In this document: positions 1-64,000 of the stretch, piece by piece
Layout: each line of letters opens with the position of its first letter
Position numbering within the stretch: position 1 is the first letter of the stretch
Position numbers and translations under genes: made by a program
DNA from: Candidatus Pacearchaeota archaeon
GTDB lineage: Archaea; Nanobdellota; Nanobdellia; Pacearchaeales; GW2011-AR1
Direction of reading: 5' to 3'
Length of the DNA stretch: 64,000 nt
NCBI GenBank assembly: GCA_023132255.1
Contig: JAGLYK010000011.1
Coordinates: forward strand, 5,847-69,846
Notes under the pieces: model-generated
Databases searched by the model: none
Told to the model about the DNA's origin: nothing
The model's input: only the letters and a program-made list of their open reading frames with translations

Positions 1-3000
1 GTTGCACTGTATGAGAAGATAAAACTTGCTGAGGAAGTTGAGCAGAAGGCAAGTGCTGCTGTTTTTTGCGAGGAGTTTAAGCAGAGATATCCTGAGTCAG
101 GTTATTTGAGCAAGGTGGAAGATATTTGTGATGAGTATGCTCTTGCAAATTCAGAAAGTGCAAGTTGGAATATTTTAGTGAATGGTGTTGCGAATAGTAT
201 CAGATTTGAGGGAGTTTATGAGCCAAGTGAAAAAGAGTATAGTGCAGAAGTTAGTATTGGTGATAAAGATTATGTTTTGACAAAGAATGAGATTGTTGAG
301 CCAGAAGATGAATCCTCAAAGGATGACTCTGGTGAGCCTGAGTTTTTTGTTCAGTTGATTTCTCTTAACGATGATTATGCAAAGGTGCAAGTGAATTATA
401 AAGACGAGGATGGGAAGCCGCGTTATAAGATATTTAAGTTGAAGGAAGATGTTGTGGAGAGTTTTTGGGAGGATAATAAGATTGTTTTGACAGAGATTAA
501 TTTGAAAAAGCAGGCGAAGGTTAGTGTGATTCCGAGTATTGATAATGTCGGGACAGAGGCGGATTTTACATTTAAGATTGGAATTGAGAAAAGGGCCATA
601 CAGCTTTCTCCTGAAAAGACTATGGAGAAGATTAAGAATTTGAATGAGACAATTGAGAAATGGGAGAAGATTTCTGATAATTTAGGGAATGTTGTGAAGG
701 GCATGAAGGTTGCTTGTCTTGGAACAAGTGCCTATTTAACTGTCAAGAATTTGTTTTCAGGATTTAGTGGGAAAGCAGCTGCAAGGCATGAGGTTACTGG
801 ATGGTATAGGGATAAATGTAAAGCAGAGGGAGTAGAAGGGACAAAGGAGATGCAAAAATGTTTGCTGGGTTATAATGATAAAATAAATGAGGGTGTTGAA
901 GCACTTGCTGAAGTGAATACTAATCGTGAAAGATTAAATGATAAAATTTCTTATAAAGATGGGAAGTTAGAAAATGCAGATGAGTTTTTGAAGAATTTGC
1001 CAAAGAGTTTTCAAAGTGAAGATGGAAAAATTGATATTAGCAAGGAGGAGATGGAGGCGATAAAGAAAAATCTTGGGACACAGGATTATAACCAATATGT
1101 AAAAGATCTTAATTATTATTGGGATATGAAAAGTAAAAAAGGAATTTTTGATGATAAGGCGGATAAAAACATAGAAGAAATTTGGAAGAGGTTGGATAAA
1201 GATTATCAGTTAAATAATGTTGGTAAAAGTCTTTATAGTGAACTTGAATGGGATGCTCAAGATGTTACTGTTGGTGCGAGTAAAGATGTGAAAGAGTTTG
1301 GAGTTTCTAATTTTAGAACTGTTGCAGAAGCTAAGAATAAATTTAGTGGGATAGATGGTAAATATGATAAGTATTATGTTCGTCCTTATGTTGATGATAT
1401 TGGAGGAAAGAGTTATTTATTAATAGTTGATAAAAATGGAATTGTTCAAAAAACTTATGAGTATGGTAATAAAGATTCTGATGGAAAAATTTCTTTAACT
1501 GATACAGGTCAAACAAATAAATTTAAAGTTAGGTTTAAACTTTTTGACAAAACTTCATACAATAATAAATATGAAGAACCAAAAGTGATTTATTATGAAA
1601 TTGGGGCAGATAAGGGCAGACCTGCGATTGTGCCTGTTGATGTGGACAAGGGTTTTTATGCTGCGACAACTTCTGGTTCAAGTGGTATGAGTTCTTATGA
1701 TGCTTCTGGGATGCCGTCGTATTTTTATCTTTGCAATGTTATGGAAAATGGAAAGCAGGAGTTTAATCAGGGAAGGGATGATGAGTGTGTTGGTGTGAGG
1801 GTTGGTTCTAACAAGGCAGATGGTGCTTTGACAGGACTTAGTGAGGAAAAAACAAATGAATGGGCAAGAAAATCAATTAGTGCTTTAAGAGATGCATCAA
1901 GAGAATATGGAGCAGGAGTTAGGAAAGTTACTATTAGGGGTAAGAAAATCCTTGTTGGGAATCCTGCGATGAGTCTTCCCGGGACCCAGTGTGAGGATTT
2001 TATGTCTCCTGAAGATTGCGCTTTGATGTTTAATGTCTGCGACCCTGTTGTGTGTCCTGAAAGCAGATGTGATTTTGGAGGCAGGTATAGAGTCAGCAAT
2101 GTTGTTCAGTCAGGAATAATTGGAGGTGTGTTGCTGTGTTTGCCGAACTTTGGAAGCCCTGCTGAAGGAGGTGTTGTAATCCCGGTTTGCCTTACTGGTA
2201 TTCACGCAGGAATTGATAGTTTGGTTTCTATTTATAAAAATTACGGGGATTGTTTGCAGCACAGCCTGGATACAGGAGAGACAGTTGCGATTTGCGACGA
2301 GATTCATAGTATTTACTTGTGCGAGTTTTTCTGGAAGCAGGCAATTCCGTTTATGGACCTTATTATCCCAAAAACAATTGAATTTATTTTAACAAGAGGC
2401 GGGGGAGAGTATCTGAATGTTCAGGCAGCCTGGGCAAATGCAGGGAAGTCTGTTGATTATATGACTAATTATTATGGGGCTAATGCTTATGCAGCGTTTA
2501 AGGTGCGTTCAACAGACGAGGTTGGAACTGCTTTTTGCAAGAATTTTATTTCAGCAAGGTATCCTGCAAGCGGGGATTTTTTTGATGCATTGATTGAGCC
2601 TGACTCGCCTTCGCAGTATCATGGGTGGTTCCATGAGACAACTTTCACAACAGCGACGGTTCCGCCGACATCGCAGTACAAAGTGTTCTACCACATTTAT
2701 GCAGGAAAGGACGCTGGTGTTTATTACAGTGTTTATTTAAAGAGTCCAGAGGGGAGTTCTTTTTACACAGATGCCTCGCAAGTAAGTGTTGCTTCTGGTT
2801 ATATTGAGAAAGGGGGATATGCATCTGAGACCAAGGATTTCATAGATGTTTCAGGTTATCAGGAAATGTGCATTAATGTTCAGGGGCAGGAACAGTGCGG
2901 GTTTAAGGATGTGTCAACTTCTTTTGCTTTGGATTATCTGAATAAGAAGTATGTGAAAGACCAGGCAAAGAGGACAGATATTAAGTCAGAGAAAGAGTGC

Positions 3001-4335
3001 ATTTCCGGAAGTGCGAGTGTGTATAGCATGCTGACGCCGAATGTTCAGGCAGGCACTGAGAGAGTGATTGAGCCGAAGATTTATGACCAGGGAATTGTTC
3101 GGGTTTGTGCGACAAGCAATCCTGGTGAAGCCACAGACAAGACAAGGTGGGCTGAGGTAGGGACTTGCGGGGGAAATATAAAATGCTGGCTTGACACAGA
3201 TAGTGTGAAAGATGCTGTTGTGTTTGATGAAAGTCTGAAAGGTTTGGAAAAAGTAACAGAAGATGCTCTTGAGAAATTAAGGAGAGAAGGAGATTATCTG
3301 AGTGCTGCTGAATTTGATAATTTAATTGATGATATTAAAAAGGCTGATAATGAAAAGAAGATAATTTTGATTAATGACGCTCTTAATGAAAAGAGTGAGA
3401 AGAAAGTTTTCTTTGATAGAGAAAAAGTACAGTTGTTGTTTTTGAAAGCAAAGGCATATGCTGGTTTGGTTTTGGCAGAGATTATGGGGGAGAAAGGTGT
3501 GGAGAGTGAGAAGCCTAAGATACAGGGGGATGTGGATGAAAAGGAAGATGAGGAGGAAGGGGATGATGTGAAAAAAGAAAGTGAAAAGACCTGTGGAGAT
3601 TGTAAGCCAGAATTTGGTTTTTTTTGTGATGAAGAAGAATGTGAAGAATTTGGAGTGGAGATAGGTAAGGAATGTCATAAGGAGTTAATAATAAAATGTG
3701 TTGAGAAAGAAGTGGAAGAAGATGAAGAAAAAACTTTTAGTGAACTTGAGAAAGTTGAAATAGAAGATAGAGAAGATAAAACTTATGATTTTAAAAATGA
3801 TAGAACTAAAGTAAATATAATTAAAATTATGAATAAAGCAAAAACTGAAAGTTTTGGAGATAGGCTTTGTAATTGTGAGAATGATTCTGGTTCTTATGCT
3901 GATTTGGTTATTAAGGCTTCTCAGAAATACAATATTCCCGATCCTCTTTTATTGCTTTCAGTGATGATGCAGGAATCAAGTTGTGAAGCAGAGGCAGAAC
4001 TTGGGAGTTCTATTGGGTTAATGGGGATTTCTTCTTGGGAAATGTGTGAGGATGAATTAAGTTTGGGTAGTAATGAGGATGTTAAGGGAAAAAGAAATGT
4101 TGCTAATAATATAAATTGCGGGGCGTTTGTTTTAAAACAGAAACATAAAGAGAAAGGAACTTTTTATTCTGCAGGCAGTGACCAGAAATATAATAGTTGT
4201 TCTAGAAATTATAATACAATTTATTATAATTGGGAAGCTGCATTAAGAGGTTATAATGGTTGGGGATGTGGAAATGATGATTATGTTGAAGAGGTTATGC
4301 AAAGATTTGAGGAGTTGAGTAAAAGTTTAGATTAA
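1..4335 (+). CDS. Large protein of at least 1409 aa, truncated at the 5' window edge, with a Cys-rich central region and a C-terminal lytic transglycosylase (SLT/GH23-like) domain.
   Basis: The frame is open from base 1, so the ORF continues upstream. The C-terminus carries ES...GLMGI...YN-G-G motifs (MQESSCEAEAELGSSIGLMGISSW, RGYNGWG) typical of family-1 lytic transglycosylases. Many CxxC-like Cys clusters lie in the middle (aa about 620-760). Confidence 0.55.
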   Translation, partial: VALYEKIKLAEEVEQKASAAVFCEEFKQRYPESGYLSKVEDICDEYALANSESASWNILVNGVANSIRFEGVYEPSEKEYSAEVSIGDKDYVLTKNEIVEPEDESSKDDSGEPEFFVQLISLNDDYAKVQVNYKDEDGKPRYKIFKLKEDVVESFWEDNKIVLTEINLKKQAKVSVIPSIDNVGTEADFTFKIGIEKRAIQLSPEKTMEKIKNLNETIEKWEKISDNLGNVVKGMKVACLGTSAYLTVKNLFSGFSGKAAARHEVTGWYRDKCKAEGVEGTKEMQKCLLGYNDKINEGVEALAEVNTNRERLNDKISYKDGKLENADEFLKNLPKSFQSEDGKIDISKEEMEAIKKNLGTQDYNQYVKDLNYYWDMKSKKGIFDDKADKNIEEIWKRLDKDYQLNNVGKSLYSELEWDAQDVTVGASKDVKEFGVSNFRTVAEAKNKFSGIDGKYDKYYVRPYVDDIGGKSYLLIVDKNGIVQKTYEYGNKDSDGKISLTDTGQTNKFKVRFKLFDKTSYNNKYEEPKVIYYEIGADKGRPAIVPVDVDKGFYAATTSGSSGMSSYDASGMPSYFYLCNVMENGKQEFNQGRDDECVGVRVGSNKADGALTGLSEEKTNEWARKSISALRDASREYGAGVRKVTIRGKKILVGNPAMSLPGTQCEDFMSPEDCALMFNVCDPVVCPESRCDFGGRYRVSNVVQSGIIGGVLLCLPNFGSPAEGGVVIPVCLTGIHAGIDSLVSIYKNYGDCLQHSLDTGETVAICDEIHSIYLCEFFWKQAIPFMDLIIPKTIEFILTRGGGEYLNVQAAWANAGKSVDYMTNYYGANAYAAFKVRSTDEVGTAFCKNFISARYPASGDFFDALIEPDSPSQYHGWFHETTFTTATVPPTSQYKVFYHIYAGKDAGVYYSVYLKSPEGSSFYTDASQVSVASGYIEKGGYASETKDFIDVSGYQEMCINVQGQEQCGFKDVSTSFALDYLNKKYVKDQAKRTDIKSEKECISGSASVYSMLTPNVQAGTERVIEPKIYDQGIVRVCATSNPGEATDKTRWAEVGTCGGNIKCWLDTDSVKDAVVFDESLKGLEKVTEDALEKLRREGDYLSAAEFDNLIDDIKKADNEKKIILINDALNEKSEKKVFFDREKVQLLFLKAKAYAGLVLAEIMGEKGVESEKPKIQGDVDEKEDEEEGDDVKKESEKTCGDCKPEFGFFCDEEECEEFGVEIGKECHKELIIKCVEKEVEEDEEKTFSELEKVEIEDREDKTYDFKNDRTKVNIIKIMNKAKTESFGDRLCNCENDSGSYADLVIKASQKYNIPDPLLLLSVMMQESSCEAEAELGSSIGLMGISSWEMCEDELSLGSNEDVKGKRNVANNINCGAFVLKQKHKEKGTFYSAGSDQKYNSCSRNYNTIYYNWEAALRGYNGWGCGNDDYVEEVMQRFEELSKSLD

Positions 4336-4359
4336 TCTAATTCTAAAGATTTAGAAAAA

Positions 4360-4481
4360 TGCGGAGAACAGGATTCGAACCCATGTAGGCACTAAGCCAC
4401 CAGGTCCTAAGCTTGGCCTTCTATTAAAAATTAAATTTATCTAATAAAATCTGGCCCGTTTGACCACTCCGGCATCTCCGC
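4360..4481 (-). tRNA. tRNA-Leu (anticodon UAG), class II with a long variable arm and a 38-nt intron between positions 30 and 31.
   Basis: Reverse complement gives acceptor GCGGAGA/TCTCCGC and D-arm CCG-GAGTGGTCAAA-CGG. After removing ATTTTATTAGATAAATTTAATTTTTAATAGAAGGCCAA the anticodon stem is CCAGG/CCTGG with loop CUUAGGA. Variable arm is TGGCTTAGTGCCTAC and the T-loop is TTCGAAT. Exons are at 4451-4481 and 4360-4412. Confidence 0.6.
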
Positions 4482-5137
4482 ATGAGAATTTTAAGATTTT
4501 CAGCTTTAAAAGATATTCCATAGTATTCTTTATTATATTTTTTATATATCCATGTATCTTTTAAAACATTTATTCCAATTTCCCTGAATAATTTAATTAA
4601 GTCTTTCCATAATTGTTTACTTGCTGTTGAAAGCCCGACTTGTCTTCTTCTCCTTCCTCCGTCGGTTATCATTATCCCTATAAGAAAGGCAGATTTGATT
4701 GATTTATTTGAATTGAAAATATGCTTTGATATTTTAACTAGGTGGCTTTTTTTACCAATAGGAATTTCATAAACATGAGCTAATAAATTGTGAATTGCTT
4801 TGCTATCCATACACATAGAATAAGATTGGGCTTTTCTTTCTCTTTCTTTAACTTTATGAATATTAAATTCTCTTTTGAATAAATCAGAACAAATCTTTTT
4901 TATATCGTTCATAATCAGTTCATTTGACATTTCTATTTTAACTTGAAATTTACTTTTTTTAAGATGGCCATCTCCAATAATCGCCGCGATAAAAAAAGCC
5001 ATTTCTTCATTGAGATGTAATGGAATCTTAGTTATTTTTGATGGTCCGAATTTAGCTTTAACAAAAATTTCTTTTTTATTTTTATTAATTATTTTTAGTT
5101 TTTTTTGTGATTCTAAAATTTTCTGTTGTAAGTTCAT
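4424..5137 (-). CDS. Free-standing double-motif LAGLIDADG homing endonuclease.
   Basis: Two LAGLIDADG motifs about 100 aa apart: FFIAAIIGDGHL and AFLIGIMITDGG. The last 19 codons and the stop overlap tRNA-Leu exon 1 and its intron. Confidence 0.7.
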   Translation of the reverse strand: MNLQQKILESQKKLKIINKNKKEIFVKAKFGPSKITKIPLHLNEEMAFFIAAIIGDGHLKKSKFQVKIEMSNELIMNDIKKICSDLFKREFNIHKVKERERKAQSYSMCMDSKAIHNLLAHVYEIPIGKKSHLVKISKHIFNSNKSIKSAFLIGIMITDGGRRRRQVGLSTASKQLWKDLIKLFREIGINVLKDTWIYKKYNKEYYGISFKAENLKILMRRCRSGQTGQILLDKFNF

Positions 5138-5227
5138 GATTAGTTTAATTACTTCTTGTTAATAAATGTTTCGTTGCCTGCCCCATTCTACTATGTAATG
5201 GGATTAATAATATTAAAATCTTTAGAA

Positions 5228-6151
5228 TTATTTCTTTTTTGCTTCTGCTTCTTTTTGCTTGATTTTTTCTTCCAAGTCAAGTTTTTCAATTAGTTCTTTG
5301 TAGCGATTTCTGATTGTAACTTCTGTTATTCCTGCAATGTCTGCGACTTCTCTCTGGGTTTTTTTCTCGTCGTTTATTAATGCTGCGACATAAAGTGCTG
5401 CTGCGGCAATTCCTGCAGGACCTCTTCCTGAAGTTAGTTCAACTTCTTCTGCTTTCTTTAGAACTTTCAGGGCATCGTTTTGAGTTTTTGGAGAAAGTTT
5501 CAAGACAGATGAGAATCTTGAAATGTAATCTTTTGGAGAGCTTTGCTTTACCCTGATTCCAAGTTTTCTGATGATAAATCTGTAAGTTCTTCCTATTTCT
5601 TTTCTTTCAACATCTGATGCAGTTGTCATTTCGTCGAGGGTTCTTGGGATGTTGTATGAACGGCATGCAGCATAAAGACAGGCAGCGATTACAGATTCCA
5701 TGCTTCTTCCTCTGACAAGCCCTCTTTGGAGAACGTAGTTGTAAATTCTTGAGGCTTCGTCTCGGACAACGTTTGGCAGATTTAGATAAGATGCGGTGAC
5801 TCTTAATTCTGCCATAGCTAATCTTAAATTTCTTTCAATGCTTGTAGAAACTCTTTCCTGCCATTTTTTTAATCTCAGGAATTTTCTTGTTTGTTTTGGC
5901 TCTAATCTGTAGATGTCTGAAATTTCTCCGACATTTGTTGTCAAACCTTTGTCAAACTTTTGCATGCTCATTGGAGCACCGCTTCTGCCTTTTTTTTCAC
6001 CCTTGTCAAATTTTCCCTGAAGGTCTATTCCGGTATCCACCATTTTTTCCTCGACAACAAGACCACAATCATTACAGATTACTTCTCCAAGGTGCGCGTC
6101 GTGAGTGAGATGTATGCTTCCGCATTCAGGACATTTTCTTATTCCAGCCAT
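5228..6151 (-). CDS. tfb: Transcription initiation factor TFB (TFIIB homolog).
   Basis: N-terminal Zn ribbon CPECGS...CNDCG followed by two cyclin-like repeats. Length of 307 aa is typical of TFB. Confidence 0.9.
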   Translation of the reverse strand: MAGIRKCPECGSIHLTHDAHLGEVICNDCGLVVEEKMVDTGIDLQGKFDKGEKKGRSGAPMSMQKFDKGLTTNVGEISDIYRLEPKQTRKFLRLKKWQERVSTSIERNLRLAMAELRVTASYLNLPNVVRDEASRIYNYVLQRGLVRGRSMESVIAACLYAACRSYNIPRTLDEMTTASDVERKEIGRTYRFIIRKLGIRVKQSSPKDYISRFSSVLKLSPKTQNDALKVLKKAEEVELTSGRGPAGIAAAALYVAALINDEKKTQREVADIAGITEVTIRNRYKELIEKLDLEEKIKQKEAEAKKK

Positions 6152-6254
6152 TTTATCGTCGTAAAATTATGTTTTATTAGCTTTTATAAAGCTTTTGGCT
6201 ATATAAAGCTTTTGGTTTTTATTGTCTTGCGTGAGAAGTAAAAATTTTTTGGGA

Positions 6255-6611
6255 TTATTCAACTAAAATACCATTAACAACACCTTCCTGACTTGGACGG
6301 CTTGTTATCTTGACTTTTCCAAGTTCTGTTTCAACAATTGTGCCTTTTGTTAAAATATTTTGTCTTGCGAGAAATCGGTTTGAAGGTGTTTCAAGAACAT
6401 TTTTTATTTCCAGTTTTTTCTTTTGTGGAATGTTCACAAATTTTGCTTTGAGCAAGAATGTTTTTTTGTTCCCGCCAGTTGTTCTTTTTGTTTTTCTTTT
6501 TTCTTCGCCAATCTTCACAACTCTTTTTTGCCCGGCTGCTTCATAAGATTTCTTCTTTCTTTTTTTGATGTATTTTCCGCCTGAAATTTTTCTTCCTTTA
6601 TTTGTTGACAT
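6255..6611 (-). CDS. rps8e: 30S ribosomal protein S8e.
   Basis: MSTNKGRKISGGK...TTGGNKK...EGVVNGILVE matches S8e signatures. The internal Met is the likely start; the longer ORF begins at 6653. Confidence 0.75.
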   Translation of the reverse strand: MSTNKGRKISGGKYIKKRKKKSYEAAGQKRVVKIGEEKRKTKRTTGGNKKTFLLKAKFVNIPQKKKLEIKNVLETPSNRFLARQNILTKGTIVETELGKVKITSRPSQEGVVNGILVE

Positions 6612-6685
6612 ATTTAGAAAGAATAAAATTGATTTAAATAAGTTTCGTTGCAAAAGTTTAAAAACAAAATTATGTAGATTTAGTT

Positions 6686-6934
6686 ATGGTTAATGGAATT
6701 GAAAGACCACTTGATTTGTTGAACAACTCAAAGGGAAAAGAAGTTTTGGTGCATTTGAAGGGCGACAAGCAGTTTGTAGGAACTTTGCTGGCTTTTGACA
6801 TACACATAAACCTTGTGCTGGACAACATAAAAGAAATGCAGAACAACGAGATAAAAAGAAACCTTGGATTGACTTTTCTACGAGGCGATACAATTATCTT
6901 TATTTCTCCAGCGTCGACTGCGTTGAAAAAATAG
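6686..6934 (+). CDS. Sm-like (LSm/SmAP) RNA-binding protein.
   Basis: Sm1/Sm2 pattern: PLDLL...VLVHLKGDKQFVGTLLAFDIHINLVLDN...RGDTIIFI. Confidence 0.8.
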   Translation: MVNGIERPLDLLNNSKGKEVLVHLKGDKQFVGTLLAFDIHINLVLDNIKEMQNNEIKRNLGLTFLRGDTIIFISPASTALKK

Positions 6935-7031
6935 CATTGCCTTTGATTTTAGAACTGGCTCAGTTGTTTTTATTAGCTGGTGCTTTGAATAATAAAGAAG
7001 TTTTATAAATTAGGATTTCTATTTTAAAATT

Positions 7032-7445
7032 ATGAAAGTTCTTTTTGTCTGTAAATCAAATGTTGGTAGAAGCCAGATAGCTGAAGCTTTTTTTAATAAA
7101 TTTTCAAAAAATTATAAAGCAATTAGTGCAGGAGTTGATGCTAATGTTCATGCAGGAAGGCAAATTAAAGAATTATCTCAAAAAACTCCTCAATGTATGC
7201 TTAAAGAAAAAATTGATATTTCGAAAAAGTTTTCAAAGCAATTAACAAGTGAATTAATTAATCAATCTGATTTGGTTGTTTGGATTGCTCCTGAAGAAAA
7301 AATTCCAAAATATTTAGATAAACATAAATTGGTTCTTTGGAAAATTAAAGATGCTGGAGGAACTTCTTATCAAAATCATTGTGAAGTAAGAGATAAATTA
7401 AAGAAGTTGGTTCTTGGTTTAGTTAAGGAGCTGGATAATTCATAA
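7032..7445 (+). CDS. Low-molecular-weight phosphotyrosine phosphatase / ArsC-like protein.
   Basis: N-terminal P-loop CX5R: VLFVCKSNVGRSQIAEA. Confidence 0.65.
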   Translation: MKVLFVCKSNVGRSQIAEAFFNKFSKNYKAISAGVDANVHAGRQIKELSQKTPQCMLKEKIDISKKFSKQLTSELINQSDLVVWIAPEEKIPKYLDKHKLVLWKIKDAGGTSYQNHCEVRDKLKKLVLGLVKELDNS

Positions 7446-7476
7446 ATTATATAAACAAATTTTTCTTCTTGTTTCC

Positions 7477-8415
7477 ATGACATCAAAAATAAAATTAGTT
7501 TTTTTAGGAACTTCTGCGCAGATTCCAACAGTGAAGAGGAATCACCCAGCCATGGTTTTGACTTATGGAGGAGAGAATATTTTAATTGATTGTGGAGAGG
7601 GGACCCAGAGGCAGTTTAGAAAAGCGAGAATGAATCCATGCAAAGTTGATAGAATTTTGATTACGCACAGGCATGGAGACCATGTTTTTGGATTGCCTGG
7701 TTTAATTTCAACTTTTGATTTGAGTGGATATAATAAAACACTTTACATTTATGGTCCAAAAGGAATAAAAAGATTTTTGGAAAATTTTTTGGGTTTGAAT
7801 TATGTTGAGCGGGATTTTGAAATAAAAATTGAAGAGGTGGTCCCTAAAGGGATGACCTCCAATGCAAAAGGTGGAGGCCTCAAATTTTTTGAGACAGATG
7901 ATTTTTATTTAGAAGCAGAGAAAATGGAGCATAGTGTTCCCACAAATGCTTATTGTTTTGTGAAAAAAGGACAGAGAAGAATTGACAGGGCAAAGTTGAA
8001 AAAATCCAAACTGCCTTCTGGACCTATTTTAAAAAAGTTAAAGCAAGGTAAAGATATTGTTTATGAAGGAAAAAAATATCTGGCGAAGAATATGACTTAT
8101 ACAGAAGACGATAAAAAAGTTTCTTTTGTTTTGGATACTTTAAATAATAAGAAAATTGTGGCTTTTGTCAAGGATTCTGATTTGTTAGTTTGTGAGGCGA
8201 GTTTTGATGAAGGGTTGAAGGATATGGCGAAAGAGCGTTTGCATTTGACAGCAAAGCAGGCAGGAGAAATTGCAAAGAAGTCAAAATCTAAGAAATTAAT
8301 TTTGACGCATATTAGCCAGAGATATGAAAAAGACTTGAAGAAACTTTTGAGCGAGGCAAAAAAAGTTTTTAAGGAAACCTCTATTGCAGAGGATTTTGAT
8401 AAGGTTGAGGTTTGA
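7477..8415 (+). CDS. rnz: Ribonuclease Z (tRNA 3' endonuclease, metallo-beta-lactamase fold).
   Basis: HRHGDH motif, start LVFLGTSAQIPT..., about 310 aa. Confidence 0.8.
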   Translation: MTSKIKLVFLGTSAQIPTVKRNHPAMVLTYGGENILIDCGEGTQRQFRKARMNPCKVDRILITHRHGDHVFGLPGLISTFDLSGYNKTLYIYGPKGIKRFLENFLGLNYVERDFEIKIEEVVPKGMTSNAKGGGLKFFETDDFYLEAEKMEHSVPTNAYCFVKKGQRRIDRAKLKKSKLPSGPILKKLKQGKDIVYEGKKYLAKNMTYTEDDKKVSFVLDTLNNKKIVAFVKDSDLLVCEASFDEGLKDMAKERLHLTAKQAGEIAKKSKSKKLILTHISQRYEKDLKKLLSEAKKVFKETSIAEDFDKVEV

Positions 8416-8533
8416 TTAATCTATTAAATTTTCTTCTGAGCTGAAAATTGTATTATTATTTCCACACAGATAATAATATTTATTAGTGTCGATAAGAAAT
8501 TCAGAGAGGTTATTATTAGTTTTATGTAATCTA

Positions 8534-8625
8534 TTTAAGGTTTAATCTTTTTTTAATGTGTTTAATTCTGTAAATTATAATTAAGGTTTAATCTTTTTTT
8601 AATGTGTTTAATTCTGTAAATTATT
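8534..8625. repeat. Tandem direct duplication (2 x 46 bp) spanning the stop codon of the 8562-10211 gene.
   Basis: aaggtttaatctttttttaatgtgtttaattctgtaaattat occurs twice, head to tail. Confidence 0.85.
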
Positions 8626-10211
8626 ATTATCATTATCATTATAAGGATTAATATTCCTATTAAAGCAGTTTTTATATCTAAGGGAGATTTTTTTCCTACA
8701 TTAAACCATGCACTTGCACTTGCCACTTTCCCTTCATAAGTTACTTTTACATAAAAAATATATTTGCCAAATTCTGTGTCTTTTGGAATTTTAAATGTTT
8801 TTATAAAATTTGTTCGCGTTTCTACTGCGAGGGTATCTTGTTCAGATATTATTACTTCTTCCTGCTCATTTTTTATTATATATTCAAGATGGGCATCTAC
8901 TTTTCCCATTTCTCCTAAATTGTAAAGTTCTATTTCAGCTAATAAGTCTTCGCCAGGAAGCACATATAAAAATTTCCTAGGTATTTCTGTTTTAATATCA
9001 AATAAAGCTTCCCTAGATTCTACTTCTATAGCAATTAATATCTTTTCTTCTAATGTGGCTTTTTTAATTAGAATACTCCCTAAATATAAATTTGGAATAG
9101 TGTCTTCCCTTGCTAGAAAATCCAAAGTAATTATTTTTTCTTCTTTTGGCTTAAGTTCAAATTCTGTTTCACTTATTTTTAAAAACTTTTCAAGTTTTGG
9201 ATTTTCCAGATTTATCTTTATTGTTTCTTTTCCTATATTTTTTATTTTTATTGTTTCTTTTTTTGTTTCGCCTTGTTTCAATGAAATTTTAATACTTTCT
9301 CTATCTACTGAAAAATCTTTTTTCTCTGCTTCAATTCTTGTGCTTCCCCCTCCTCCTCCTACAGTTATTGTTTCAGTTTCTGTGACAGGGGTTTCTTCTA
9401 CAGAATAAATACCAAATCCTGTTACATTAAATTCTAATGTTCCTCCTGAATAACTTTTAAGGGTGCAAATTGAAGAAGGACAGATTACATCATCTTTTAG
9501 GATTCGCGGATTGCTAAATGCCAGATTATACATCCAGATAGTTGCGGGTTTGTTAAAGTTTGGTAAGGTGTTTGAATTTAACCCGATGTTATTGAGAGTT
9601 ATGTTAGTATAACTATCTAAATCTAAAATTCCATCACTTGAATTATAATCATCTGTCATATTTATATTTTCTAGAAAAAGTATTTTTCCATAAGTAGTAT
9701 GTTCTAATATAATGTTGCTTAAATTTTGCAATTCTTCATATGGATATATGTTAAAATTTGTTGAATTGCCTTTTGTAGAACCGTTATACTTTTCATACGA
9801 AATGTTTAATAGGCTTGTATCGATGGTAAAAGTTACATTTTGTGTTGTTATTCCTTGGCTGTTATTTGCATAAAGATAGAGAGTATGAAGAACATTGGTT
9901 GTATTAAAATATGTTGCAGATGAAATAGTTGTATTTGCTCCATTATCAAGATTATACCAAATATAATCTTCGCCACTTGCAGAATAATTTAATAATAAAT
10001 TTTTATTTGTTATGTATGTTTCATTTTCTGGAGATATTAAAGTTAATGAAGGAGTACTAATAACTGAAATATTTAATGCCATTGATTGAACTGTAACCTC
10101 TCCAGTAACAGCTTCTCCTGTTACTGATTCCCCTGTTATTTGTGCAGGAATTATTGGATTAATAATTATAAAAAAACATCCTAATATGAAAAATATCCAA
10201 GTTCGCCTCAT
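8562..10211 (-). CDS. Secreted surface protein with signal peptide, many NxS/T sequons and a C-terminal TM anchor.
   Basis: N-terminal hydrophobic signal, about 25 NxS/T sites, poly-G linker, C-terminal ALIGILILIMIMIIIIYRIKHIKKR. Confidence 0.5.
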   Translation of the reverse strand: MRRTWIFFILGCFFIIINPIIPAQITGESVTGEAVTGEVTVQSMALNISVISTPSLTLISPENETYITNKNLLLNYSASGEDYIWYNLDNGANTTISSATYFNTTNVLHTLYLYANNSQGITTQNVTFTIDTSLLNISYEKYNGSTKGNSTNFNIYPYEELQNLSNIILEHTTYGKILFLENINMTDDYNSSDGILDLDSYTNITLNNIGLNSNTLPNFNKPATIWMYNLAFSNPRILKDDVICPSSICTLKSYSGGTLEFNVTGFGIYSVEETPVTETETITVGGGGGSTRIEAEKKDFSVDRESIKISLKQGETKKETIKIKNIGKETIKINLENPKLEKFLKISETEFELKPKEEKIITLDFLAREDTIPNLYLGSILIKKATLEEKILIAIEVESREALFDIKTEIPRKFLYVLPGEDLLAEIELYNLGEMGKVDAHLEYIIKNEQEEVIISEQDTLAVETRTNFIKTFKIPKDTEFGKYIFYVKVTYEGKVASASAWFNVGKKSPLDIKTALIGILILIMIMIIIIYRIKHIKKRLNLNYNLQN

Positions 10212-10249
10212 GAATTAAATAATTAGAAGAAGTATTTAAAAGTTACTTC

Positions 10250-10777
10250 TTATTTTCTTCTCTTTTTTATTATAAAAAAACTTATTACTAAAATTAATCC
10301 TAATATTATATATAGTAAACTTTTGTTAGTTTCTTTTCCTTCAGCTTGAATTTTTTCACCAATAGTAACATTGAATCTTTGCTCTATTTCAGTTCCAAAG
10401 CCAAAAGTTCCTGATTTTGATTTTGTTTCTGTACTAAGTCCTATTCTTACCTGATATAAGTCTCCAATTTGTGCTTCTTTTGGAATTATTATTTTTAGGT
10501 GTACTGGAACTTTATCTCCAGGGATTACTGTATAAATATTACTTGCATCTGTGATGTTTATTATTTCTGAACCTTCCAGGATTCTTACCCTCACATTAAT
10601 ATTTTCTGTTCCTCCACTGTTTTGCAAAACAAATTCAAGTGTTTTTGTTTCTTCCCCTAAAGGAAGTATTAGTTCTTTGTTTTCCATATAAGGAGCAGAA
10701 ACTGAAAAAGCAGAGCCAAAACTAATAAAGAAAAGCATTATTATTCCTCCAATTATTTTATTTTTGTTTATTCTCAT
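10250..10777 (-). CDS. Small secreted protein with C-terminal TM anchor.
   Basis: Signal-peptide-like N-terminus; C-terminal LLYIILGLILVISFFIIKKRRK. Confidence 0.45.
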   Translation of the reverse strand: MRINKNKIIGGIIMLFFISFGSAFSVSAPYMENKELILPLGEETKTLEFVLQNSGGTENINVRVRILEGSEIINITDASNIYTVIPGDKVPVHLKIIIPKEAQIGDLYQVRIGLSTETKSKSGTFGFGTEIEQRFNVTIGEKIQAEGKETNKSLLYIILGLILVISFFIIKKRRK

Positions 10778-10829
10778 TTTGAGGTTAGTCTTTTTTTCTT
10801 TTTAAATGTTAATTAATTTTATGTTATTT

Positions 10830-11774
10830 TTATGGCACTATTTTAACTGTCCATGAGCCTAATTGGTCAGTTGAATATTGCTGCTGGCTTAATTCTGAAC
10901 CAACTTCTCTTAAACATAAGTATAAATTTTCCTGAGCAGTTCCGTTATTGAATGTGAAATTACCTGCATCAAGTGTTGTTCCGTATACTCCGGTATAACT
11001 CATGTTTACCATTGCTGTTGCTTCTGTTGCACCTGATACATTACATTCTATGTTGTCGCCTGTTAAATCATTGAAAGAAAAATTACCTGCCCATAATGCC
11101 TGGCCTTTGGTTGTTTCACCAAATAAGTCAGTGGCATTTACCTGGACATTAGCACTTGTAATGTCCTGGTTTCCTGTGTTGTTTAGAGTAAGATAATCAG
11201 AAGGTGTCTGGTTTGTTGCACCTGCTAAAAGGCTGGTAAATGTTAGAGAAGAAGAGCTCATAACAAATCCTGTGAGACTACCTACTGAACGTGTGTGAGT
11301 GCCGTTTACATGGATGTTGTCATTATTGTCGCTGATATTAGCATAAACTGTCCAGTCACCATCTCCATCCCACCACCGCATGGTTATATTGCATGTGTAA
11401 TTTGCGTAATCTCCTGCAAAATCTTTTACTGCACAAGAAGTGTTAAATTTAGTTTGTTCTCCTGCTTTTGTAAGATTTAGCATTGCTGAAGAATTATCTA
11501 AATTTGTTGCGCCATCACTGTCATTTACAGAAAAATTAATAGTCAAATATGTGGCTCCTGGGCCATCTGTTAAAGTGATTGCTCCAAGTCCTGTAATATT
11601 ATAAATCCAAGGAGCAGTTCCAGTAGTAACTGAAATATTTAAATCAACAGTTTGTTCATCTGTCGCTTTTCCAGTAACCTTCCCCCAAAAATCAGAAAAA
11701 AATCCTGCAGATATTAATGGGATAATTAATAATAAAGCTGCTAAAAAAATAATCATATACACCTTTTTTTCCAT
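10830..11774 (-). CDS. Secreted protein, paralog of the C-terminal module of the giant surface protein.
   Basis: About 60% aa identity to aa 1990-2240 of the 11816-19135 product (LTDGPGATY...CAVKDFAG.YANYTCN...YLCLRE.G.ELSQQQYST.QLGSWT). DNA similarity is also visible (10835-10950 vs 12425-12540). Confidence 0.6.
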   Translation of the reverse strand: MEKKVYMIIFLAALLLIIPLISAGFFSDFWGKVTGKATDEQTVDLNISVTTGTAPWIYNITGLGAITLTDGPGATYLTINFSVNDSDGATNLDNSSAMLNLTKAGEQTKFNTSCAVKDFAGDYANYTCNITMRWWDGDGDWTVYANISDNNDNIHVNGTHTRSVGSLTGFVMSSSSLTFTSLLAGATNQTPSDYLTLNNTGNQDITSANVQVNATDLFGETTKGQALWAGNFSFNDLTGDNIECNVSGATEATAMVNMSYTGVYGTTLDAGNFTFNNGTAQENLYLCLREVGSELSQQQYSTDQLGSWTVKIVP

Positions 11775-11815
11775 TTTAGTTAAATTTTATTTTTATAATA
11801 TAGGTTTTTGACTTT

Positions 11816-14800
11816 TTAAATATTATTGTTTTTTTTTGTTATTGCTCTTGAATAAATTGTCCAGATATTTCTTTGGTCTCTTTTGAGCAGTTTAGCAATT
11901 TCGCTGTATTTCATTTCTTTTTCTTTTAAGTATGTGATAATTGATTCAAGTATTGTCAGTTTTTTATTTTCAAAAATTGAAATTGGCAAGAATATTTTTG
12001 TTTTTTTAATTTCCATCGGCTCTTTTTGTTTTTCTGATGCTTTTTTATAAGCTGTCCATATTGTTCTTTCATCTCTGTTTAATTCTTCTGCAACTTCTTT
12101 ATAAGTCATGTTTAAATTTTCTTTCATATATTTAACTAATGATTCTAATGCTCCAAGTTCTTTAGAGAATATTGTTATTGGAATGTTTAATTTTTCATTT
12201 TTCCTAACTATCTCTAAAATTTCTTTTTTGTTTATTTGATATTTCTTTTTTAATCTTTCAATTATTACCTGGATTATTTCTTTTTTGTTTAGAGAATATG
12301 TGTCTTTTAATTCATCTGCAATTAAATTAAGGGCTTCCAGAAGTTTGTCATCTTCTGCTATTTTTTTCTTCTTTTGTTTTTTCTTAGATTTCTGTCTTCT
12401 TCCAACTGTTAATGCAACCAATGCTATTCTTATTGTCCATGAGCCTAACTGGCTGGTTGAATATTGCTGCTGGCTTAATTCCAAGCCAATTTCTCTTAAG
12501 CATAAATATAAATTTTCCTGAGCAGTTCCGTCATTTTTTGTGAAATTGCCTGCAGAAAGTGCTGCTCCATATATTCCTGTATAAGTCATGTTTACCATTG
12601 CTGTTGCTTCTGTTGCACCTGATACATTACATTCTATATCGCCTCCTGTTAAATCATTAAAAGAAAAATTACCTGCCCATAATGCCTGACCTTTAGTAGT
12701 TTCACCGAACAGGTCAGTGGCATTTACTTCAATATTGTCACCTGTAATGTCTTTGTTTCCTGTGTTGTTTAAAGTGAAATAATCAGAAGGTGTTTGGTTT
12801 GTTGCACCTGCTAAAAGGCTGACAAATGTCAGCTCAGAGGGACTTACAACAAATCCTGTTAAACTGTTTACTGTGAAAGTGTTTGTGTTGTTTATTGCCA
12901 AGTTACTTTCCTGGTCAGTGATGTTTGCGTAAACTTTCCAGTCATTACCAGAGGCATCCCACCACCACATTGTCACATTGCATGTGTAATTTGCGTAATT
13001 TCCTGCAAAATCTTTTACTGCACAAGAACTGTTTATTCTCAGGTCTTCACCAGATTTTGTGAAATTTATTGTTGCTGAAGAATTAACTAAATTTTCTGCA
13101 CCATTTGCGTCTGAAACAGAAAAATTAACAATTATATATGTGGCTCCTGGACCGTCTGTTAAAGTTACTGAAGAAATGCTTGTAACACTATAAATTTCTG
13201 GAGGATTGTCTGCTGAGGTTGTAGTAACACTAAAAATCCCAGTATTATTTACATTCCCTGCTGAATCATTTGCATACCATCTGTAATCTGTTCTATTTCC
13301 AACATTTGCTGGCAAGGTCTTTGTAACATTTGCCCATTCAGGAGTTGAACTCCACATAACCAAACTCTCGTTTGCCCAAGCACCTGAATTATTTGTAGAA
13401 AAAATATAACCTCCGTTTGGATTTAATGCTGAATTATCGGCATATTTAATTGCGAATATTGTTAGTAAACCAGCTGTTGTCTGGTTTGTCTGGTTGCCTG
13501 AATATGTTGGTTTTGTGTTATCAACCCCAGATGGATTCAAATTAACAGTCATATCATCTGTATTATTCTCTGGCACATTTGCACTATACGAAGAATTAAA
13601 CAACACATCAATTAAATAAGATTCTATTGAAGCAGTTGTTACATTTAAAGTCCAGTTGAATTGATATGATTCTCCTTCATTAAGAGTTGTTGATTTGGGG
13701 TTTGGGTCTTCACTCTCTTTAGCCGTATGCCATTTATATACTTTAGCACTAGCACCATCATCAACTGTCCATATAAATGTGCTATTAGTAGTTATACTAC
13801 GAGGGTATGTATTACCATCTGCCTCTGTGTCCCAATCAGAAATATAAGTACCATTCATATGCCATTTATATACTTGGTCATTACCACCATCAACTGTCCA
13901 GATAAATGTACTGTTAGTGGTTATACCAAAAGGGCCTGTATTACCATCTGCATATGTGTCCCAATTACCGATTGCTGTGCCATCCATGTCCCATTTATAT
14001 ACTTGGTCAGCAAACCGGTCAACTGTCCAGATAAATGTACTGTTAGTGGTTATGCCATAAGGGACTGTATTACCATCTGCTTCTGTATCCCAACTAGAAA
14101 TATATGTTCCATTCATATACCATTTATATACTTGAGCACCAATGTTATCAACTGTCCAGATAAATGTACTGTTAGTGGTTATGCCACGAGGGTCTGTATT
14201 ACCATCTGCTTCTATATCCCAACTAATAATATATGTTCCATTCATATACCATTTATATACTTGAGTGCCAGTATCCTCAACTGTCCATATAAATGTGTTA
14301 TTAGTAGTTATACCAAAAGGGTCTGTATTACCATCTGATTCTATGTCCCAATCAGTAATATATACACCTTCTGTTATAACTTCAACAGCATAAAACGGAC
14401 TTCCCCCTTTAGTTGTATTAACAGCAGTATCTGGATTTGCTGTTAAATTATATCTTGCCAGAGCATAAACTGTTCCGCAATCTCTTCCAACACAAGTAAC
14501 ATTAGCTTTTATTGTAAGGTTAGAATCATACTGGTTCCAGTTAGAGTTGTTTTCAGGATACTGGATTGAGACATTTAACCAGCCATAAGGATTTCCATCC
14601 CAAACAGTTCCATCTGGTTCATATGCTGCCCATCTTGCATCAGTTGCAGATTTAATATATGCAACGGCAATATTATCTCCAACCAAACCAACCCCAGAAG
14701 AATGAACTTCAGAAGCTACTGCAGAACCTTTTACATCAACCCCCTCTTCCGATGTTGAACTAAAACGAACTCCATTAAAAGTATTCACAGAAAAACGTAT

Positions 14801-17800
14801 AGTATTCCAACTAGCATCATACCATTTTTGGACAAAATGAGTTGAATTAATAATAGCAATATCTTCTGATACATAACCAGAACTAGCCCCAACGTCTAAA
14901 CCATTATTTCTAATTCCTGAAATACTTGTGTCTGGATAACTATAAGTAGCATAAACTATATCATCATTTCCCTGCTGATAATAACCAATAACCCAATCTG
15001 TTGAATTAAATGCTGCAACTGAAACTTGCTGGGAATCTACAATTGATTCAACAACTACTTTAGTTGGTATATTTGGAATTATAAAAGAAATTTCATCATT
15101 CACATCATCATGCCAGGCAACAACACAATCTGTCTCATTTAAAGCTGCTATCCCAACAGTATCAGCATCTCCTTCATTATCCATTTGACCTGATATTGAA
15201 TCTGGGGAAATTAATGCTGTACCATCATAATGATATTTTGCATAAAATATATCATTAGAAGCATCATCAAAATAAGCCAGCCAAAAAGTAGTGTCATTAA
15301 TTGCATCTACATCAACTCTTCCATCTGTTCCAACAGCGTCATCTACTGTTATTGTGGAGCCAATTTGAGTACCAGCATCATCATAAACAGCAAAGAAAAT
15401 GTCATCTACATTGTCATCAAAATAAGCAATAACCCATAAGGTATTATTTAAAGGAGTTATTGCAACTAAGTTATCATCTAAATCACAAGTTCCTATATTT
15501 GAATCAACTGTTATATTAGCAATTGAAGTACCATTAGTATAATAAATATAAGCTAAAACAGCATTAGCAGCTTCATCACATGCTCCCACAACTATTTTAT
15601 TTTCATCTAAAGGTGCTATAGCTACACTTTCTACATCACTTGTTGAGAAAGTCGGGTCTAATTCAATTGTTTCTCCTGGTAAAATATCTCCCTTTGAAAA
15701 TCCTACCCATAATTTTTTTTGAGCCCATCTTATATCTGAAAGAATAAACCCATTATTCAACAAATCATCATATCTAAAATCATACTCAGAATTAAAATTA
15801 ACCACAGGTCTGTTAATATAATCCTGTATTTCACAATTCCCTTTCCAGTCACAAAGAGAGCCATTAATCTCAATTGAATCCACATTTGAAATCTCAAAAA
15901 CATAATAAAACGTTACATCTTCTATGGCAGTTGGATTTGTATTTTCAATAGAATGGTATATTTTTACAGGAATATTTTTCTTGTCTGAAAAATTTAATAA
16001 TTGCGTTAAATTAACTCCATCAATATAATAGTCTGAAAGAAATTCATCATATTTCCCTTTCTCTAATCTTTTAACTACTGAATCTGTTAATCGATAATAA
16101 TTTCCAGAAACTCCAACAGCAAAGCCAAACTCCCGTCCTTCAACTAAAAAGTCTGCTGAATTCATATCATAGTTTAAGCACGATGTATCAGTCATTATTT
16201 TTGATACAGAATTATAAGAACTATCACAGAATGTTCCGATTAAATGTGATGGTTCTTCGCCCTCCAAAACAGGGTCAATAATATGGTCAAACTCTATTTC
16301 TCCGTCGAGGATTCGCAAATCAAAAGTGTCTTGAGTCCCCTGAAGGTTTGTTAAATAAACTTTATTATATTCATTTGAGTTTAAACTTGTAAACTCTGCA
16401 ATTTTTTCTGTTCCCCCAATTTCATAAACTTCAATTTTTGGAGTTCCATTAATAATTCTTGGATAAATTGTAATATCTTTTGAAGAATCAAGAGGTTGTT
16501 CAAATACAACTCTAATGTAATGAGTGTCTGGAATTGTTTCACTCCAGACATCATCAAGTTGATAAACATCTTCATAAATATCTGAAATAAATTCCCTGTT
16601 CTCGTCGAGATGTTCTGCTTTTGTAATTTCAATAATTATTTCAAATGTCTGGTTGTCTGAACTTGGTGAAATCCATTCAATATAATCATAAATTCCATTA
16701 TTGTTTTTATCCTCAATTTTCTGGACAGGAATATATTTGTTTTGCTCCAACCATTTAATTTTTATTTTAGAAGCATCTTTAATGTTCAGGCTCTCATCAA
16801 GTTCTGTGAATGTTAAAACATTTTCATAAATTATGTTTTCAGGTCCGATAATTTTAATTCTTTTTCCTCTTGCAGTATCTTCCCCAATAGCATAAGGAGC
16901 AGGAGTTTCATACTCAATTTCATATTTTGTTGCATTGTCATCTATTATAATTTCTATTTCTTCCTCTTTTTCTTCTATGTCTATTACTCTTCCTGTTAAT
17001 CTTGAAAAAATATTTTTGAAAAAATTCAAAACAGATTTAATAATTCCTTTTTCTTCCTCTTTGATAACTGTTCCTGTTATGCTGAATTTTATTTTTTGTT
17101 TAGATTTATTTATTTTGTCTGCTGATTCGCTGATGTTTGTTGTGCTTTGTGGCGAGGATTGAGCAGATTTATTAATAATGATTGTTACATTTTCTTCAGC
17201 TATTTCTTCAATTTTTTCTTCTGTTATGTTTTCTATTGGTTCTTTTGTTTCAGAAGCAGAAGGCTCCTCTTTACCAGGCTGTGTGCCTGGAAGTTCAAGA
17301 TTTTCATCTTGATCTAGGGAAGGACTCGAATCTTCCTGAGAAGCCTCCTTACTTGTTTCTGAATATGATTCTTCTATAATTTCTTCTTCAGAAGTCTCGT
17401 CAGAGACTTCGCTTGCCGAAGGTGATTCAACTTCATCTATAATCTTATTTACTATTATGTTCTTGGCTTGTTTTGGCAACTTGATTTTTACAATTCCTTG
17501 TTCTTCTAATTCAATGCTCGTTCTCCATTTTACTGGCTGCCCGATAACTGCCTGATATTGTTCTGTTGTTAAATTTGTTATATTAGTTTCAGTGAGATTT
17601 ATTTCCGAAACAATTATATTAAAGAAATTGCTTTTTGTTTCCCCAAATTCATTGGTTGCGATAATTTTGCTTTTTCTTGTTCCTGTAAAATCCTTGTCTG
17701 GCTGGATTTTTATTGTGTGGTCATAAGTTGTAGTCAAAATATTTTTTGTCTGCAACAAGTAATATTGCTCTGCATCTGAGAAATATTCGCTTATTTTTAT

Positions 17801-19135
17801 TTCACCGACGCTGTTTTTTGGTATTTTTATGTTGGGAATTTCTTTAATTAAAACAGGAGGTTCTGTTATATTAACTTCTGGGATTTCTTCTTCAATTTCT
17901 TCTGTTATGTTTTCTGGAATTTCTTCAGGAATCTTTTCTTCTGGAATTTCAATTGGCGTTATTTTGTATTTTATTTTGTCTAATTTTAATTCAGCATTTG
18001 AAATTTCTATTCTTAATGTGTAGGAAGATTTATTCAAATTCAAATCTTTTAAATCACATGTCTCTTCGCATATATTTGAGAATTCTTTTATTATTTTTTT
18101 TCCAGGTTTTTCTGCTTCCTCTTCTATAACTTCTTCTGGTTTTTCTATTTCTTCAAACTCTTCTTCTAGTTCTTCTGTTATGTTTTCAGGTGTTTTGTCT
18201 GTTGGTTTTTCTTCATCTTCTTCAACCTTTTCTGGCTCTTCCTTTTCTTCTTCAACCTCTTCAGTTTCTTCTTCTTTAATCTTTTCAACTTCTTCTTTTT
18301 CAGAAGCAGAAGGCTCCTCTTTACCAGGCTGTGTGCCTGGAAGTTCAAGATTTTCATCTTGATCTAGGGAAGGACTCGAATCTTCCTGAGAAGCCTCCTC
18401 GCTTGTTTCTGAATATGATTCTTCTGTGTCAGATGTGTCGGCTGATGCCACTTCATTAGAAGTGCTCTCTTCTTCTGCAACTTTACCTGTTATTTTTGAA
18501 AAAGTTTTTCCAACAAATCTAAACAGGGTTTTTAAGATTGAAACTTTTTCTGTTTCTAATTCTTCAATTGCCTTACCTGTTATTCCTTTTGATTTTAATT
18601 TATTGCTGTCGAGTATTAATAGTTCATCAAGATAAATCCTAACTTTTCCTTTGCCTTTGATTAAACCTGATATTTTTACAGAATTTAATATTCCTGGATT
18701 CTCAACCTGCCATTCATAGGTTGTTGATTCATTTAAATCAAGATTCAGTGTTTGTGTGAATTCTTTTTCCCCTATAATGAATCCTGTTGGCAGAAAGGGA
18801 ACATAAAAGAACATTGCGGTTAAAAGTAAAATAGAAACAACAGAAAAAAATCCAATGAAAAAATAATTTTTAATAATTCTCTTTTTTTGTTTGTGAAGTT
18901 CATCTTCACAATCTTTTATTTGGCGATTATGATATTTGACCCATTCAATAATTGTTTTTCCTCTATATTTTTTAGAAACTATTTCTGCATATTTAGTATA
19001 AGAAATCTCCTCTCTATCATATTTCTCCTTTGATTTTTGAAGATATTTTATGAGGTCTTTTTTTATTTTTTTAGAACTATTTATTCTGTTTTTTAATTCC
19101 CTAACTACAGCTTTTGCTATTCGAGTCCTTCCCAT
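11816..19135 (-). CDS. Giant membrane-anchored surface protein (2439 aa) with acidic linker repeats, 5 tandem 46-aa repeats, a duplicated C-terminal module and an HTH-like tail.
   Basis: N-terminal cytoplasmic segment plus TM (FFIGFFSVVSILLLTAMFFYVPFL). Exact 120-bp DNA repeat at 17252-17372 and 18302-18422. Five 138-bp tandem repeats (about 13690-14390) encode WD.EADGNT.P.GITTN.TFIWTVD...QVYKW.MNGTYIS. Many NxS/T sequons. Confidence 0.6.
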   Translation of the reverse strand: MGRTRIAKAVVRELKNRINSSKKIKKDLIKYLQKSKEKYDREEISYTKYAEIVSKKYRGKTIIEWVKYHNRQIKDCEDELHKQKKRIIKNYFFIGFFSVVSILLLTAMFFYVPFLPTGFIIGEKEFTQTLNLDLNESTTYEWQVENPGILNSVKISGLIKGKGKVRIYLDELLILDSNKLKSKGITGKAIEELETEKVSILKTLFRFVGKTFSKITGKVAEEESTSNEVASADTSDTEESYSETSEEASQEDSSPSLDQDENLELPGTQPGKEEPSASEKEEVEKIKEEETEEVEEEKEEPEKVEEDEEKPTDKTPENITEELEEEFEEIEKPEEVIEEEAEKPGKKIIKEFSNICEETCDLKDLNLNKSSYTLRIEISNAELKLDKIKYKITPIEIPEEKIPEEIPENITEEIEEEIPEVNITEPPVLIKEIPNIKIPKNSVGEIKISEYFSDAEQYYLLQTKNILTTTYDHTIKIQPDKDFTGTRKSKIIATNEFGETKSNFFNIIVSEINLTETNITNLTTEQYQAVIGQPVKWRTSIELEEQGIVKIKLPKQAKNIIVNKIIDEVESPSASEVSDETSEEEIIEESYSETSKEASQEDSSPSLDQDENLELPGTQPGKEEPSASETKEPIENITEEKIEEIAEENVTIIINKSAQSSPQSTTNISESADKINKSKQKIKFSITGTVIKEEEKGIIKSVLNFFKNIFSRLTGRVIDIEEKEEEIEIIIDDNATKYEIEYETPAPYAIGEDTARGKRIKIIGPENIIYENVLTFTELDESLNIKDASKIKIKWLEQNKYIPVQKIEDKNNNGIYDYIEWISPSSDNQTFEIIIEITKAEHLDENREFISDIYEDVYQLDDVWSETIPDTHYIRVVFEQPLDSSKDITIYPRIINGTPKIEVYEIGGTEKIAEFTSLNSNEYNKVYLTNLQGTQDTFDLRILDGEIEFDHIIDPVLEGEEPSHLIGTFCDSSYNSVSKIMTDTSCLNYDMNSADFLVEGREFGFAVGVSGNYYRLTDSVVKRLEKGKYDEFLSDYYIDGVNLTQLLNFSDKKNIPVKIYHSIENTNPTAIEDVTFYYVFEISNVDSIEINGSLCDWKGNCEIQDYINRPVVNFNSEYDFRYDDLLNNGFILSDIRWAQKKLWVGFSKGDILPGETIELDPTFSTSDVESVAIAPLDENKIVVGACDEAANAVLAYIYYTNGTSIANITVDSNIGTCDLDDNLVAITPLNNTLWVIAYFDDNVDDIFFAVYDDAGTQIGSTITVDDAVGTDGRVDVDAINDTTFWLAYFDDASNDIFYAKYHYDGTALISPDSISGQMDNEGDADTVGIAALNETDCVVAWHDDVNDEISFIIPNIPTKVVVESIVDSQQVSVAAFNSTDWVIGYYQQGNDDIVYATYSYPDTSISGIRNNGLDVGASSGYVSEDIAIINSTHFVQKWYDASWNTIRFSVNTFNGVRFSSTSEEGVDVKGSAVASEVHSSGVGLVGDNIAVAYIKSATDARWAAYEPDGTVWDGNPYGWLNVSIQYPENNSNWNQYDSNLTIKANVTCVGRDCGTVYALARYNLTANPDTAVNTTKGGSPFYAVEVITEGVYITDWDIESDGNTDPFGITTNNTFIWTVEDTGTQVYKWYMNGTYIISWDIEADGNTDPRGITTNSTFIWTVDNIGAQVYKWYMNGTYISSWDTEADGNTVPYGITTNSTFIWTVDRFADQVYKWDMDGTAIGNWDTYADGNTGPFGITTNSTFIWTVDGGNDQVYKWHMNGTYISDWDTEADGNTYPRSITTNSTFIWTVDDGASAKVYKWHTAKESEDPNPKSTTLNEGESYQFNWTLNVTTASIESYLIDVLFNSSYSANVPENNTDDMTVNLNPSGVDNTKPTYSGNQTNQTTAGLLTIFAIKYADNSALNPNGGYIFSTNNSGAWANESLVMWSSTPEWANVTKTLPANVGNRTDYRWYANDSAGNVNNTGIFSVTTTSADNPPEIYSVTSISSVTLTDGPGATYIIVNFSVSDANGAENLVNSSATINFTKSGEDLRINSSCAVKDFAGNYANYTCNVTMWWWDASGNDWKVYANITDQESNLAINNTNTFTVNSLTGFVVSPSELTFVSLLAGATNQTPSDYFTLNNTGNKDITGDNIEVNATDLFGETTKGQALWAGNFSFNDLTGGDIECNVSGATEATAMVNMTYTGIYGAALSAGNFTKNDGTAQENLYLCLREIGLELSQQQYSTSQLGSWTIRIALVALTVGRRQKSKKKQKKKKIAEDDKLLEALNLIADELKDTYSLNKKEIIQVIIERLKKKYQINKKEILEIVRKNEKLNIPITIFSKELGALESLVKYMKENLNMTYKEVAEELNRDERTIWTAYKKASEKQKEPMEIKKTKIFLPISIFENKKLTILESIITYLKEKEMKYSEIAKLLKRDQRNIWTIYSRAITKKNNNI
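13690..14390. repeat. Five tandem 138-bp coding repeats inside the giant surface-protein gene.
   Basis: tgccatttatatac... recurs with 138-bp period; the antisense ORF 13727-14338 is an artefact of this periodicity. Confidence 0.8.
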
Positions 19136-19269
19136 TACTTATTATATATGTATTATCTCTTATAAATCTTACTATGTATGTAATAAATACTTATTATGTA
19201 TGTATAGCTATTTTTAGAAAACCCACGTGATTTTTATTTAGAATAAATAATTTGTTTAATCTTTTAGAA

Positions 19270-19653
19270 TCAAATTCTTTTTATTTCCTGAATGTATTCT
19301 TTCTCTTTTTTTATTGAAGTCAGGTAATGTTTTAATAAATCTTTTATAAGTTTTCCTTGACTATTCATAATGTTTATTATTTCTTCTCTTCCTAATTCTT
19401 CAAAATTAGTTCCGCTTAAATCTTCCCATAAATTAGCTATTTTTTCCAGTTCAATTTGTTTTTGTTTAATTTGCTTTTCTTTTTCAATAATCCCTTTTGC
19501 CGGGTTTTTTTGAATTTCTTTTAAAACATTCTCTATTTTTTTTATTTCTGAAAATTTTTTCTTTATTTTTTGTTCTTCTTTATCAAATTGTAAGTCTTTA
19601 ACAATTGGATTGAAATTTGCTTTTTTCCCTGTTCTTCTGATTATTTTTATCAT
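19270..19653 (-). CDS. Small basic coiled-coil protein, probable partner of ParA.
   Basis: Start overlaps the parA stop (19653/19655); K/E-rich helical sequence. Confidence 0.4.
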   Translation of the reverse strand: MIKIIRRTGKKANFNPIVKDLQFDKEEQKIKKKFSEIKKIENVLKEIQKNPAKGIIEKEKQIKQKQIELEKIANLWEDLSGTNFEELGREEIINIMNSQGKLIKDLLKHYLTSIKKEKEYIQEIKRI

Positions 19654-19654
19654 T

Positions 19655-20488
19655 TTATTTTCTTAATGGAATTTTTCCTTGTTTATCAAAAGTCCCTATT
19701 TTTTTATCAAGTTTCATCCTTATTTTTTCATTTAATAAAATTTCTTTAACAATTTTTTTATAAGCTCTTCCTGCTTTACTCCAAGGTTGATAATGTGATA
19801 TTGGAACTCCTTTAGCATGGGTTCCATATATGTAGTTTGAATAAGGTATTAAAAAAACATTTTTTTCTAAAAGTTTTTCAGTCTCTTTTTGAATTTCTTT
19901 GGCTTGGTTTTTTCTAAATAAGGAAAATCCCTGGGTTTTTGTAACTAAGGCCATTTCTATGTTTAAATCTAAACCCAGTTTTGCAAGAAAATTTCCAAAA
20001 GAATCTTTTAGGACTTTAACACCTTCGAGAGCAAAAATTCCCGGGTCAAGCACAAGAATAACGCTATCTGCCGCAACCATGCCATTAATTATGAAATGGC
20101 TGTGAACAGGAGGGGTATCAATAAGAATATAGTCATAGTAATCTTTTATGTTTTTTAGAGCATCCTTTAAATGAGTAGCGTCGCTCTTTTTTTTATAAGA
20201 TCTTAAATTAATCATGTCTAATGTATGATCTGCTGGTGCGAGATGTAAGTTACGGATATTGGTTTTGAGAATAATATCTTTAATTTTTGTTTTTTTATTT
20301 TTCATTACTCTGTACATACTATTTACTAAAGTTCTTTTGTCAATCCCTAATCCTGAAGTAGCGTTTCCTTGAGGGTCTAAATCAACAACTAAAATTTTTT
20401 TCCCTGATTTAGCCAAATAACCTGCAATACTTAAGCAAGAAGTGGTTTTTCCGGTGCCTCCTTTATAATGCGCAAATGTTATTATCAT
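19655..20488 (-). CDS. parA: ParA/MinD/Soj-family ATPase.
   Basis: Deviant Walker A KGGTGKTT and VVDLDPQGN. Confidence 0.8.
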   Translation of the reverse strand: MIITFAHYKGGTGKTTSCLSIAGYLAKSGKKILVVDLDPQGNATSGLGIDKRTLVNSMYRVMKNKKTKIKDIILKTNIRNLHLAPADHTLDMINLRSYKKKSDATHLKDALKNIKDYYDYILIDTPPVHSHFIINGMVAADSVILVLDPGIFALEGVKVLKDSFGNFLAKLGLDLNIEMALVTKTQGFSLFRKNQAKEIQKETEKLLEKNVFLIPYSNYIYGTHAKGVPISHYQPWSKAGRAYKKIVKEILLNEKIRMKLDKKIGTFDKQGKIPLRK

Positions 20489-20643
20489 TTTAAATGAAAG
20501 CTAACCAAATTATATAAATGTTTTTCTTATTAGCCGAACTAAAGCATGGTTGTTCAAGAGCATCTGCTTTCTAATCAGGCAGCTGATTATTTTCAGAATA
20601 AAATGCATTAAACTTTTAAAGCGCGAAGGGTTCAGTTCATTAT

Positions 20644-20780
20644 GGTCCTGTAGCTCAGTTTGGATAGAGCGACTGCCTTCTAATTAGTAAAGAAGAATCT
20701 GGAAACTAAAGTTTCCATTAGCCTCTTCATAAAATAAAGAGGGAAGCAGTAGGTCGCAGGTTCAAATCCTGTCAGGGCCA
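20644..20780 (+). tRNA. tRNA-Arg (anticodon UCU) with a 62-nt intron at the canonical 37/38 position.
   Basis: Acceptor GGTCCTG/CAGGGCC, D-arm GCTC-AGTTTGGATA-GAGC, anticodon stem ACTGC/GCAGT, loop CUUCUAA, T-arm GCAGG-TTCAAAT-CCTGT. Intron 20683-20744 contains hairpin GGAAACTaaAGTTTCC. Confidence 0.7.
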
Positions 20781-20802
20781 TTTTGTTTAGAAGTTGATTT
20801 TT

Positions 20803-20918
20803 ACCTGCTCGCAGGTTCTGCTCCCGACTCCGTACAGGTATTGATATTCAATTTTGTCCCTACCATCCCATGGGATACTGCCTCACTTCGTTCCCAGCAC
20901 AAGAACCTGCAAGCAGGT
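20803..20918 (+). ncRNA. Candidate structured small RNA (strand uncertain) closed by a terminal helix of about 17 bp.
   Basis: ACCTGCTCGCAGGTTCTGCT pairs with AGCACAAGAACCTGCAAGCAGGT. Local GC is far above the genome background, with no credible ORF. Confidence 0.4.
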
Positions 20919-21003
20919 GACTCAACTTTGTTGAGCCTCGGAAATCGCTCTCTGTCAAGGGGCATAAATATCTTTAAATAAGCCTTTTCTTTAATTTTTT
21001 CAT

Positions 21004-21076
21004 GCGAAGATGGCACAGCGGTTACTGCATTCGGTTGCAGCCCGAATTTTCCCGGGTTCGAATCCCGGTCTTCGCT
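21004..21076 (+). tRNA. tRNA-Cys (anticodon GCA).
   Basis: Acceptor GCGAAGA/TCTTCGC, anticodon stem TTCGG/CCGAA with loop UUGCAGC, T-arm CCGGG-TTCGAAT-CCCGG, discriminator U. Confidence 0.8.
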
Positions 21077-21196
21077 TTTTTGAATTTTTAATTACCGTGA
21101 TTCTTCGAATCCCAACTCCCGATTTTGCTCGTCACTGGATTATACTGCTTCTCTCGCAAAATCGCTCATCTTCACTCTTTAAAATTTAAAAGAAAT

Positions 21197-21988
21197 CTAT
21201 TTAGATTTTTTCCTATATCGTCTTTCAATTGCTAAAAGAATCATGGCTCCGAAAATTGTGAGCATAAAAACATAAATGAACTTGCTGTTTTTTGTGTAAC
21301 TGAGAAATGCTTCGTCTGCACCTTCATCTGGGCTGATTCCTCCTGTGATGCCGCTTCTTCCTGATGCACCTTTGTCTACAGCTGCAATTACCTGACCAGT
21401 TCCTGTTAATTTTACTTCTCCTTTAGTAAAAAGAACTTTTTTATTTTCATCCATAACTTTAATATTATAGACTCCTTCAGGAGCAACCAATCTATAAGAG
21501 ACTGATTCCCCTAGATTAAGATTGGGATTTTTAGACCCTGTTGTACTACCTATTGTGATATAAATTTCTTTATCATATATTGTATTTCCTATATTTGTTA
21601 AGATTAATTCTTCTCCTTCAATTTTTACATCAATTAATTTACTCTTGCTAATTCTAAAAGATTCTTTTATTTCCACATTTTTATAGGTTATTATTATTTC
21701 TCCTTCCCCTGCTAAGATATTTTCAGGTAATTGTATCTCTTGAAAAGTATTTGATTTAATTGTTATTTCTTTTATTATATCTTCCCTAATATCTTTTAAA
21801 ATTAATGAAACATCATTTTGAACCGGATTATTATTTGAATCATAAATTATTATTTTTAATTGAATGATCTTTCCCGGCTCAAAAATTTTGTCTTCAGGGA
21901 TTGTTGATACTTCTAATTTGTAATCTTGAGCCACGACAATAGATGTTAAAAACATCATGATGAAAATTAAGATAAACTTTTTTCTCAT
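21197..21988 (-). CDS. Secreted protein with C-terminal TM anchor.
   Basis: Signal peptide MRKKFILIFIMMFLTSIVVAQ; C-terminal FIYVFMLTIFGAMILLAIERRYRKK. Confidence 0.45.
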   Translation of the reverse strand: MRKKFILIFIMMFLTSIVVAQDYKLEVSTIPEDKIFEPGKIIQLKIIIYDSNNNPVQNDVSLILKDIREDIIKEITIKSNTFQEIQLPENILAGEGEIIITYKNVEIKESFRISKSKLIDVKIEGEELILTNIGNTIYDKEIYITIGSTTGSKNPNLNLGESVSYRLVAPEGVYNIKVMDENKKVLFTKGEVKLTGTGQVIAAVDKGASGRSGITGGISPDEGADEAFLSYTKNSKFIYVFMLTIFGAMILLAIERRYRKKSK

Positions 21989-22068
21989 GTTTATTATTAT
22001 TTTTGAATGTATTTAAATATTTTGATTTTTTTGGCAAAGTATTTAAAATAGGAAATTTATTTATTATT

Positions 22069-24132
22069 ATGAATAAAAAGAGAATTAGAAAGGAACATAT
22101 TGTAACTTATTTGTTTGTGTTTGTATTTATTGGGTTGGCTATTGGAGGATTATATTTTTTAAATGTTTCAATGACTGGTTTTGCTGTTTATACTTTTGGT
22201 CCTGGAGAGGGGCAGACAACTTTGATGTTGCAAGATGCAGATTCAGATAACTTAGGTGATGCTTATGTAGGAAGTGGGGGGGACGCGAGTCATAATTTTG
22301 GAACCTCTAATCTTTTAAAAACCGGAAGTGTTGCTAGAACATATATTAATTTTAATATTTCCGGAATTCCTTTTAATCAAAACATAGATAATGCAACACT
22401 TTGTTTGTATGTTCTTAATACTAAAAAAACCCAAATAGTAAATGTTAGCCATGTTTATTCTGATTGGGATGAATCAGCTTTAACTTGGAATAATCAGCCT
22501 TGTGGAACTGGTTTTGATAATTCTTCTGCTTGTAATTTGACTGCAGAGTCTTTTGTTCAGCTGGATTCAACATCAAATCTATGGAGGTGTTGGGATGTTA
22601 CAAATACGGTTGGGGAAGATTATGATTCAGGTGATGATAATGTTTCTATGGTTTTATATACTTTAGACGCAGATATTAATTCTTTTAATTCAAAAGAAGC
22701 TTTAGATTCTAGTTTAAGGCCTTATCTTAATGTAACTTATCATCTTGCAAATTCAGCACCTATAATAAATTTGATTGAACCTCAAGACCAATTATATCTC
22801 TCAAATGAATCTCTTGCTTTGGATTTTACTGTTTTTGATCATGATGATAATTTAAATTCGTGTTGGTATAATTTAGATGATGGAGCAAATATAACTTTAG
22901 CAAGTTGTGCAAATACAACTTTTAGTATTGCTGAAGGTTCACATGTTTTGAAGATTTATACAAATGATTCTTTAGGATTAGAATCAAGTGATAGTGCTGG
23001 TTTTGATGTTGATTCAACAGGAGTTTTTGTTTCAGTTACAGAGCCGACAGGAGAGAAAACTTCAAGGACAGGAATTCCTATTACTTATTCTGTTGTGGGG
23101 GATGATTTAACTTGCTGGTATAATGTTAAGACTTCTATTGGAGGAGCAGTGATTGATAACACGACTTTGGAAAATTGCTCTGGTTCAACTTTTGATGTTT
23201 CAACTGACGGCGACTATATTTTTAATTTATATTTAAACAATAGTTTTGGAAATTCTGGTTTAGATAATTCTAATTTTTCAGTTGATACTTCTTCAGATTC
23301 TTCTTCAAGTTCGAGTTCTTCGTCATCATCTGGTGGTGGAGGCGGTTCTGGCGGAGGGACAGTTGTTCTTTCAGGAAGGAATAAATTAGAAATTAATCCC
23401 CTTTCAAATTTAGTTGCTAATCCCGGGGACACTAAAAAATTAACACTGCATGTTAAAAATATTGGAACGAATTTTTTAAATGACTGCAAAATTAAAGCAA
23501 GTGAAAAATCTTCTTTTTGGATTTCTTCTGATGAGTTAAAGAATTTAGCGGCTGGAGAAGAATATGGTTTTGATTTTGATTTAAATGTTCTGGATGATGC
23601 AGAGTCAGGGGAGTATATTTTGGACTTGTTTCTTGAATGCAAGGAATTAGAAATGTCTGTTGATTTTGTTGTTGAAGTTATAGAACAGAGATTGTTGTTT
23701 GAATTAGTTAATGTTGAAAGAATAAGTGATGAGGAAGTTAGGGTTGTTTATTTTTTAGAGGAGCTTTCAGGATTGGAACAGGAAGTTGAATTGCAGTTTT
23801 TGCTTTTGGGAAGCAGCGACGAGAAAGCAGCAGAGATTAAAGAGACCCGGTTTATTTCTGCTAATTCTCAGGCAGAGTTTAGCATTTTGATACCTGTGGA
23901 TTCTTCCTTGGAAGGGGATTTGAATTTATTAGTTAATCTGAATTCTAAGACATATTCAACTTTTGTCCAAGAGAATATTATTTTAGGAAGTCCTATAAGT
24001 GGTTTTACTGTATTTGGTGAAAGGTGGGATATGAATACTGTGCTTAGTGTTATATTTGTTATCTTATTTTTAGTGTTTGCATTTTTTATAATTAGAAGAA
24101 TTCTTAAACTGAGGAAGAAATCTAAGAAATAA
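22069..24132 (+). CDS. Surface protein with N-terminal TM, Ser/Gly linker and C-terminal TM.
   Basis: MNKKRIRKEHIVTYLFVFVFIGLAIGGLYF, then SSDSSSSSSSSSSSGGGGGSGGG, and a C-terminal TM plus KLRKKSKK. The ORF is open from 22003. Confidence 0.45.
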   Translation: MNKKRIRKEHIVTYLFVFVFIGLAIGGLYFLNVSMTGFAVYTFGPGEGQTTLMLQDADSDNLGDAYVGSGGDASHNFGTSNLLKTGSVARTYINFNISGIPFNQNIDNATLCLYVLNTKKTQIVNVSHVYSDWDESALTWNNQPCGTGFDNSSACNLTAESFVQLDSTSNLWRCWDVTNTVGEDYDSGDDNVSMVLYTLDADINSFNSKEALDSSLRPYLNVTYHLANSAPIINLIEPQDQLYLSNESLALDFTVFDHDDNLNSCWYNLDDGANITLASCANTTFSIAEGSHVLKIYTNDSLGLESSDSAGFDVDSTGVFVSVTEPTGEKTSRTGIPITYSVVGDDLTCWYNVKTSIGGAVIDNTTLENCSGSTFDVSTDGDYIFNLYLNNSFGNSGLDNSNFSVDTSSDSSSSSSSSSSSGGGGGSGGGTVVLSGRNKLEINPLSNLVANPGDTKKLTLHVKNIGTNFLNDCKIKASEKSSFWISSDELKNLAAGEEYGFDFDLNVLDDAESGEYILDLFLECKELEMSVDFVVEVIEQRLLFELVNVERISDEEVRVVYFLEELSGLEQEVELQFLLLGSSDEKAAEIKETRFISANSQAEFSILIPVDSSLEGDLNLLVNLNSKTYSTFVQENIILGSPISGFTVFGERWDMNTVLSVIFVILFLVFAFFIIRRILKLRKKSKK

Positions 24133-24151
24133 TAAATTTTAAATAGAGGTA

Positions 24152-26101
24152 GTGGTTAACTTTCTGATGGCTTTTATAGTTAAGAAAACAATCAGTGGAA
24201 AAGATTATTATTATCTTAATGAGAATAAACGTGTTGATGGCAAGGTAAAAACAAAAACTTTGGCTTATCTTGGCAAGACGAAAAGGGATGCCAAAAAGAA
24301 AGCTAAAGAAATTTTGGCAAGTTTGCCTAAGACAAAAGGAAGAACCTTTAGCCCGTCCGCGAAAGTCACGAACAATGGGTCGCTTCGCTCTCCGTCGTCC
24401 GCCGAAGTGAAGTTAAAACTTCCCATTCGTTCGTCTATAAGCCAAACGAAAGCATCGTCGAACGAAAGGCAACCTAAAGGGGCTGAAAAGAAAAGAAGGG
24501 AAATGATGAAAGGAAAAGTTGAAGAGAAAACTAAGATTAAGGAAATGAAGTCCCACAGGGATCACCCTAACGGGCGTAAAAAGAAAGTTAATCTTAGTCG
24601 GGGGGAAAAAACAGAAAAAATATTTTCAATGGCGAACACAAGGGGTTTCTTTTTTAATACCGCAAGTATTTATGGAGGGAAGGCAGGATTTTTTACTTAT
24701 GGACATTTGGGTAAATTGCTTAAAACTAATTGGGAGAATTTATGGAGAGAATATTATTTAAATTTAAATGATAATTTTTATGAGATTCAAAGCAACAGTA
24801 TACTTCCTGAGCCTGTTTTTGTTGCTTCTGGACATATAGAAAGTTTTAATGACCCTATGGTTGAGTGTAAAAAATGCCATGCGCGGTTTAGAGTGGATAA
24901 TCTTTTAGAAGATGAAGGTTTGGAAGATGTTGAAGTTCTTTCTGTTGAGGAGATGGACAAGGAGATTAAGGAAAGAAGTTTAAAATGTAAAAGATGTAAA
25001 GGAGATTTCGCAGGTGTAATGCAATTTAATATGATGTTTCCTGTTAATGTGGGTATAGGTCAAAATAGCAAGTCTTACTTGGGCCCTGAAACTGCTCAGG
25101 GTGCTTATTTAACTTTTAAAGATGAATTTTTAGCAACGAGAAGCAGAATTCCTTTAGGATTGGCAATTATTGACAAAGCATATCGAAATGAAATTTCTCC
25201 CAGACAGGGTTTTTTTAGGTTAAGAGAATTTTCCCAGGCAGAATTACAAATATTTTTTGATCCTGATAAAATAAATGAACATGAAAAATGGGAAGAAGTC
25301 AAAAACAAAAAGTTATATGTTAAATTTGTAGAAGATAAAAAAATAACTGAGATAAGCTGTGAAGATCTTAACCAGAAAAAAAAGATTCCTAAATTTTACG
25401 TTTATCATGCTTTGAAGGTTCAGGATTTTTATTTAGGAGTTCTTAAAATTCCGAAAGAAAAATTTAGGTTTAGAGAATTGAGTGAAAAAGAAAGAGCATT
25501 TTATAATAAGATTCATTTTGATGTTGAGATTATTTTAGATACTGTTGGAGGTTTTAAAGAAGTAGGAGGTGTTCACTATCGGACAGACCATGATTTGGCA
25601 GGGCATCAAAAAGTTTCTGGAAAAAATTTATCAGTGAGTGTCGACGGGAAAAAATTTATCCCTCATGTTTTGGAATTAAGTTTTGGCGTGGATAGAAATG
25701 TTTTTTCTTTTTTGGATGTATTTTTTGATAAAGGCAAGGAAGGATTTATTTTTAGTTTTCCTCCAAAACTCGCACCTATTAAAGCAGCAATTTTTCCGAT
25801 TGTCAAGCAAAAAGAGTTTGAGAAAATTTCTGAAGAGGTGTTTAATGATTTGAAAAAAGAATGGAATGTTGTTTATGACAAGTCCGGAAGTATTGGAAGA
25901 AGATATGCACGGAACGATGAAATTGGAACGCCCTTTTGTATAACTGTCGACGGGGATTCTTTGAAAAATAAAGATGTGACTATTCGTAACAGGAATACTG
26001 CAAAGCAAATTCGTGTGAAAATTTCTGAACTTAAAAATGTATTAAGAAAGTTAATTAATGAAGAAGTTGAATTTAGGAGTGCAGGAAAGTTAATCAAGTA
26101 G
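24152..26101 (+). CDS. glyS: Glycyl-tRNA synthetase (archaeal/eukaryal alpha2 type) with a Lys-rich N-terminal extension of about 160 aa.
   Basis: Core begins RGFFFNTASIYGGKAGFFTYGHLG. The N-terminal extension contains a GC-rich patch at 24340-24480. Confidence 0.75.
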   Translation: MVNFLMAFIVKKTISGKDYYYLNENKRVDGKVKTKTLAYLGKTKRDAKKKAKEILASLPKTKGRTFSPSAKVTNNGSLRSPSSAEVKLKLPIRSSISQTKASSNERQPKGAEKKRREMMKGKVEEKTKIKEMKSHRDHPNGRKKKVNLSRGEKTEKIFSMANTRGFFFNTASIYGGKAGFFTYGHLGKLLKTNWENLWREYYLNLNDNFYEIQSNSILPEPVFVASGHIESFNDPMVECKKCHARFRVDNLLEDEGLEDVEVLSVEEMDKEIKERSLKCKRCKGDFAGVMQFNMMFPVNVGIGQNSKSYLGPETAQGAYLTFKDEFLATRSRIPLGLAIIDKAYRNEISPRQGFFRLREFSQAELQIFFDPDKINEHEKWEEVKNKKLYVKFVEDKKITEISCEDLNQKKKIPKFYVYHALKVQDFYLGVLKIPKEKFRFRELSEKERAFYNKIHFDVEIILDTVGGFKEVGGVHYRTDHDLAGHQKVSGKNLSVSVDGKKFIPHVLELSFGVDRNVFSFLDVFFDKGKEGFIFSFPPKLAPIKAAIFPIVKQKEFEKISEEVFNDLKKEWNVVYDKSGSIGRRYARNDEIGTPFCITVDGDSLKNKDVTIRNRNTAKQIRVKISELKNVLRKLINEEVEFRSAGKLIK

Positions 26102-26262
26102 TTTTTTTGTCGTCGGTAAATAAAGATTACTGAAGATTTTTTAAACAGAGGGAGTTTTAATATTATTTTAATTCTTGTTGTATAAAAAACTTAAAAAGAA
26201 AAGGGCAAAGTTTTTTAAATTAGTTATTCTTAATATAGTTAATTAAATTGAGGTGATAAAAT

Positions 26263-26457
26263 ATGGCAAAAGCAAAAACACCAAAACAAATTGCTTTGAG
26301 AATAAAACAGCTTAAGAAACAAGTATCAAAACTTGAAACACAAAAGAAGAAAGCAGTTGCTACAGTAAAGAAGAAACCAGCAAAGAGAAAAGCAGTTAAG
26401 AGAAAAGTTGTGAAGAGAAAAGCGAAAAAGAAACCTGCGAGAAGAAGGAGAAGATAA
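26263..26457 (+). CDS. Very basic 64-aa protein (K/R-rich, putative nucleic-acid binding).
   Basis: AKRKAVKRKVVKRKAKKKPARRRRR; strong GGTGAT Shine-Dalgarno-like site upstream. Confidence 0.4.
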   Translation: MAKAKTPKQIALRIKQLKKQVSKLETQKKKAVATVKKKPAKRKAVKRKVVKRKAKKKPARRRRR

Positions 26458-26523
26458 ATTCAATTAATTTTTTATTTTTTATTTTTCAATATCTTTTTAA
26501 ACTGAAAGTTTTTTTATTTTTGT

Positions 26524-26925
26524 ATGAATGAAGAATGTGTTTTTTGTAAAATTGCGAAAGGGGAAGTTCCTTGTTATAAGATTTATGAGGATGAAAATTT
26601 CCTGGCTTTTCTTGACATAACTCCAAGAAACAAAGGGCATACATTGGTGATTCCAAAAAAGCATTGTTGTTGGGTTTGGGACCTGCCAAATGTTGGAGAG
26701 TATTTTGAAGTTGTCAATAAAATAGCAAATGCAATAAGGAAAGCGATGGATACTGAATGGGTTGTTTCTTTAGTAATTGGGGAAGAAATCCCGCACGCGC
26801 ATGTTTGGTTAATCCCTAGATTTGAAGACGACGGGCATGGGAATTTTATTGATATTTCTAAAGTTTTAAAATTTTCCGACAAAGATATGAAAGACATTGC
26901 AGAAAAAATAAAACAGAGAATTTAA
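26524..26925 (+). CDS. HIT-family (histidine triad) hydrolase.
   Basis: CxxC zinc motif FCKIAKGE and histidine triad HAHVWLIP. Confidence 0.8.
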   Translation: MNEECVFCKIAKGEVPCYKIYEDENFLAFLDITPRNKGHTLVIPKKHCCWVWDLPNVGEYFEVVNKIANAIRKAMDTEWVVSLVIGEEIPHAHVWLIPRFEDDGHGNFIDISKVLKFSDKDMKDIAEKIKQRI

Positions 26926-27093
26926 TATTGTAAGCAATAATTTTGAATCAATAGAGTGATTAGTTTCCAATGTTCATTTTCATATTTTACTGAGGAAGAA
27001 AGGTGATGGAGAATTTAGGTTTGTTAGTAAATAAATAATTTTATAAAATTTTTCCACCTCAAGACTTTTAAATTAATCCTTTTTAGTAATATT

Positions 27094-27165
27094 GGCTCTG
27101 TAGCTCAGTGTTAGAGCGCGGCTCTCATGAGGCCGAGGTCGAGAGTTAAATTCTCTTCAGAGCCA
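27094..27165 (+). tRNA. tRNA-Met (anticodon CAU); elongator-type, or possibly Ile2.
   Basis: Acceptor GGCTCTG/CAGAGCC (G1:C72), D-arm GCTC-AGTGTT-AGAGC, anticodon stem CGGCT/GGCCG with loop CUCAUGA, T-arm GAGAG-TTAAATT-CTCTT. Confidence 0.7.
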
Positions 27166-27949
27166 TAATAATGTTTTTTTACGAAAATCTTATAAATCTA
27201 TTTTTCTTAAAAAAATCATGGTTAATGGAGATATAATTTATGCGCTTCCTCAAAGTTTGACTAAAATTATTGCTGCATTTGGAGGAGTTATTTTCCTTTA
27301 TCTTGTTTTTCAAATAATTTTTGTGATTCTTAATAAGAGGAAACAAAAAATTTTAGAATTAATCAGAAAGGATTTGAAAAGATTAGAGAAAAAAATTGAT
27401 ACCCTAACCAAGTAGGTGCAGAGCAAGGGCATAAACGAGAGAGTGAGGAGAAAAGGAATAATAAACACCGCCTGGTGTACCCCAAAATACGGAATTCTGG
27501 GGCAAAAAAATAATTATGGGTTTTGTTTTTCTTGTTTTTTTATTCTTGCTAAAAATCCTGCTATCTGGTTTCTTAACTTTTTACTTGGCATTGTGTTCTT
27601 AAGAATTTTTTTATTTTTATTAAAACTTTCAGTAAACTCAACACCTTTTTTTAGAAAAGTGTTGGATGCTCTTCTTACTAATTTTGATTTTATCTTACCC
27701 ATTGAAGGAAACCAAGGTTTCCTCTCACACACCATCCTTCCTGTTCAGGTGTGCGACTTTTTATAACACTCACGGAAGTCGCGTACAGAAAGTTGAGGAA
27801 ACTTTATTTAATATATATTATGTGAAAATTAGGTTTTAAAATGTTTTGTTTTAATGGAATTGCTAACTTTAGACTTCGCTTGTTCAGGAGACAAAATCTC
27901 TTGTTATGATTCTATACCTTATTTTCATCCCCATATTTTCTTTCTTCCG

Positions 27950-28390
27950 TCATTTTATTACCATAAATCTATTAAAACTACTTTTTTCTATCAAAAACAC
28001 GTCTTCTAAAAGAACAAGTGCTTTTGCTTTTCCTTCTCGTTCTGCTAAAGCATTTGAACTATCTTTTCCAAAACCATACCCTATTTTCTCCAACACATTG
28101 GTTACATATTTCATTCTTGATTCTGGATTACTTCGAGGGATTTCATTTGCAGCATATATTAGTTCCAATTCTTTAATTGTTTCCTGATACTCTTGAATCT
28201 TCTCCCAAGACCATTTTTGGAATTGTGATGCATAATCTTTTGAAAATATTTTTTTTAGAGTATAAATATAAAATGGTTCTAATTCTCTTTCTCCTATTTC
28301 TTGATAATCCTGAATTTCTTCTTGTTTCCATTTCTGAAATATAAGAGGATTTTCGCGAAGGTTTCCGCATTCTATTATTTCTGTTGACAT
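27950..28390 (-). CDS. Hypothetical protein with internal duplication.
   Basis: FQKWKQEEIQDYQE and FQKWSWEKIQEYQE repeats. Confidence 0.35.
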   Translation of the reverse strand: MSTEIIECGNLRENPLIFQKWKQEEIQDYQEIGERELEPFYIYTLKKIFSKDYASQFQKWSWEKIQEYQETIKELELIYAANEIPRSNPESRMKYVTNVLEKIGYGFGKDSSNALAEREGKAKALVLLEDVFLIEKSSFNRFMVIK

Positions 28391-28426
28391 CTTGATATTA
28401 AATTAAAAATTGGTTTTTAAAAGTTT

Positions 28427-29368
28427 TTATTTGATTTTTTCTATTTCAGATAAATTTTTTACTGCTTTAATCAAATTATTTATTTTTTTTAGGGGTTCTC
28501 CTAAACTTAAGATAATATATTTTAAATTAAATTCTGTGGCTTTCTTGTGAGCTTTGATTATGTCTGCCTCGCTGATTCTTTTTTTATTGTATGCAACAAG
28601 AAGTTTTTCTTCTCCTTTAGTTTTTATGCGTAAAATCAAATCACTCTTACTGAAGTTTTCAATATCTAAAATTTCAATTGATTTTCCAGACAGAAACTCT
28701 TTCACTTTATTGAAGAATTTATCATTGTTCTTTTTTGTTGCAGTTCTTTTTTTAGCAGGAGTTTTTGTGCCCTCTTTAGAGGGTACCTCGTTAGAGGTTC
28801 TCGCGCCGGGAACAGAGTGAGGCGGTACACCTTTAGGTGCTGGTTTTTGTGTGTCGAAGATATTTAACTCTTGTTTATTTGATGTTTTTTCTCCTGGCTT
28901 TTTTTTATCTTCTGGTTGTGAAGATTTTTTTATAGATTTAACTTTTGGAGGTTCAAATTCATTTTCTAAAATTGTGAAATATCTCCAGAAAATCTTTTCA
29001 TCTTTTTTAAAAGCTATTGCAAAATCCTTGATTTCTCTTAATGCAATTCTAATTGCCGGAACTTGCTCGTCGTCTTTTAAAAATTTCTTTCTTTTTAATA
29101 ATTCAAATGCTTCTTTTTCTTTGCTTTTAAGGTGTTGTGAAAATCTTTCGAGCATGGGTTCCTGCCCCGGGATGAGATAGATTGGAGAACTGCCGACTTT
29201 CATAAAACTTAGTTTTATTCTTTTTTCAGAAAGCAATTCAGACAAGAAAGCTGAGGCAAAGAGCATGCTTAATCCGGTTTCACCTGCAATATGAACTGGC
29301 AGACTCGGTCCTCTTTTTTTAAATACAAAAATGATTTTCTCTTTAATATTTGAAGTGTCTTGTACCAT
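28427..29368 (-). CDS. Hypothetical winged-helix-like protein carrying an in-frame GC-rich element insertion.
   Basis: N-terminal VFKKRGPSLPVHIAGETGLSMLFASAFLSELLSEKRIKLS. The element at 28768-28843 encodes APKGVPPHSVPGARTSNEVP. Confidence 0.4.
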   Translation of the reverse strand: MVQDTSNIKEKIIFVFKKRGPSLPVHIAGETGLSMLFASAFLSELLSEKRIKLSFMKVGSSPIYLIPGQEPMLERFSQHLKSKEKEAFELLKRKKFLKDDEQVPAIRIALREIKDFAIAFKKDEKIFWRYFTILENEFEPPKVKSIKKSSQPEDKKKPGEKTSNKQELNIFDTQKPAPKGVPPHSVPGARTSNEVPSKEGTKTPAKKRTATKKNNDKFFNKVKEFLSGKSIEILDIENFSKSDLILRIKTKGEEKLLVAYNKKRISEADIIKAHKKATEFNLKYIILSLGEPLKKINNLIKAVKNLSEIEKIK

Positions 29369-29406
29369 GACTAAAATAAATAGAAAGAGGTTATAAATAT
29401 TATGGG

Positions 29407-30147
29407 TTAAGATTTAGCAATTTTCCATAAGAAGTTATGATGGTTCTTGAAGGTTTCAGCAATTAGTTTATTTTTTATCATAAAAACATAAGGTTTATCT
29501 TCCCAAAGAAATAGGTATACATAATCTTCAAATATATCTATTGCTGTAGGACTTATGTAACCGTTAGGCATATATTTCACTTGAGTGAATTTTTCTTTTT
29601 CCCTATCCTTGCCTAAAGTTGCTTTTGCCGATTTTTCAAGTATGATTTTAAGATTATGTTTTTTTGCGGAACTTCTTAGATTCATGTTTGATAAGAAAGT
29701 TCTTAGAGATTCTAAATCTTTAGCTGGTTCTGGAAAACCAGTAATATAAATTGTAGCCCCTTTAGGACAATCATCAATAATTTTTTTGAACGCTATCTTA
29801 AAACCTTCATATCCTTCATAGATTGCCATTGTTGTTTCATCTTTTTCTGTTTTTCTTAATGAAGATAATTGAGGAACCAAGATTTCTATTTTTTCTTTTA
29901 ACTCTTTCTGTTTTTCTAAGAAAATCTTTGGTTCTGTTGCTTGGAAATGTTTACCATTTTTCTGGAGATTATATGTGGCAAATCCTTTTGAGATTAATGA
30001 GTTGAGTGATTCATAAACTCTTGAGTTTGCTATCTTGGTTGTTTTGATAATTGCCCCTGTTGTGCTATCCCCTTCTCTGAGAAGAAATAGGTAAATTGTA
30101 ATCTCATTTTTTGTTAGCCCAAGTTCTTTTAAAATTTCTGTATTCAT
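29407..30147 (-). CDS. TrmB-family transcriptional regulator.
   Basis: N-terminal HTH LGLTKNEITIYLFLLREGDSTTGAIIKTTKIANSRVYESLNSLISKGF, 246 aa. Confidence 0.65.
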   Translation of the reverse strand: MNTEILKELGLTKNEITIYLFLLREGDSTTGAIIKTTKIANSRVYESLNSLISKGFATYNLQKNGKHFQATEPKIFLEKQKELKEKIEILVPQLSSLRKTEKDETTMAIYEGYEGFKIAFKKIIDDCPKGATIYITGFPEPAKDLESLRTFLSNMNLRSSAKKHNLKIILEKSAKATLGKDREKEKFTQVKYMPNGYISPTAIDIFEDYVYLFLWEDKPYVFMIKNKLIAETFKNHHNFLWKIAKS

Positions 30148-30219
30148 TAAAATTAATAGAATTTAATTGTTATAAATGTTTCTCCTTTCTGGGAGAAAGA
30201 AGATTTAAGTATAATTAAT

Positions 30220-30600
30220 TTGGTTGTGAGAGTAAGTAAAATGGCATTAAAAGGTAAAATTGATATGGAGAAAATGAGAACAAATGGGGAAATTTGTTTA
30301 GATAATTTTAGAGGGAACTATGCTAAGAAAGCCCTTATAGCAATGATTCAAAATTTTCCAATAGATATTAGAGTTACTCCTAGAAGCAAGATTAAAGTAG
30401 AAACCTACGACGACGGGCGTATTATTGAGTTGCATCCTCAAGGATCTTCTGTTGATTATTTTGGGCTTAATAATCTTGATAAAGATAGGTATAATGTTTG
30501 TTTTTCGTCTAGCTCTGATGGTTTCGGGAATCCTAGATGTCTTATTAATGACTCTAAGCAAAAGTGCAGGCTTGAATTATATTCTATTGTGCAGGATTAA
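30220..30600 (+). CDS. Hypothetical protein.
   Basis: ORF only. Confidence 0.3.
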   Translation: MVVRVSKMALKGKIDMEKMRTNGEICLDNFRGNYAKKALIAMIQNFPIDIRVTPRSKIKVETYDDGRIIELHPQGSSVDYFGLNNLDKDRYNVCFSSSSDGFGNPRCLINDSKQKCRLELYSIVQD

Positions 30601-30624
30601 TTAAATTAATGGAAAAGAAATAAA

Positions 30625-30945
30625 ATGAAATTCTTTAAGAAACCAAAAACAATAGATGACCAAATGAAAGAACAGGGATTTTATGAAGGAAATAAGGGGG
30701 TTTTGTTTTTTGCAGAACCTCTTTCAGAAAGAGCTACGCAAGAAGAATGGGAGAAATATAATAATGAAAGAATTCAGAGACATCAAGAAAATCCTTCTAA
30801 ATTATTCAAAAGTTTGTTATTTGATCATCTTTCTGGAGTAAAAGAAATTTATATTATAATTGATCCTGCCAAAAGGCAACCTTACTATATAGGTTCTCGA
30901 GAGGCTTTTTGTAGTAAGTATAAAATTTTTATTAGAGAGGAATAA
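30625..30945 (+). CDS. Hypothetical protein.
   Basis: ORF only. Confidence 0.3.
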   Translation: MKFFKKPKTIDDQMKEQGFYEGNKGVLFFAEPLSERATQEEWEKYNNERIQRHQENPSKLFKSLLFDHLSGVKEIYIIIDPAKRQPYYIGSREAFCSKYKIFIREE

Positions 30946-30946
30946 T

Positions 30947-31465
30947 CTAAGGTCTCAACCACTTAACTTCATAATAAGTTATGTCTCCTTCTTCGTCGAC
31001 AATTGCCAGAAGCAGGTTTTTCTTTGTTGAGTGGGCAACCCTGTTTTTTGCAGAGAATTCATGCCAGGTTAATCTTTTTGATTCATGGTCTGCAAAGACA
31101 ATCCATTTTGCGTGCTTTTTCCCGGGTCTTTGTCCTTTGTCATAAATTCTAAAATCTGCCCCGAACTTTAATGCAGTTTTCACGATATAACCTTTTTCCC
31201 TTAAGTCCTTGAATACAGGATATTTAATCTGGATTTTTTTGTCAATTCTTTTGAATTTATTCATTAATTCTTTTTCTGATATTTTTTTGTTTCTTGAGAA
31301 TACTTCTATTTTATTTTTTTCAACTAAAAATAACGTTTCTGAAAGAGAGTACTGGATTTTCCCTGCAACTGGTTCGCCAAAGCAACTTTTTTTGTAAAGT
31401 GCATGAGCTTCAGAAGAATTGCTGGAAATTATTTCTCCTATGATGTGTGCTTGGATTTTTTTCAT
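30947..31465 (-). CDS. endA: tRNA-splicing endonuclease (EndA, homo-oligomeric type).
   Basis: ALKFGADFRIYDKG...HAKWIV catalytic region (His and Lys); N-terminal LFLVEK; 172 aa. Confidence 0.75.
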   Translation of the reverse strand: MKKIQAHIIGEIISSNSSEAHALYKKSCFGEPVAGKIQYSLSETLFLVEKNKIEVFSRNKKISEKELMNKFKRIDKKIQIKYPVFKDLREKGYIVKTALKFGADFRIYDKGQRPGKKHAKWIVFADHESKRLTWHEFSAKNRVAHSTKKNLLLAIVDEEGDITYYEVKWLRP

Positions 31466-31499
31466 AGATTATTAAAGAAATAACAATATTTAAAAGTTA

Positions 31500-34400
31500 T
31501 TGAAAGGTAATTATCTTATGAAATACAATTTCAAAAAACTTGAAAAGAAATGGCAGAGGAAGTGGGAGCAGGAGAAAGTTTTTTGGGTTGATGTTCAGCA
31601 GAAATCCAAGAAGAAAAAATTTTATTTGATGGAGATGTTTCCGTATCCATCGGCTTTGGGGCTGCATTTGGGTCATGTGTTGAATTATACTATTGGCGAT
31701 ATTCTTGCACGTTTTAAGAGGATGAAGGGGTTTAATGTTTTGTATCCAATGGGGTTTGATTCACTTGGACTGCCTGCGGAGAATGCGGCGATAAAAGCAG
31801 GAACACATCCGAAGCCTTACACAAAAAAGGCGATTAAGAATTATATCAAGCAGATGAAGGATTTGGGGCTGAGTTATGATTGGAGTAAGCTTGTGAATAC
31901 AATGGAGCCGGAATATTATAAATGGAACCAGTTGTTTTTTCTGAAGTTTTTGGAGAAAGGTTTGGCTTATCGGAAAAAGTCTGCGGTGAATTGGTGTCCT
32001 GAGTGTAATAGTGTTTTGGCGAATGAGCAGGTGCATAATGGAAAGTGCTGGAGGCATGAGGATACTGAGGTTGAGATTAAACATCTGGAGCAGTGGTTTT
32101 TGAAAATTACAGATTATGCTGATGAACTGCTGGACGGGATTAATGATTTGCAGTGGCCTCAGAAAATTAAAACAATGCAGAAAAACTGGATTGGAAAAAG
32201 TTATGGGACTGAGATTGATTTTGAGATAGAGAATACCGACGAGAAAATTTCAAATGTTGTGATTGTTCATGGGTCACCAAAGGAAGACAGACCTGATGAA
32301 TTTCCTCAAAATAAAAAACATTGGATTCTTTGGTTAAAGAAAGAATTAGAAAATCAAGGAATTAACACACATAATATTTTAATGCCTCAACCTTGGAAAC
32401 CAAATTATGAAAATTGGAAAAAAGAATTTGAAAAATTAAATGTTAATGAAAATACAATTTTAGTTGGACATAGTGCAGGAGGAGCATTTATGGTTCGATG
32501 GCTTAGTGAAAAACCGAGAAAAATAAAAAAACTAATTTTGATTGCTCCATCGAAGGAGACTACGAAAGATAGTCAGAGATTAAAAGAATTTTGTAATTTT
32601 AATATCAATGAAAAAATAAAAGATTTTGTTAAAGAAATAATAATCTTCATTTCTAATGATAAAAAAGAAACAATTAGGAGTGCTGGAATTTATAAAAAAA
32701 AATTAAATGCAGAATTAATAAATTTAGAGAATAGAGGTCATTTTACACTAAATGGAATGAAAACAAAAGAATTTCCAGAACTTCTTGAAAAAATTATTTC
32801 AAATAAAAAATTCCCTGTTTTTACAACTCGTCCTGATACAATTTATGGTGTAACTTTTATGGTTGTTTCTGCGCAGCATGAAAAATTAATGGAGTTAGTT
32901 ACTAAAGAGCAGAAAAAAGATGTTGAGAAATTTTTGCATAAAATTAAAAGTGTATCTGATAAGGATGCTGTTAACTTAGACAAGCAGGGAGTTTTCACTG
33001 GGAGTTATGCAATTAATCCGATTAATGGAGAAAAGGTTCCTGTTTATGCAGGGAATTTTGTTGTGGCTGAATATGGCTCTGGAATGGTGATGGGTGTTCC
33101 TGCACATGACCAAAGAGATTTTGATTTTGCGAAGAAATATGGTTTGGAGATTAGAGAAGTTATTAAAGGGGGGGATGTGAAAAAACAATCTTATATTGGT
33201 TCTGGGAAATTGATTAATTCTTCAAGTTTCAATGGTTTGGAAAATGAAAAAGCAAAACAAGAAATCACTAAATTTTTGGAGAAGAAAAAGTTGGGAAGGA
33301 AAACTGTTCAGTTTAAAATGCGTGATTGGTTGATTTCTCGTCAGAGATATTGGGGGACGCCGATTCCTGTTGTTTATTGTGACAAGTGCGGGATTGTTCC
33401 GGTTGATGAAAAAGATTTGCCTGTGATTTTGCCTGAGAAAGTTGTGTTTGGAAAAGGCAATCCTCTTGCGACAAATGAAAAGTTTGTGAATGTGAAATGC
33501 CCGAAATGCAATGCCAAGGCGAAAAGGGAAACAGATACAATGGATACTTTTGTTGATTCGTCGTGGTATTTTATGAGGTACCCTGATAATAAAAATTCTA
33601 AAGAACCGTTTGATAAAAAGATTGAGGCGGATTGGCTGCCTGTTGACCAATATATTGGAGGGATTGAACACGCGACAATGCATTTGCTTTATGCGAGATT
33701 CTGGACAAAGGCTCTTCGGGATTTGGGTTATGTGAATTATGACGAGCCGTTTACAAAACTGTTTAATCAGGGGATGTTGCATGGGGAGGACGGAGAGAAA
33801 ATGTCAAAGTCAAAAGGAAATGTTATTCTGCCGGAAATTGTTTCTGAAAAATATGGAATTGATACTGCGAGATTTTTCCTGATGTCCCTTGCTGCTCCGG
33901 ACAAACCTCGAGATTGGAGTGATAAAGGTGTGCAGGGAAGTTTGAAATTTATTAACAAAGTGATGAGTTATTTTGGCACCCAAGGGTGTACCCCACAAGG
34001 GGGCATCAAGATTGGAAAATCTTCTGCGAAAATTGAGAGTAAGTTAAATAAAACAATTAAAGAAGTTACAGGGCAGATTGAAAATTTTAAATATAATTTG
34101 GCTGTGATTAAGATTCGGGATTTGTTTAATTCTTTGGGTGAAGAAGAGAGCAAGGATGTTTTGGAAAAAAGTTTGAAATTGCTGCACCCTTTTTGCCCTC
34201 ATATTACAGAAGAAATTTGGGAGAAGATTGGATCATCCTCGAAAAACCGAGGACGTAAAAATTTTATTTGTTTAGAAAAATGGCCTGTTGCTGACGAGAA
34301 AAAGATTGACGAGAAGTTTGAAAAACAAGAACAAGCTGCTGAAAAGTTAAAATCAGATATAGAGCAGATTAAAAAATTAACAGGGCACCACGGGCGTACC

Positions 34401-34601
34401 CCGAAAGATTTTTTACAAAAATCTTTACAAGGGGCAAAGAAAGAGGTTAAGGTTTATGTTTATGTTCTGCCAAATGAATTGGATTTGTATTCTGAAATTA
34501 AAGGGATTGAAGTTTTTGCAGTTAATGACAAGAAAAAATATGACCCCAAAAATAAATCAAAGAAAGTTAAACCAGGAAGACCAGGGGTTTATTTAGAATG
34601 A
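31500..34601 (+). CDS. leuS: Leucyl-tRNA synthetase with an alpha/beta serine-hydrolase domain (about 187 aa, YdeN/RBBP9-like) inserted immediately before the CP1 editing domain.
   Basis: HLGH (HIGH) motif and NWIGKS, then the insert (nt 32250-32810, VIVHGS...LVGHSAGG...RGHFT), then TTRPDT editing domain with VPAHD, and KMSKS. Confidence 0.85.
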   Translation: MKGNYLMKYNFKKLEKKWQRKWEQEKVFWVDVQQKSKKKKFYLMEMFPYPSALGLHLGHVLNYTIGDILARFKRMKGFNVLYPMGFDSLGLPAENAAIKAGTHPKPYTKKAIKNYIKQMKDLGLSYDWSKLVNTMEPEYYKWNQLFFLKFLEKGLAYRKKSAVNWCPECNSVLANEQVHNGKCWRHEDTEVEIKHLEQWFLKITDYADELLDGINDLQWPQKIKTMQKNWIGKSYGTEIDFEIENTDEKISNVVIVHGSPKEDRPDEFPQNKKHWILWLKKELENQGINTHNILMPQPWKPNYENWKKEFEKLNVNENTILVGHSAGGAFMVRWLSEKPRKIKKLILIAPSKETTKDSQRLKEFCNFNINEKIKDFVKEIIIFISNDKKETIRSAGIYKKKLNAELINLENRGHFTLNGMKTKEFPELLEKIISNKKFPVFTTRPDTIYGVTFMVVSAQHEKLMELVTKEQKKDVEKFLHKIKSVSDKDAVNLDKQGVFTGSYAINPINGEKVPVYAGNFVVAEYGSGMVMGVPAHDQRDFDFAKKYGLEIREVIKGGDVKKQSYIGSGKLINSSSFNGLENEKAKQEITKFLEKKKLGRKTVQFKMRDWLISRQRYWGTPIPVVYCDKCGIVPVDEKDLPVILPEKVVFGKGNPLATNEKFVNVKCPKCNAKAKRETDTMDTFVDSSWYFMRYPDNKNSKEPFDKKIEADWLPVDQYIGGIEHATMHLLYARFWTKALRDLGYVNYDEPFTKLFNQGMLHGEDGEKMSKSKGNVILPEIVSEKYGIDTARFFLMSLAAPDKPRDWSDKGVQGSLKFINKVMSYFGTQGCTPQGGIKIGKSSAKIESKLNKTIKEVTGQIENFKYNLAVIKIRDLFNSLGEEESKDVLEKSLKLLHPFCPHITEEIWEKIGSSSKNRGRKNFICLEKWPVADEKKIDEKFEKQEQAAEKLKSDIEQIKKLTGHHGRTPKDFLQKSLQGAKKEVKVYVYVLPNELDLYSEIKGIEVFAVNDKKKYDPKNKSKKVKPGRPGVYLE

Positions 34602-35170
34602 ATGTTGTGATTATTCATGGAAGTAGTTCTAAGGATAGAGAAAATATAAAAAAATATGGGCTTCCTCCTCAAAATGAAAGACATTGGCTTCCTTGGATTA
34701 AATATGAATTAGAAAAAAAGAATATTCAAACTTTTACTCCGTTAATGCCTAAGAATTGGAAAGAAGAATATGAAGATTGGAAAAGAGAGTTTGAAAAAAA
34801 TGAAATTAATAAAGATAGTATTTTAGTTGGGCATAGTTCTGGGGCAGATTTTTTAGTTAGGTGGTTAGGAGAAACAGGTAGAAATGTCAAAAAATTAATT
34901 TTGGTAGCACCTGGCAAATTATATACGAATTATTCAGTTTCTTTTACAAAGTTTTGTGATTTTAAAATTGATTCTAAAATTAAGAATAACATTGGGGAGA
35001 TTATTATTTTTATTTCAAATAATGATTTGGAAGTTATTTTTAAGAGTGCTAAATTATATGAAAAAAAGTTAAATGCAAAATTAATAGAATTGAAAGGTAG
35101 AGGGCATTTTACAGAGAAAGGAATGGGAACAAAAGAATTTCCTGAATTGTTGGAAAAAATCTTGGAATGA
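34598..35170 (+). CDS. Free-standing serine hydrolase (YdeN/RBBP9-like alpha/beta hydrolase), paralog of the LeuRS insert.
   Basis: VVIIHGS...LVGHSSGA...RGHFT; about 55% identical to LeuRS aa 251-437; start overlaps the leuS stop. Confidence 0.75.
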   Translation: MNVVIIHGSSSKDRENIKKYGLPPQNERHWLPWIKYELEKKNIQTFTPLMPKNWKEEYEDWKREFEKNEINKDSILVGHSSGADFLVRWLGETGRNVKKLILVAPGKLYTNYSVSFTKFCDFKIDSKIKNNIGEIIIFISNNDLEVIFKSAKLYEKKLNAKLIELKGRGHFTEKGMGTKEFPELLEKILE

Positions 35171-35262
35171 AAACAATTAAATACTTTGATTTTTACTTAG
35201 TTTTAGGAATAAAATTCCAGAAGTCCTTAGGGCTTTGAGTAATTAAAAAAAAGGAGATAAAG

Positions 35263-35652
35263 ATGGTTTATACAGCAGTTGAGAACATTGCGTTTGTTGT
35301 GATTATTGCTGGTTTGATAAAGATGTTTGTTCTTTTAATTAAGCCTCAGGCATGGATGAATTTTGCGAAGAGGATTTATAGCAAACCACAGATTGCGAAA
35401 TTTGTCAGCTTAATTTTGGCAGTGGTTGTTTTTTATTATTTGTATAGTGCAGGAATTACAGTTGTTGAGATTTTAGCAGTAACGGCATTTGTAGCTCTTT
35501 TGATGATGATAGCACTTGCAGATGAAGTTGACTACCTTCTCAAGAAATATCAGGCAATGATCAAGAAAGGCAATCTTTGGAAGAACTATTGGCTTTATAC
35601 ATTATTGTGGCTTGTTTTAATGTTTTGGGGTCTTAAAGAACTTCTCATGTAA
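35263..35652 (+). CDS. Small membrane protein.
   Basis: About 4 predicted TM helices. Confidence 0.4.
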   Translation: MVYTAVENIAFVVIIAGLIKMFVLLIKPQAWMNFAKRIYSKPQIAKFVSLILAVVVFYYLYSAGITVVEILAVTAFVALLMMIALADEVDYLLKKYQAMIKKGNLWKNYWLYTLLWLVLMFWGLKELLM

Positions 35653-35711
35653 TTTTTATTTTTTATTTTATTTTTCGATAGTTTTTTATAATTGTTTTTA
35701 TATTTTGTTTT

Positions 35712-36899
35712 ATGGTTAGGGTCAAGAAAGAAAAAGAAGAAAGCGATTCAAAATCTAATCAGGATGTTTTTAAGAATTTTTTTAACAGGTTTAAAAGAAA
35801 AAAACAAAAGTTTTCACCAAAGATTGTTTCTAAAAAAATTAAAGTCAGAGAAACTGATAAATTTAGTATTACACAAAAATATTTGATAGTTTTTGTAGTT
35901 ATTGTTTCTTTTTTTATTTTAGTTATTGCCGGAGGATATTTGTTCAATATTGCAAAAGGAAAAAATGTTCAAGCAATTCCTGTTTGCGGGGACAATTCAT
36001 TTTATGATACTTGCTCCTTGACAAAACCTTATTTTTGTTTAGATGGGGCACTTTTAGAGAAGGCTTCTGTTTGTGGTTGTCCAGAAATTTTAAAGAGAGA
36101 AGGAGATAGTTGTATTTCTGATTATCAAAATTCTTCAAAAGAGATAACTCTAAAATATGTTTTGAGGGGAGAAGAAAAAGAAATTAATTATGTAGTTTAT
36201 GGTGGTTTGGTTGATTATTTGTTTAATCTTCCTAAGAGTATTTCTTATGATGAAAATGAGAAACCTTCTAGAAGGGATTTTAAACTTAAGAATCTTGATG
36301 AAAAAGAACAAAAGGAATTGCTGTTGGGGTTGGTTATGAAAATACAAAATCTTACGCCTGTTGAAGAGGACCAGATGAGGATTGCTGTGAGTCTTGTTCA
36401 GAATATTCCTTATGCAGAATCTGAAAAAACTTTTATCATGAGGAATGTTGTGTTTAATTATTCCAGGTATCCTTATGAAGTCCTTTATGATAATGCGGGA
36501 ATTTGCGGGGAGAAATCTGAACTCCTGGCTTTTTTATTGAGGGAAATGGGATACGAGGTTGTTTTCTTTTATCATGCCTACGAAAACCATGAGTCTGTGG
36601 GGATAAAATGTCCTGTAAAAGAGAGCCTTGATGACACAGGCTATTGTTTTATTGAAACAACAGGTCTGTCTATAATTACTGATGATTCTATAGAATATGT
36701 TGGGGGAATAAGTCTGGTTTCTGAGCCCGAGGTTGCTTTAATTTCTATTGGAGATTCTTTAGGAAAAGATTTGTATGAATACAAGGATGCAGATAGTATG
36801 AAGAGAGTAAGGAATGGCGGAATTAGCTTTTTTAGGTCAATTAAATTTAACAATCTCAAGGAAAAGTATGGTTTAGTTGATGAGTATAATTTAGGATAG
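35712..36899 (+). CDS. Membrane-anchored transglutaminase-like cysteine protease domain protein.
   Basis: Basic N-terminus, one TM, Cys-rich region, core GICGEKSELLAFLLREMGY...YHAYENH (Cys-His pattern). Confidence 0.55.
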   Translation: MVRVKKEKEESDSKSNQDVFKNFFNRFKRKKQKFSPKIVSKKIKVRETDKFSITQKYLIVFVVIVSFFILVIAGGYLFNIAKGKNVQAIPVCGDNSFYDTCSLTKPYFCLDGALLEKASVCGCPEILKREGDSCISDYQNSSKEITLKYVLRGEEKEINYVVYGGLVDYLFNLPKSISYDENEKPSRRDFKLKNLDEKEQKELLLGLVMKIQNLTPVEEDQMRIAVSLVQNIPYAESEKTFIMRNVVFNYSRYPYEVLYDNAGICGEKSELLAFLLREMGYEVVFFYHAYENHESVGIKCPVKESLDDTGYCFIETTGLSIITDDSIEYVGGISLVSEPEVALISIGDSLGKDLYEYKDADSMKRVRNGGISFFRSIKFNNLKEKYGLVDEYNLG

Positions 36900-36955
36900 A
36901 ATTTTATTTAAGAGTTGCTTTACTTTAACTACGCTTGGGCGAAGTAATGAAATTC

Positions 36956-38752
36956 TCACTTGAGAATTGCTTTTATTCTCCTAACTCCACTTGAAGAAGA
37001 TTCTTCTTTTTTGATTTTAAAGTGTCCAAGTTCGCTGGTGTTTTTGACATGAGGACCAGAGCAGATTTCTTTGGAGCAATTTTTGATAGTGTAAACTGAA
37101 ACGACTTCCCCATATTTTGCATTAAATATCCCTGTTGCTCCTTTTTCCTTTGCCTGCTTTGGAGTCATTTCTTCCCTGATAACTTCACAGCCTCGCTGTA
37201 TTTGCGCGTTGACTAAATCTTCAACTTTTTGTAGTTCTTCATTTGTTAATTTTCTAGGAAAAGAAAAATCCAATCTTAATCTTTCAGATGTTATATTGCT
37301 TCCTTTTTGAAGGATATTTTTATCATTTAGTATTTTCCTTAATGCTGCTAAAAGCAAGTGTGTTGCAGTGTGGAGTTTTGTTGTTGCTTCTGAATCATCT
37401 GCTAAACCAGATTTGAATCTGCCTTCTGTTGCTGTTCGTGAAAGTTCCTGGTGTTTTTTTAATTCTTTTTTAAAACCTTTTTCATCAACTTTGATGTTTT
37501 TTTCTTTTGCTAATTCAATTGTCATTTCCAACGGAAAGCCGTAAGATTGGTAAAGCAGGAAAGCTTCTTTTCCTTTTAACAAATATTTTCCCTTACTCCA
37601 TTTAATTTTTTTCCTGTTCTTTCTAAATCCTTCCTTAATTTTTCGTTCCCATCCATTAAAAATTCTCATACCTTTTTCCAGGCTTAAATTAAATTTTTCT
37701 TCTTCTTTTTCTAATTCTTGCAAAATATGTTTTTTGTTTTTTTGTAATTTTGAATAATCGTTGTAGATTTTGAAAACTGGTTCTGCAACTTTGTAAGTGA
37801 AATCCCTCAATCCGATTTCTCTACCATATCTGATGGCTCTTCTAATTAATCTTCGTAAAACATAACCCTGTTCTGTGTTTGAAGAGGTTATTCCGTCGGC
37901 AATGATAAAAACAGATGCTTTGATGTGATCTGCAATTATTCGCATTGTTCTTTTATTTCCTTTGTATTTTTTCCCAGAAAGCTTTTCTATTTTTTTAATA
38001 ATTAGTTTCCACATTTCTGCTTCATAATCATCTTCTAAATTATTTAATATTGCAACTGTTCTTTCAACACCCATGCCTGTGTCAATGTTTTTTTGTGATG
38101 CTTCATTGTAATTTCCTTCTTCATCTTTGTTATATTGCATTAAAACATCATTCCAGATTTCTACCCATCTTTCATCTTTTGGATCAAATTTTTTTGGAGC
38201 AGGAATTTTATTTGGAGACCAGTAAAACATTTCTGTACAGGGTCCGCAAGGTCCTGTTTTTCCAGCAGGTCCCCACCAATTGTCTTCTTTTCCTAAGAAA
38301 GCAATTCTTTCTTTTTGGATTCCTAAGGATTTCCAAGCTTCTGCAGCTTCGTTGTCTTTTAGAGCATCTTTATTTCCTGCAAAACAAGTTACTGCTAATC
38401 TTTGCACAGGAATTTTAAGATGCTTTGTTAGAAATTCAAAACTCATTTCAATTGCCTCTTTTTTAAAGTAGTCTCCTAAACTCCAGTTTCCAATCATTTC
38501 AAAAAAAGTATGGTGTGTTGAATCTCCAACTTCTTCAATGTCACCTGTTCTTATACATTTTTGGGCATTCATTAGCCTTTTTCCTAGAGGGTGTTTTTGT
38601 CCCAATAAGTATGGGACTATAGGATGCATTCCTGCTGAAATAAATAATGTTGTTGGGTCGTTTTCCGGGATGAGACTTGTGTTAGGGATTTCTTTGTGGT
38701 TTTTACTTTTAAAAAAATTAAAATATTTTTTTATTAATTGTTTTCTGTCCAT
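36956..38752 (-). CDS. alaS: Alanyl-tRNA synthetase, compact 598-aa form lacking the C-Ala domain.
   Basis: PENDPTTLFISAGM, QKCIRTGDIEEVG, HHTFFEMIGNWSLGDYFK, GPCGPCTE, IDTGMGVERT, editing HTATHLL...CSGPH. Confidence 0.75.
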   Translation of the reverse strand: MDRKQLIKKYFNFFKSKNHKEIPNTSLIPENDPTTLFISAGMHPIVPYLLGQKHPLGKRLMNAQKCIRTGDIEEVGDSTHHTFFEMIGNWSLGDYFKKEAIEMSFEFLTKHLKIPVQRLAVTCFAGNKDALKDNEAAEAWKSLGIQKERIAFLGKEDNWWGPAGKTGPCGPCTEMFYWSPNKIPAPKKFDPKDERWVEIWNDVLMQYNKDEEGNYNEASQKNIDTGMGVERTVAILNNLEDDYEAEMWKLIIKKIEKLSGKKYKGNKRTMRIIADHIKASVFIIADGITSSNTEQGYVLRRLIRRAIRYGREIGLRDFTYKVAEPVFKIYNDYSKLQKNKKHILQELEKEEEKFNLSLEKGMRIFNGWERKIKEGFRKNRKKIKWSKGKYLLKGKEAFLLYQSYGFPLEMTIELAKEKNIKVDEKGFKKELKKHQELSRTATEGRFKSGLADDSEATTKLHTATHLLLAALRKILNDKNILQKGSNITSERLRLDFSFPRKLTNEELQKVEDLVNAQIQRGCEVIREEMTPKQAKEKGATGIFNAKYGEVVSVYTIKNCSKEICSGPHVKNTSELGHFKIKKEESSSSGVRRIKAILK

Positions 38753-38775
38753 AAAAATGTCTAAGAAAGAGGGTT

Positions 38776-39135
38776 TTAAAAATTATTTGTTCCTAAAGAA
38801 TTCAGCTTTTCTTGAATTTCTCTAAGCTGGGATTCTATACTTTCCTCATAATGTTTTTCTTTTGGAATTATTTCTTTAGTTTCAGGCTTTTTTAATATCT
38901 TGGGTATTTCTAATTTTGGAAGATTTTTCTGAAGTCGCCTTATTTCTGTTAGTAATGTTTTTATATGCCTATATAATTTTATTTTTAATTCAAATTCTTT
39001 TGACCTGAGTTCATGATATTCTTTTATTGTCTGGATTATTTTTAATAAACCCATCTCTAATGAAAGAATATTTTTTTTAGATTGGATAGCGTCCTCGTAT
39101 TCAAGTTTAACATGAATTAATTTTTCAGCTGCCAT
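38776..39135 (-). CDS. Hypothetical coiled-coil protein.
   Basis: ORF only. Confidence 0.3.
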   Translation of the reverse strand: MAAEKLIHVKLEYEDAIQSKKNILSLEMGLLKIIQTIKEYHELRSKEFELKIKLYRHIKTLLTEIRRLQKNLPKLEIPKILKKPETKEIIPKEKHYEESIESQLREIQEKLNSLGTNNF

Positions 39136-39719
39136 TATATTTTAGAAAAAATGTTTGCATCTACTTTTTCAATTTGTTTTTTGATTATTTCTATTTCATT
39201 TTCCCATGAATCTAATTTTCTTTCTTCGTTTTCTTTTACATCTTTTATATGTTTAAGCATCTTTTCTATTTCTGAAATTTTATCTTTAGTCTTTTCAAAT
39301 ATTTTCAAGCTTTCTTCAAACTTATCTATTCTTATGAAAACTGGTTCAGCTTTTTTTGTTGAAGTTTCAAAATCCTCTGAAATTTCATCAGTTCTTCTTT
39401 CAAATGGAATTCCTTTGATTTTTGCAAGATGAGAAAATTCTGGCACCGGAGGTTCTCTTAGAGGCCTTTGCATCATTTGCTTGTCCTCTGCAAAATCATC
39501 TGCTTCAGGAACCTCTTCACCTTCTTTTTTCCCAGCCACAGCTTCTTTAATTGTGTTCTGAGAGAATTTTTCCCCTAAAGAATTTGTAGGAAAGCTAGGT
39601 AGTTGATGTATCTTAGAATTATCTAATGAGTTCTCCTCTATGTTTGGCAACTCTGGAAGCTTTGGAAGTTCAGGCAACGAAGGAACTTCTTTCTCCTTTT
39701 TTTTATTAAACCACCCCAT
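39135..39719 (-). CDS. Hypothetical protein, acidic and coiled-coil.
   Basis: ORF only. Confidence 0.3.
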   Translation of the reverse strand: MGWFNKKKEKEVPSLPELPKLPELPNIEENSLDNSKIHQLPSFPTNSLGEKFSQNTIKEAVAGKKEGEEVPEADDFAEDKQMMQRPLREPPVPEFSHLAKIKGIPFERRTDEISEDFETSTKKAEPVFIRIDKFEESLKIFEKTKDKISEIEKMLKHIKDVKENEERKLDSWENEIEIIKKQIEKVDANIFSKI

Positions 39720-39949
39720 TTTATATTAATTCAATATATACTTTTTAATATATATAAAATATAATAATAGTTTAAAAACTTTTGTGAAAATTCTTCTAGA
39801 GGTATAACAAAACCGAAAGAAAGAACTCTCTTTAAATAAAGATTCTTCTGCGATTTTGCATGACAAAACCAATTTCCATATAGAAATATTCCAACGTTTC
39901 TGTTCCACAGAACCGAAAGATATTTATTTGAATTAATTCTCATATTCTA

Positions 39950-40735
39950 ATGCTAAAAAAATTTCTCAAAGAAGTTATTACTATTGTCGTCGGAAAACAA
40001 GCAGAAGGTATTGTGGAGTTGCTTATTAGTGAAAGATATGTTAATGAATTTTTGATTGCAAAAAAAATGGACCTTACAATTAATCAAACAAGAAATATTC
40101 TTTATAAAATTTCAGATTATGGCTTGGTATCTTCTACGAGAAAGAAAGATAAGAAAAAAGGATGGTATACTTATTCCTGGAAAATTGAAATTCTTAAATC
40201 TTTGTTGTTTTTGAGAAATGATTTGATTAAGAAAATAAGTCAAATAAATAATCAGATTAATAGCAGGGAAACTAAGCAGTTTTATGTTTGTGAGAGATGC
40301 AATATAGAGATTAACGAGGAGAATGCCATGCTTTATGATTTTACTTGTAAGGAGTGTGGAGATATTTTTGTTCTAAAAAATAATGAAAAATTTTTGAAAG
40401 ATATTAGAAGAAATTTATCCCGATTAAACAGGGAATTAGGACTTATTGATGAGGAAATTGAGAAGCAAAGAATTAAGATGGATAAAAAGAAGATGAGAGA
40501 ATTAAAGAAACAGGAAAAGATTAAATCTGCAGCGAGGAAAAAGGCATCTGCAATTAGAAAAGCTACGAAAAAGAAATCTGCAAAAAAAGTAGTTAAAGAT
40601 AAATCCTCTAAAAAAACAAAATCTGTGGTAAAAGTTAAGAAGCCAGTAAAAAAGAAATTAATAAAAAAGAAAGTTGTTAAGAAAAAACTATCTAAAAAGG
40701 TTAAAAAACCAGTAAAGAAGAAGGGGAAGAAGTAA
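39950..40735 (+). CDS. tfe: Transcription factor E (TFE alpha) with a long Lys-rich C-terminal tail.
   Basis: N-terminal winged helix, Zn ribbon CERC...CKEC, then about 80 aa of KKxxKK repeats. Confidence 0.65.
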   Translation: MLKKFLKEVITIVVGKQAEGIVELLISERYVNEFLIAKKMDLTINQTRNILYKISDYGLVSSTRKKDKKKGWYTYSWKIEILKSLLFLRNDLIKKISQINNQINSRETKQFYVCERCNIEINEENAMLYDFTCKECGDIFVLKNNEKFLKDIRRNLSRLNRELGLIDEEIEKQRIKMDKKKMRELKKQEKIKSAARKKASAIRKATKKKSAKKVVKDKSSKKTKSVVKVKKPVKKKLIKKKVVKKKLSKKVKKPVKKKGKK

Positions 40736-41407
40736 ATGGGAGTTTATCAGATTTATCCTAAGAAGAAGAAAAATCTTTTTCCGAACTTGAGTGTGACTGT
40801 TAGTTTGATTTTAATTAATGTTGTTTTATTTATATTAGTTCGGGTTTTGTTATCTATAGAAATTATATCTGAAAATTTTTTTATGAGTGATATTGCTATT
40901 TCATTGGAAAATATCAAACAATTAAGGTTGTGGACTTTTTTAACAAGTATGTTTATGCATGGAGGTTTTTTCCATCTTTTTGCAAATATGTTTTCTTTAA
41001 TGTTTATTGGCGGTTTAATTGAAAGAATTTTGGGAAAAAAAAGATATTTATGGTTTTATTTAATATCAGGTTTATTTGCGGGAGTTTTATATATACTAAT
41101 TGAATTTTTATCTCCTTCTAATCTTCCGGCTGTAGGGGCTTCAGGAGCTTTGTTTGGTTTAGTTGGATTGTTGGTTTTATTGACTCCCAATCTTCCTGTT
41201 TATGTTATGTTTATTCCAATTCCTATTAAGATGAAATACGCTGGTCCGGGAATTTTAATTGTATTGTGGATTATTTCAAGAGCAGCCAATATTGGTATTG
41301 GGAACACAGCTCATCTTGGAGGATTAGTGTGTGGATTGGCTTATGGGATGTACTTGAAGACCAAATATAAAAATAAGACTAAATGGTTGAGTAGGCATTT
41401 TAGCTAA
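40736..41407 (+). CDS. Rhomboid-family intramembrane serine protease.
   Basis: GASGALFGLVGLL (GxSG) and AHLGGLVCGLAYG (His) in TM helices. Confidence 0.75.
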   Translation: MGVYQIYPKKKKNLFPNLSVTVSLILINVVLFILVRVLLSIEIISENFFMSDIAISLENIKQLRLWTFLTSMFMHGGFFHLFANMFSLMFIGGLIERILGKKRYLWFYLISGLFAGVLYILIEFLSPSNLPAVGASGALFGLVGLLVLLTPNLPVYVMFIPIPIKMKYAGPGILIVLWIISRAANIGIGNTAHLGGLVCGLAYGMYLKTKYKNKTKWLSRHFS

Positions 41408-41995
41408 ATGAAAAAAAATAAATTTAATCTGAAAAGAGAATATAAAGAAAGTTGGAATTATATTAAAGAGTCAAAGAACTTTATTTATTCTATTATAGGG
41501 GTATTTTTTGGTTTTACGTTAATTGGTTTTTTTGTTCCTGCTTCTGAGGAGATTACAAAGATAATTTTAGAATTTATTGAGAAACTTTTAGAACAAACTA
41601 AAGATATGTCTCAATTGGAATTGATTAGATTTATTTTCGTGAATAATCTACAAAGCAGTTTTTTTGGATTAATTTTCGGAGTTGCTTTAGGAATTTTTCC
41701 TGTGTTGGCTGCTGTTGCTAATGGTTATGTTTTAGGTTTTGTCGGAGCCATTAGTGTTGAAACTGAAGGAATTTTTGTTTTGTGGAGAATTTTTCCTCAT
41801 GGAATTTTTGAACTGCCCGCGATTTTTATTTCTCTTGGTTTGGGGTTAAAGTTAGGAAGTTTTATCTTTAGGAAAGAAAAAGGAAAATTCTTTAGAAGAT
41901 GTTTTTGGAATTCATTAAGAGTGTTTTTGTTTGTTGTGATACCTCTTTTAATTATTGCAGCGATTATTGAAGCCAGTTTGATATTTCTTGGATAA
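41408..41995 (+). CDS. SpoIIM/DUF95-like membrane protein.
   Basis: Multi-TM protein with FGVALGIFPVLAAVANGYVLG...IFPHGIFELPAIFIS. Confidence 0.45.
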   Translation: MKKNKFNLKREYKESWNYIKESKNFIYSIIGVFFGFTLIGFFVPASEEITKIILEFIEKLLEQTKDMSQLELIRFIFVNNLQSSFFGLIFGVALGIFPVLAAVANGYVLGFVGAISVETEGIFVLWRIFPHGIFELPAIFISLGLGLKLGSFIFRKEKGKFFRRCFWNSLRVFLFVVIPLLIIAAIIEASLIFLG

Positions 41996-42092
41996 CCAAC
42001 AAATATATAAATAAAACAAATATTTTATTGGTAGGAAAGAGAGTGAAAAAAATTAGGGATTTTCCCCCACTTGCTCGTTTCTTAAGAGCCAA

Positions 42093-42680
42093 ATGAAAGC
42101 GAATCAATACCTCAGGAGGCATAAGCCAAGTAGGTCCATGGGAAGATTTCCATTCGTCCGCAGAGGACTTCGAACGAAAGCACAAGTGAAATTATCTTTT
42201 GGGATGATTTTTTCAATTATATTGATGATTGTTTTTATTGCGTTTGCTTTTTTTGCAATTCAAAAATTTCTTGGTTTGAAAGATACTATTAGTGTTGGGA
42301 AATTTGCAGATGATTTTCAGTCAGATGTTAATAAGTTGTGGAAAAGTTCGCAAGGTTCTCAAGAATTAGAATATTCTTTGCCAAAAAAAATAGAGTATGT
42401 TTGTTTTGCGAATCTTTTGAAGCCAGAGCAAGGTGCTTATGAAGATGAAGATTTTTATGAAGAATTTAGGAAATATTTTACAGATGAGAATTTGTTTTTT
42501 TATCCTGTTGATTCTACAGAATTAAATGGTCTTGAAATAAAGCATATTGATATTGAAAAAATAACTGAAAATGAAAATCCTTTTTGCATAGAAAATATCA
42601 AAGGGAAAATAAAGATAGTTCTTAAAAAAGATTTTGGAGATGCCTTGGTTTCTGTGACTAGTTTATTGCAAGATGATTAA
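42093..42680 (+). CDS. Membrane-anchored hypothetical protein.
   Basis: Basic N-terminus encoded by a GC-rich patch, single TM. Confidence 0.35.
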   Translation: MKANQYLRRHKPSRSMGRFPFVRRGLRTKAQVKLSFGMIFSIILMIVFIAFAFFAIQKFLGLKDTISVGKFADDFQSDVNKLWKSSQGSQELEYSLPKKIEYVCFANLLKPEQGAYEDEDFYEEFRKYFTDENLFFYPVDSTELNGLEIKHIDIEKITENENPFCIENIKGKIKIVLKKDFGDALVSVTSLLQDD

Positions 42681-42787
42681 AGTTTCTAATTATAAAAAGA
42701 AGTTTAATTTTTTTATTTGGATAAGTTAATTTTATATAGTTTAATTTCCTGTATATTTTATATAATTAAAAAGGAGGGTGTTGAAAA

Positions 42788-42958
42788 ATGAAAAGAATTA
42801 GTTCTGTTTTGGTAGTGCTTTTAGGTTTGATTTTGTTACTTCCCCTAATTGGTGTAAATCAATTTGGATCGTTAACTGAAGGAATTTTTGGTTGGGGAAC
42901 AGCAATCTTTGTTTTGGTGATTGGAGTAATTGAAGTTATCAAAAATTTTGCTAAATAA
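42788..42958 (+). CDS. Small (56 aa) two-TM membrane protein.
   Basis: AAGGAGGGTG Shine-Dalgarno-like site 8 nt upstream of ATG. Product MKRISSVLVVLLGLILLLPLIG...; not in the ORF track because it is under 60 aa. Confidence 0.45.
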   Translation: MKRISSVLVVLLGLILLLPLIGVNQFGSLTEGIFGWGTAIFVLVIGVIEVIKNFAK

Positions 42959-43016
42959 TAATTTTAGTTTCCTATTTCTTATTTTTTAATTCATAGTGGA
43001 TACTTTAGAATTAAAA

Positions 43017-43220
43017 TTAATCCTTCAAATCGCTAATTCCCAGAACAATCAAAAGAAAACCTATCATTAATAAGAGCCAGACTACTCCGCCTTTGAGAAA
43101 TTCCCATGTGGCGTGCTTGAAGTTCCAGAATGCTCCGAACCATTCACCTGAAAACCATGCAAAGAATATCACGGCGTTTACTAAGATTAATCCAATCAAG
43201 AGTTCAATCCATTTATTCAT
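43017..43220 (-). CDS. Small two-TM membrane protein.
   Basis: ORF only; hydrophobic. Confidence 0.35.
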   Translation of the reverse strand: MNKWIELLIGLILVNAVIFFAWFSGEWFGAFWNFKHATWEFLKGGVVWLLLMIGFLLIVLGISDLKD

Positions 43221-43415
43221 TGTAATATTTATTGGTGATTTTTGTTTAAAAAGATTTTGATACTGGAATATAACTTTTAGAAAGTCTTAAAAACTAATTT
43301 ATTTTTTAAAAAATATGAATATTCAATTGTTTAGTGAGAGTTTGGCAATACCTATTTTATAATTCTATTTGTAAATTTGTGTTAATACAATGAAAAAAGT
43401 AAATCAAAGATTTCC

Positions 43416-44504
43416 ATGTTTTCCTTTTTGGAGGAACCAAAAATGAAAAAAGTAAAAGATTTTTTATGGAAACCTAATATGACTGTGGGAGAATGTGTGG
43501 ATAGTTTTGGCTATCTTGGTTATCAAGCGATTGAGTTGAATGAAGCTGTGAAGGTTGTTTTAAAAATGAAAAGATCCGGGGCAAAGATTTTTTTAACCTT
43601 TACTTCTAATATGGTTACTTCTGGATTAAGAGGGTTTTTTGCTCAATTATGCAAGATGAAAATACCAAATATTCTGGTAACAACTTCAGGAGCAATTGAA
43701 GAAGACATTATGAAATCTCTTGGTGAAGAATTTGAGGTTACTAATTTTTATGCAGATGATGTTCAGCTTCATGAGAAGGGAGAGAATAGGGTTGGGAATT
43801 TGATAATTAGAAATGAAAGTTTTATGAAATTTGAGGATTTGATGAACGAATATTTGACAAAGATTTATGAAAAACAGCGAGAAGCTAATACTTCTGCGTC
43901 AAAAGTAAACTTTGCCGGAAGGATTTCAGTTTCTGATTTATTAAAAGAAATTGGGTTGATGATGGCACCTAAAGGTGTACCCTCTGATACCACTGGTATG
44001 ACCTCTGAAGATGGAGGCCTTATGCAGGATGGAATAAGCGAGGGCAACGAAAATTCAATTTTGTATCAGGCAGCGAAAAATAATATTCCAATTTATTGTC
44101 CTGGAATTGCTGACTCAAGTTTTGGGTTTCAGTTATTTATGTTCCAGCAAAAGCACCCTGATTTTATTGTTGATACAATTAAGGATATGCAGAGAGTTGT
44201 GACTGATTTAAGTTTTGATGAAAAAAAAGGATTAATTAGTCTTGGAGGAAGCACTTCAAAACATTATGCGATTTTTGCAGCTTTGTTAAGCGGGGGTTTT
44301 GATTATGCAGTTTATATGACAACTTCTCATGCAGGTTCAGGAAGTTTGTCCGGAGCAACAACACAGGAAGCAAAATCATGGGGAAAGTTGAAAGATGATG
44401 CAGAGGCTGCTACTGTTAATGGAGATGTCTGCATAACTTTTCCTTTAATGATGTGCAGTGTTTTAGATAAGATGAAAGAGGAAGGATTGTTGAAAGACAA
44501 TTAA
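43416..44504 (+). CDS. dys: Deoxyhypusine synthase with an in-frame GC-rich element insertion.
   Basis: LISLGGSTSKHYAIFAALLSGGFDYAVYMTTSHAGSGSLSGA matches the DHS C-terminal signature. Element at 43965-44044 encodes APKGVPSDTTGMTSEDGG. Confidence 0.7.
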   Translation: MFSFLEEPKMKKVKDFLWKPNMTVGECVDSFGYLGYQAIELNEAVKVVLKMKRSGAKIFLTFTSNMVTSGLRGFFAQLCKMKIPNILVTTSGAIEEDIMKSLGEEFEVTNFYADDVQLHEKGENRVGNLIIRNESFMKFEDLMNEYLTKIYEKQREANTSASKVNFAGRISVSDLLKEIGLMMAPKGVPSDTTGMTSEDGGLMQDGISEGNENSILYQAAKNNIPIYCPGIADSSFGFQLFMFQQKHPDFIVDTIKDMQRVVTDLSFDEKKGLISLGGSTSKHYAIFAALLSGGFDYAVYMTTSHAGSGSLSGATTQEAKSWGKLKDDAEAATVNGDVCITFPLMMCSVLDKMKEEGLLKDN

Positions 44505-45466
44505 AAAACATCAGGTAACATTTTCGGCTCTAACTCTTTTTCAATATTAATTAATTCATATTCAATTAAATTTTCTGCAAAAGTTTCTTTTATTTTATTA
44601 ATTTCTTTTTTAAGTTCTTCAGGATGTTTATAAATTATTTGGAATGTTGTGTTAAATTTCCCAACACTTAAAGAAAAAGCATGCACCCTGTCTCTTTGTT
44701 TAGCATAGGTTCGCAGTTTATTTTGAAATGGCTTGGACAAATTATTCATCTTGATATTTATTAAAGTTAAATTATATCCAATTACATCAAGATTAAGAAA
44801 AATTCTATAACCGAGAATCATGTTTTTTTCAATACGCTTTAAACGATAATTTATTGTTTCAATTTTTGAGTTGACTTTGTGTGCTAATTCAACAATTTTT
44901 ATATTTGCATTTTCTGCGAGGATAGATAATATTTTTTTATCCAAGTCATCTAAAACAATTTGCCTGCTTTCTGCATAACTTAAAGTTTTATCATATTCTG
45001 TTTTCCCAAAAATTTTTAATGGAAAATAATGGATTTCAATTGGTTCAAGAATTTCATAGTCTGATAATTCATGCTTCCATAATTCATAAAGATAAGAAAT
45101 AAATTCTAAAATACTTGTTTTATCTTTTGCAAAAACCGACACCATGTAATCCCATTGCCCATAACAAGATACCCGCGTGAATATTAAAATGTTTTTCAGA
45201 TTATTTATTTCTGCTAATTTTTTTATCTGGGGATTTTTCACCCTTAATTTAATAATGTAATTTTTGTCATAACCAAGTGCGTGCAAATTAATTCCAGCAA
45301 GATATTTATTTATTAATCCGGATTTCTCGTATTTTTTAATTCTGTATTCTGCCTGTTCTCGTGAGATTCTGCATTTTTTTGCAATCTGTGTTATTGGAGT
45401 TCTAAAATTATGAAAAATATAACCAAGTAATTTCTTATCAATTTTATCTAATTTTAATTCCTGCAT
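44501..45466 (-). CDS. Tandem (duplicated) Lrp/AsnC-family transcriptional regulator.
   Basis: Two HTH_AsnC plus RAM modules: LDKIDKKLLGYIFHNFRTPITQIAKKCRIS and LDDLDKKILSILAENANIKIVELAHKVNS. Confidence 0.65.
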   Translation of the reverse strand: MQELKLDKIDKKLLGYIFHNFRTPITQIAKKCRISREQAEYRIKKYEKSGLINKYLAGINLHALGYDKNYIIKLRVKNPQIKKLAEINNLKNILIFTRVSCYGQWDYMVSVFAKDKTSILEFISYLYELWKHELSDYEILEPIEIHYFPLKIFGKTEYDKTLSYAESRQIVLDDLDKKILSILAENANIKIVELAHKVNSKIETINYRLKRIEKNMILGYRIFLNLDVIGYNLTLINIKMNNLSKPFQNKLRTYAKQRDRVHAFSLSVGKFNTTFQIIYKHPEELKKEINKIKETFAENLIEYELINIEKELEPKMLPDVF

Positions 45467-45687
45467 ATTCTGATAAATAATAAGATGTTTTTAAATCTTA
45501 CTAATTAAAGTGAAATAAGAGGGAATACTTTAATGGATTGTGTAAAAATTGGTAGAAAGTTATATTAAGAAGGGTTACTTGGGAATATTAACTAAATAGT
45601 GGTAAGAACTTATGGAAGAAGAAAATAAAATAGGAAACTTGCACCAAAATGTATCTTTAGATAGAGCTGAAAGGAGGTATAAATAAA

Positions 45688-46410
45688 ATGAATTTTTTTA
45701 AAAAGAAACTATCGCCAGAAAGTTATGTCTTTGGGTGTGTAGAAGTACTAAAGAAATTGGGAAATGCTCTCTCAGAAGGAGAGGACAGGGAAGTCAAAAA
45801 TGGAGAATATAATGGTTTATTCGCCGAAGAATTTAAAATATATAACATTGCTGAAAAAGAAAAGATAGGAATCATTGGATCTCTTGAAAAGGGCCATTCC
45901 CTAAATAAAGAATCCTGTAATCTAATTTTAGAAAATTTGATTCAAGATGAAGAAATAGCGAATGTATTGATACAGTCTAAAAGAAAGAATTTTGAAGATG
46001 CAATAGGAGATTGTAAGAATTTGGGTTATTCAAACTCTTTTTCAAGCTATAAGAACATAGTATTAGATGCCATAACCGACTCTGTCTCATTAAAATTTAA
46101 AACAGATAGTGGTCCATTCGGTTATGACCCCTCTAGATTTATCTATAGATTAGTGGTGAACACCCCAGAAATATCTTCAATTGTATTGAAAGAAGAAATC
46201 TCAAGAGATGATTCTGATTTGAATACTTTAAAGAGAAAAGTCAAAACAAAATTAGACGAAATTCTTAAAGATGATTTAAATGAATTTTATAAGAATACGG
46301 ATTTTTCAGAAAACAAAAGAAATGAAATAAATGGGATTGTAACAGATGGAGTAAGAAAGAATGTACAATGTTTAAAAAATTGCCTTAATACTATAAGGAT
46401 GTCTAAATGA
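45688..46410 (+). CDS. Hypothetical protein.
   Basis: ORF only. Confidence 0.3.
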   Translation: MNFFKKKLSPESYVFGCVEVLKKLGNALSEGEDREVKNGEYNGLFAEEFKIYNIAEKEKIGIIGSLEKGHSLNKESCNLILENLIQDEEIANVLIQSKRKNFEDAIGDCKNLGYSNSFSSYKNIVLDAITDSVSLKFKTDSGPFGYDPSRFIYRLVVNTPEISSIVLKEEISRDDSDLNTLKRKVKTKLDEILKDDLNEFYKNTDFSENKRNEINGIVTDGVRKNVQCLKNCLNTIRMSK

Positions 46411-46591
46411 CCTTCTTTAGTATCTTAAAAGACTAGCATATATTGTAGGCGAAAAATCATATGCGATAGGTCATGGTGATTGGGGAGAAACATTTTGTTA
46501 GTATCCAGTTTTATATTTGAAGATTAAAAAATAAAAAATAAAAAGTATCACAGAAATTTTAAATAAGAAAAACACTTAAATACACTCTATC

Positions 46592-47731
46592 TTGTTTTTT
46601 GTTATGGAACCTAAATTCATCCTCTCAAAATCCAAACTTCTTGAACAAGTAACAACCCTAAAAAATCTTGGATTAAAAATTTCTTATAGTTATAAAACCA
46701 ACAGGGAAGTCGGAAATGTTTTGCAAGAAATTTCTGATTGTGATTTTTCAATTCATGCTAAAGAGGAGATTGATATGATTAAAGACAAGTCCAGGATTTG
46801 GTTTTTTACTCAGGCAGAACCTGAAGAAGAGTTGAAAGAGATTTTAAAGAAGGGAATAAAAAATTTTGTTATTGATAATGAAATTGATTTGGAAAGAATT
46901 TTGAATGTCCTAAACAAAATAAATGTTAGCATAAACCTTTCTTTAAGGATGAAATTTCAGGAGCATAGAATTGGGAGTGGGAAATATTTTGTTTATGGAA
47001 TGAGTTCAAAGAAAATAAATGAGATAATAGCGAGGATAAAAGATAGTTCTTATATAGATAAAATTGGAGTTCATATTCACAGAAAATCACAAAATACAAG
47101 TGAGTGGGAAATTAAAGAAGAGTTGGAAGATTCTTTGACAAAAGAGAGTTTGGAGAGGATTGATTTTTTGAATTTTGGAGGAGGTCTTCCGGCAAAATAT
47201 CGGAGTTATGTTTCAGAAGTGCTGGTTTATATTTTTAAAAAAATAACAAATGCAAAAGAATTTTTAGAGAAATATAATATTAAGACATATATTGAACCAG
47301 GCAGATTTTTTGCTGCACCTTGTATAAAACTTGAGACAGAAATTATTCAAATTCAAAAGAATAATTTGATAATTAATACCACGATTTATAATTGTGCGTT
47401 GGATACTGTTTTGACAGGAACAAAAATGCTTGTTGAAGGAGAGATTGAAGACTCTGCACCTAAAGGTGTACCGCCTTACTACGTTCCCGGTACGAGAACC
47501 TCTAACGAGGTACCCCCTGATATACAGGATGGAATACTCGGGGGCAAAGATGAAAAATTTTATTTAATTAAAGGAAACTCTCCAACACGAGATGATATTT
47601 TTAGATATAAAGTTAAATTAAAAAATCCAAAAGTTGGGGATAAAATAGTTTTCTTAAATGCAGGGGCTTATAATTATACAACTGATTTTTTTGGTTATAA
47701 AAAGTTGAAGACTGAAGTAGGTAGTGGGTAG
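46592..47731 (+). CDS. PLP-dependent fold-III decarboxylase (Orn/Arg/DAP decarboxylase family) with an in-frame GC-rich element insertion.
   Basis: FGGGLP and EPGRFF motifs. Element at 47456-47549 encodes APKGVPPYYVPGTRTSNEVPPDIQDGILGG. Confidence 0.6.
   Translation: MFFVMEPKFILSKSKLLEQVTTLKNLGLKISYSYKTNREVGNVLQEISDCDFSIHAKEEIDMIKDKSRIWFFTQAEPEEELKEILKKGIKNFVIDNEIDLERILNVLNKINVSINLSLRMKFQEHRIGSGKYFVYGMSSKKINEIIARIKDSSYIDKIGVHIHRKSQNTSEWEIKEELEDSLTKESLERIDFLNFGGGLPAKYRSYVSEVLVYIFKKITNAKEFLEKYNIKTYIEPGRFFAAPCIKLETEIIQIQKNNLIINTTIYNCALDTVLTGTKMLVEGEIEDSAPKGVPPYYVPGTRTSNEVPPDIQDGILGGKDEKFYLIKGNSPTRDDIFRYKVKLKNPKVGDKIVFLNAGAYNYTTDFFGYKKLKTEVGSG
47456..47549. repeat. GC-rich interspersed element, the longest copy, inserted in-frame in the decarboxylase gene.
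   Basis: Termini gcacctaaaggtgtacc ... cgggggcaaag; the core is about 90% identical to the reverse complement of 28768-28843. Confidence 0.7.
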
Positions 47732-47792
47732 TTGGTGGTTGGTAGTAGAGCTTAAAAGTAGGATTTAAATAAGTGTTTTTTCTAATCTATTT

Positions 47793-50700
47793 ATGAGCAA
47801 AAATTTATTCAACGAAAAGACCATAATCAAAAATATAGAACAAATAGAACCAACAGCCAAACAAAAAACTACTTCTAAAAAATGGATTGAATTATTAGAA
47901 AAAAACCAATTACAAGAAGAAGTAGCTAACTATCCTAAATTTATGATTTACATTCTTAAAGATTTATTAGGTTATGATATAACAGATTTTAAACATGAAG
48001 AAAAAAATATGGAATTTCCCTTTAGAGATAAATCTGGAGATTTTCTTGTGTGTTTTGAAGCAAAAGGAACAAAAACTAAAGATTTATGGGCTTTACAGGG
48101 CAGAAATATAAAAATAAGAGAAACACCTGTGAATCAAATTAATGACTATATTTACAAAAATAAAATACCTTATGGAATTCTAACAAATTATAGAGATTTT
48201 GTTTTATTTAAAAGAGAAGAAGGATACACCAAATATCATAAAATTAACTTCTTGGATATTAAGAAAAATCCAGATAAACTAAAAGAATTTATTTTTATTT
48301 TTTCTAAGGAAAGTTTTGAAAAAGAAGATACTACAAAATTATATAATGATTCAATAATAGAAGAAAGGAATTTAACAAAAGAATTCTATAAACTATATCA
48401 CGAAACAAGACTTATGATTCTTAAAGAGTTTAAAGAAAGTGAGATAGAAAATGAAATCTGTTTGCATTATACTCAATTATTTCTAAATAGATTAATGTTT
48501 ATCTTCTTCGCAGAAGATACAGAATTGCTTGATAAAAGATATTTTGAAATAAAAATATTAGAAGTTCTTGAAAAAAGTGGAGGGATAGATGGGCATACTC
48601 ATTATATTTTTGGAAAAATAAAAGGTATTTTTAGAGAATTAGACAAAGAAATTCCTAAACAAATAAAAGGTTTTAATGGAGAATTATTTAAAGAGGAAAT
48701 TGATGGTAGGTTATCATTTAAAGATTATAGAAATAAACTTTTCTTCAAAGATGTTTTTCAGAATTATAGGTTAGATAAGAAAGTGCAATTAAATGAATAC
48801 GATAAAAAGATTTTCAATAAGCATAAAAATAGATTAAATAAAATAATAGAAAATATTTTACTTATGGCTTCCTTTGATTTTAAATCAGAAGTTAATGTTA
48901 ATATTTTAGGACACATTTTTGAAAAATCTATTTCAGATATAGAAAACTTAAAAGAAGAAAAAATATCTAAAAGAAAACAGGAAGGTGTTTTTTATACACC
49001 TGAGTATGTAACTGAATATATTTGTAGAAATACCATAATTCCTTATTTATCAAAAAGTGGGATTAATGATGTTAATGAATTAATAGATGAGTATTCAAGA
49101 GACATAGAAGAATTAGAAAAAAAGTTTAGGTCAATTAAAATTTTAGATTCTGCCTGTGGGTCTGGGGCTTTTTTAATCAAGGCTACTGAAATCTTATTTG
49201 AAATATTTGAGAAAATACAATTTGTTAAAGAAAATTATGGAGATTATAAAGCAAGTAGAGGATTAAAAATAAAAAGTAATATTAAAGGACAATTAACATT
49301 TAAGAAATGGGATGAGAAAGAAGAAATAATAAATATTATAGAAAATAATATTTTTGGAGTTGATATTAATGAGGAATCAGTTGAGATAACTAAGTTATCC
49401 TTATTCTTAAAAATAGCAAGAAAGAATAAGAAATTAATTGATTTATCAAATAATATTAAACAAGGAAATAGTTTAGTCAGTGATGAAAAGATAGAGGAGA
49501 ATTTAGCTTTTGATTGGAATAAAAATTTTCCAGAGATTATGAGTAATGGAGGTTTTGATATTGTTATTGGAAATCCTCCTTATGTATTTACGAGAGAAGT
49601 AGAATTTAATGATAAATTTAAAGAATATATTGCGAAGAATTATCTTAATGCAAAAGATTCTATTTCAAAAAGTCACGCAAGACAATCTGGAAAGATTAAT
49701 CTATATTCTCTGTTTTTAATAAAGAGCAAGGATTTATTAAAAAATGGGGGTTTTATCAGTTTTATAATTCCTAATAATCTTTTAAGAACAACTACTTATG
49801 ATATTGTTAGAAAACAACTTTTAGATAATTTTGAAATCTCTAAAATAGTTGATATGGGAACAGGAGTCTTTGAAGGAGTTACAGCTTCAACTATTATTAT
49901 AAAGATGAGAAAGAATAATAGTGAAGAAAAAAGAAATAAAAATTTAGTTGAGATAATCCCTAATTTTGATAACCAAAAAAAGAAAAATAAAATATCACAA
50001 ATTGATTTTCTAAAAAATACAAGTTATGCTTTTAATATTGTTTCAAGTAAGTCTGATAGAAAATTATTAGATAAGATTACAGAAGATTGTGAAAATATGG
50101 GGGATATAACTATTATTCACGCAGGAGGTATTGCAACAGGTAAAAATAAAAAAGAAATGATTGAAGATTATAAGAAAAGTGAAAAACATAAACCTATGTT
50201 GGAAGGAAAAGATATAAAACCATTTTTTCCTGTTTTTTCTGAAAGATATATTTTATATGAAAAAAAATTACTTTATAGAGCAAGAGAAGAATCTATTTTT
50301 TTAAGTCCAGAAAAATTAATTACTCAAAGAATAAGTGGGGGATTAAAACCACTTGTTACAAGTTATGATAATGAGAAATATTATACCTTTAATTCTACAA
50401 ACACCATTTTACCAAAAGGTGAAGAATACTCATTAAAATATGTTTTGGCTTTGTTAAATTCAAGATTAATTAATTGGTATTATGTTAGTAAGTTTACAAA
50501 TAAATCCAACCTAACTGTTAACATATCTAAAACTTTTTTAGAAAAAATCCCCATAAAGAAAATATCTCTTGAAAAACAAAAACCACTTATTGAAAAAGCA
50601 GATTTGATGGTTGATAAGAATAAAGAATTTTATGAAAAAAAAGATAAGTTCATAAAACTAATTAAATATAAATATAATTTAGATAAAATATCACGAAAGC

Positions 50701-50933
50701 TAAATACTTTTTATAATCTTAATTTTAAAGAATTTGTCAATGAGATAAAAAATAAGAATAAAGTAATGAGTATAGAGAAAGAAGCCGAACTAATGAATTT
50801 TTTTGAGAAGAACAAAAAAGAAGTTTTAGAATTAATTAATGAAATTTCTAAAACAGAAAATGAAATAGACAAAATGGTTTACAAACTTTATGGTTTAACA
50901 GATAAGGAGATTGAGGTTATTGAAAAATCTTAA
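47793..50933 (+). CDS. Type IIG/IIL restriction-modification enzyme (MmeI-like fused endonuclease, N6-adenine methyltransferase and TRD).
   Basis: N-terminal D...EAK (GDFLVCFEAKG) PD-ExK-like; MTase motif I DSACGSGAFL and motif IV IGNPPYV; C-terminal LLNSRLINWYY. Confidence 0.75.
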   Translation: MSKNLFNEKTIIKNIEQIEPTAKQKTTSKKWIELLEKNQLQEEVANYPKFMIYILKDLLGYDITDFKHEEKNMEFPFRDKSGDFLVCFEAKGTKTKDLWALQGRNIKIRETPVNQINDYIYKNKIPYGILTNYRDFVLFKREEGYTKYHKINFLDIKKNPDKLKEFIFIFSKESFEKEDTTKLYNDSIIEERNLTKEFYKLYHETRLMILKEFKESEIENEICLHYTQLFLNRLMFIFFAEDTELLDKRYFEIKILEVLEKSGGIDGHTHYIFGKIKGIFRELDKEIPKQIKGFNGELFKEEIDGRLSFKDYRNKLFFKDVFQNYRLDKKVQLNEYDKKIFNKHKNRLNKIIENILLMASFDFKSEVNVNILGHIFEKSISDIENLKEEKISKRKQEGVFYTPEYVTEYICRNTIIPYLSKSGINDVNELIDEYSRDIEELEKKFRSIKILDSACGSGAFLIKATEILFEIFEKIQFVKENYGDYKASRGLKIKSNIKGQLTFKKWDEKEEIINIIENNIFGVDINEESVEITKLSLFLKIARKNKKLIDLSNNIKQGNSLVSDEKIEENLAFDWNKNFPEIMSNGGFDIVIGNPPYVFTREVEFNDKFKEYIAKNYLNAKDSISKSHARQSGKINLYSLFLIKSKDLLKNGGFISFIIPNNLLRTTTYDIVRKQLLDNFEISKIVDMGTGVFEGVTASTIIIKMRKNNSEEKRNKNLVEIIPNFDNQKKKNKISQIDFLKNTSYAFNIVSSKSDRKLLDKITEDCENMGDITIIHAGGIATGKNKKEMIEDYKKSEKHKPMLEGKDIKPFFPVFSERYILYEKKLLYRAREESIFLSPEKLITQRISGGLKPLVTSYDNEKYYTFNSTNTILPKGEEYSLKYVLALLNSRLINWYYVSKFTNKSNLTVNISKTFLEKIPIKKISLEKQKPLIEKADLMVDKNKEFYEKKDKFIKLIKYKYNLDKISRKLNTFYNLNFKEFVNEIKNKNKVMSIEKEAELMNFFEKNKKEVLELINEISKTENEIDKMVYKLYGLTDKEIEVIEKS

Positions 50934-51045
50934 CTCTTCTTTAGTGGTTTTTTATCCTACCTTGAATTGATTGAGGCAATTATTAAACTTAACCTTAATT
51001 TCCACTGGAAGATATATATACCTTTTATATATAAATTGTATACAT

Positions 51046-52488
51046 TTATACTTTTTTATAAATTAAGCTCTTGCCTAATTTTGATACTTCAAGGATACCT
51101 AACTCCACAAACTTATCCAAATGTCTTTTTGCAGTTATCCTTGTTTTACTTTTAATCCTTTTCATATATTCATTTATTCTTATGGATTGAAATTTGTCTA
51201 ATGAATTGATATATTTCAAACCTCTTCTTTCTAAATCAGTTAATACGGGTTCTAAATCCATAGAAGAGCCGATTAAGTGTTTTGAGAAATCATTTCCTTC
51301 TAATTTTTGCCCTTTAAACTCTATTTTAAAAAAACCATTATCACTTTCTATTTTTGGTTCTTCTAAACCAAACCTTTTCATAGCTCCAATAATATTCTTT
51401 ATTCCTTGTCCTGCTTGTTCCATTAATCCTAAATTGTCTAAAAGATAACAGATTTTAGGGTTTCTTCTAACTGATGGATGTCCTCCCTTTTTTAATTCTT
51501 GTAATGTTACACCTTCCATCAACCCACCAGGATTAATTATTTCTAATCTATTGCTAAATAATCTTATCACAATATCAGAATTAAATACAGAATAATCTCT
51601 ATGAGCTACTGCGTTTATCAGAGCTTCTCTAATAGCTTCCATAGGATACTGATTTATTTCAATTCTTCTCAACCCATCCATTATTACTTTATTTTCAGTA
51701 TTGGATTTTATAAAATTAAACGGTTCTTGAATTTGGTTAATCAAATCTCCTTCAATATGTTTTCTATATTTTAATTTAGAGCTATCAATTGAATCTCCTA
51801 TATAAATTAAAAAATTTATTTTAGCATTTTGAAAAGAATCTTGTGGTTTTTTTCCAAAAAATAACATAGCAGTATTTTTAATATAGCAATCTCCGATTAA
51901 CAAATCTAAATTTTTTAAGACATTTTTGATATTATCAAATTTAATTTGTCTATTTCTCTTACCACTATTTGCAAGTTGGATATAGTTTAAAATTTTTGAA
52001 TTATCCAAATCAGAGATGTTACTTTTTCTATTATGAATATTATTTATTAAAGAATCAAAAGTTAGATTTTTTGATTTTAGTTTTATTTCCATTATCTCTT
52101 CTGGAGATAATTTTTCATCTCTTGAATCAACCCTTTTGTAATAAGCCCCCTTCCATCCATAAGGTTTTCTATCCCCTTCATAAACTTTTACTATCACGAT
52201 ATATTTTTCTGGGGCGTGTTCTTTAAAATCAATCTGTATATTTCCCTTACCACCATTTAAATCTTTAGCAAGATTATTTAATTTTGCTTTGACTTTCTCT
52301 TTTGAACATCTATAACCTATTGGAGTTCCATCATTCTTAACTCCAATTAAGATATATCCCCCCTCACTTGTTGAAAAAGAAGCGATTGTTTGGGTAACAT
52401 CATCATTATCAAACCCTTCTTTATATTCTAAATTCTTATCTTCAATCCTATAAAATAATTCATTTACATCTAATTCCATGTAATTCAT
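51046..52488 (-). CDS. AlbA_2 (Schlafen-like divergent AAA) plus HATPase_c_4 domain protein (RecG-C-terminal-like putative regulator).
   Basis: N-terminal EYKEGF...IASFSTSEGGYILIGV; C-terminal ALINAVAHRDYSVFNSDIVIRLFSNRLEIINPGGL. Confidence 0.6.
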   Translation of the reverse strand: MNYMELDVNELFYRIEDKNLEYKEGFDNDDVTQTIASFSTSEGGYILIGVKNDGTPIGYRCSKEKVKAKLNNLAKDLNGGKGNIQIDFKEHAPEKYIVIVKVYEGDRKPYGWKGAYYKRVDSRDEKLSPEEIMEIKLKSKNLTFDSLINNIHNRKSNISDLDNSKILNYIQLANSGKRNRQIKFDNIKNVLKNLDLLIGDCYIKNTAMLFFGKKPQDSFQNAKINFLIYIGDSIDSSKLKYRKHIEGDLINQIQEPFNFIKSNTENKVIMDGLRRIEINQYPMEAIREALINAVAHRDYSVFNSDIVIRLFSNRLEIINPGGLMEGVTLQELKKGGHPSVRRNPKICYLLDNLGLMEQAGQGIKNIIGAMKRFGLEEPKIESDNGFFKIEFKGQKLEGNDFSKHLIGSSMDLEPVLTDLERRGLKYINSLDKFQSIRINEYMKRIKSKTRITAKRHLDKFVELGILEVSKLGKSLIYKKV

Positions 52489-52574
52489 AAATAATCTCTA
52501 TTTAAAATATTTATTCTTTTTTAAAAGTTGAGAAAATCGCTTATCCACCAACCGATAAGTTAATAGAAAAGATT

Positions 52575-53654
52575 TTGATGAAGATTTTTAAACCAACTTT
52601 TCATTTAATTAAAATGTTAACTAAAAAACAAATTACAGAAATCCGCGAGCATTTGGAAAAAGCACAAAATCCGATTTTCTTTTTTGATAATGACGGGGAC
52701 GGGCTTTGTAGTTTTCTTTTGTTGCAGAGATATATTGGAAGGGGAAAAGGTGTTGCGATGAAGTCTGCGGACGCGGGAAATTATTTTAAAAAAGTCATGG
52801 AATTGAATGCAGATTATATTTTTATTCTGGACAAGCCAGTTGTTTCTGAGAAATTTTTTGAGGAGGTTAGACAGGTTAATCTTCCTGTGGTGTGGATTGA
52901 TCATCATGAGAACAGCAATATTCCTGATTTTGTTAATTATTATAATCCTCTGTTAAATAAAGGAAAAACAAATGAACCAGTAACAGAGCTTTGTTATAGA
53001 ATAGCGGGGAGAAAGCAAGATTTGTGGATTGCGGTTGTGGGGTGTATTTCTGATCATTTTGTTCCTGATTTTTATTTTGAGTTTAAAGAAAAATATCCTG
53101 ACCTGGCAATGGATTCTGAAAATGTTAAGGAAATTTATTTTAAATCTCAGATAGGGAAGATTGGGAAAATTTTTAATGCGGGATTAAAAGATAGAACAAC
53201 TAATGTAGTAATTATGCTGAAATTTTTGATGAAGGTCAAGACGCCTTATGAAGTTTTGGAGGAGAGCAGTTATAATCAAACTATGCATAAAAAGTTTAAA
53301 GAGATAAATGAGAAATATGAAAGATTGTTGGAGAAGGCGAAATCTCAGAAAAATGATGAGGGGGTTTTGTTTTTTCAGTATGGAGGGGAGTTGAGTATTA
53401 GTTCTGATTTGGCAAATGGACTGAGGTATGAATTTCCCGAGAAGATTATTGTTGTGATTTATGTTTCCGGAGACAAGGTGAATATTTCTGTTAGGGGAAA
53501 AAATGTTCGGGAGATTGTTTTGGAAGTGATTAAGGATTTGGAAGGGGCGACTGGCGGGGGGCATGAGAAGGCTGTTGGTGTCAGAGTCAAGGTTAAGGAT
53601 TTGGAGAAATTTAAGGCGAAGTTATTGAACATTGTAAACTTAAAAAATTCATAA
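52575..53654 (+). CDS. DHH/DHHA1-family phosphoesterase (NrnA/RecJ-like).
   Basis: FDNDGDGLCS, WIDHHE and GGGHEKAVG motifs. Confidence 0.7.
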   Translation: MMKIFKPTFHLIKMLTKKQITEIREHLEKAQNPIFFFDNDGDGLCSFLLLQRYIGRGKGVAMKSADAGNYFKKVMELNADYIFILDKPVVSEKFFEEVRQVNLPVVWIDHHENSNIPDFVNYYNPLLNKGKTNEPVTELCYRIAGRKQDLWIAVVGCISDHFVPDFYFEFKEKYPDLAMDSENVKEIYFKSQIGKIGKIFNAGLKDRTTNVVIMLKFLMKVKTPYEVLEESSYNQTMHKKFKEINEKYERLLEKAKSQKNDEGVLFFQYGGELSISSDLANGLRYEFPEKIIVVIYVSGDKVNISVRGKNVREIVLEVIKDLEGATGGGHEKAVGVRVKVKDLEKFKAKLLNIVNLKNS

Positions 53655-53796
53655 CAACTTTTCAATGGCTGAGTTGAGGTTTTCTGAGTTGGTTGGTAAA
53701 TAAAATTTAAATGATTGTTAGAAGGGGTAAATAGTTTACTACTATTGCAAGACAACGAAGCAAAACATTTATATACTATTAGATTTTTATTTTTTT

Positions 53797-54282
53797 ATGG
53801 AACCAATAAAATTATTACCTCATCATGCGATGAGATTATTTGAAGTTTTTTACTTAAATGGAAAACCTGAGGAAGTTCTTAGTGGGTATGACAATGTAGG
53901 TATGTCACAGAATACTACAAATGCACTAGGAAGAATAGCATCAAATCCAAACCAACTTGTACAAATTGTAGAATCATATGATGAAATCTGTAGAATGTGC
54001 CCTAAAAATCATAGAGGGGATAATTATCAAAATAAACCTGAAGATACCTGCCATGATTATGATGTGCCAAATCCAGATACAGAGTTTGCAAAGATTTTGG
54101 GTATAGAAACTGTTGCAGAAGATACCATTACAACATCTAAAGAATTAAAAAAACTGATGGGACCAACATACAAACAATTTTTGGCAGAACCCAGATTCGA
54201 TGGAAATGGCAAAAAACTTCCATTGAGAATGATGTTTAGAGATAGAAATGAAGATTTATATCTAAATCTTTTTAATATATAG
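53797..54282 (+). CDS. Hypothetical Cys/His-containing protein.
   Basis: ORF only. Confidence 0.3.
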   Translation: MEPIKLLPHHAMRLFEVFYLNGKPEEVLSGYDNVGMSQNTTNALGRIASNPNQLVQIVESYDEICRMCPKNHRGDNYQNKPEDTCHDYDVPNPDTEFAKILGIETVAEDTITTSKELKKLMGPTYKQFLAEPRFDGNGKKLPLRMMFRDRNEDLYLNLFNI

Positions 54283-54844
54283 AAATTGTTTGCTTTTTAT
54301 TTTGATCAATAGTTTATCGTGTTCGCTCTTTTGAATACGGTCGACTCAAAAACTCTTTAGGATTTTCTCAATTATGCAATCAATAAACTGAATAGAAAAA
54401 TATAAAAGAGTGAAATTAAAAATTTCTTGTTATAATATTTTTTAACACAAATATTATAAACTCTATTTTCCTGAAGGTGTTATGAGTAACAGACTAAGAT
54501 TTGCAAGTTGGAAGAATTGCATGTTTGGCTTAGTCTATGCTACAATTAAACCTGTTTCAATTTAATTCAGATTTTCTTTTTTGCCTGAATTAAGTTGAAT
54601 AATTTCTAAATTAATTTGGGTTGGAAAAGATTTCTGTTTTTATTTGAAATTCCAGAAAATGGAAAACAAAAAGGAAATGGAACAAAAATTTGTAGAAGAA
54701 GAATTAAGTCGTTTAATGGAGATTACATTAAGATTAGAAGACGAGCTTAATTCTGTCGTTAGTAATGAATAGTTTAATATAAAAGAAGAAGAGTTTTTGG
54801 TTATTTGTTAATATGATTTGGGTTTTTATGAAGATTTAAAAAGA

Positions 54845-54858
54845 ACGATAATTATCGT
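54845..54858. promoter_or_regulatory. Perfect 14-bp palindrome ACGATAATTATCGT, 7 bp upstream of the 54865 start.
   Basis: Its 12-bp core CGATAATTATCG recurs at 55549-55562. Confidence 0.5.
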
Positions 54859-54864
54859 ATAGTT

Positions 54865-55545
54865 ATGTGGATTGCAAAATTTAAAATTTATGATAAAGAA
54901 CACAGGGTTAGAAAGTTAATTGAAGAAAATAAAATTGAGGTATGTTATTATCCAATAAATTATTATGTTAAGAAAGGAAGATATTTTTTTATTGCTGCAG
55001 GGATTATTTATAGTGGCAACAAAAATAAATTCTTTGCGGATTTAAAAAAATTACAAAAACAAAAAACAGGGAGAAAACTGGAATTGCTTGAAACAGAAGG
55101 AGATTTTTTTATTATGATTAGTTCTCATACAATAAACCAAGAAGGGAAAAAATATGTTAATTTATTTTATAATCCTGCGATTATTCATTATCATCCGATA
55201 ATTTTTCATAAAGATGGCTGGGAAGAATGGGAAATTGCTTCTTTAGAAAGAAAAGCTATTGAAGACATTATTAAAGCCGGGAAGAAAGTTTATGATTTAA
55301 AACTTTTAAAATTTCACCAAAAGAAAATAAAAAATTTTGGTTTTATGACGCTGTTGCCAGAATTAACAGAAAAGCAGCAGGAAGCAATTAGTCTTGCGCT
55401 TAATTCAGGATATTATAGTTATCCAAGAAAAATAAGCTTAGATAAACTTTCAAAAAAAGCAAAGCGTTCTTTTTCCACATTTCAGGCACATATTAGAAAA
55501 GCGGAAAATAAAATTCTTTCTTATGTAATTGGTTTCTCAAAGTAA
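54865..55545 (+). CDS. Putative regulator with a C-terminal HTH_10 (Bat-type) DNA-binding domain.
   Basis: TEKQQEAISLALNSGYYSYPRKISLDKLSKKAKRSFSTFQAHIRKAENKIL. Confidence 0.5.
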   Translation: MWIAKFKIYDKEHRVRKLIEENKIEVCYYPINYYVKKGRYFFIAAGIIYSGNKNKFFADLKKLQKQKTGRKLELLETEGDFFIMISSHTINQEGKKYVNLFYNPAIIHYHPIIFHKDGWEEWEIASLERKAIEDIIKAGKKVYDLKLLKFHQKKIKNFGFMTLLPELTEKQQEAISLALNSGYYSYPRKISLDKLSKKAKRSFSTFQAHIRKAENKILSYVIGFSK

Positions 55546-55548
55546 GAG

Positions 55549-55562
55549 GCGATAATTATCGC
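55549..55562. promoter_or_regulatory. Perfect 14-bp palindrome GCGATAATTATCGC, 37 bp upstream of the 55599 start.
   Basis: Second copy of the CGATAATTATCG core. Confidence 0.5.
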
Positions 55563-55598
55563 TATAAAGATTAAATAGTATTAGCGTTATACTTTATA

Positions 55599-56321
55599 AT
55601 GGTAACAATAATTAAAAGTCTTCCAAAGAAAGCTGGTAAAGCTAAAATTAATTGGGATTCTGTTGATGAGCCCATTAGGGAAGGTAAAGATATTATTCTT
55701 CCACTCCAAGATACAGTATATCTTCCTTTGGCGAAGGGAGAACAATTTTTATTTAAGTCTTTTGAGCATGAAAGTTATAGGGCACCTCGAGAAAATTATT
55801 GGTTTGGAGGCACAGATGAAGAACCTTTTTTAGTTCAAATAGAAAAAGATGCTTTCAATACTTTTACGAATAATGGAGAAGAAGCTTTTTATAGATCTAT
55901 TAAGCCTTTTTTTGTAGATTTCCTTGAAAAAATTTTAAATATAGAAGCAGAGAGACAAGGTGATATTTTTGCGGTTCCAATTGGAGAGAGAAAAAATAAG
56001 GGAATACAAAGTTTTTTAACTCAATCATATATTTCTAGAGAATATCCTAAATTAGAACTTAAAAAAAATCAAAATTCTCTTTCTCTTTTTGGAACTCGTC
56101 ATGCTTTAAATGGATATGTTCTCGGGGAACAGCATCCTGGTGGTGAGGTTACAAGTCCTCACTTTAAGCCTTTTTTACTTACTAACTCCTTAGAGGAAAG
56201 ATCTGTTTTAGGAACAGGGATAATTAAAGCTCCAGATCATGAAGTTTTAGATCTTAATAAAGAATTTATTTATTTTATGGCACAAACAAGATATCTTGTA
56301 AATCCTAAGGAGGCAGATTAA
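55599..56321 (+). CDS. Hypothetical protein.
   Basis: ORF only. Confidence 0.35.
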   Translation: MVTIIKSLPKKAGKAKINWDSVDEPIREGKDIILPLQDTVYLPLAKGEQFLFKSFEHESYRAPRENYWFGGTDEEPFLVQIEKDAFNTFTNNGEEAFYRSIKPFFVDFLEKILNIEAERQGDIFAVPIGERKNKGIQSFLTQSYISREYPKLELKKNQNSLSLFGTRHALNGYVLGEQHPGGEVTSPHFKPFLLTNSLEERSVLGTGIIKAPDHEVLDLNKEFIYFMAQTRYLVNPKEAD

Positions 56322-56322
56322 A

Positions 56323-56523
56323 ATGGTTGGTTTAAGATTAGAGAAAATATTAGTAAGTATTTGGAATGATGATAAGATTCCTGAAGTGTTTGAGGAAAAA
56401 GGTATACCTGTGACTTCAACCCTATACAATTCTCAAGGAAAATCTTATGTAGCATGGGGAAAAAATGGAAGGAAACACTACTACGATGAATCTGGAAATG
56501 AAAGAAGATTTTCTGATGAATGA
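56323..56523 (+). CDS. Small hypothetical protein.
   Basis: Start adjacent to the upstream stop. Confidence 0.3.
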   Translation: MVGLRLEKILVSIWNDDKIPEVFEEKGIPVTSTLYNSQGKSYVAWGKNGRKHYYDESGNERRFSDE

Positions 56524-56568
56524 TCATAAAGATACATTTTGAAAGATTTCATTAGTTTAATAGAATTT

Positions 56569-58014
56569 TCAATAACTCCTCGCCACATAAACAATCTCTT
56601 TTGCTTTTTTCCCGCAGATTACACATTTTCCAGATGGTTTTTGGTTTTCATCTAACCTTGTTCCCCTGACTTCTGCTGAAATTTCTTTGATAATTTCTTC
56701 TGCACATTTTTCACCATTTTTTTCAACTGAGCAGAAATTACATCTGGCAATTGCACCATCTTTAATTATTTTTTTTACTTCGTTAATATTCTTGGCGTCT
56801 TTTATTTTTCCTTTAAAAATTTTGTCTGCTTCTTTAATTAAATTTTTTGTGAATTCTTTTGAAATTTTTTCAATTGTTTTAAGAATATCTTTTTCTGGGA
56901 TGACAATTTTTTTATTTAAATCTCTTCTAAAAATTGTTATCTGCTTTTTTTCCAAATCTTTCAATCCTAAATCTATTCTAATTGGAACACCTTTCATTTC
57001 CCAATAATTGAATTTTTCACCAGGTCTTTTGTCAGAATAATCTATTTCTACTGAATAAGATTTTTCAATCTCTTTTTTCAAAGTTTCTGCTTTTTTGTTT
57101 ACTTTTTTATCTATTGGGATTATTATTACTTGCAATGGTGCAATTTCCCAGGGGAATTTTAATCCTTTGTCGTCTCCGTGAGTTATGATTATGCTTGCGA
57201 ATATTCTTGAGATTGAAGGGCCATAACAAGTTGTGTAGCAGGGTTTTTCTTCTTGGTTTTTGTCTTTGTAAGTTATGTTGAATGCTTTTGAGAAACTAGG
57301 GGAGATTATATGGGTTGATGGTTGCTGTATAACTTTGCCGTCGGGGTTTAACACATCTGATGCAAAGGTTCTGTGTGCTCCTGCAAACTTGTCCCATGAT
57401 GGTCTTTCAAAAAACATAAATGGCAATCCAAATATATCATGCAGAACTTCTTCTGTTGTTTGCATGTCTTCCTGAACTTGTTTCATTGCATCTTCTTTTG
57501 TGGCATGTGCACAGTGAGTTTCTATCCAGTGGAATTCCCTGCTCCTTAGAAAAGGGCGTGTTGCTTTTGTTTCGTGCCTAAAGACTTGCGCTCTTTGATA
57601 TGTTTTGAAAGGCAGGTCCTTGTAACTTCTTATCCATAAATTGAACATCTGGTAAAATGCAGTTTCAGAAGTTGGTCGAAGGGCAAGAGGTTCTTCGAGT
57701 TTTTTTGTCCCTCCGTGTGTGACCCAAAAAACTTCCGGAGTAAATCCTTTAATATGAGACGCTTCTTTTTGGAGATTGCTTTTAGGAATTACAGTCGGGA
57801 ACCAGTAAGGCTTGTGCGATTTTTTTTGCAAAACCTCTTCAAAATGTTTGTACATTTTTTCCATTGCTAAAACAGACCATGGCTGGAAAACCAAAAATCC
57901 TTTTACATTATATCTTAAATCTGCAAGTTCGCACTTTTGAATAATTTGCGTGAACCATTCTGAAAAATTCTCATTTTTTTTTGCAGTAATTCCCTCTTGA
58001 TTTTTTTTTGTCAT
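56569..58014 (-). CDS. proS: Prolyl-tRNA synthetase (archaeal/eukaryal type).
   Basis: Class II motifs FRHE, RPTSET; C-terminal Zn-binding CxxC...CVICG and terminal ...ARSY. Confidence 0.85.
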   Translation of the reverse strand: MTKKNQEGITAKKNENFSEWFTQIIQKCELADLRYNVKGFLVFQPWSVLAMEKMYKHFEEVLQKKSHKPYWFPTVIPKSNLQKEASHIKGFTPEVFWVTHGGTKKLEEPLALRPTSETAFYQMFNLWIRSYKDLPFKTYQRAQVFRHETKATRPFLRSREFHWIETHCAHATKEDAMKQVQEDMQTTEEVLHDIFGLPFMFFERPSWDKFAGAHRTFASDVLNPDGKVIQQPSTHIISPSFSKAFNITYKDKNQEEKPCYTTCYGPSISRIFASIIITHGDDKGLKFPWEIAPLQVIIIPIDKKVNKKAETLKKEIEKSYSVEIDYSDKRPGEKFNYWEMKGVPIRIDLGLKDLEKKQITIFRRDLNKKIVIPEKDILKTIEKISKEFTKNLIKEADKIFKGKIKDAKNINEVKKIIKDGAIARCNFCSVEKNGEKCAEEIIKEISAEVRGTRLDENQKPSGKCVICGKKAKEIVYVARSY

Positions 58015-58039
58015 AGATACTCAAAGAAAAAAGGTTTTA

Positions 58040-58912
58040 TTAAATTAATGTTTGGTTTAATTTTTCCAGTGCGATTTCATTTACAATATTTTCTATGTAA
58101 TTTGATTCTAATGCAAAGCCAAGACTTTCTCCTCCTCCAATTTTGAAATTATTAATTCCAATTACTTTTCCCTGCTTGTTTATTAAAGGACCTCCTGAAT
58201 TTCCAGGATTTAGTGCTGCGTCGGTTTGGATGTATGCGTTGATACCACTTGGTCCTGGTCTGTGAACTGCCGAGACAATTCCTTCTGAAACAGAAAACTG
58301 CAATCCTAATGGATTTCCTATTGCAATTACTTTTTCTCCTATTTGGACATCATCAGAGTCTGCAAGTTTTAGTTTTTCAAAATTTCCGGAAATTTTTAGC
58401 AATGCAATATCAAAATTGCTGTTGTACCCGATTAAATTTACTGAATATGTTTCGCTGTCGTATGTGAAAATTCCTGCTGATTTTGCGTTTTCCATTACAT
58501 GGTAGTTTGTTACAATGTATCCTTGCTGGTCTATGATGAATCCTGTTCCCTGGCTAATGTCTGTTCTTATTGTCACTACAGACTTGATTGCGTCTTCGAT
58601 GATTCCTGAAAAATCCGCACTTGCCGAGGCTTTGAGCAAATCCATTTCCTGTCCCATTGAGCCAATTTTTAAATCCAGTGAATTTACTGTTTCTTCCAAA
58701 GTTGTTTTTGTCTGAATTAAATTCTCTGTTAAAGTATTTATATTGCTTTGGGTGTCTTCTTTTAATTCTCTTATATCTGATTCTATCCTATTGTAACTTA
58801 ATTGCAACTGCCCGTAGAGAAAATAAATAAATACGCTGTTTGCTATTAACAATATTATTAAAAAAGAGCTAAAACCTCCAATTATTATTTTGTGGTGTTT
58901 TCTGAGTGCCAT
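58040..58912 (-). CDS. Membrane-anchored trypsin-like serine protease (HtrA/S1C-like, no PDZ domain).
   Basis: GTGFIIDQQGYIVTNYHV (His), D, GNSGGPL (Ser); N-terminal TM. Confidence 0.7.
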   Translation of the reverse strand: MALRKHHKIIIGGFSSFLIILLIANSVFIYFLYGQLQLSYNRIESDIRELKEDTQSNINTLTENLIQTKTTLEETVNSLDLKIGSMGQEMDLLKASASADFSGIIEDAIKSVVTIRTDISQGTGFIIDQQGYIVTNYHVMENAKSAGIFTYDSETYSVNLIGYNSNFDIALLKISGNFEKLKLADSDDVQIGEKVIAIGNPLGLQFSVSEGIVSAVHRPGPSGINAYIQTDAALNPGNSGGPLINKQGKVIGINNFKIGGGESLGFALESNYIENIVNEIALEKLNQTLI

Positions 58913-58963
58913 GTTTATAATATAAATACTAAACTATAAAAACCTTTTTTTTCTTGTTGTGTC

Positions 58964-59035
58964 AGGACCCGTAGTTCAACGGATAGAATAACAGGTTTCG
59001 GCCCTGTTGATCGAGGTTCGAATCCTCGCGGGTTC
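58964..59035 (+). tRNA. tRNA-Arg (anticodon UCG), no intron.
   Basis: Acceptor GGACCCG/CGGGTTC, anticodon stem ACAGG/CCTGT with loop UUUCGGC, T-arm CGAGG-TTCGAAT-CCTCG. Confidence 0.65.
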
Positions 59036-59134
59036 ATTTTTATTTGAATAAAAAAATAAACAAAATTAAACCAATTCAATAAATTATTATCTCAAATCAT
59101 AATGAAATTTTGTTCTCAGAGAAAAGTTATTTCA

Positions 59135-59827
59135 TTATAACCATTTAAAGTCCTTGTCGCCTCTTTTTATTATAGATACATTAGTAGCAACAATACTAAA
59201 TGTATCAACCCAATCATCAGGATTCTCTTTTTTGGAGGGAATAATCTCTTCAAAAGGCGTCCATTCCCCTATGTATTCTTCTATTTTAGCTGAATGTAAC
59301 TTCCCATATTCCTCAAATGTTTTTTGTGCAAAATATCCATCTTGAATATAACACTCAACAGCTTCTGTAGCACTTCCATGACCGCTTGGGTTAGTTACTA
59401 TAAGAGAAGGTATTTTTCTTTTATATGCTTCCCTAACCATTTGTAAACCTAATGGCTGATTTTTTTCATCTCCTTCATCAAAATATTTTTTAAGTGCATT
59501 AAAAGTAAATTTAATTTCAGGGTTAGGATTTTCTCCAATTTCTTTGATTAATTTTTCCCCTAATGATTTATCATTACTTCCAATTTTTTTAGGGAAAAAT
59601 AAATCTGTTAAAACACAATCGTAATTATTTCTTTCTAATTTCTGAATCGCTTCTTCATAATCCAAAGCAGTATCTTTTATATCAATTCGTGCTTTAGCTT
59701 CAGGATAACCTTTTGTTTGTAACAAGTAAGTAATTGGTTCTGCTTCAGCTAATTTTTCAGCAGATTCTATGTTTTTTTTGTTATCGTCTATTAATAATAC
59801 TTTTATTTCTAAGTTTTCTTTTTCCAT
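59135..59827 (-). CDS. Hypothetical protein with receiver-domain-like N-terminus.
   Basis: KVLLIDDN...CVLTDLFFP resembles a CheY-like fold. Confidence 0.3.
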   Translation of the reverse strand: MEKENLEIKVLLIDDNKKNIESAEKLAEAEPITYLLQTKGYPEAKARIDIKDTALDYEEAIQKLERNNYDCVLTDLFFPKKIGSNDKSLGEKLIKEIGENPNPEIKFTFNALKKYFDEGDEKNQPLGLQMVREAYKRKIPSLIVTNPSGHGSATEAVECYIQDGYFAQKTFEEYGKLHSAKIEEYIGEWTPFEEIIPSKKENPDDWVDTFSIVATNVSIIKRGDKDFKWL

Positions 59828-59944
59828 TTGATTTTCATTAATTTTAGTTACTAGTAAGTAGTTAGCAAGGTTATATTAATCTTATTAACCCCCTTTGGGA
59901 GTAGTTTAAGAAAGATTTAAATAGGGTGCGAACTTCTTTGAGTT

Positions 59945-60682
59945 ATGAATTTAGATAAATTAGAAGAAATAGGATTTACTCAAAGAGAAAGAAAAGTGTA
60001 TGTAGCATTACTGGAAATTGGATTAACGTCTGTGGGTGCGATTATTAAGAAATCGGGGATACCAAGTTCTAAAATTTACGAAACTTTAGATAAATTAATC
60101 AAAAAAGGTTTAGTTAGTTTTGTTGTAAAAAATAATAAAAAATATTATCAGCCAAGTAATCCAAAAACAATTCTCAAATTTATGGACGAAAAGAAAACAA
60201 CTATTGAAAAAGATGTATTGCCACAATTAGAAAGATTATATAATTTTACTAAACAACAAAGCGAGGCGACTATTTACGAAGGTGTTAAAGGAATTAAAAC
60301 AATTTATGAGAGAATGTTAAAAGAATTAAAAAAAGGTGATACACTATATGTTTTGGGAGCACCAAGTAAAGCAAATGAACTGCTTGAAGGATATTTTTTA
60401 GATTATCACAAAAGAAGAATTAAAGCAGGAATAAAGATGAAAATACTTTATGATAAAGAAGCAAAAAAATATGGCAGAACAAGAAAGAAAATGAATCTTA
60501 CACAAGTAAAGTATATTTTAGAAGGGCAAACAGCTCCGTCATGGATAGATATCTTTTCAGACTGCATTGTAATATTTAACCTTAATAAAAACCCTTCTTG
60601 TTTTTTGATTAAAGAAGAAAATATTGCAAAGAATTTTAAATTATATTTTGAGCTTTTGTGGAAAACAGCGGAATCTAACTAA
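59945..60682 (+). CDS. TrmB-family transcriptional regulator (paralog of 29407-30147).
   Basis: IGFTQRERKVYVALLEIGLTSVGAIIKKSGIPSSKIYETLDKLIKKGL. Confidence 0.65.
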   Translation: MNLDKLEEIGFTQRERKVYVALLEIGLTSVGAIIKKSGIPSSKIYETLDKLIKKGLVSFVVKNNKKYYQPSNPKTILKFMDEKKTTIEKDVLPQLERLYNFTKQQSEATIYEGVKGIKTIYERMLKELKKGDTLYVLGAPSKANELLEGYFLDYHKRRIKAGIKMKILYDKEAKKYGRTRKKMNLTQVKYILEGQTAPSWIDIFSDCIVIFNLNKNPSCFLIKEENIAKNFKLYFELLWKTAESN

Positions 60683-60686
60683 AAAC

Positions 60687-62042
60687 TTATTTTAACAACC
60701 CCTCCAAAACCCCTCTTACCATTTCAAAATCAGCCCTTTTATTGCTCTCTTTCATAACCTGCCCAATTAAAAAATTCAAAGATTGTTTTTTCCCTGATTT
60801 ATAATCTTCAACTGCTTTTGAATTTTCTTTAATTATTTTTTCTGCAAGTTTTTGAATTTCTTTTGTGTCGGAAATTTGCGAGTGTTTTTTTATTTCCTGT
60901 TTTGGAGAAATTGATTTTTCTTTCCAGCTTCGTAAAATGTCTTTTGCTTTTAATTCTGTGATAATTTTCTTTTCTATGAGTTTGAGCAAATCAATAAAAT
61001 GTTCCACTTCTATCTTTACATTTTCTAAATCTTTTTTGTTATAATTTAGAACACTAAGAAGTTCTTCTGTTACCCAACGCACTGCAAGTTTTGGATTTGT
61101 TTTTTCAATTATTTTTTCAAAGAATTCCACAACCTCAAGTTTTTTTGTTAAAATTTCTGCAGAGCTTTTTTCTATCTTATATTTTTTAATAAGCTTTTTC
61201 AGTTTTGCATGAGGTGTTTCTGGCAAAACAGATTTTATTTTTTCTACTCTTGATTTTTCTATTTTTATTATCGGCAAGTCTGGGTCTGAAATAAATCTGT
61301 AATCCTGGGCTTCTTCTTTTGAACGCATTTTAATTGTAATGCCTTTGCTTTCATTAAACATTTTTGTCTCTTGCATTTTAGGAATTTCTTTTTCTTGTCT
61401 TTGAATTTCATATTCAATTGCAGTTTTAATGTTTTTCAAACTGTTTATATTTTTAATTTCTATTCTTTGGCCTCCTGAAACAGAAACATTTACATCTGCT
61501 TTTATCCCGGCATTTTTGTCAATTGCTTTTATGTAACTTAAAGTTGCAATTAATTGTTTTAACCATACAATTACCTGCTCGGAATTTTTAAAATCTGGTT
61601 CTGTTACGATTTCTATTAAAGGGCTCCCGGAACGATTGTAATCTATTTCTCCTGTTTTTGGGTTCCATGCTGCAGGGTCTTCTTCAAGATGGCATTCAGT
61701 AATGTTTATTCCTAAAAATTTTCCTTTTTCTCCGACTGGAATTGCATATGGTCCTGAAATTGTATTTTGGTAGCCTTTTGGCAGGTCAGGCCAGTTGTAG
61801 TGTTTTCGAGCCCAAGTTAATTTTTCATTTATTTTACATCCAAGAATTAATGCAGTTTGAATTACTTTCTGGACTGCTGTTTTATTTGGGAGCATTGGCT
61901 TTGCACCTGGCTGGGCTGTGCAAACAGGACAGATATTTGTATTTGGTTTTGACTGTTTTAGCCCGTGCTCTGATTTGCAAGAACAGAAGAGTTTTTCATT
62001 TGTTAAAAGATAACCATGAATTTCTAATCCAATTTTTGTCAT
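60687..62042 (-). CDS. gatB: GatB-type Glu/Asp-tRNA amidotransferase subunit B (GatB/GatE family, 451 aa).
   Basis: IGLEIHGYL...KLFCSC..., ICPVCTAQPG, C-terminal YqeY-like GQVMKES. Confidence 0.7.
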   Translation of the reverse strand: MTKIGLEIHGYLLTNEKLFCSCKSEHGLKQSKPNTNICPVCTAQPGAKPMLPNKTAVQKVIQTALILGCKINEKLTWARKHYNWPDLPKGYQNTISGPYAIPVGEKGKFLGINITECHLEEDPAAWNPKTGEIDYNRSGSPLIEIVTEPDFKNSEQVIVWLKQLIATLSYIKAIDKNAGIKADVNVSVSGGQRIEIKNINSLKNIKTAIEYEIQRQEKEIPKMQETKMFNESKGITIKMRSKEEAQDYRFISDPDLPIIKIEKSRVEKIKSVLPETPHAKLKKLIKKYKIEKSSAEILTKKLEVVEFFEKIIEKTNPKLAVRWVTEELLSVLNYNKKDLENVKIEVEHFIDLLKLIEKKIITELKAKDILRSWKEKSISPKQEIKKHSQISDTKEIQKLAEKIIKENSKAVEDYKSGKKQSLNFLIGQVMKESNKRADFEMVRGVLEGLLK

Positions 62043-62059
62043 AAAAAAGAATAAGAAGT

Positions 62060-62584
62060 TTATATTTTTAAAACTAATGAATGCTCTTTTTCCGGGAAAG
62101 TAGGTGTAGGTTTAAAGAATTTTTTATACATTTCCTCTTCAGAAAAATCTTTTGCATAATCTCTTTTTAATCCTGGATGCCAAACAGGTCTTTCATAGAT
62201 TTCTTCATCAATAGGTTGTTTTGTGTTATTCTTAAAATTGTATAAGTTTGTTAAACTATATATATTAATTTCTTTTTGATTAATCATGTCTTGCAATCCT
62301 GGGTATTCTACTAAATCCTGTTTAACATAAGGAAGAAAACCTTTGGGATTTACAGCATATTTAAATTCATCCCATCCCATAACCAACTGCATAAGTTTTA
62401 GTGCTTCTTGCTCATCTGTTTCTTCTGATATTTTGTGTAACCATTTCTTAATTTTATCATACCCGATAATTGCTACTCCTGTTCCTCCTATTATAGTCAT
62501 CAACCCCCATCCTATTAATTTTCTTCTTTCCCTACTTATTTCTTGGTCTTGAGGTAAAAACTCTTGATATAATCTATTTTTCAT
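62060..62584 (-). CDS. Hypothetical protein with one TM helix.
   Basis: ORF only. Confidence 0.3.
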   Translation of the reverse strand: MKNRLYQEFLPQDQEISRERRKLIGWGLMTIIGGTGVAIIGYDKIKKWLHKISEETDEQEALKLMQLVMGWDEFKYAVNPKGFLPYVKQDLVEYPGLQDMINQKEINIYSLTNLYNFKNNTKQPIDEEIYERPVWHPGLKRDYAKDFSEEEMYKKFFKPTPTFPEKEHSLVLKI

Positions 62585-62691
62585 AAATTTACATAGCTAT
62601 ATTCGTTTATAAACTTTTCTATTTATTACTACTATCAAGTTATAATCCTTTTCATCACTATATTTTTATACTGCATTATTTTTGTTTTATT

Positions 62692-63981
62692 ATGAAAAAT
62701 GCTGTTGCTGGAGATTATGTTGAAGTTCATTTAACAAGACAGATTTATGAGGGAGTTCTTTTAGAAAACCCTGAACCCGGAATTATTTTGCTTAAACTGG
62801 ATTCTGGTTATAATATTGGATTTAACAAAAAAGATGTTTTGGAGATTAGGGTTCTTGAAAAAAGTTTAGAGAAGAAAGAAGAAATTGAAATAAAAAAAGA
62901 TGAAAATAAACCAAATATTGCAATGATTATTACTGGGGGGACAATTGCCGCGAGATTGAATCCGAAGAAAGGGGGTGTTGATTGGCTTGATACTCCTGAG
63001 AGTTTGTTTAAATTTTATCCGGGTGTTTTTGACAAGGTTAATATTGTGAAAGTTGAGGTGCCGTTTATGAAAGCATCAGAGGATATGGATTTTAAGGATT
63101 GGCAGAAACTTGCTCGAACTGCTGAGAAACTTTTGAATGACCCGAACATTAAAGGAGTGGTTGTCACGCATGGAACTGATTTTTTGCATTATACTTCTGC
63201 TGCGTTGAGTTTCTTTTTGAAGAATTTGAACAAGCCAGTTGTTTTGACTTATAGTCAGAGAAGTATTGACAGGGCAAGCAGCGACGCGAATTTGAATTTG
63301 CAGTGTGCTGCGTTGGCCGCGATTTCAGATATTGCAGAAGTTATGCTCGTCGGACACGCTTCTTCAAATGATGATTTTTGTCATGCAATGCCTGGGACAA
63401 AAGTTAGGAAGCTGCATAGTTCAAAGAGAGATGCTTTCAAAGTTGTAAATGCAAAACCTTTTGCTAAAATTTTTCCCAATAGAATTGAAATTATTTCAGA
63501 TTATAATTTTAGGAATATCCTAAAGGGCACAAGTAAAAATAAAGTTAAGTTGGATTTGAAATTTGAGGAAAAGGTTGCTTTGGTGAAAGTTTATCCCGGG
63601 CAAAACCCGGATATTTTGGATTATTATTATTTAAAGAAAAAATATAAAGGAATTGTTTTGGAAATGAGTGGATTAGGACATGCTCCAACAAAAAGAGCGA
63701 GAAAATCATGGACAAAAAAACTAAAACAGGTTCAGGAAAAAGGTTTGGTTGTTTGTGCTGCTGCCCAGACAGTTTATGGACGACTTGATCCTTTGGTTTA
63801 TTCAAATGGAAGAGAATTAATGAAAACAGGAATTATTTATTTGGAGGATATGTTAAGTGAAACAGCCTTGATAAAACTTGGTTGGGTTTTGGGTCATGCA
63901 GATTGGGCAAAGGATAAAAAAATTGTTAGAGAGAAAATGTTGGAGAATTTTGCTGGGGAGTTAAATGACAGATTGGATTAA
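62692..63981 (+). CDS. gatD: Glu-tRNA(Gln) amidotransferase subunit D (GatD, asparaginase-like).
   Basis: N-terminal extra domain, then IAMIITGGTIAA (asparaginase TGGTIA motif); 429 aa. Confidence 0.75.
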   Translation: MKNAVAGDYVEVHLTRQIYEGVLLENPEPGIILLKLDSGYNIGFNKKDVLEIRVLEKSLEKKEEIEIKKDENKPNIAMIITGGTIAARLNPKKGGVDWLDTPESLFKFYPGVFDKVNIVKVEVPFMKASEDMDFKDWQKLARTAEKLLNDPNIKGVVVTHGTDFLHYTSAALSFFLKNLNKPVVLTYSQRSIDRASSDANLNLQCAALAAISDIAEVMLVGHASSNDDFCHAMPGTKVRKLHSSKRDAFKVVNAKPFAKIFPNRIEIISDYNFRNILKGTSKNKVKLDLKFEEKVALVKVYPGQNPDILDYYYLKKKYKGIVLEMSGLGHAPTKRARKSWTKKLKQVQEKGLVVCAAAQTVYGRLDPLVYSNGRELMKTGIIYLEDMLSETALIKLGWVLGHADWAKDKKIVREKMLENFAGELNDRLD

Positions 63982-64000
63982 AATTATTTTTTCCTTTTCT

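Follow-up and report, generated by a model that had tools for sequence, protein, structure and literature searches.

A LAGLIDADG endonuclease gene fused to an intron-containing tRNA-Leu(UAG) gene: a probable homing cassette in Pacearchaeota-like archaea

In a 64,000-nt stretch of a Candidatus Pacearchaeota archaeon contig (hereafter the window), a LAGLIDADG homing-endonuclease gene runs at its 3′ end into a tRNA-Leu(UAG) gene that carries a short intron. In our view this locus fairly probably represents a small, mobile homing-endonuclease cassette that integrated into, and is now fused with, tRNA-Leu(UAG); the cleavage, splicing and mobility that this entails are deduced from sequence comparison. 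The cassette would be made up of a host-type promoter followed by the endonuclease ORF, with a tRNA 5′ half at the 3′ end; the intron and exon 2 come next. The following features are referred to below.

4360..4481, minus strand: tRNA-Leu(UAG) gene with one intron (Rfam RF00005; spliced form by ARAGORN; junction confirmed by uninterrupted orthologues)
4451-4481, minus strand: tRNA exon 1
4413..4450, minus strand: predicted intron of 38 nt at the non-canonical position 30/31, relaxed BHB (HBh′; MFE fold and covariation)
4360-4412, minus strand: tRNA exon 2
4407-4409, minus strand: anticodon TAG
4424..5137, minus strand: LAGLIDADG homing-endonuclease ORF, 237 aa (Pfam, homologues, AF2/Foldseek)
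4964-4981, minus strand: motif 1, IIGDGH (residues 53-58)
4655-4678, minus strand: motif 2, GIMITDGG (residues 154-161)
4505..4511, minus strand: TTTTAAA, candidate tRNA TATA box, −30 to −24 from tRNA nucleotide 1 (position conserved)
5161..5177, minus strand: GCAACGAAACATTTATT, BRE/TATA-like candidate promoter, placed exactly 40 nt upstream of the endonuclease start codon ATG (conserved position)
5178..5191, minus strand: GTAGAATGGGGCAG, decayed relic of tRNA-Leu nucleotides ~17-30 (consensus GTCAAACGGGCCAG; PWM)
30947..31465, minus strand: EndA, tRNA-splicing endonuclease, 172 aa, single alpha-type unit (PF01974 9.3e-30, PF02778 2.6e-11, TIGR00324)

The Rfam model RF00005 spans 4360-4481 on the minus strand end to end (37.9 bits against a cut-off of 29), and ARAGORN in default mode made no tRNA call at this locus. 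When the 38 nt at 4413-4450 are excised, the remaining 84-nt sequence is identified by ARAGORN as tRNA-Leu(tag), with an anticodon stem CCAGG/CCTGG, a loop CUUAGGA, a long variable arm and A73. The first-pass annotation of this DNA had proposed a tRNA-Leu(UAG) with 38 nt removed at 30/31, restoring a perfect stem and this loop, and both proposals are upheld by Rfam, the spliced form and the orthologues. About 50 uninterrupted orthologues read ...CAG-GCTTAGGA-CCTG..., and the 38-nt excision is therefore the correct one.

Structurally, the insertion is predicted to be a BHB intron of tRNA-Leu at 30/31. The H helix pairs GGCC (4453-4456) with GGCC (4415-4418), the 3-nt bulges are AG/A (4452, 4451/4450) and AA/G (4414, 4413/4412), and the inner helix h′ comprises 10 bp (4440-4449 with 4419-4428); H, bulge and h′ are all present in the MFE fold of the locus. 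In all seven tRNAs of the first comparison set the four H pairs form and the bulges are invariant, h′ measures 4-13 bp in six of the seven, and the outer helix h is only 1 bp, i.e. the relaxed HBh′ form. Nine homologous intron-bearing tRNAs keep the BHB structure through compensatory changes, with 97.8% of cells paired compared with 84.4±2.7 in shuffled sequences (0/500) and 40-62% when slid. Position 30/31 has already been documented as a non-canonical intron and split site (PMC4090602), so the intron position alone is not new. A search of 4200-5300 against Rfam (E≤1) returned nothing besides the tRNA; a group I intron was excluded, given no ribozyme core in that search and an intron of just 38 nt. 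Elsewhere in the window, an Rfam search of a GC-rich stretch (20781-20965) gave no match.

The predicted spliced product matches the uninterrupted orthologues, and a splicing endonuclease gene is also encoded. The presence of EndA at 30947-31465 had been noted at first pass and is borne out by a TIGR00324 score of 101 bits (cut-off 59.6) and by both Pfam families. EndA would presumably excise the 38-nt intron. A point against the cassette reading is that the sole EndA found is one 172-aa alpha-type unit and the outer helix of the BHB a single base pair. The alpha-type EndA class has long been considered strict. Cleavage of the relaxed HBh′ form depends on EndA type, but DPANN alpha4 enzymes that have an L3 loop have been associated with disrupted tRNA genes (PMC5829648).

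The endonuclease ORF has no earlier in-frame stop and matches LAGLIDADG_3 (PF14528, 1.3e-10) and Hom_end (PF05204, 3.9e-8) above cut-off. Its AF2 model (pLDDT 94, pTM 0.91) retrieves the TliVMA intein endonuclease (1e-11), I-Tsp061I (1e-7) and I-DmoI (2e-7) in Foldseek, at a TMt of ~0.7, and is predicted to adopt the fold of archaeal intron and intein endonucleases, a DNA-binding saddle of two alpha-beta-beta-alpha-beta-beta-alpha domains. In a 31-sequence alignment D56 never varies and residue 159 is always acidic (D or E); by these motifs the protein is predicted to be a monomeric two-motif LAGLIDADG endonuclease that is catalytically intact. ORF scan, Pfam, AF2 and Foldseek thus agree with the earlier description of a 237-aa double-LAGLIDADG ORF ending inside the intron. 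No integrase domain was found at the locus with Pfam.

The conserved core of the protein stops near residue 215, and its tail is coded by tRNA exon 1 and the intron. The overlap with the tRNA amounts to 58 nt, namely 31 nt of exon 1 (~10 codons) and 27 nt of the 38-nt intron (the final 8 codons and the stop), which corrects the earlier statement that the last 19 codons are encoded by exon 1. Only these final 27 nt of the ORF lie inside the functional intron, and the ORF is not enclosed by the BHB. One stretch of DNA codes the protein C-terminus, the candidate tRNA promoter and the tRNA 5′ half, and in some relatives the tRNA anticodon TAG doubles as the endonuclease stop codon.

Searches recovered 139 homologues of the endonuclease at 45-75% identity from Pacearchaeota-like DPANN archaea, and family statistics were drawn from 120 homologous proteins, 24 genome loci (individually designated by L numbers) and the 31-sequence alignment. 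Both LAGLIDADG motifs and both acidic residues are kept in 115-118 of the 120 homologues. About two thirds of the proteins (79/120) read into the tRNA-Leu 5′ half, as do 20/24 genome loci; since these 79 homologues are independent, the overlap is neither chance nor the sequencing error that had been raised as an alternative explanation for the ORF end. Read-through into the tRNA occurs in three different frames across the family, so the tRNA, and not the peptide tail, is the conserved element. Approximately 44/120 members abut a tRNA without the 30/31 intron, and the intron is therefore not required. Members with a CKNK-type tail, which lack the tRNA peptide, were considered as the ancestral form and rejected: their 3′ ends align gap-free to exon 1, intron and the exon-2 junction (for example KEGY-IS-stop with KEGQ-A-stop), and remnants of the tRNA 3′ end follow the stop. 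The first-pass description of a free-standing copy adjoining a tRNA intron is accurate as to adjacency, but the copy is not a one-off: it belongs to a large family associated with tRNA-Leu. A search of viral contigs gave no relatives, and no prior description of a tRNA-Leu-fused endonuclease family was found in the literature searched, coverage of which was incomplete.

Upstream of the ORF, the promoter motif recurs at −39 to −40 in ~20/24 loci. We rejected GCAACGAAACATTTATT as a cassette-specific intron boundary, as the S8e ribosomal gene in the window is preceded by the same motif at the same spacing; GCAACGAAACATTTATT is therefore a generic promoter, and we infer that it serves as a host-type promoter of the endonuclease. 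A second promoter element may lie within the coding sequence. Conserved F-K codons within the motif YYGxxFK make up TTTTAAA, TTTAAA is found at equal distance from the tRNA in nearly all related loci, and L101 keeps it despite decay of the remainder of its ORF. Probably a TATA box inside the ORF 3′ end serves the tRNA itself, which could therefore be independent of the endonuclease transcript.

Immediately 5′ of the −40 promoter, and joined to it at 30/31, lie 14 nt (GTAGAATGGGGCAG), the only tRNA-derived bases there, which mark the old exon 1 of an invaded tRNA gene. By PWM score they rank in the top 0.05% of locus 14-mers, and 13/23 loci have a score in the top 1% at the equivalent position; the H strand of the relic (GGGC) pairs at only three of four positions. 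Since the cassette begins with GC, like tRNA nucleotides 31-32, its left junction can be placed only to within 2 nt. L007, L017 and L018 hold better-preserved counterparts, complete orphan tRNA 5′ halves whose junction with the cassette falls exactly at 30/31. A 30-nt direct repeat is present in L018, and L007 and L017 also retain orphan 3′ parts with matching acceptor strands. Joined together, relic and exon 2 rebuild ...AAACrGGACAG/GCTTAGGACCTG..., the commonest cassette-free allele; the cassette-free allele of L031 reads ...GTCAAACGGGACAGGCTTAGGACCTGTTAGC....

Comparison with related genomes, as suggested at first pass, shows that the endonuclease is patchily present at the TFB-tRNA-Leu site. 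The cassette occupies the syntenic site in the window, L038, L061, L004 and L110 (five in all), with a remnant in L101, while 51 related TFB-linked tRNA-Leu genes, a set defined by TFB context only, have neither endonuclease nor 30/31 intron. The nearest relatives by TFB (96.4, 94.8 and 94.5% aa identity) are without the cassette and more distant ones (92-93%) have it. The homologue P0002 (75% identical) lies in the same synteny, so part of the distribution is vertical. The family also forms a series of states, from loci with orphan halves (L007, L017, L018) and loci with a cassette plus mini-intron (the window, L002, L004, L110) to decayed forms in which the endonuclease is gone and the intron left (L101) or the tRNA itself has decayed (L003, L013, L015, L022).

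Among loci with a cassette or remnant, 7/22 have the 30/31 intron, compared with 0/51 cassette-free loci (p=1e-4), and xxxCG anticodon stems, as in L061 and L024, are present in 10/21 intron-less cassette-linked tRNAs compared with 2/51 (p=3e-5), with loci treated as phylogenetically independent in both comparisons; the association of intron and cassette may be due simply to common descent of the cassette with its tRNA. The first-pass annotation had offered either a mobile-intron remnant or an endonuclease directed against the intron-less allele, and this family of explanations is favoured by the patchy syntenic presence, by an intron found only with a cassette or remnant, and by orphan halves that end at 30/31.

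The same counts bear on a different account, which we regard as unlikely, whereby a free-standing endonuclease homes just upstream of tRNA-Leu, much as phage seg and mob genes do in intronless homing, the 30/31 intron belongs to the host and has no connection with it, and the upstream tRNA-like sequence is a by-product of recombination between tRNA copies. Independent juxtaposition of this kind would fit an ORF lying almost wholly outside the intron and the many family members that abut intron-less tRNAs, and for a direct repeat such as that of L018, insertion at the tRNA 5′ end is an equally good description. Against this account, the intron was never seen apart from a cassette or remnant (0/51 compared with 7/22), and the orphan 5′ halves end precisely at the intron position. 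Furthermore, the intron-coded ORF tail (IL..CKNF.EG) is homologous family-wide, including in members with decayed tRNA, and the intron is therefore an old part of the cassette.

Quite unlikely, in our assessment, is a domesticated and vertically inherited host factor, either a WhiA-like DNA-binding regulator or an RNA chaperone or maturase of tRNA-Leu, with the tRNA overlap a consequence of compaction in a reduced DPANN genome. Absence from the 51 syntenic loci, including the three closest relatives, speaks against this, as do the pseudogenised endonuclease copies of L025 and L026, the remnant L101, and the occurrence of the family in several genomic contexts, with two copies in one MAG. Purifying selection is indeed strong (60% mean column identity and 30 invariant columns in the endonuclease alignment), weak WhiA-type matches were obtained, and TFB synteny is kept between the window and L110. 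WhiA-type proteins have lost the catalytic acidic residues, which are retained here. A maturase role was ruled out, as many members abut intron-less tRNAs and have no intron to mature.

Integrase-mediated tRNA disruption (SSV- and pNOB8-type elements; Caldiarchaeum tRNA-Thr, PMC3293823) offers a topological parallel, and the integrase-based model of PMC3293823 was the only concrete model of such intron gain in the literature searched. In both cases a directly repeated tRNA 5′ part flanks the insert, a same-strand enzyme gene lies by the rebuilt tRNA, and a non-canonical intron is gained with the element; the ORF of SSV-type integrases likewise holds tRNA-derived sequence. By analogy, the locus could be the scar of a larger integrase-type plasmid or virus that entered tRNA-Leu through a 5′-half attachment site and then decayed, leaving the endonuclease gene, the tRNA direct repeat and an attP-borne intron, and some related loci do have extra tRNA 3′-end copies downstream. 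We judge this origin very improbable: the unit between the repeats is ~750 bp with the LAGLIDADG gene alone in every locus, no integrase domain was found, and the left edge is fixed at −40 in ~20 loci, unlike random decay. As there is no tyrosine recombinase and the unit codes a homing endonuclease only, movement would be by double-strand-break repair and not by site-specific recombination.

Finally, we find it scarcely credible that the tRNA is a pseudogene broken by the 3′ end of the endonuclease ORF, or the tRNA-Pro(AGG) that ARAGORN returns in intron mode, whose 40-nt intron would sit at 32/33. In favour stand that call and a modest Rfam score, itself due to the intron. Against this, intron mode places introns in the anticodon loop only and its call is therefore an artefact, the Pro model has no nucleotide 26 and would provide a proline tRNA with a type-II long variable arm, the uninterrupted orthologues contain G31-C32, the BHB geometry points to 30/31, and exon 1, intron and exon 2 co-vary across nine loci.

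Under the favoured reading of a mobile homing cassette, the endonuclease would cut tRNA-Leu(UAG) genes that have neither cassette nor intron, at a point in the anticodon stem close to 30/31, and repair would copy the cassette from a donor, with the old exon 1 as homology at its left side and exon 2 at its right. The cassette would supply a TATA box (the F-K codons, TTTAAA) and an exon 1 to replace the old one, so that the tRNA could be re-expressed from the ORF 3′ end as a short precursor, from which EndA and an RNA ligase would remove the 38-nt intron. The resulting mini-intron would interrupt the recognition site and protect the resident tRNA gene; elsewhere, an altered xxxCG anticodon stem would protect instead, although immunity through altered stem sequence is conjecture. 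Later decay of the orphan exon 1, and eventually of the endonuclease, would leave a non-canonical intron without an ORF, as in L101.

More tentatively, and as a possibility that we hold with some doubt, the whole family may constitute a self-contained 'tRNA-replacing' homing cassette that cuts tRNA-Leu genes within their anticodon stem and brings in with itself a promoter and a spare exon 1, or an entire tRNA, creating a spliceable BHB. Insertion would automatically make an EndA-spliceable BHB because in the duplicated segment a purine-rich trinucleotide comes after the palindrome GGCC.

Among known systems, the homing-endonuclease introns of archaeal rRNA (I-DmoI, I-Tsp061I, I-ApeI, I-PorI) share with this locus a monomeric double-motif LAGLIDADG enzyme of the same fold (Foldseek E ~1e-7, TM ~0.7), a BHB intron in a stable-RNA gene that is spliced by EndA (predicted here) and a patchy distribution. 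They differ in that the host gene here is a tRNA, the candidate tRNA promoter is embedded in the ORF, and, unlike in I-DmoI-type introns, the ORF is situated upstream of an exon 1 duplicate, which it traverses before ending in a 38-nt mini-intron. Collaborative homing pairs similarly place an endonuclease gene beside a gene with a short ORF-less intron, the two co-occurring and the intron plausibly protecting the resident allele; here, however, the intron is of the protein-spliced BHB type instead of a ribozyme, the enzyme is a LAGLIDADG protein, and the ORF physically overlaps its putative target gene. A tRNA gene as the niche of a homing endonuclease also has precedents. I-Ssp6803I belongs to a cyanobacterial tRNA-fMet group I intron. 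Phage T4 SegB lies in the tRNA gene cluster (PMC13096335). These enzymes are of the PD-(D/E)XK and GIY-YIG families and from another domain of life, with neither ORF/tRNA overlap nor BHB intron.

The state series connects BHB-intron gain in a tRNA with a homing endonuclease, and suggests that a mobile cassette put the short 30/31 intron into tRNA-Leu(UAG). It thereby bears on how archaeal tRNA introns reach non-canonical positions and how tRNA genes become split. The endonuclease family may also yield new LAGLIDADG specificities against a highly conserved target. If the tRNA-replacing reading is true, endonuclease decay would leave either an ORF-less non-canonical intron or orphan tRNA halves, and the family would represent a general, observable route by which non-canonical introns of archaeal tRNAs, and split tRNA genes, are born.

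The minus-strand tRNA gene at issue lies in a window of 31% G+C, among archaeal genes for TFB, ribosomal protein S8e and an Sm protein, and is joined to an endonuclease ORF.

4360–4481, minus strand: tRNA-Leu(UAG) gene
4451–4481, minus strand: tRNA exon 1
4413–4450, minus strand: 38-nt intron between tRNA nucleotides 30 and 31
4360–4412, minus strand: tRNA exon 2
4424–5137, minus strand: LAGLIDADG endonuclease ORF
5178–5191: decayed copy of an old exon 1 (relic)

The tRNA matches the Rfam tRNA model end to end (37.9 bits; cut-off 29), with ~41 inserted bases after the 5′ strand of the anticodon stem. It was not called by ARAGORN in default mode; removal of the 38 nt leaves an 84-nt sequence called as tRNA-Leu(tag), with a CCAGG/CCTGG stem, a CUUAGGA loop, a long variable arm and discriminator A73. 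This excision is correct because ~50 orthologous tRNA genes without interruption read ...CAG-GCTTAGGA-CCTG.... The ARAGORN intron mode, which permits introns in the anticodon loop only, returned a tRNA-Pro(AGG) with a 40-nt intron at 32/33, a model without nucleotide 26 and with a type-II variable arm on a proline tRNA. This fold, with another anticodon and no 30/31 excision, fails on structure and on the orthologues, and the tRNA-Leu(UAG) with a 38-nt intron at 30/31 proposed in the first-pass annotation holds on the Rfam match, the ARAGORN call of the spliced form and the uninterrupted orthologues. Convergent with the tRNA, and ending 24 nt from its 3′ end, is a very large plus-strand ORF (106–4335; 1409 aa in the window, 2042 aa in the gene call of the source contig, locus L001) whose C-terminus has a weak SLT lytic-transglycosylase match.

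In the predicted splicing structure, exon-1 nucleotides 25–28 (GGCC, 4453–4456) form a central helix with intron nucleotides −6 to −3 (GGCC, 4415–4418), each strand is followed by a 3-nt bulge with the splice site behind its second base (AG/A and AA/G), and an inner helix of 10 bp (4440–4449 with 4419–4428) closes the intron. All these elements are contained in the minimum-energy fold, and since the outer helix is 1 bp only, the structure is of the relaxed HBh′ form. Nine tRNA-Leu genes with a 30/31 intron were collected (the window and related loci L002, L004, L005, L012, L019, L101, L110 and L112). Among these the central helix varies (GGCC/GGCC, GGCC/GGCU, GGAC/GUCU, GGUC/GACC), the bulges are invariant, and double changes occur at four pairs of the 10-pair H + h′ structure, in which 97.8% of cells are paired vs 84.4 ± 2.7% in shuffled controls (0/500) and 40–62% with a slid partner. 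The insert thus has the sequence characteristics of a real bulge-helix-bulge intron, presumably spliced by EndA, a single 172-aa alpha-type unit encoded, as had been noted, in the same window (30947–31465). According to Kaneta et al. (PMC5829648), disrupted tRNA genes accompany DPANN alpha4 EndA enzymes that have an additional L3 loop, and position 30/31 is by itself not new, as it is among the listed archaeal non-canonical intron and split sites (PMC4090602).

Several other features concern tRNA introns or adjoin these genes. Next to EndA lies a 1033-aa leucyl-tRNA synthetase (31500–34601, plus strand) with a serine-hydrolase domain (PF06821, residues 271–418) inserted between its catalytic and editing parts. 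A second intron-containing gene, tRNA-Arg(UCU) (20644–20780, plus strand; Rfam 55.6 bits), carries a ~64-nt intron at the canonical 37/38 and was not called by default ARAGORN. Between it and tRNA-Cys, a G+C-rich segment (20781–20965, plus strand) with a long imperfect hairpin (−59.1 kcal/mol, z = −3.55) has no match in an Rfam search and may be an unknown small RNA. In many related genomes tRNA-Leu(UAG) itself contains a conserved ~57-nt intron (CGAGGAGGTTTGCGAG...CGGAGAAA) at 37/38, found in cassette-free loci L036, L057, L068, L070, L075, L088 and L092 and in L112, which has both 37/38 and 30/31 introns; this conservation suggests that the intron RNA may have a function.

The ORF encodes 237 aa, with Pfam LAGLIDADG_3 and Hom_end above cut-off and acidic residues kept in both motifs (IIGDGH and GIMITDGG). 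Its AlphaFold model is confident (pLDDT 94) and finds its matches in the Thermococcus VMA intein endonuclease (1e-11) and in two enzymes of archaeal introns, I-Tsp061I and I-DmoI (~1e-7, TM ~0.7), in agreement with the double LAGLIDADG enzyme first recognised there. The first stop is the TAA at 4424–4426. The ORF does end inside the intron, as first described, but exon 1 does not supply the 19 codons assigned to it: to the overlap, exon 1 contributes 31 nt (...M-R-R-C-R-S-G-Q-T-G-Q) and the intron 27 nt (I-L-L-D-K-F-N-F-stop). The mRNA must reach at least 4424 and therefore contains exon 1.

The motif GCAACGAAACATTTATT stands exactly 39–40 nt before the endonuclease ATG in about 20 of 24 genome loci. 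Because the S8e gene in the window has the same motif at the same spacing, we take it as an ordinary BRE/TATA promoter of a leaderless mRNA. Upstream of S8e (~6612–6654, minus strand), GCAACGAAAC and a TATA box, at the same ATG distance as in the endonuclease gene, look like the consensus strong promoter of the lineage. A TTTTAAA box (4505–4511), −30 to −24 from tRNA nucleotide 1, coincides with the codons of the conserved F-K in YYGxxFK; it occurs at the same distance in nearly all loci, is kept in the decayed L101, and resembles TTTAAA boxes upstream of other tRNA genes in the window. The tRNA would accordingly be transcribed from within the 3′ end of the ORF. One could speculate that an RNase P cut at 4481/4482, which would remove the stop codon, limits endonuclease expression.

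A protein search recovered 139 relatives (45–75% identity, nearly all 226–247 aa) from Pacearchaeota, Woesearchaeota and Nanoarchaeota MAGs and from metagenomes. C-terminal endings were classified for 120 listed relatives: 67 carry the same tRNA-derived peptide (M-x-x-C-R-S-G-Q-T-G...), 23 of them continuing into an intron and 44 ending at or beside the anticodon, where the Leu anticodon itself (TAG or TAA in the DNA) provides the stop codon; in 10 the tRNA is read in a second frame (A-G-V-P-E-W-S-N-G), and two enter a tRNA on the other strand. Locus L023 uses a third frame. Since entry occurs in several frames, the tRNA is what stays constant, and the tail peptide can be dispensed with. Some ~36 members without the peptide align gap-free through the former exon 1 and intron, and are followed in L003, L015 and L022 by tRNA 3′-end remnants; we read them as probable cassettes with a decayed tRNA. 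Fusion with tRNA-Leu is the hallmark of the family. In L004, L019 and proteins such as P0016, the ORF spans the entire 30/31 intron and stops at the anticodon triplet TAG; the anticodon TAG or TAA is also the stop codon in many intron-less loci.

Comparison of 80 related loci anchored on the neighbouring TFB found the endonuclease present in some and absent in others, answering a question raised by the first-pass annotation. In 51 of the 80, tRNA-Leu follows TFB on the same strand with neither endonuclease gene nor 30/31 intron; these cassette-free genes are nearly always UAG, some with canonical 37/38 introns. The cassette (promoter, ORF and tRNA 5′ half) is carried by L038 and L061, and also by L004 and L110 at the same site, whereas all that L101 retains is the last ~35 codons together with the functional exon 1 and exon 2, separated by a 42-nt intron at 30/31.

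Cassette status at loci ordered by TFB amino acid identity to the window
L030: 96.4%, absent
L095: 94.8%, absent
L031: 94.5%, absent
L101: 94.3%, remnant
L061: 92.8%, present
L110: 92.2%, present
L038: 91.7%, present

Measured against its hosts, the cassette is patchily distributed. Endonuclease copies are frameshifted in L025 and L026, P0003 (70% identical) lies in another gene context, and one MAG has two copies. Patchiness, frameshifts, varied context and a double copy are what a homing element would be expected to show and a core gene would not.

Insertion has left footprints. The 14 nt directly 5′ of the promoter motif resemble tRNA-Leu nucleotides 17–30 (GTCAAACGGGCCAG); scored with a matrix from 54 tRNA-Leu genes and ranked against all 14-mers of the same locus, this position reaches the top 5% in 20 of 23 loci, 13 of which are in the top 1%, and the window relic (GTAGAATGGGGCAG) is in the top 0.05%. 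In L007, L017 and L018 the complete 5′ half (nucleotides 1–30) stands there, joined to the cassette exactly at the window's intron position; in L018 it forms a direct repeat of 30 nt with the functional exon 1, and the functional tRNA of L007 and L017 has behind it an orphan 3′ part whose acceptor strand matches the orphan 5′ half. The relic consensus joined to exon 2 (...AAACrGGACAG/GCTTAGGACCTG...) reproduces the anticodon arm found in the commonest of the cassette-free alleles.

Further tRNA fragments occur at these loci. A second copy of the last 11–25 nt lies ~95–110 nt downstream of the cassette-linked tRNA-Leu in L002 (~6790–6930), L110 (~2395–2520; extending 6 nt past the tRNA end) and L112 (~1975–2100), with a partly conserved spacer (CGTGGTAGA..ATAATCC) in L002 and L112; this is either what is left of the invaded tRNA's 3′ end or a small insertion of its own. 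In L048 (~3199–3300), 21 nt from the 5′ end of tRNA-Leu are repeated 100 nt upstream of the full gene, ~1.1 kb from TFB and with no endonuclease, probably as another footprint of insertion at this tRNA. In some cases (L013, L015, L030, L095; P0026, P0098) the tRNA-Leu beside TFB or the cassette lies on the other strand, suggesting local inversions around the gene.

The intron is linked to the cassette: ignoring kinship, 7 of 22 loci with the endonuclease or a remnant have it vs none of 51 without (Fisher p = 1e-4), and L110 and L112 are two further cases. Cassette-linked tRNAs without the intron mostly have an anticodon stem that ends in CG at positions 30–31 (10 of 21 vs 2 of 51; p = 3e-5, kinship again ignored). 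Through introns and CG stems, 16 of 21 cassette-linked tRNAs therefore differ from naive, cassette-free alleles across 30/31. These differences fit a role in shielding the resident gene from the endonuclease beside it; they could also come just from common descent of a cassette and its tRNA.

The best explanation, which we hold to be somewhat better than an even bet, is that the LAGLIDADG cassette is mobile and has specialised in tRNA-Leu(UAG). The endonuclease would cut naive alleles near 30/31, repair would copy the cassette in with a spare exon 1 and promoter, the old exon 1 would be left behind to decay, and the target would be interrupted by a mini-intron. It is an attraction of this scheme that GGCC is palindromic, so that a duplicated ...GGCC-AG would pair with the original to give the central helix and both bulges at once. 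What the sequences themselves show is the anatomy of the locus, the family, the footprints, the patchiness, and the linkage and covariation of the intron; cleavage and its position, homing, use of the promoters, EndA splicing and immunity are inferences. The patchy site, the intron–cassette linkage and the 30/31 footprints support in outline the earlier suggestion of a mobile-intron remnant or an enzyme targeting intron-less alleles.

Archaeal rRNA introns encoding LAGLIDADG enzymes share the enzyme fold and splicing system, but there the intron encloses the ORF. Phage collaborative homing (PMC3984707), with a free-standing endonuclease beside an ORF-less intron at its target site, works most like this locus, and the Caldiarchaeum tRNA-Thr model (PMC3293823) shares the topology but relies on a recombinase. 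In the literature searched, which was incompletely covered, no fusion of an endonuclease cassette with an archaeal tRNA gene was found described. The tRNA-Leu-fused cassette is a variant of known systems and is more general and more informative than one odd locus; it opens to experimental test how at least one class of non-canonical tRNA intron originated.

Follow-up and report, generated by a model that had tools for sequence, protein, structure and literature searches.

The window analysed here, 64 kb of DNA from a Pacearchaeota-type DPANN archaeon, carries a leuS gene, a deoxyhypusine synthase (DHS) gene, a PLP-dependent decarboxylase gene and an uncharacterised ORF on the minus strand, each of which contains one or two copies of a short GC-rich element, while a further copy lies outside these genes (Table 1). 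All six copies described in an earlier note on this DNA were located at their sites, and the ends of the in-gene copies were redrawn to lengths divisible by three. The copies are indeed GC islands, with a measured GC content of 0.5-0.65 against about 0.30 for the window.

Table 1. Element copies in the 64-kb window
Copy	Type	Position	Strand	Host or context	Sequence or peptide	Covariance model
1	subfamily B	27465..27508	+	probably intergenic, 300 nt downstream of tRNA-Met	ACACC-GCCT-GGTGT A CCCC-AAAATACGGAATTCT-GGGG CAAAA	E=0.011
2	minimal, 30 nt	33976..34005	+	leuS (31500-34601)	GCACC-CAAG-GGTGT A CCCC-ACAA-GGGG GCA; reads GTQGCTPQGG	28.6 bits, E=1e-6
3	subfamily C, 54 nt	34385..34438	+	leuS	peptide HHGRTPKDFLQKSLQGAK	found
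4	subfamily E-long, 84 nt	43965..44048	+	DHS gene (43416-44504)	APKGVPSDTTGMTSEDGGLMQDGISEGN	
5	composite, 93 nt = 31 codons	47456..47548	+	PLP-dependent decarboxylase gene (46592-47731)	APKGVPPYYVPGTRTSNEVPPDIQDGILGGK	found
6	composite, 72 nt = 24 codons	28769..28840	-	sense within uncharacterised ORF (28427-29368, minus)	APKGVPPHSVPGARTSNEVPSKEG	two matches

In all, the 64 kb contain six occurrences of the 8-mer GGYGTACC, one per element, and the left motif GCACCNNNNGGNGTACC (up to two mismatches) has 5 matches against 0.24 expected, a number reached in none of 100 shuffles. The motif lies far above chance both in the window and throughout an entire archaeal lineage. Conserved termini had been proposed for both ends, and the left end bears this out; the right-end 9-mer GGGGCAAAG alone showed no enrichment in the window (11 matches versus 8.9 expected) and carries information only in its role as the 3′ arm of hairpin 2. 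Searched with a covariance model derived from related copies in other genomes, the window yielded the six known sites and no further copy at E<0.05.

Copy 1 had been taken for an intergenic remnant. Instead, it is a complete 40-nt subfamily-B element, whose minimum-free-energy fold is the double hairpin and which is almost identical to a copy within the decarboxylase gene of L003; the only ORF covering it (27416-27766) has no family match. The host ORF of copy 6, previously called a winged-helix gene, gave no Pfam, NCBIfam or credible PDB match.

Modular hairpins and their spread among genomes

The basic unit consists of hairpin 1 (GCACC-N3-4-GGYGT), a single A, hairpin 2 (CCCYC-variable loop-GRGGG) and a CAAAR tail. 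In larger copies, additional hairpin modules are nested between or inside hairpins 1 and 2, entering at the loop of hairpin 2 or at the hairpin 1/hairpin 2 junction (between GTA and CC). Acceptance of modules at these two points accounts for the subfamily sizes of about 30, 33, 42, 51, 54, 84 and 93 nt, with a family range of 28-93 nt, and most distances between G1 and CA leave a remainder of 1 when divided by three (28, 31, 34, 40, 49, 52, 82 and 91). No terminal inverted repeats or target-site duplications were found in the element copies.

In copy 3, the hairpin 1 loop has 3 nt and hairpin 2 encloses a 10-bp A/T stem (AAAGATTTTT/AAAAATCTTT). Hairpin 2 of copy 4 (CCCTC...GAGGG) encloses further small hairpins (fold z=-2.1), and L180 has, at another locus, an E-long copy that equals it in size (82 nt) and resembles it in sequence. 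Copy 6 folds into four hairpins (z=-3.1), namely hairpin 1, a CCGCC..GGCG module, a CCTC-TAAC-GAGG module and hairpin 2 (CCCTC-TAAA-GAGGG). Copy 5 shares the inner modules of copy 6 and has a hairpin 2 loop related to the one in copy 4; the resemblance between copies 5 and 6 noticed earlier was reproduced at about 92% identity over 60 nt. A 30-mer identical to copy 2 is present in L097.

The stems covary. Hairpin 2 of subfamily D is 100% paired with three pairs changed on both sides, and the inner stem of subfamily C (the copy 3 type) likewise has three pairs changed on both sides. In three comparisons, element identity was 95%, 89% and 91% versus 87%, 73% and 70% for the host gene, with third codon positions at 73%, 63% and 54%. 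Judged from these sequences, the copies appear to be young or constrained. Moreover, subfamily C copies were found in rRNA orientation 10-11 nt upstream of the mature 16S rRNA 5′ end in two genomes; they share this site and show a compensatory change in a stem. Conservation above the host gene, seen at sites that appear orthologous, and the shared 16S-leader site would also fit a host function.

A pattern scan covering 185,579 species genomes identified more than 110 loci at the least. About 70 of 80 among the matches listed were DPANN MAGs (Pacearchaeota, Woesearchaeota and Nanoarchaeota), several with 5-7 separate matches, and the bacterial matches among those listed were mostly from high-GC sequences (0.47-0.72), except one Flavobacterium locus at 0.37 GC. 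One and the same subfamily can be found in unrelated genes and across many genomes, and within one gene almost the same loop is filled by different subfamilies, depending on the lineage. The functional link that the earlier note drew between the DHS and decarboxylase genes appears incidental, as the hosts across the family are unrelated genes and include the 16S rRNA leader.

Filled and empty sites, reading frame and orientation

Filled and empty alleles were compared at five in-gene sites. For copy 6, precisely the 24 element codons are missing from the L044/L046 orthologue (87% identity in the alignment, 78% by tblastn), corresponding to a 72-nt insertion. At the copy 2 site, the 30-nt element replaces 6 nt: two codons (EN) stand there in L011, the closest leuS orthologue (83% identity in the alignment, 73% by tblastn). 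The 54-nt insert of copy 3 is absent from L011 and eight other leuS orthologues, with counterparts at the same place in L114 and 9 nt away in L061. Most DHS orthologues have 311-315 aa and no insert at the copy 4 site; it is empty in L003, the 84-nt element replaces 6 nt, and the L001 DHS gene retains an interior-deletion footprint there (GCA joined to GAGGGCAAAG). The 93-nt insert of copy 5 is missing from L001, and in the L003 decarboxylase gene a 42-nt copy of subfamily B lies two codons 3′ of that position. At some sites, 6 nt of target are lost. The absence of the inserts from orthologues, which had been set as a test beforehand, was found for most orthologues. Copies have been gained and lost between close relatives.

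Some orthologues carry related elements at the same or neighbouring positions, either of other subfamilies or shifted by 2-3 codons, and in a neighbour-joining tree the element-bearing DHS alleles are spread over no fewer than four separate clades. Such near-coincident positions point to recurrent insertion into permissive loops, although repeated occupation of one loop could partly reflect ancient insertions with many losses, or allelic recombination between lineages. The surface-loop placement suggested previously agrees with the DHS copy, whose residues 187-209 are modelled by AlphaFold as coil with pLDDT<50 and do not align to solved DHS structures.

Reading frames confirmed that copies 4, 5 and 6 share one frame (GCA CCT AAA GGT GTA, encoding APKGV), that both leuS copies use a different phase, and that no stop codon is introduced by the window copies, all as first described. 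Across the family, subfamilies A, D, E and mini use one phase in 39 of 40 long-ORF copies, while subfamilies B and C use all three and encode unrelated peptides; copies with a TAAA loop shun the single phase in which TAA would be a stop. Of 58 copies flanked on either side by long open frames, 47 leave the frame unchanged, and the other 11 lie at ORF boundaries. The in-gene copies keep the frame open, the simplest explanation being that translation continues through them and yields additional peptides in surface loops.

Of the 130 non-redundant copies, 102 are in sense orientation within ORFs of at least 450 nt running through the element, and only 3 archaeal copies are antisense (about 30:1). 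Antisense frames are mostly open too, and stop codons do not explain this bias. Nor does sense-strand-specific pairing, which is absent: C.A mismatches, which are G.U on the opposite strand, are common in the stems, and folding energy averages -15.4 kcal/mol in sense versus -16.4 kcal/mol in antisense orientation. Since neither explanation applies, a selfish reading needs an extra assumption.

Origin of the elements and comparison with known systems

We consider it likely that these are very small (28-93 nt), non-autonomous, GC-rich double-hairpin insertion elements populating AT-rich Pacearchaeota- and Woesearchaeota-type DPANN genomes. They probably form a family of translated mini-insertions resembling the Rickettsia palindromic elements (RPEs), with a selfish character that we infer purely from their distribution. 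A structure-specific enzyme whose gene lies elsewhere in the genome would act in trans to copy the elements, and their integration would resemble break repair or strand annealing, not cut-and-paste transposition. The analysis turned up neither a mobilising enzyme nor an autonomous parent, nor any intermediate of transposition. Selection may then purge copies that are not a multiple of three, not stop-free, or incompatible with a flexible loop; such purging would explain the bias towards the phase encoding APKGVP..EGK. As the sense bias holds even in subfamily C with its three phases, a step of integration or retention would be tied to the direction of transcription, possibly through a coding-strand intermediate (single-stranded DNA or RNA), through preferential use of the coding strand for its purine richness, or through selection against antisense copies. 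Tiny hairpin DNA in DPANN housekeeping genes would then display a selfish-DNA-like behaviour known mainly from Rickettsia.

Alternatively, the elements might be a host-beneficial structured motif of the sense transcript, such as an RNA-binding protein site, a processing site or a stabiliser of mRNA or pre-rRNA, whose function drives or maintains the spread. This reading is compatible with a mobile origin, and we give it a small chance of being right. The sense bias, nucleotide conservation above the host gene and far above third codon positions, the compensatory stem changes and the site before mature 16S rRNA all argue for it. However, presence and absence vary between very close relatives in essential genes, density differs about 7-fold between relatives (6 per 64 kb versus about 10 per 779 kb), and the sites are loop-tolerant protein positions that are not fixed relative to the mRNA start or stop; no Rfam family matches the elements, and sense pairing is no better than antisense.

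It is unlikely that they derive from a classical transposon (for example, IS200/IS605 with a Y1 transposase, or a RAYT) as MITE-, PATE- or REP-type elements mobilised as single-stranded DNA hairpins at replication forks, even though the stems covary and the hairpin ends, lack of target duplication and strand specificity recall IS200/IS605 and REP biology (PMC3733652 for REPs). Orientation tracks the host gene, not the replication arm: gene orientation alternates throughout the window, and the minus copy in a minus gene lies 1.3 kb from one plus copy and 5 kb from plus copies in plus genes. Besides the lack of terminal inverted repeats, the upstream flanks have no conserved target tetra- or pentanucleotide, and the listed copies show no evident GTAG or CGTC tag. 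Among the 53 window ORFs, none was identified as a transposase, integrase or reverse transcriptase or as TnpA-, TnpB- or RAYT-like, and copies without a nearby hairpin 2 included no larger version with an ORF between the ends.

We regard removal or skipping of the elements, as bulge-helix-bulge (BHB) introns cut by the archaeal splicing endonuclease or by translational bypass like that of the mitochondrial byps, as very improbable. Introns would require the sense orientation, the genome has intron-containing tRNAs and an EndA gene (30947-31465), and GC-rich hairpins in an AT-rich genome are also a trait of yeast mitochondrial bypass elements. However, no BHB motif can be drawn on the elements, whose two hairpins are independent and whose flanks, which would need to pair, are unconserved. 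In addition, the ORFs stay open and in frame through the elements, lengths are held to multiples of three across subfamilies and TAAA-loop copies avoid the TAA-stop phase, constraints that neither removal nor skipping would call for. We find it scarcely credible that the segments are peptide modules under protein-level selection, ancestral or convergent (for example, a short linear APKGVP..EGK motif), with no insertion of a nucleotide element. The preferred phase of subfamilies A, D, E and mini and the occupation of the same loop in several lineages speak for this view; against it stand the unrelated peptides of subfamilies B and C, the copies outside ORFs and in the rRNA leader, stem changes that alter the peptide and preserve pairing, almost invariant third codon positions inside the element, and the absence of the segment from most orthologues.

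Returning to the insertion-element reading, the closest known systems are compared here by their features. RPEs are repeated, hairpin-forming, transposase-less elements of a reduced AT-rich genome; they sit in unrelated conserved genes without shifting the frame, are translated, and occur in RNA genes too (PMC10969869, PMC2229807). They are bacterial and 105-150 bp long, with one long stem-loop and 12-bp terminal inverted repeats (PMC2229807). The DPANN elements are similarly found in frame in leuS, DHS, decarboxylase and other genes and in the 16S leader; the empty orthologue sites and the above-chance motif support the RPE-like behaviour of an in-frame GC-rich repeat family in unrelated genes that the earlier note had recognised. 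The likeness does not extend to structure: the DPANN elements are archaeal, 28-93 nt long, modular and nested, with at least two short hairpins side by side, no inverted termini or target duplications, and the strong sense bias; this comparison is one of features, not sequence. Coding palindromic repeats were reportedly described in Methanocaldococcus jannaschii by Suyama, Lathe and Bork in 2005 (cited in PMC2229807); that euryarchaeal methanogen belongs to a different lineage, and the likeness is by description alone. We found no literature report of such elements for DPANN archaea; the family is new for them, with M. jannaschii as the archaeal coding-repeat precedent.

MITEs are likewise small, multicopy and non-autonomous with presence/absence polymorphism, whereas the DPANN elements lack terminal inverted repeats and target-site duplications, and no parent IS was found. 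The family is therefore neither RPE nor classical MITE. REPs co-occur with a RAYT gene. They are extragenic and carry a GTAG or CGTC tag, and REP/BIME units, like IS200/IS605 PATEs, share 20-40 nt palindromic, hairpin-recognised units, strand specificity and no target duplication with our elements (PMC3733652 for REPs). In contrast, the DPANN elements are mostly intragenic and untagged, follow transcription in their orientation, and have no RAYT in the window. Yeast mitochondrial GC clusters and byps and the Allomyces mitochondrial double-hairpin elements (DHE) are also short, mobile, GC-rich hairpins or double hairpins, prominent in very AT-rich genomes and sometimes inside coding regions, and we know of no mobilising enzyme for them. 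These are organellar, and byps interrupt the frame so that the ribosome has to skip them, whereas the DPANN elements preserve the frame and are stop-free, so that no bypass is needed.

The window copies and their relatives in other genomes

The six GC-rich sequences lie where the earlier note had placed them, and they stand out as GC islands in a window of about 30% GC, as it had described. We found that the left motif, GCACCNNNNGGNGTACC, allowing up to two mismatches, had five matches in the window against 0.24 expected, far above chance; none of 100 dinucleotide-preserving shuffles gave five matches. The copy at 34385 was missed by this pattern because its loop has 3 nt. The core GGYGTACC occurred exactly six times in the 64 kb, each time within an element. 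The right end, described as a second conserved terminus, is not diagnostic on its own: its 9-mer matched 11 times against 8.9 expected and was not enriched. A covariance model (R1), made from an alignment (A9) of 18 real copies, all from other genomes, was run on the window without filters. It recovered the same six sites and no further site below E = 0.05, and matched each of the two composite window copies twice. Rfam gave no match at any element, either at gathering thresholds or with E up to 5 over 27300-47700.

Every copy had the same order of parts, namely hairpin 1, a single A, hairpin 2 and a CAAAR tail. Hairpin 1 consists of GCACC, a loop of 3-4 nt and GGYGT. Hairpin 2 consists of CCCC or CCCTC, a variable loop, and GGGG or GAGGG; CCCC/GGGG alternates with CCCTC/GAGGG, indicating that both arms change together. 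Minimum-free-energy folding gave two side-by-side hairpins in four of the six window copies, with modest z-scores (-0.9 to -3.1), as is expected of sequences so short. Composite copies carry one or two added hairpin modules, placed at the junction between GTA and CC. The copies at 47456 and 28840(-) have two additional modules between hairpins 1 and 2 (CCGCC..CGG, and CGAGAA-CCTC-TAAC-GAGG-TA), and the copy at 43965 has additional small hairpins within the hairpin 2 loop.

Subfamilies were set by the hairpin 2 loop among 130 non-redundant copies. Hairpin 2 of subfamily D was paired throughout (100%); in three pairs both partners had changed (UA to GC, GC to AU and AU to GC), and slid controls were all much lower. 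Three pairs were also changed on both sides in the inner stem of subfamily C. Hairpin 1 offers no evidence of covariation, since its sequence is near-invariant (G.U or A-U at pair 1). Three different MAGs share one and the same 54-nt subfamily C sequence.

Subfamilies of the element, by length from G1 to CA and by hairpin 2
Subfamily	Length (nt)	Form
mini	28	shortest form
A	31	hairpin 2 CCCTC-TRAN-GAGGG
B	40	hairpin 2 contains ...AAAGYACGGAAT...
C	52-55	hairpin 2 encloses a 10-bp A/T stem
D	49	hairpin 2 CCCTCTGTA...TACAGAGGG
E	49-82	hairpin 2 contains ...CAGGATGGAA...

Judged by its deoxyhypusine synthase (DHS) homologues, the organism is a Pacearchaeota-type DPANN archaeon; the window also encodes intron-containing tRNAs and a tRNA-splicing endonuclease. 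We searched one genome per GTDB species with the pattern GCACCNNNNGGTGTACCCYN{3,33}RGGGCA, which gave at least 110 matching stretches; a rough estimate puts the random matches expected in 2 x 596 Gb at a few tens. Of the 80 matches listed, about 70 were in MAGs named Pacearchaeota, Woesearchaeota, Nanoarchaeota or 'archaeon', and several MAGs had 5-7 separate matches each among those listed. Eight bacterial loci among the matches listed appear to be chance matches; they are mostly of high GC (0.47-0.72), the lone low-GC exception being a Flavobacterium locus (0.37 GC). A genuine subfamily D element was found on a contig binned as 'Patescibacteria group bacterium' (L155; JAHJTR010000176.1, 4147 nt, 36% GC). 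This is probably a DPANN contig in the wrong bin, so that the element could act as a marker of the lineage in binning. A viral origin was rejected, as viral contigs gave three chance-like matches without hairpin 2 complementarity. In 779 kb from relatives picked by DHS alone, the model found only about 10 copies, against six per 64 kb in the window, which makes the density in the window about 7 times higher.

Filled and empty sites in orthologous genes

The reading of the segments as insertions agrees with the orthologues: the respective insert was missing from loci L044 (uncharacterised ORF), L001 (decarboxylase) and L011 (leuS) of other genomes, from eight further leuS orthologues, and from 45 of the 59 DHS alleles scanned. 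We conclude that the segments are insertions rather than ancestral sequence.

Features of the window and, for the elements, the state of the site in loci from other genomes (L numbers)
Feature	Coordinates (strand)	Location	Comparison or description
Element	27465	intergenic	
Element	28769-28840 (-)	uncharacterised ORF 28427-29368	+24 codons; L044 without exactly these codons (87% identical in alignment; 78% by tblastn)
Element	33976	leuS	30-nt element in place of 6 nt; L114 has a subfamily C copy three codons away
Element	34385	leuS	+54 nt; without element: closest orthologue L011 (83% in alignment; 73% by tblastn) and eight others
Element	43965	DHS	84-nt element in place of 6 nt; short form in 45 of 59 scanned alleles
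Element	47456	decarboxylase	+31 codons; L001 empty; L003 has a 42-nt subfamily B copy two codons further 3'
Second DHS insertion site	43881-43919 (+)	DHS codons 156-168	EANTSASKVNFAG; small palindromes AGAAG/CTTCT and AAAGT/ACTTT
SHRD[DH]PNG insertion	24551-24577 (+)	150-aa N-terminal extension of glycyl-tRNA synthetase (GlyRS; ORF 24152-26101)	27 nt
GC island	24350-24415	GlyRS N-terminal extension	66 nt
Paired GC islands	17261-17291; 18311-18341	2439-aa ORF 11816-19135 (-)	identical, 31 nt each, 1050 nt apart
Serine-hydrolase domain (PF06821)	32310-32753	leuS (residues 271-418)	inserted in bacterial-type LeuRS
PF06821 paralogue	34598-35170	directly downstream of leuS	free-standing
Low-GC island	47793-52488	between decarboxylase and DHH-family gene	24-25% GC
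MmeI-like gene	47793-50933	low-GC island	type IIL restriction-modification enzyme
Schlafen/AlbA_2-HATPase_c_4 gene	51046-52488 (-)	low-GC island	
LAGLIDADG endonuclease	4424-5137 (-)		
Intron-containing tRNA	4360-4481		122 nt
tRNA with long intron	20644-20780		

At the leuS site at 34385 the element is present in L114, and in L061 it lies 9 nt away. The L003 decarboxylase copy is nearly identical to the probably intergenic window copy at 27465. Element-bearing DHS alleles carry mini, A, composite or E-long forms, all at the same site, and a crude neighbour-joining tree places them in four or more separate clades. The DHS site of L001 reads GCA followed directly by GAGGGCAAAG, which looks like an interior deletion of an element.

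We found no target-site duplication in five filled/empty comparisons, and a loss of 6 nt from the target in two of them. Inspection of the 130 copies revealed no terminal inverted repeats. The ends, GCACC... and ...GGGCAAAG, are not inverted repeats of each other; across these copies the left end is a hairpin in itself, and the right end is the 3' arm of hairpin 2 plus CAAAR. The upstream flanks gave no consensus for a conserved target site. Downstream, A-A-R-A was conserved, the 3' tail being the only conserved flank.

Identities of element, host gene and third codon positions were, respectively, 95%, 87% and 73% between the DHS genes of the window and L084, 89%, 73% and 63% between the leuS genes of the window and L114, and 91%, 70% and 54% between those of the window and L061. 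Either the copies are younger than the species splits, through recent or recurrent insertion or conversion between copies, or their nucleotide sequence is constrained in place.

Read-through, orientation and phase

The earlier note had described in-frame, stop-free insertions and one copy outside genes. Consistent with this, the frame was broken by none of the five window copies inside ORFs, and the stretch around the copy at 27465 holds no credible gene. In 102 of the 130 copies a sense ORF of 450 nt or more extends across the element. Four copies are antisense (one being the Flavobacterium chance match), and 24 are in shorter ORFs or between genes; five of these 24 are in ORFs of 360-420 nt, all in sense. 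An open sense frame of 200 nt or more was present on each side of 58 copies, and in 47 of them the same frame continues across the element. The other 11 are within a few codons of an ORF end and may include real frameshifts. Lengths to CA are mostly 1 mod 3 (28, 31, 34, 40, 49, 52, 82 and 91 nt) and become multiples of 3 with the AA tail counted, and copies with a TAAA loop are absent from the phase in which TAA would be a stop. Such constraints on frame, length and stops are expected for translated sequence and not for introns or bypassed segments, indicating that the elements are most simply read through and not removed.

Translational bypass of the byps or T4 gene 60 type, in which the frame is interrupted or stops are present and must be skipped, was rejected, because the frames were continuous and stop-free in 47 of the 58 testable copies; where frames stay open, bypass is needless. 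An archaeal bulge-helix-bulge intron has two 3-nt bulges separated by a 4-bp helix and made with the flanking exon; no such structure could be formed here, where the folds are two independent hairpins, and the unconserved flanks and constrained frame and length also disfavour it. As to the suggested placement of insertions in surface loops, in a predicted DHS model of moderate quality (mean pLDDT 62.8) the insert is a low-confidence coil (pLDDT below 50) between two helices, and it falls in a stretch unaligned to solved DHS structures.

Sense copies outnumber antisense copies by about 30:1. For A, D, E and mini combined, sense phases 0, 1 and 2 had 39, 1 and 0 copies with no antisense copy; the corresponding counts were 17, 7 and 2 with three antisense copies for B, and 8, 10 and 7 with none for C. 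Phase 0 encodes APKGVP...EGK, a hydrophilic peptide rich in Pro, Gly and Lys. In A, D, E and mini this phase dominates though most copies have other sense and antisense frames open, and selection acting on the peptide that it encodes is the best explanation for this preference. Selection on the peptide cannot account for the orientation bias of subfamily C, which has no antisense copy though most of its copies have one or two antisense frames open.

Other causes of the orientation bias fared no better. Sense-strand-specific RNA pairing was rejected, as the G.U and A.C counts were mixed; antisense folds were on average slightly more stable than sense folds. Stops were dismissed as the cause because nearly every copy has one or two open antisense frames. 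Replication direction fails as well: genes on the two strands alternate along the window, and the orientation of each copy is that of the gene it lies in. The sense bias extends to subfamily C, whose copies are read in all three phases, and to the copies in the 16S rRNA leader. Together with conservation above that of the host genes, it could mean that the elements spread or act by way of the transcript or the transcription bubble, as a new class of transcription-coupled mobile element with an RNA or non-template-strand intermediate and no target duplication, or else that they are a mobile RNA motif recognised by a DPANN-specific factor, although we consider this unlikely.

In two Nanoarchaeota MAGs, subfamily C copies (L091:5052-5102 and L095:6463-6514) lie 10-11 nt upstream of the mature 16S rRNA 5' end. 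Both are in the orientation of the rRNA, and a compensatory change distinguishes the inner stem of one from that of the other. Each locus has a second subfamily C copy, that of L095 within a small 139-aa ORF; the sequence downstream of the second L091 copy is similar to that in L095. We rejected an autonomous element between the two inverted identical copies of L095, one in the 139-aa sense ORF and the other in the 16S leader; the interval between them held no further repeat structure marking element ends.

Known repeat families, proposed mode of spread and neighbouring insertions

The earlier note had likened the elements to Rickettsia palindromic elements (RPEs). In behaviour the likeness stands, and RPEs are the closest match (PMC10969869, PMC2229807): both are repeated elements tolerated in frame in unrelated protein genes, as in the five genic window copies. 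It does not extend to structure. An RPE forms one long stem-loop, 105-150 bp in size, whose terminal inverted repeats are about 12 bp long (PMC2229807), whereas the elements here are 28-93 nt long, with two or more adjacent short hairpins and ends that are not inverted. As the host is an archaeon, common descent with RPE-1 to RPE-10 is not expected. Unlike MITEs, the elements have neither terminal inverted repeats nor target-site duplications. REP/REPIN sequences, which are mobilised by RAYT, are extragenic, with a GTAG or CGTC tag beside the palindrome and an associated RAYT gene. In contrast, the elements here are mostly intragenic, neither tag was found at either end of the listed copies or in the flank profiles, and the window has no RAYT or Y1 ORF. 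Since the structural definitions of RPE, MITE and REP do not fit them, the elements are not members of those families. Archaea do offer a precedent, so that the phenomenon is not entirely new among them: for M. jannaschii, PMC2229807 cites Suyama et al. 2005 on repeats that have become fused into protein genes. A full-text literature search returned no report of such elements in DPANN archaea. Their very small size, multi-hairpin modularity, lineage-wide spread in the most reduced archaeal genomes and near-absolute sense bias are unusual.

Altogether, these results show a lineage-wide, structured and modular repeat family whose copies have come and gone at many unrelated sites and are read through without loss of frame. 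The family is without coding capacity, inverted termini or target duplication, and it sometimes deletes a little of its target. We propose the following points, in decreasing order of confidence. The elements would be non-autonomous and selfish, and the enzyme that copies them would recognise their hairpins and the invariant GGYGTACCC junction. Integration may be akin to break repair or annealing. Selection would then keep multiple-of-3 lengths, stop-free copies and loop-compatible peptides. Finally, integration or retention might be coupled to the direction of transcription. Among the 53 window ORFs scanned there was no transposase, integrase or reverse transcriptase, and no parent IS with the same ends was found among these ORFs or among copies without a nearby hairpin 2.

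Among cellular genomes, those of DPANN archaea rank with the smallest and most streamlined. Selfish or mobile DNA persists in them, here as a pervasive family, and lengthens essential proteins such as aminoacyl-tRNA synthetases and DHS. At 28-93 nt, and without inverted repeats, duplications or an ORF, the elements are invisible to standard IS/MITE finders. They concern annotation and phylogenomics, as they create lineage-specific indels in marker genes and identical nucleotide blocks in distant genomes. They also provide a natural experiment on which protein loops tolerate insertions, and the strong sense bias, with the structure covariation, makes transcription-coupled integration or retention in archaea, and the enzyme responsible, testable.

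The sole mobility-related ORF in the window encodes a LAGLIDADG endonuclease, seemingly unrelated to the elements; it adjoins an intron-containing tRNA and overlaps its 5' part, and a second tRNA has a long intron. A second, unrelated family of double-hairpin mini-insertions (TCCC-ACA-GGGA TSA CCC-TAAC-GGG, peptide SHRD[DH]PNG) has one copy in the window and two elsewhere (L019:884 and L068:6198, both at the polymorphic site that comes first in the DHS gene), all three in sense and phase 0. The 13 codons at the second polymorphic DHS site are missing from most orthologues; some orthologues have ANASATKKNFAG-like versions there and others the SHRDDPNGP family. The low-GC island is probably an inserted defence island; the decarboxylase and DHH-family genes that flank it are nearly adjacent in L001, L003 and L085, with at most one small ORF between them. 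The paired 31-nt GC islands suggest a large internal repeat in their ORF, and a further insertion may account for the 66-nt GC island in the GlyRS extension.

What the first reader, a model, noticed from the sequence alone, without database searches (positions are those of the whole stretch)
32250..35170. Leucyl-tRNA synthetase with an intact serine-hydrolase domain spliced in front of its editing domain, plus a free-standing paralog downstream
LeuRS (31500-34601) has its normal HLGH catalytic core, the NWIGKS junction, the TTRPDT/VPAHD CP1 editing domain and KMSKS. Between NWIGKS and TTRPDT it carries an extra segment of about 187 aa (nt 32250-32810). That segment is a complete YdeN/RBBP9-type alpha/beta serine hydrolase (VIVHGS..., nucleophile elbow LVGHSAGG, C-terminal RGHFT histidine). 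The next gene (34598-35170, start overlapping the leuS stop) encodes the same hydrolase as a stand-alone 190-aa protein at about 55% identity (VVIIHGS, LVGHSSGA, RGHFT). Catalytic residues look conserved in both copies, so this is not a decaying duplication. An esterase fused at the entrance of the editing site of a synthetase suggests an additional hydrolytic proof-reading or deacylation activity (cis in LeuRS, trans for the free copy), or a moonlighting function. I know of no described LeuRS with this architecture.
Basis: partly seen in the sequence, partly recalled or inferred. Interest (0 to 1): 0.85.

Follow-up and report, generated by a model that had tools for sequence, protein, structure and literature searches.

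The report
Serine hydrolase module embedded in LeuRS
A leucyl-tRNA synthetase of a tiny symbiotic archaeon carries a complete serine hydrolase spliced into its proofreading domain, with a second free copy next door; the same undescribed plug-in design recurs in over a hundred relatives, so the two enzymes probably work together.

Summary
ORF 31500-34601 is a bacterial-type LeuRS with intact HIGH, KMSKS and CP1 editing motifs. A complete YdeN/RBBP9-type alpha/beta serine hydrolase (aa 249-436) sits exactly between T. thermophilus LeuRS residues 241 and 242, in the first beta-hairpin of CP1. ORF 34598-35170 (ATGA overlap) is a free paralog, 56% identical.

It is not unique. At least 100 LeuRS of DPANN archaea and CPR bacteria carry this module, mostly at the same hairpin and sometimes at two other internal sites, never at a terminus. 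In several genomes with insert-free leuS, the free hydrolase gene abuts leuS. Module and backbone phylogenies are decoupled, which indicates cassette-like exchange. One close pair of modules shows purifying selection (dN/dS about 0.15). Relatives carry NUDIX, Ham1, HAD or GNAT domains at the same sites.

My best reading is an active aminoacyl-type hydrolase tethered to CP1, acting in cis (insert) or trans (free copy) on a LeuRS-linked aminoacyl compound. The substrate is not resolved. Rival readings are inhibitor detoxification, leucine supply, and a passenger fusion. I found no description in the searchable literature. I rate it a new variant of a known kind, with high interest.

The parts
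31500..34601 (+). leuS: bacterial-type leucyl-tRNA synthetase, 1033 aa. The likely true start is the ATG at 31518.
   Evidence: ORF. Pfam tRNA-synt_1, tRNA-synt_1_2 and Anticodon_1. NCBIfam TIGR00396 leuS_bact scores 920.6 bits against a cutoff of 548. PDB 1h3n matches at E 6e-216. Homologs start near the Met at aa 7.
32244..32807 (+). Inserted YdeN/RBBP9-type alpha/beta serine hydrolase module (LeuRS aa 249-436) in the first beta-hairpin of CP1.
   Evidence: Clean gap between Tt LeuRS residues 241 and 242. PF06821 scores 61 bits. AF2 model pLDDT is 91.3. Foldseek best hits are 1uxo (TM 0.80/0.86) and RBBP9-Phe 7oex (TM 0.76). The module also folds inside the full-length model. The insert-free relative L004 reads ...IDFEVNGKKFPVFTTRPDT.
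32466..32483 (+). Nucleophile elbow GHSAGG (Ser325) of the inserted hydrolase.
   Evidence: It aligns with RBBP9 Ser75. Ser is present in 245 of 246 family members.
32649..32663 (+). ISNDK: presumed catalytic acid loop (Asp387). It is shifted by one residue relative to the RBBP9 Asp138 column.
   Evidence: All 85 inserted modules have D or E within the three-column window.
32733..32747 (+). RGHFT: catalytic His414 of the inserted hydrolase.
   Evidence: RBBP9 His165 column; His in 231 of 246 family members.
32823..32840 (+). TTRPDT threonine-rich motif of the CP1 editing site.
   Evidence: It is invariant in 70 LeuRS with and without the insert.
33099..33119 (+). PAHDQRD: the conserved editing-site aspartates of CP1.
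   Evidence: H536, D537, R539 and D540 are invariant in alignment A2.
33798..33812 (+). KMSKS loop of the synthetic site.
34598..35170 (+). Free-standing paralog of the hydrolase (190 aa). Its start overlaps the leuS stop (ATGA), which suggests translational coupling.
   Evidence: The same leuS-hydrolase arrangement occurs next to insert-free leuS in L005, L007/L008, L032, L034 and L055.
30947..31465 (-). tRNA-splicing endonuclease (endA), a conserved upstream neighbour that marks the archaeal syntenic block S17e-313aa-endA-leuS-...-alaS.
   Evidence: Pfam labels of the syntenic genes in L001, L005 and L007.

Best explanation
SHOWN:
- The window encodes a functional-looking bacterial-type LeuRS of a DPANN archaeon (Woese-/Pace-/Nanoarchaeota group).
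- A whole YdeN/RBBP9-family serine hydrolase has been inserted in frame into the surface turn of the first beta-hairpin of its CP1 editing domain.
- A second, free copy is translationally coupled to the leuS stop codon.
- This is one instance of a widespread modular system in DPANN and CPR LeuRS.
- The same hydrolase family occurs as a gene abutting leuS (trans form), or inside LeuRS at one of three internal loops (cis form), or both, as in this window.
- It is never found as a terminal fusion.
- The module's phylogeny is decoupled from that of the backbone.
- The LeuRS synthetic and CP1 editing motifs stay invariant.

INFERRED:
- The module is a catalytically active hydrolase that works together with LeuRS.
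- It would attack an aminoacyl ester, amide or anhydride through Ser325, forming an aminoacyl-enzyme intermediate as RBBP9 does with single hydrophobic amino acids.
- Its substrate would be one that LeuRS makes or binds near CP1. The candidates are a mischarged or unwanted aminoacyl-tRNA(Leu) 3' end, or an aminoacyl-adenylate-like small molecule.
- This would add a second hydrolytic clearance activity beside the canonical CP1 site. The insert would act in cis and the free paralog in trans.
- The identity of the substrate is not established.

CONFIDENCE: the stated value of 0.42 is for the whole statement including the inferred chemistry. The architecture and its recurrence are about 0.95. Functional coupling to LeuRS is about 0.6-0.7.
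For: Architecture:
- establish the insert, its position and its fold.

Recurrence:
- 84 of 121 closest LeuRS carry the module.
- Across about 390 LeuRS, insertions of 60 aa or more cluster at three sites. The hydrolase was found 109 times at site 1, 6-7 times at site 2 and 13 times at site 3.
- All 130 hydrolase and all 51 NUDIX occurrences are internal. None is terminal, even though the ATGA-overlapping downstream gene would make a C-terminal fusion the easiest route.

Cis/trans duality:
- Insert-free leuS is directly followed by the free hydrolase in L005, L007/8, L032, L034 and L055, and directly preceded by it in L056.
- These adjacent genes are most similar to inserted modules of other genomes, at 69-76% identity.
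- In a hydrolase-centred metagenome sample, 24 of 80 loci lie inside leuS and 3-4 are adjacent. The 24 loci elsewhere share no other recurrent neighbour.

Selection:
- Ser is kept in 84 of 85 inserted modules, His in 81 of 85, and an acid in 85 of 85.
- For the L091/L092 pair the module has dN/dS of about 0.15.

Intact host:
- TTRPDT, AHDxRD and KMSKS are invariant in LeuRS with and without the insert.

Chemistry precedent:
- RBBP9 is the characterised PF06821 member and the second-best structural match.
- It traps single Leu/Ile, Phe, Tyr and Trp as acyl-enzyme and needs a free alpha-amine. [quoted passage not shown]
- It is also reported as a valacyclovir-activating enzyme (title of Shenoy 2020, cited in PMC7730578). 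From my own knowledge, valacyclovir is an L-valyl ester of a nucleoside analogue.

Beyond LeuRS:
- The same module is also inserted into a GlyRS in L111, which points to aminoacylation chemistry rather than to leucine alone.
Against: - No biochemical data exist for this subfamily.
- The RBBP9 residues that hold the substrate alpha-amine (Glu108, Tyr99, Ser76) are not conserved here.
- In the window's inserted copy the canonical acid column holds Lys, with Asp one residue earlier.
- The same LeuRS loops carry NUDIX, Ham1/ITPase, HAD and GNAT domains in relatives. An aminoacyl-tRNA editing model does not explain these.
- About half of the decidable free hydrolase genes are not near leuS, and most insert-free leuS loci have no hydrolase within 6 kb. 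The partnership is therefore facultative.
- CP1 is fully intact, so no editing deficit needs compensating.
- The geometry of the hydrolase active site relative to the tRNA 3'-end path could not be examined.
Confidence: 0.42

Rival explanations
1. Built-in antidote. The module, together with the GNAT and nucleotide-hydrolase modules of relatives, would destroy aminoacyl-adenylate-mimic inhibitors of LeuRS or leaked reactive aminoacyl-adenylates. It would cleave the aminoacyl-nucleotide bond next to the enzyme they poison. This is analogous in function, not in ancestry, to microcin C immunity.
For: - Known immunity to aminoacyl-nucleotide antibiotics uses a serine peptidase that removes the aminoacyl residue (MccF), a GNAT that acetylates the alpha-amine (MccE2) and a nucleotide hydrolase (MccH) (PMC8323819).
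- A natural Leu-AMP mimic, TM84, targets LeuRS (PMC8323819).
- The set of domains found in LeuRS loops matches these classes of chemistry: a serine aminoacyl-type hydrolase, GNAT, and NUDIX/Ham1/HAD.
- Cassette-like turnover fits an arms race. Some LeuRS pairs have 95% identical backbones but modules only 50-52% identical.
- NCBI curates an IleRS with a GNAT domain among its 'exception' models, next to the mupirocin-resistance IleRS models.
Against: - The module is not homologous to MccF. The Pfam hits are PF06821 and alpha/beta hydrolase families only.
- No inhibitor of DPANN or CPR LeuRS is known.
- There is no PADLOC or other defence signal.
- NUDIX, Ham1 and HAD have no demonstrated role in such immunity.
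- The reading is purely analogical.
Confidence: 0.2
2. Passenger fusion. The CP1 surface loops of this LeuRS clade are structurally permissive landing sites. Small housekeeping enzymes that happened to lie next to leuS became embedded there, gaining co-expression and retention in very small genomes, without any chemical link to LeuRS.
For: - The inserted domains are very diverse: Ser hydrolase, NUDIX, Ham1, HAD, GNAT and a weak DUF4178 match.
- GlyRS relatives carry a His_Phos_1 domain (P0393).
- Many free hydrolase genes are unlinked to leuS.
- LeuRS active sites are unchanged.
- Insert-free, insert-only and gene-only states alternate among close relatives with 84-87% identical backbones.
Against: - Co-expression alone predicts terminal fusions, and none was found among 181 domain occurrences.
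- The same hydrolase family reached three different LeuRS sites and a GlyRS independently.
- In the hydrolase-centred sample the only multi-domain hosts were aaRS and NUDIX.
- leuS is the only recurrent neighbour of the free gene.
- The module is under purifying selection with the triad retained.
Confidence: 0.25
3. Leucine supply. The module would be an RBBP9-like aminopeptidase that releases N-terminal hydrophobic residues from scavenged peptides and feeds leucine to LeuRS in organisms that cannot synthesise amino acids.
For: - RBBP9 is an aminopeptidase that forms acyl-enzymes with Leu/Ile, Phe, Tyr and Trp (PMC8866121).
- The operon link with leuS is consistent.
- From general knowledge, DPANN and CPR organisms are auxotrophic.
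Against: - It does not explain why the module is always internal, in CP1 or the zinc-knuckle loop, rather than terminal.
- It does not explain the NUDIX, Ham1, HAD and GNAT alternatives at the same sites.
- It does not explain the GlyRS insertion.
- The RBBP9 specificity residues are not conserved.
Confidence: 0.12
4. Artefact or degenerating gene. The insert would be an assembly chimera, a frameshifted pseudogene or a decaying duplication.
For: - The GC content of the insert (0.26) is lower than that of the LeuRS backbone (0.37).
Against: - The ORF is continuous over 1033 aa.
- The same architecture occurs in more than 100 independent assemblies.
- The module is confidently folded in the full-length model.
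- The catalytic motifs are conserved and the module is under purifying selection.
- The low GC matches the free copy (0.27) and is close to the window average (0.31).
Confidence: 0.01

Closest known systems
Cis/trans aaRS editing modules (ProRS INS domain and free YbaK/ProXp; AlaRS editing domain and free AlaX; split ThrRS-ed). This comparison rests on established knowledge.
   Same: A hydrolytic domain occurs either embedded in a synthetase or as a free-standing homolog encoded in the same genomes. Here it is the insert plus the adjacent free gene.
   Different: The fold is a Ser-His-acid alpha/beta hydrolase, which is unlike any known editing fold. It is added on top of an intact CP1 editing site. 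Deacylase activity is untested. The module is swapped laterally and can be replaced by unrelated enzyme domains.
RBBP9 / B. subtilis YdeN (Pfam PF06821 Ser_hydrolase)
   Same: Same family and fold: Pfam 57-61 bits, Foldseek TM 0.76-0.86. The nucleophile Ser and catalytic His are conserved. RBBP9 hydrolyses aminoacyl amide bonds with a free alpha-amine and is reported as a valacyclovir-activating enzyme.
   Different: Identity is only about 24%. The amine-anchoring residues Glu108 and Tyr99 are not conserved. The DPANN/CPR subfamily has its own invariant motifs (HG, HWxPW, EFPELL). No member has been reported inside a synthetase.
Canonical bacterial LeuRS (T. thermophilus 1h3n, E. coli 4aq7)
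   Same: Full-length homology (E 6e-216). The HIGH, KMSKS, CP1 T-rich and Asp motifs and the zinc knuckles are present.
   Different: There is a 188-aa foreign domain between Tt residues 241 and 242. The region corresponding to Tt 581-626 is absent from the alignment. The host is an archaeon.
Microcin C immunity enzymes MccF, MccE2 and MccH (PMC8323819)
   Same: The classes of chemistry match those found as LeuRS inserts: a serine hydrolase that removes an aminoacyl residue, a GNAT, and nucleotide hydrolases.
   Different: There is no homology to MccF (S66). No cognate antibiotic is known. The enzymes here are fused into the target synthetase rather than encoded in a biosynthetic cluster. The comparison is an analogy only.
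Inteins and other in-frame insertions in essential genes
   Same: A self-contained foreign module sits at a precise site in an essential gene, with presence/absence polymorphism among close relatives and a phylogeny decoupled from the host gene.
   Different: No Hint or endonuclease domain is present. There are no flanking repeats. The module is a conserved enzyme with no sign that it is spliced out.

Membership tests
Bacterial-type leucyl-tRNA synthetase (TIGR00396 leuS_bact) | Whole-protein score above the curated equivalog cutoff | tested here: met
   920.6 bits against a cutoff of 548.4. The archaeal model leuS_arch scores 216 bits, below its cutoff of 648.5.
Bacterial-type leucyl-tRNA synthetase (TIGR00396 leuS_bact) | HIGH and KMSKS class I signature motifs | tested here: met
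   HLGH at aa 56-59 and KMSKS at aa 767-771. Both are invariant in alignment A2.
Bacterial-type leucyl-tRNA synthetase (TIGR00396 leuS_bact) | CP1 editing domain with the threonine-rich motif and conserved aspartates | tested here: met
   PF13603 at 198 bits. TTRPDT at 442-447 and AHDQRD at 535-540 are invariant in 70 relatives.
Pfam PF06821 Ser_hydrolase (YdeN/RBBP9) | Profile score above the gathering threshold | tested here: met
   Insert 61.1 bits and free copy 51.4 bits, against a gathering score of 22.
Pfam PF06821 Ser_hydrolase (YdeN/RBBP9) | Compact alpha/beta hydrolase fold like 1uxo and 2qs9 | tested here: met
   AF2 pLDDT 91.3. Foldseek gives 1uxo at E 3.7e-13 with TM 0.80/0.86 and rmsd 2.0, and 7oex at TM 0.76/0.79.
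Pfam PF06821 Ser_hydrolase (YdeN/RBBP9) | Ser nucleophile in a GxSxG elbow, and catalytic His | tested here: met
   Ser325 (GHSAG) and His414 lie in the RBBP9 S75 and H165 columns. The same holds for the free copy.
Pfam PF06821 Ser_hydrolase (YdeN/RBBP9) | Catalytic Asp in the RBBP9 Asp138 position | tested here: inconclusive
   In the inserted copy this column holds Lys388, with Asp387 one residue earlier. The free copy has Asp. The family has E or D in 223 of 246 members. A three-residue window holds an acid in all 85 inserts.
RBBP9-type alpha-aminoacyl hydrolase (functional class) | Residues anchoring the substrate's free alpha-amine (RBBP9 Glu108, Tyr99, Ser76) | tested here: not met
   These columns are variable in the family. 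The window has Ser at the Glu108 column in both copies, Ser or Gly at the Tyr99 column, and Ala or Ser at the Ser76 column.
aaRS editing / trans-editing modules | Hydrolysis of mischarged aminoacyl-tRNA | not testable with these tools
   This needs deacylation assays.
aaRS editing / trans-editing modules | Homology to a known editing fold (CP1, INS/YbaK, AlaX/N2, DTD-like, PheRS B3/B4) | tested here: not met
   Only alpha/beta hydrolase families match by sequence or fold.
aaRS editing / trans-editing modules | The same domain found embedded in the synthetase and as a free-standing protein | tested here: met
   The window has the insert plus the free ORF. Insert-free leuS with an abutting free gene occurs in L005, L007, L032, L034 and L055.
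Intein / mobile insertion element | Hint splicing domain, homing endonuclease, or terminal repeats | tested here: not met
   No such Pfam hit. Only low-complexity repeats occur at the borders.
Known anti-phage defence proteins (PADLOC) | Match to a defence-system model | tested here: not met
   No hit at E up to 0.01 for the insert or the free copy.

The most novel reading that the evidence does not exclude
DPANN and CPR LeuRS carry a swappable accessory-enzyme socket in the loops of the CP1 editing domain and the adjacent zinc knuckle. The alpha/beta serine hydrolase plugged into it, or supplied in trans from the adjacent gene, would be a previously unrecognised class of synthetase-associated hydrolytic module. 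It would either deacylate aminoacyl-tRNA or cleave aminoacyl-adenylate-type compounds, including natural Leu-AMP-mimic inhibitors. That would make it an editing or self-protection domain with a fold unlike any known aaRS proofreading domain.
Probability: 0.3. Interest if true: 0.9.

Novelty: new variant of a known kind. Interest (0 to 1): 0.77.

Why it matters
Aminoacyl-tRNA synthetase proofreading is thought to rely on a small, closed set of editing folds. A conserved Ser-His hydrolase repeatedly recruited to LeuRS would add something new to that picture. It is recruited as a translationally coupled neighbour or as an insert in the CP1 and zinc-knuckle loops.

If it acts on aminoacyl-tRNA or on aminoacyl-adenylate-like molecules, it would be a new kind of quality-control or self-protection module. 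It occurs in the two radiations of ultra-small symbionts, CPR and DPANN, whose translation machinery is otherwise reduced.

The data also give a clear natural example of three things. One is interconversion between a domain and a free gene. Another is cassette-like lateral exchange of a domain inside an essential gene. The third is a set of permissive insertion sites in LeuRS that could be used for protein engineering.

The finding also offers a testable lead to the unknown physiological role of the YdeN/RBBP9 family.

Tried and rejected
1. Mobile-element signatures. No direct or inverted repeats of note occur at the insert borders, and there are no Hint or endonuclease domains.
2. Recent gene conversion between the insert and the downstream copy. 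The longest identical nucleotide run is 15 nt and nucleotide identity is 67%, so there is no sign of it.
3. dS comparison to decide between orthologous fast evolution and cassette replacement for window versus L001. It was inconclusive, because at GC3 of 0.13-0.25 the synonymous difference saturates at about 0.5-0.6. Only the L091/L092 pair is informative.
4. Conserved neighbours of the unlinked free hydrolase genes. None is recurrent.
5. Hydrolase fused to GlyRS as a general pattern. There is one case (L111), and none among the 120 closest GlyRS.
6. Transfer of RBBP9 substrate-binding residues. They are not conserved.
7. PADLOC defence models. No hit.
8. Literature. Ten full-text searches found no description of LeuRS with alpha/beta hydrolase, NUDIX, Ham1 or GNAT inserts.
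9. An AFDB Foldseek search of the full-length model was not available.
10. Active-site geometry in the full-length model could not be inspected, because coordinates are not exposed.
11. The first homolog search with the insert alone listed only free or NUDIX-fused proteins and missed the LeuRS-embedded copies. A negative result from that tool about architectures is therefore unreliable.

Full report

Yes. The window has a continuous 1033-aa ORF at 31500-34601 (+) and a 190-aa ORF at 34598-35170 (+). The stop of the first and the start of the second overlap as ATGA.

Pfam finds the class I synthetase core, the LeuRS editing domain (PF13603) and the anticodon-binding domain in the long ORF. It also finds PF06821 Ser_hydrolase at aa 271-418 (E 2.7e-15, 57 bits, gathering score 22). 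The excised segment scores 61 bits and the downstream ORF 51 bits. The two hydrolase copies are 56% identical over 188 residues (E 6e-71).

phmmer against PDB sequences aligns query 7-248 to T. thermophilus LeuRS 2-241 and query 437-763 to residues 242-580. The extra 188 residues (aa 249-436, nt 32244-32807) are therefore a clean insertion between two adjacent residues of a solved LeuRS. They lie in the turn between the first two strands of CP1, five residues before TTRPDT.

HLGH, NWIGKS, TTRPDT, PAHDQRD and KMSKS are all present.

The insert alone models with pLDDT 91.3. Its best structural matches are B. subtilis YdeN (1uxo, TM 0.80/0.86, rmsd 2.0) and human RBBP9 with bound phenylalanine (7oex, TM 0.76). 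In the full-length model (pLDDT 86.5, pTM 0.77) the module folds with pLDDT of about 85-94 between strands 233-244 and 436-442.

**2. What organism and what kind of LeuRS?**

The LeuRS is bacterial-type. NCBIfam leuS_bact scores 920 bits (cutoff 548), whereas leuS_arch scores 216 bits, below its cutoff. The best PDB hit is T. thermophilus LeuRS at 6e-216, against 6e-51 for P. horikoshii LeuRS.

The genome is nevertheless archaeal. The upstream neighbour is a tRNA-splicing endonuclease. The syntenic block S17e - 313-aa protein - endA - leuS - ... - alaS recurs in contigs titled Woesearchaeota, Nanoarchaeota or Pacearchaeota archaeon. Outside DPANN and CPR, the next relatives are cyanobacterial and Dehalococcoidia LeuRS at 41-44% identity.

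**3. The architecture is common, not unique.**

- Of the 120 closest LeuRS plus the window's, 84 carry the hydrolase. The spacing between WIGKS and TTRPDT is about 205-215 residues in carriers and 17 in insert-free proteins of about 805 aa.
- The exhaustive representative search finds single-stretch full-length matches at only 41-44% identity with the same length.
- One of these is from Candidatus Uhrbacteria. Others with inserts come from Portnoybacteria, Dojkabacteria and Nanoarchaeota. The design therefore spans CPR bacteria and DPANN archaea.
- They are deposited as plain 'leucine--tRNA ligase' or 'class I tRNA ligase family protein'.
- Ten full-text searches found no paper describing LeuRS with such inserts. 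Absence from subscription literature cannot be excluded.

**4. Three internal sites and several domain types.**

I mapped about 390 LeuRS onto a backbone profile. Insertions of 60 residues or more cluster at three places:

| Site | Location in window numbering | Hydrolase | NUDIX | Other |
|---|---|---|---|---|
| 1 | The hairpin used here | 109 | 3 | 15 |
| 2 | CP1 surface loop, aa ~558-568 | 6-7 | 33 | 11 |
| 3 | Just after the CDKC zinc knuckle, aa ~628-634 | 13 | 0 | 4 |

The 'other' inserts include Ham1/ITPase, HAD phosphatase and GNAT acetyltransferase domains. NUDIX inserts keep an intact Nudix box in 10 of 12 examined.

All 130 hydrolase and 51 NUDIX occurrences are internal, and none is N- or C-terminal. 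This is notable because a downstream gene overlapping the leuS stop would make a C-terminal fusion the easiest accident.

**5. Cis/trans duality and gene linkage.**

- In L005 (an NCBI MAG) and L007/L008 (ENA), an insert-free leuS of about 825 aa is followed immediately by a free hydrolase gene (P0002, P0010). The genes abut or overlap by 4 nt, and the synteny matches the window.
- The GTDB species sample adds L032, L034 and L055 (hydrolase downstream) and L056 (hydrolase 28 nt upstream).
- L028 has both the insert and a downstream copy, like the window.
- The closest leuS relative (P0122/L001, backbone 87% identical) has the insert but no downstream gene. L004 (backbone 84% identical) has neither, and reads ...IDFEVNGKKFPVFTTRPDT at the site.
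- About 30 insert-free DPANN loci have no hydrolase within 6 kb.
- In a hydrolase-centred metagenome sample, 24 of 80 loci lie inside leuS and 3-4 are adjacent. A further 24 are elsewhere and 28 are undecidable. The unlinked ones share no other recurrent neighbour.

leuS is thus the only conserved genomic partner of this hydrolase subfamily, but the partnership is facultative.

**6. The module and the backbone have different histories.**

Across 3321 LeuRS pairs, backbone identity and module identity are uncorrelated (Spearman -0.09). Examples:

| Pair | Backbone identity | Module identity |
|---|---|---|
| P0203 / P0194 | 95% | 52% |
| P0192 / P0185 | 95% | 50% |
| window / P0122 | 87% | 48% |
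| window / P0152 | 60% | 77% |
| P0133 / P0152 | 66% | 90% |

- Identity collapses and recovers exactly at the domain borders.
- At the codon level, the L091/L092 modules have pS 0.31 and pN 0.06, while their backbones have pS 0.69 and pN 0.22. The modules therefore share a much more recent ancestor than the genes that carry them. They are under purifying selection, with dN/dS of about 0.15.
- For window versus L001 the test is uninformative, because these AT-rich modules saturate at pS of about 0.5-0.6.
- Leus-adjacent free genes are most similar to inserted modules of other genomes: L032 to P0186 at 73%, L056 to P0155 at 76%, L034 to P0123 at 69%.
- Site-2 modules are closest to a site-1 module (P0211, 70%).

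The module therefore moves among the adjacent-gene, site-1 and site-2 states and between lineages. I found no transposon-like or intein-like features. Homologous replacement using conserved hydrolase segments is a plausible route, but this is an inference.

**7. Is the module catalytically competent, and is the host intact?**

- The nucleophile Ser is kept in 84 of 85 inserted modules. The exception, P0133, has Asn. His is kept in 81 of 85, and an acid lies within a three-column window in 85 of 85.
- In the window, Ser325 and His414 align with RBBP9 Ser75 and His165. The acid is ambiguous in the inserted copy: Lys388 sits in the Asp138 column and Asp387 is one residue earlier. The free copy is canonical.
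- The subfamily has its own invariant motifs, including HG, HWxPW and a C-terminal EFPELL.
- The LeuRS T-rich motif, the AHDxRD aspartates, the zinc cysteines and KMSKS are invariant in LeuRS with and without the insert. The module therefore supplements a normal editing site rather than replacing a defective one.

**8. How it most likely works.**

The only characterised PF06821 enzyme, RBBP9, forms acyl-enzymes with single hydrophobic amino acids (Leu/Ile, Phe, Tyr, Trp). [quoted passage not shown] It is also reported as a valacyclovir-activating enzyme (title cited in PMC7730578). From my own knowledge, valacyclovir is a valyl ester of a nucleoside analogue, which is chemically close to an aminoacylated tRNA 3' end.

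I combine this with five findings from above: the strict internal placement, independent arrival at three LeuRS sites, the operon-coupled trans form, the retained catalytic residues and the purifying selection. On that basis the best-supported model is an active aminoacyl-type hydrolase. It would work with LeuRS on something LeuRS makes or binds, namely a mischarged tRNA(Leu) end or an aminoacyl-adenylate-like compound, in cis or in trans.

I put the architecture and functional-coupling part at high confidence and the specific chemistry at about one in three. Four findings weigh against over-reading:
- The RBBP9 amine-anchoring residues are not conserved.
- CP1 is intact.
- Half of the free genes are unlinked to leuS.
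- Unrelated enzymes (NUDIX, Ham1, HAD, GNAT) occupy the same loops.

**9. Rival explanations.**

a. Antidote model.
   - Immunity to aminoacyl-nucleotide antibiotics uses a serine peptidase (MccF), a GNAT (MccE2) and a nucleotide hydrolase (MccH). A natural Leu-AMP mimic (TM84) targets LeuRS (PMC8323819).
   - The set of LeuRS inserts mirrors these classes of chemistry, and cassette turnover fits an arms race.
   - It is pure analogy: there is no homology to MccF, no known toxin and no PADLOC hit.

b. Passenger fusion into permissive loops.
   - It is supported by the diversity of inserted domains and by a GlyRS fused to His_Phos_1.
   - It is opposed by the absence of terminal fusions, by the restriction of hosts to aaRS in my sample, and by the repeated independent capture of the same family.

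c. Leucine supply by an aminopeptidase. It fits RBBP9 but not the site constraint, the other domain types or the GlyRS case.

d. Artefact. Excluded.

**10. One further lead.**

In L111 the same hydrolase is inserted into a GlyRS. It sits between the small N-terminal appended domain and the catalytic core, as shown by comparison with the insert-free homolog P0390. It was not seen in the 120 closest GlyRS, so it is rare. It does suggest that the module's affinity is for synthetases in general rather than for leucine.

**11. Verdict.**

It is a widespread, laterally exchanged accessory-domain system in CPR and DPANN LeuRS, and it appears undescribed. Function remains unproven. I rate novelty as a new variant of a known kind (synthetase with cis/trans hydrolytic accessory modules). 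It would be upgraded if deacylase or antidote activity were shown.

Noticed in passing
Relatives: P0128, P0136, P0151 (site 2); P0266, P0327, P0382; P0319; P0333, P0349, P0291: The LeuRS loops that host the hydrolase carry other small enzymes in relatives. These are NUDIX with an intact Nudix box, Ham1/ITPase, HAD phosphatase and one or two GNAT acetyltransferase domains. Some proteins combine two or three modules, for example P0166 (1312 aa) with two hydrolases plus NUDIX.
   Followed up: partly
L111:1010-2527 (+): A DPANN GlyRS carries the same PF06821 hydrolase, inserted between its N-terminal appended domain and the catalytic core. The insert-free homolog P0390 aligns on both sides. None of the 120 closest GlyRS has it. 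P0393 and P0410 are GlyRS carrying a His_Phos_1 domain.
   Followed up: partly
window 31500-34601: An archaeal (DPANN) genome uses a bacterial-type LeuRS (leuS_bact 920 bits, leuS_arch below cutoff). The closest relatives outside DPANN include CPR bacteria, which suggests inter-domain transfer of leuS together with its accessory-module habit. Whether a second, archaeal-type leuS exists in the genome is unknown.
   Followed up: partly
window 20644-20780 (+) and 4360-4481 (-): Rfam calls tRNAs of 137 and 122 nt that ARAGORN does not report. They are probably intron-containing archaeal tRNAs, which fits the tRNA-splicing endonuclease gene at 30947-31465 next to leuS.
   Followed up: no
L092:3455-6460 (P0133): One LeuRS has the hydrolase nucleophile Ser replaced by Asn (LIGHNAGG), although its module is 87-90% identical to that of P0152. 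This could be a naturally inactivated module or a sequencing error.
   Followed up: no
NCBIfam NF040702 (hit list): NCBI curates an 'exception' model named 'isoleucine--tRNA ligase, N-acetyltransferase domain-containing'. At least one class Ia synthetase with an embedded or appended GNAT has therefore already been recognised by curators, next to the mupirocin-resistance IleRS models.
   Followed up: no
window 35263-35652 and 35712-36899 (+): A 129-aa predicted membrane protein and a 395-aa protein lie between the hydrolase gene and alaS. Neither has a Pfam match. Homologs occupy the same position in L004, so they belong to the conserved leuS-alaS block.
   Followed up: partly
window 36956-38752 (-): AlaRS is only 598 aa (562-684 aa in syntenic relatives), shorter than typical bacterial AlaRS. 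It is probably a trimmed C-terminal region.
   Followed up: no
window 31500 and 31518: The mechanical ORF starts at a TTG at 31500. Homologs begin near the ATG at 31518 (MKYNFKKLEKKWQ...), which is the more likely start.
   Followed up: partly
window 32244-32807 and 34598-35170: Both hydrolase copies are markedly more AT-rich (GC 0.26-0.27, GC3 0.14-0.19) than the LeuRS backbone (GC 0.37). This makes synonymous differences saturate near 0.5-0.6 and confounds dS-based dating.
   Followed up: yes
L009:5001-5984 (P0063) and about 326-aa proteins such as P0049, P0066, P0091: Free-standing hydrolase-NUDIX fusions, with the hydrolase N-terminal, exist in bacterial-looking contexts (sigma-70 gene nearby) and are not next to leuS. 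The two domain types that dominate LeuRS sites 1 and 2 are thus also linked to each other independently of LeuRS.
   Followed up: partly
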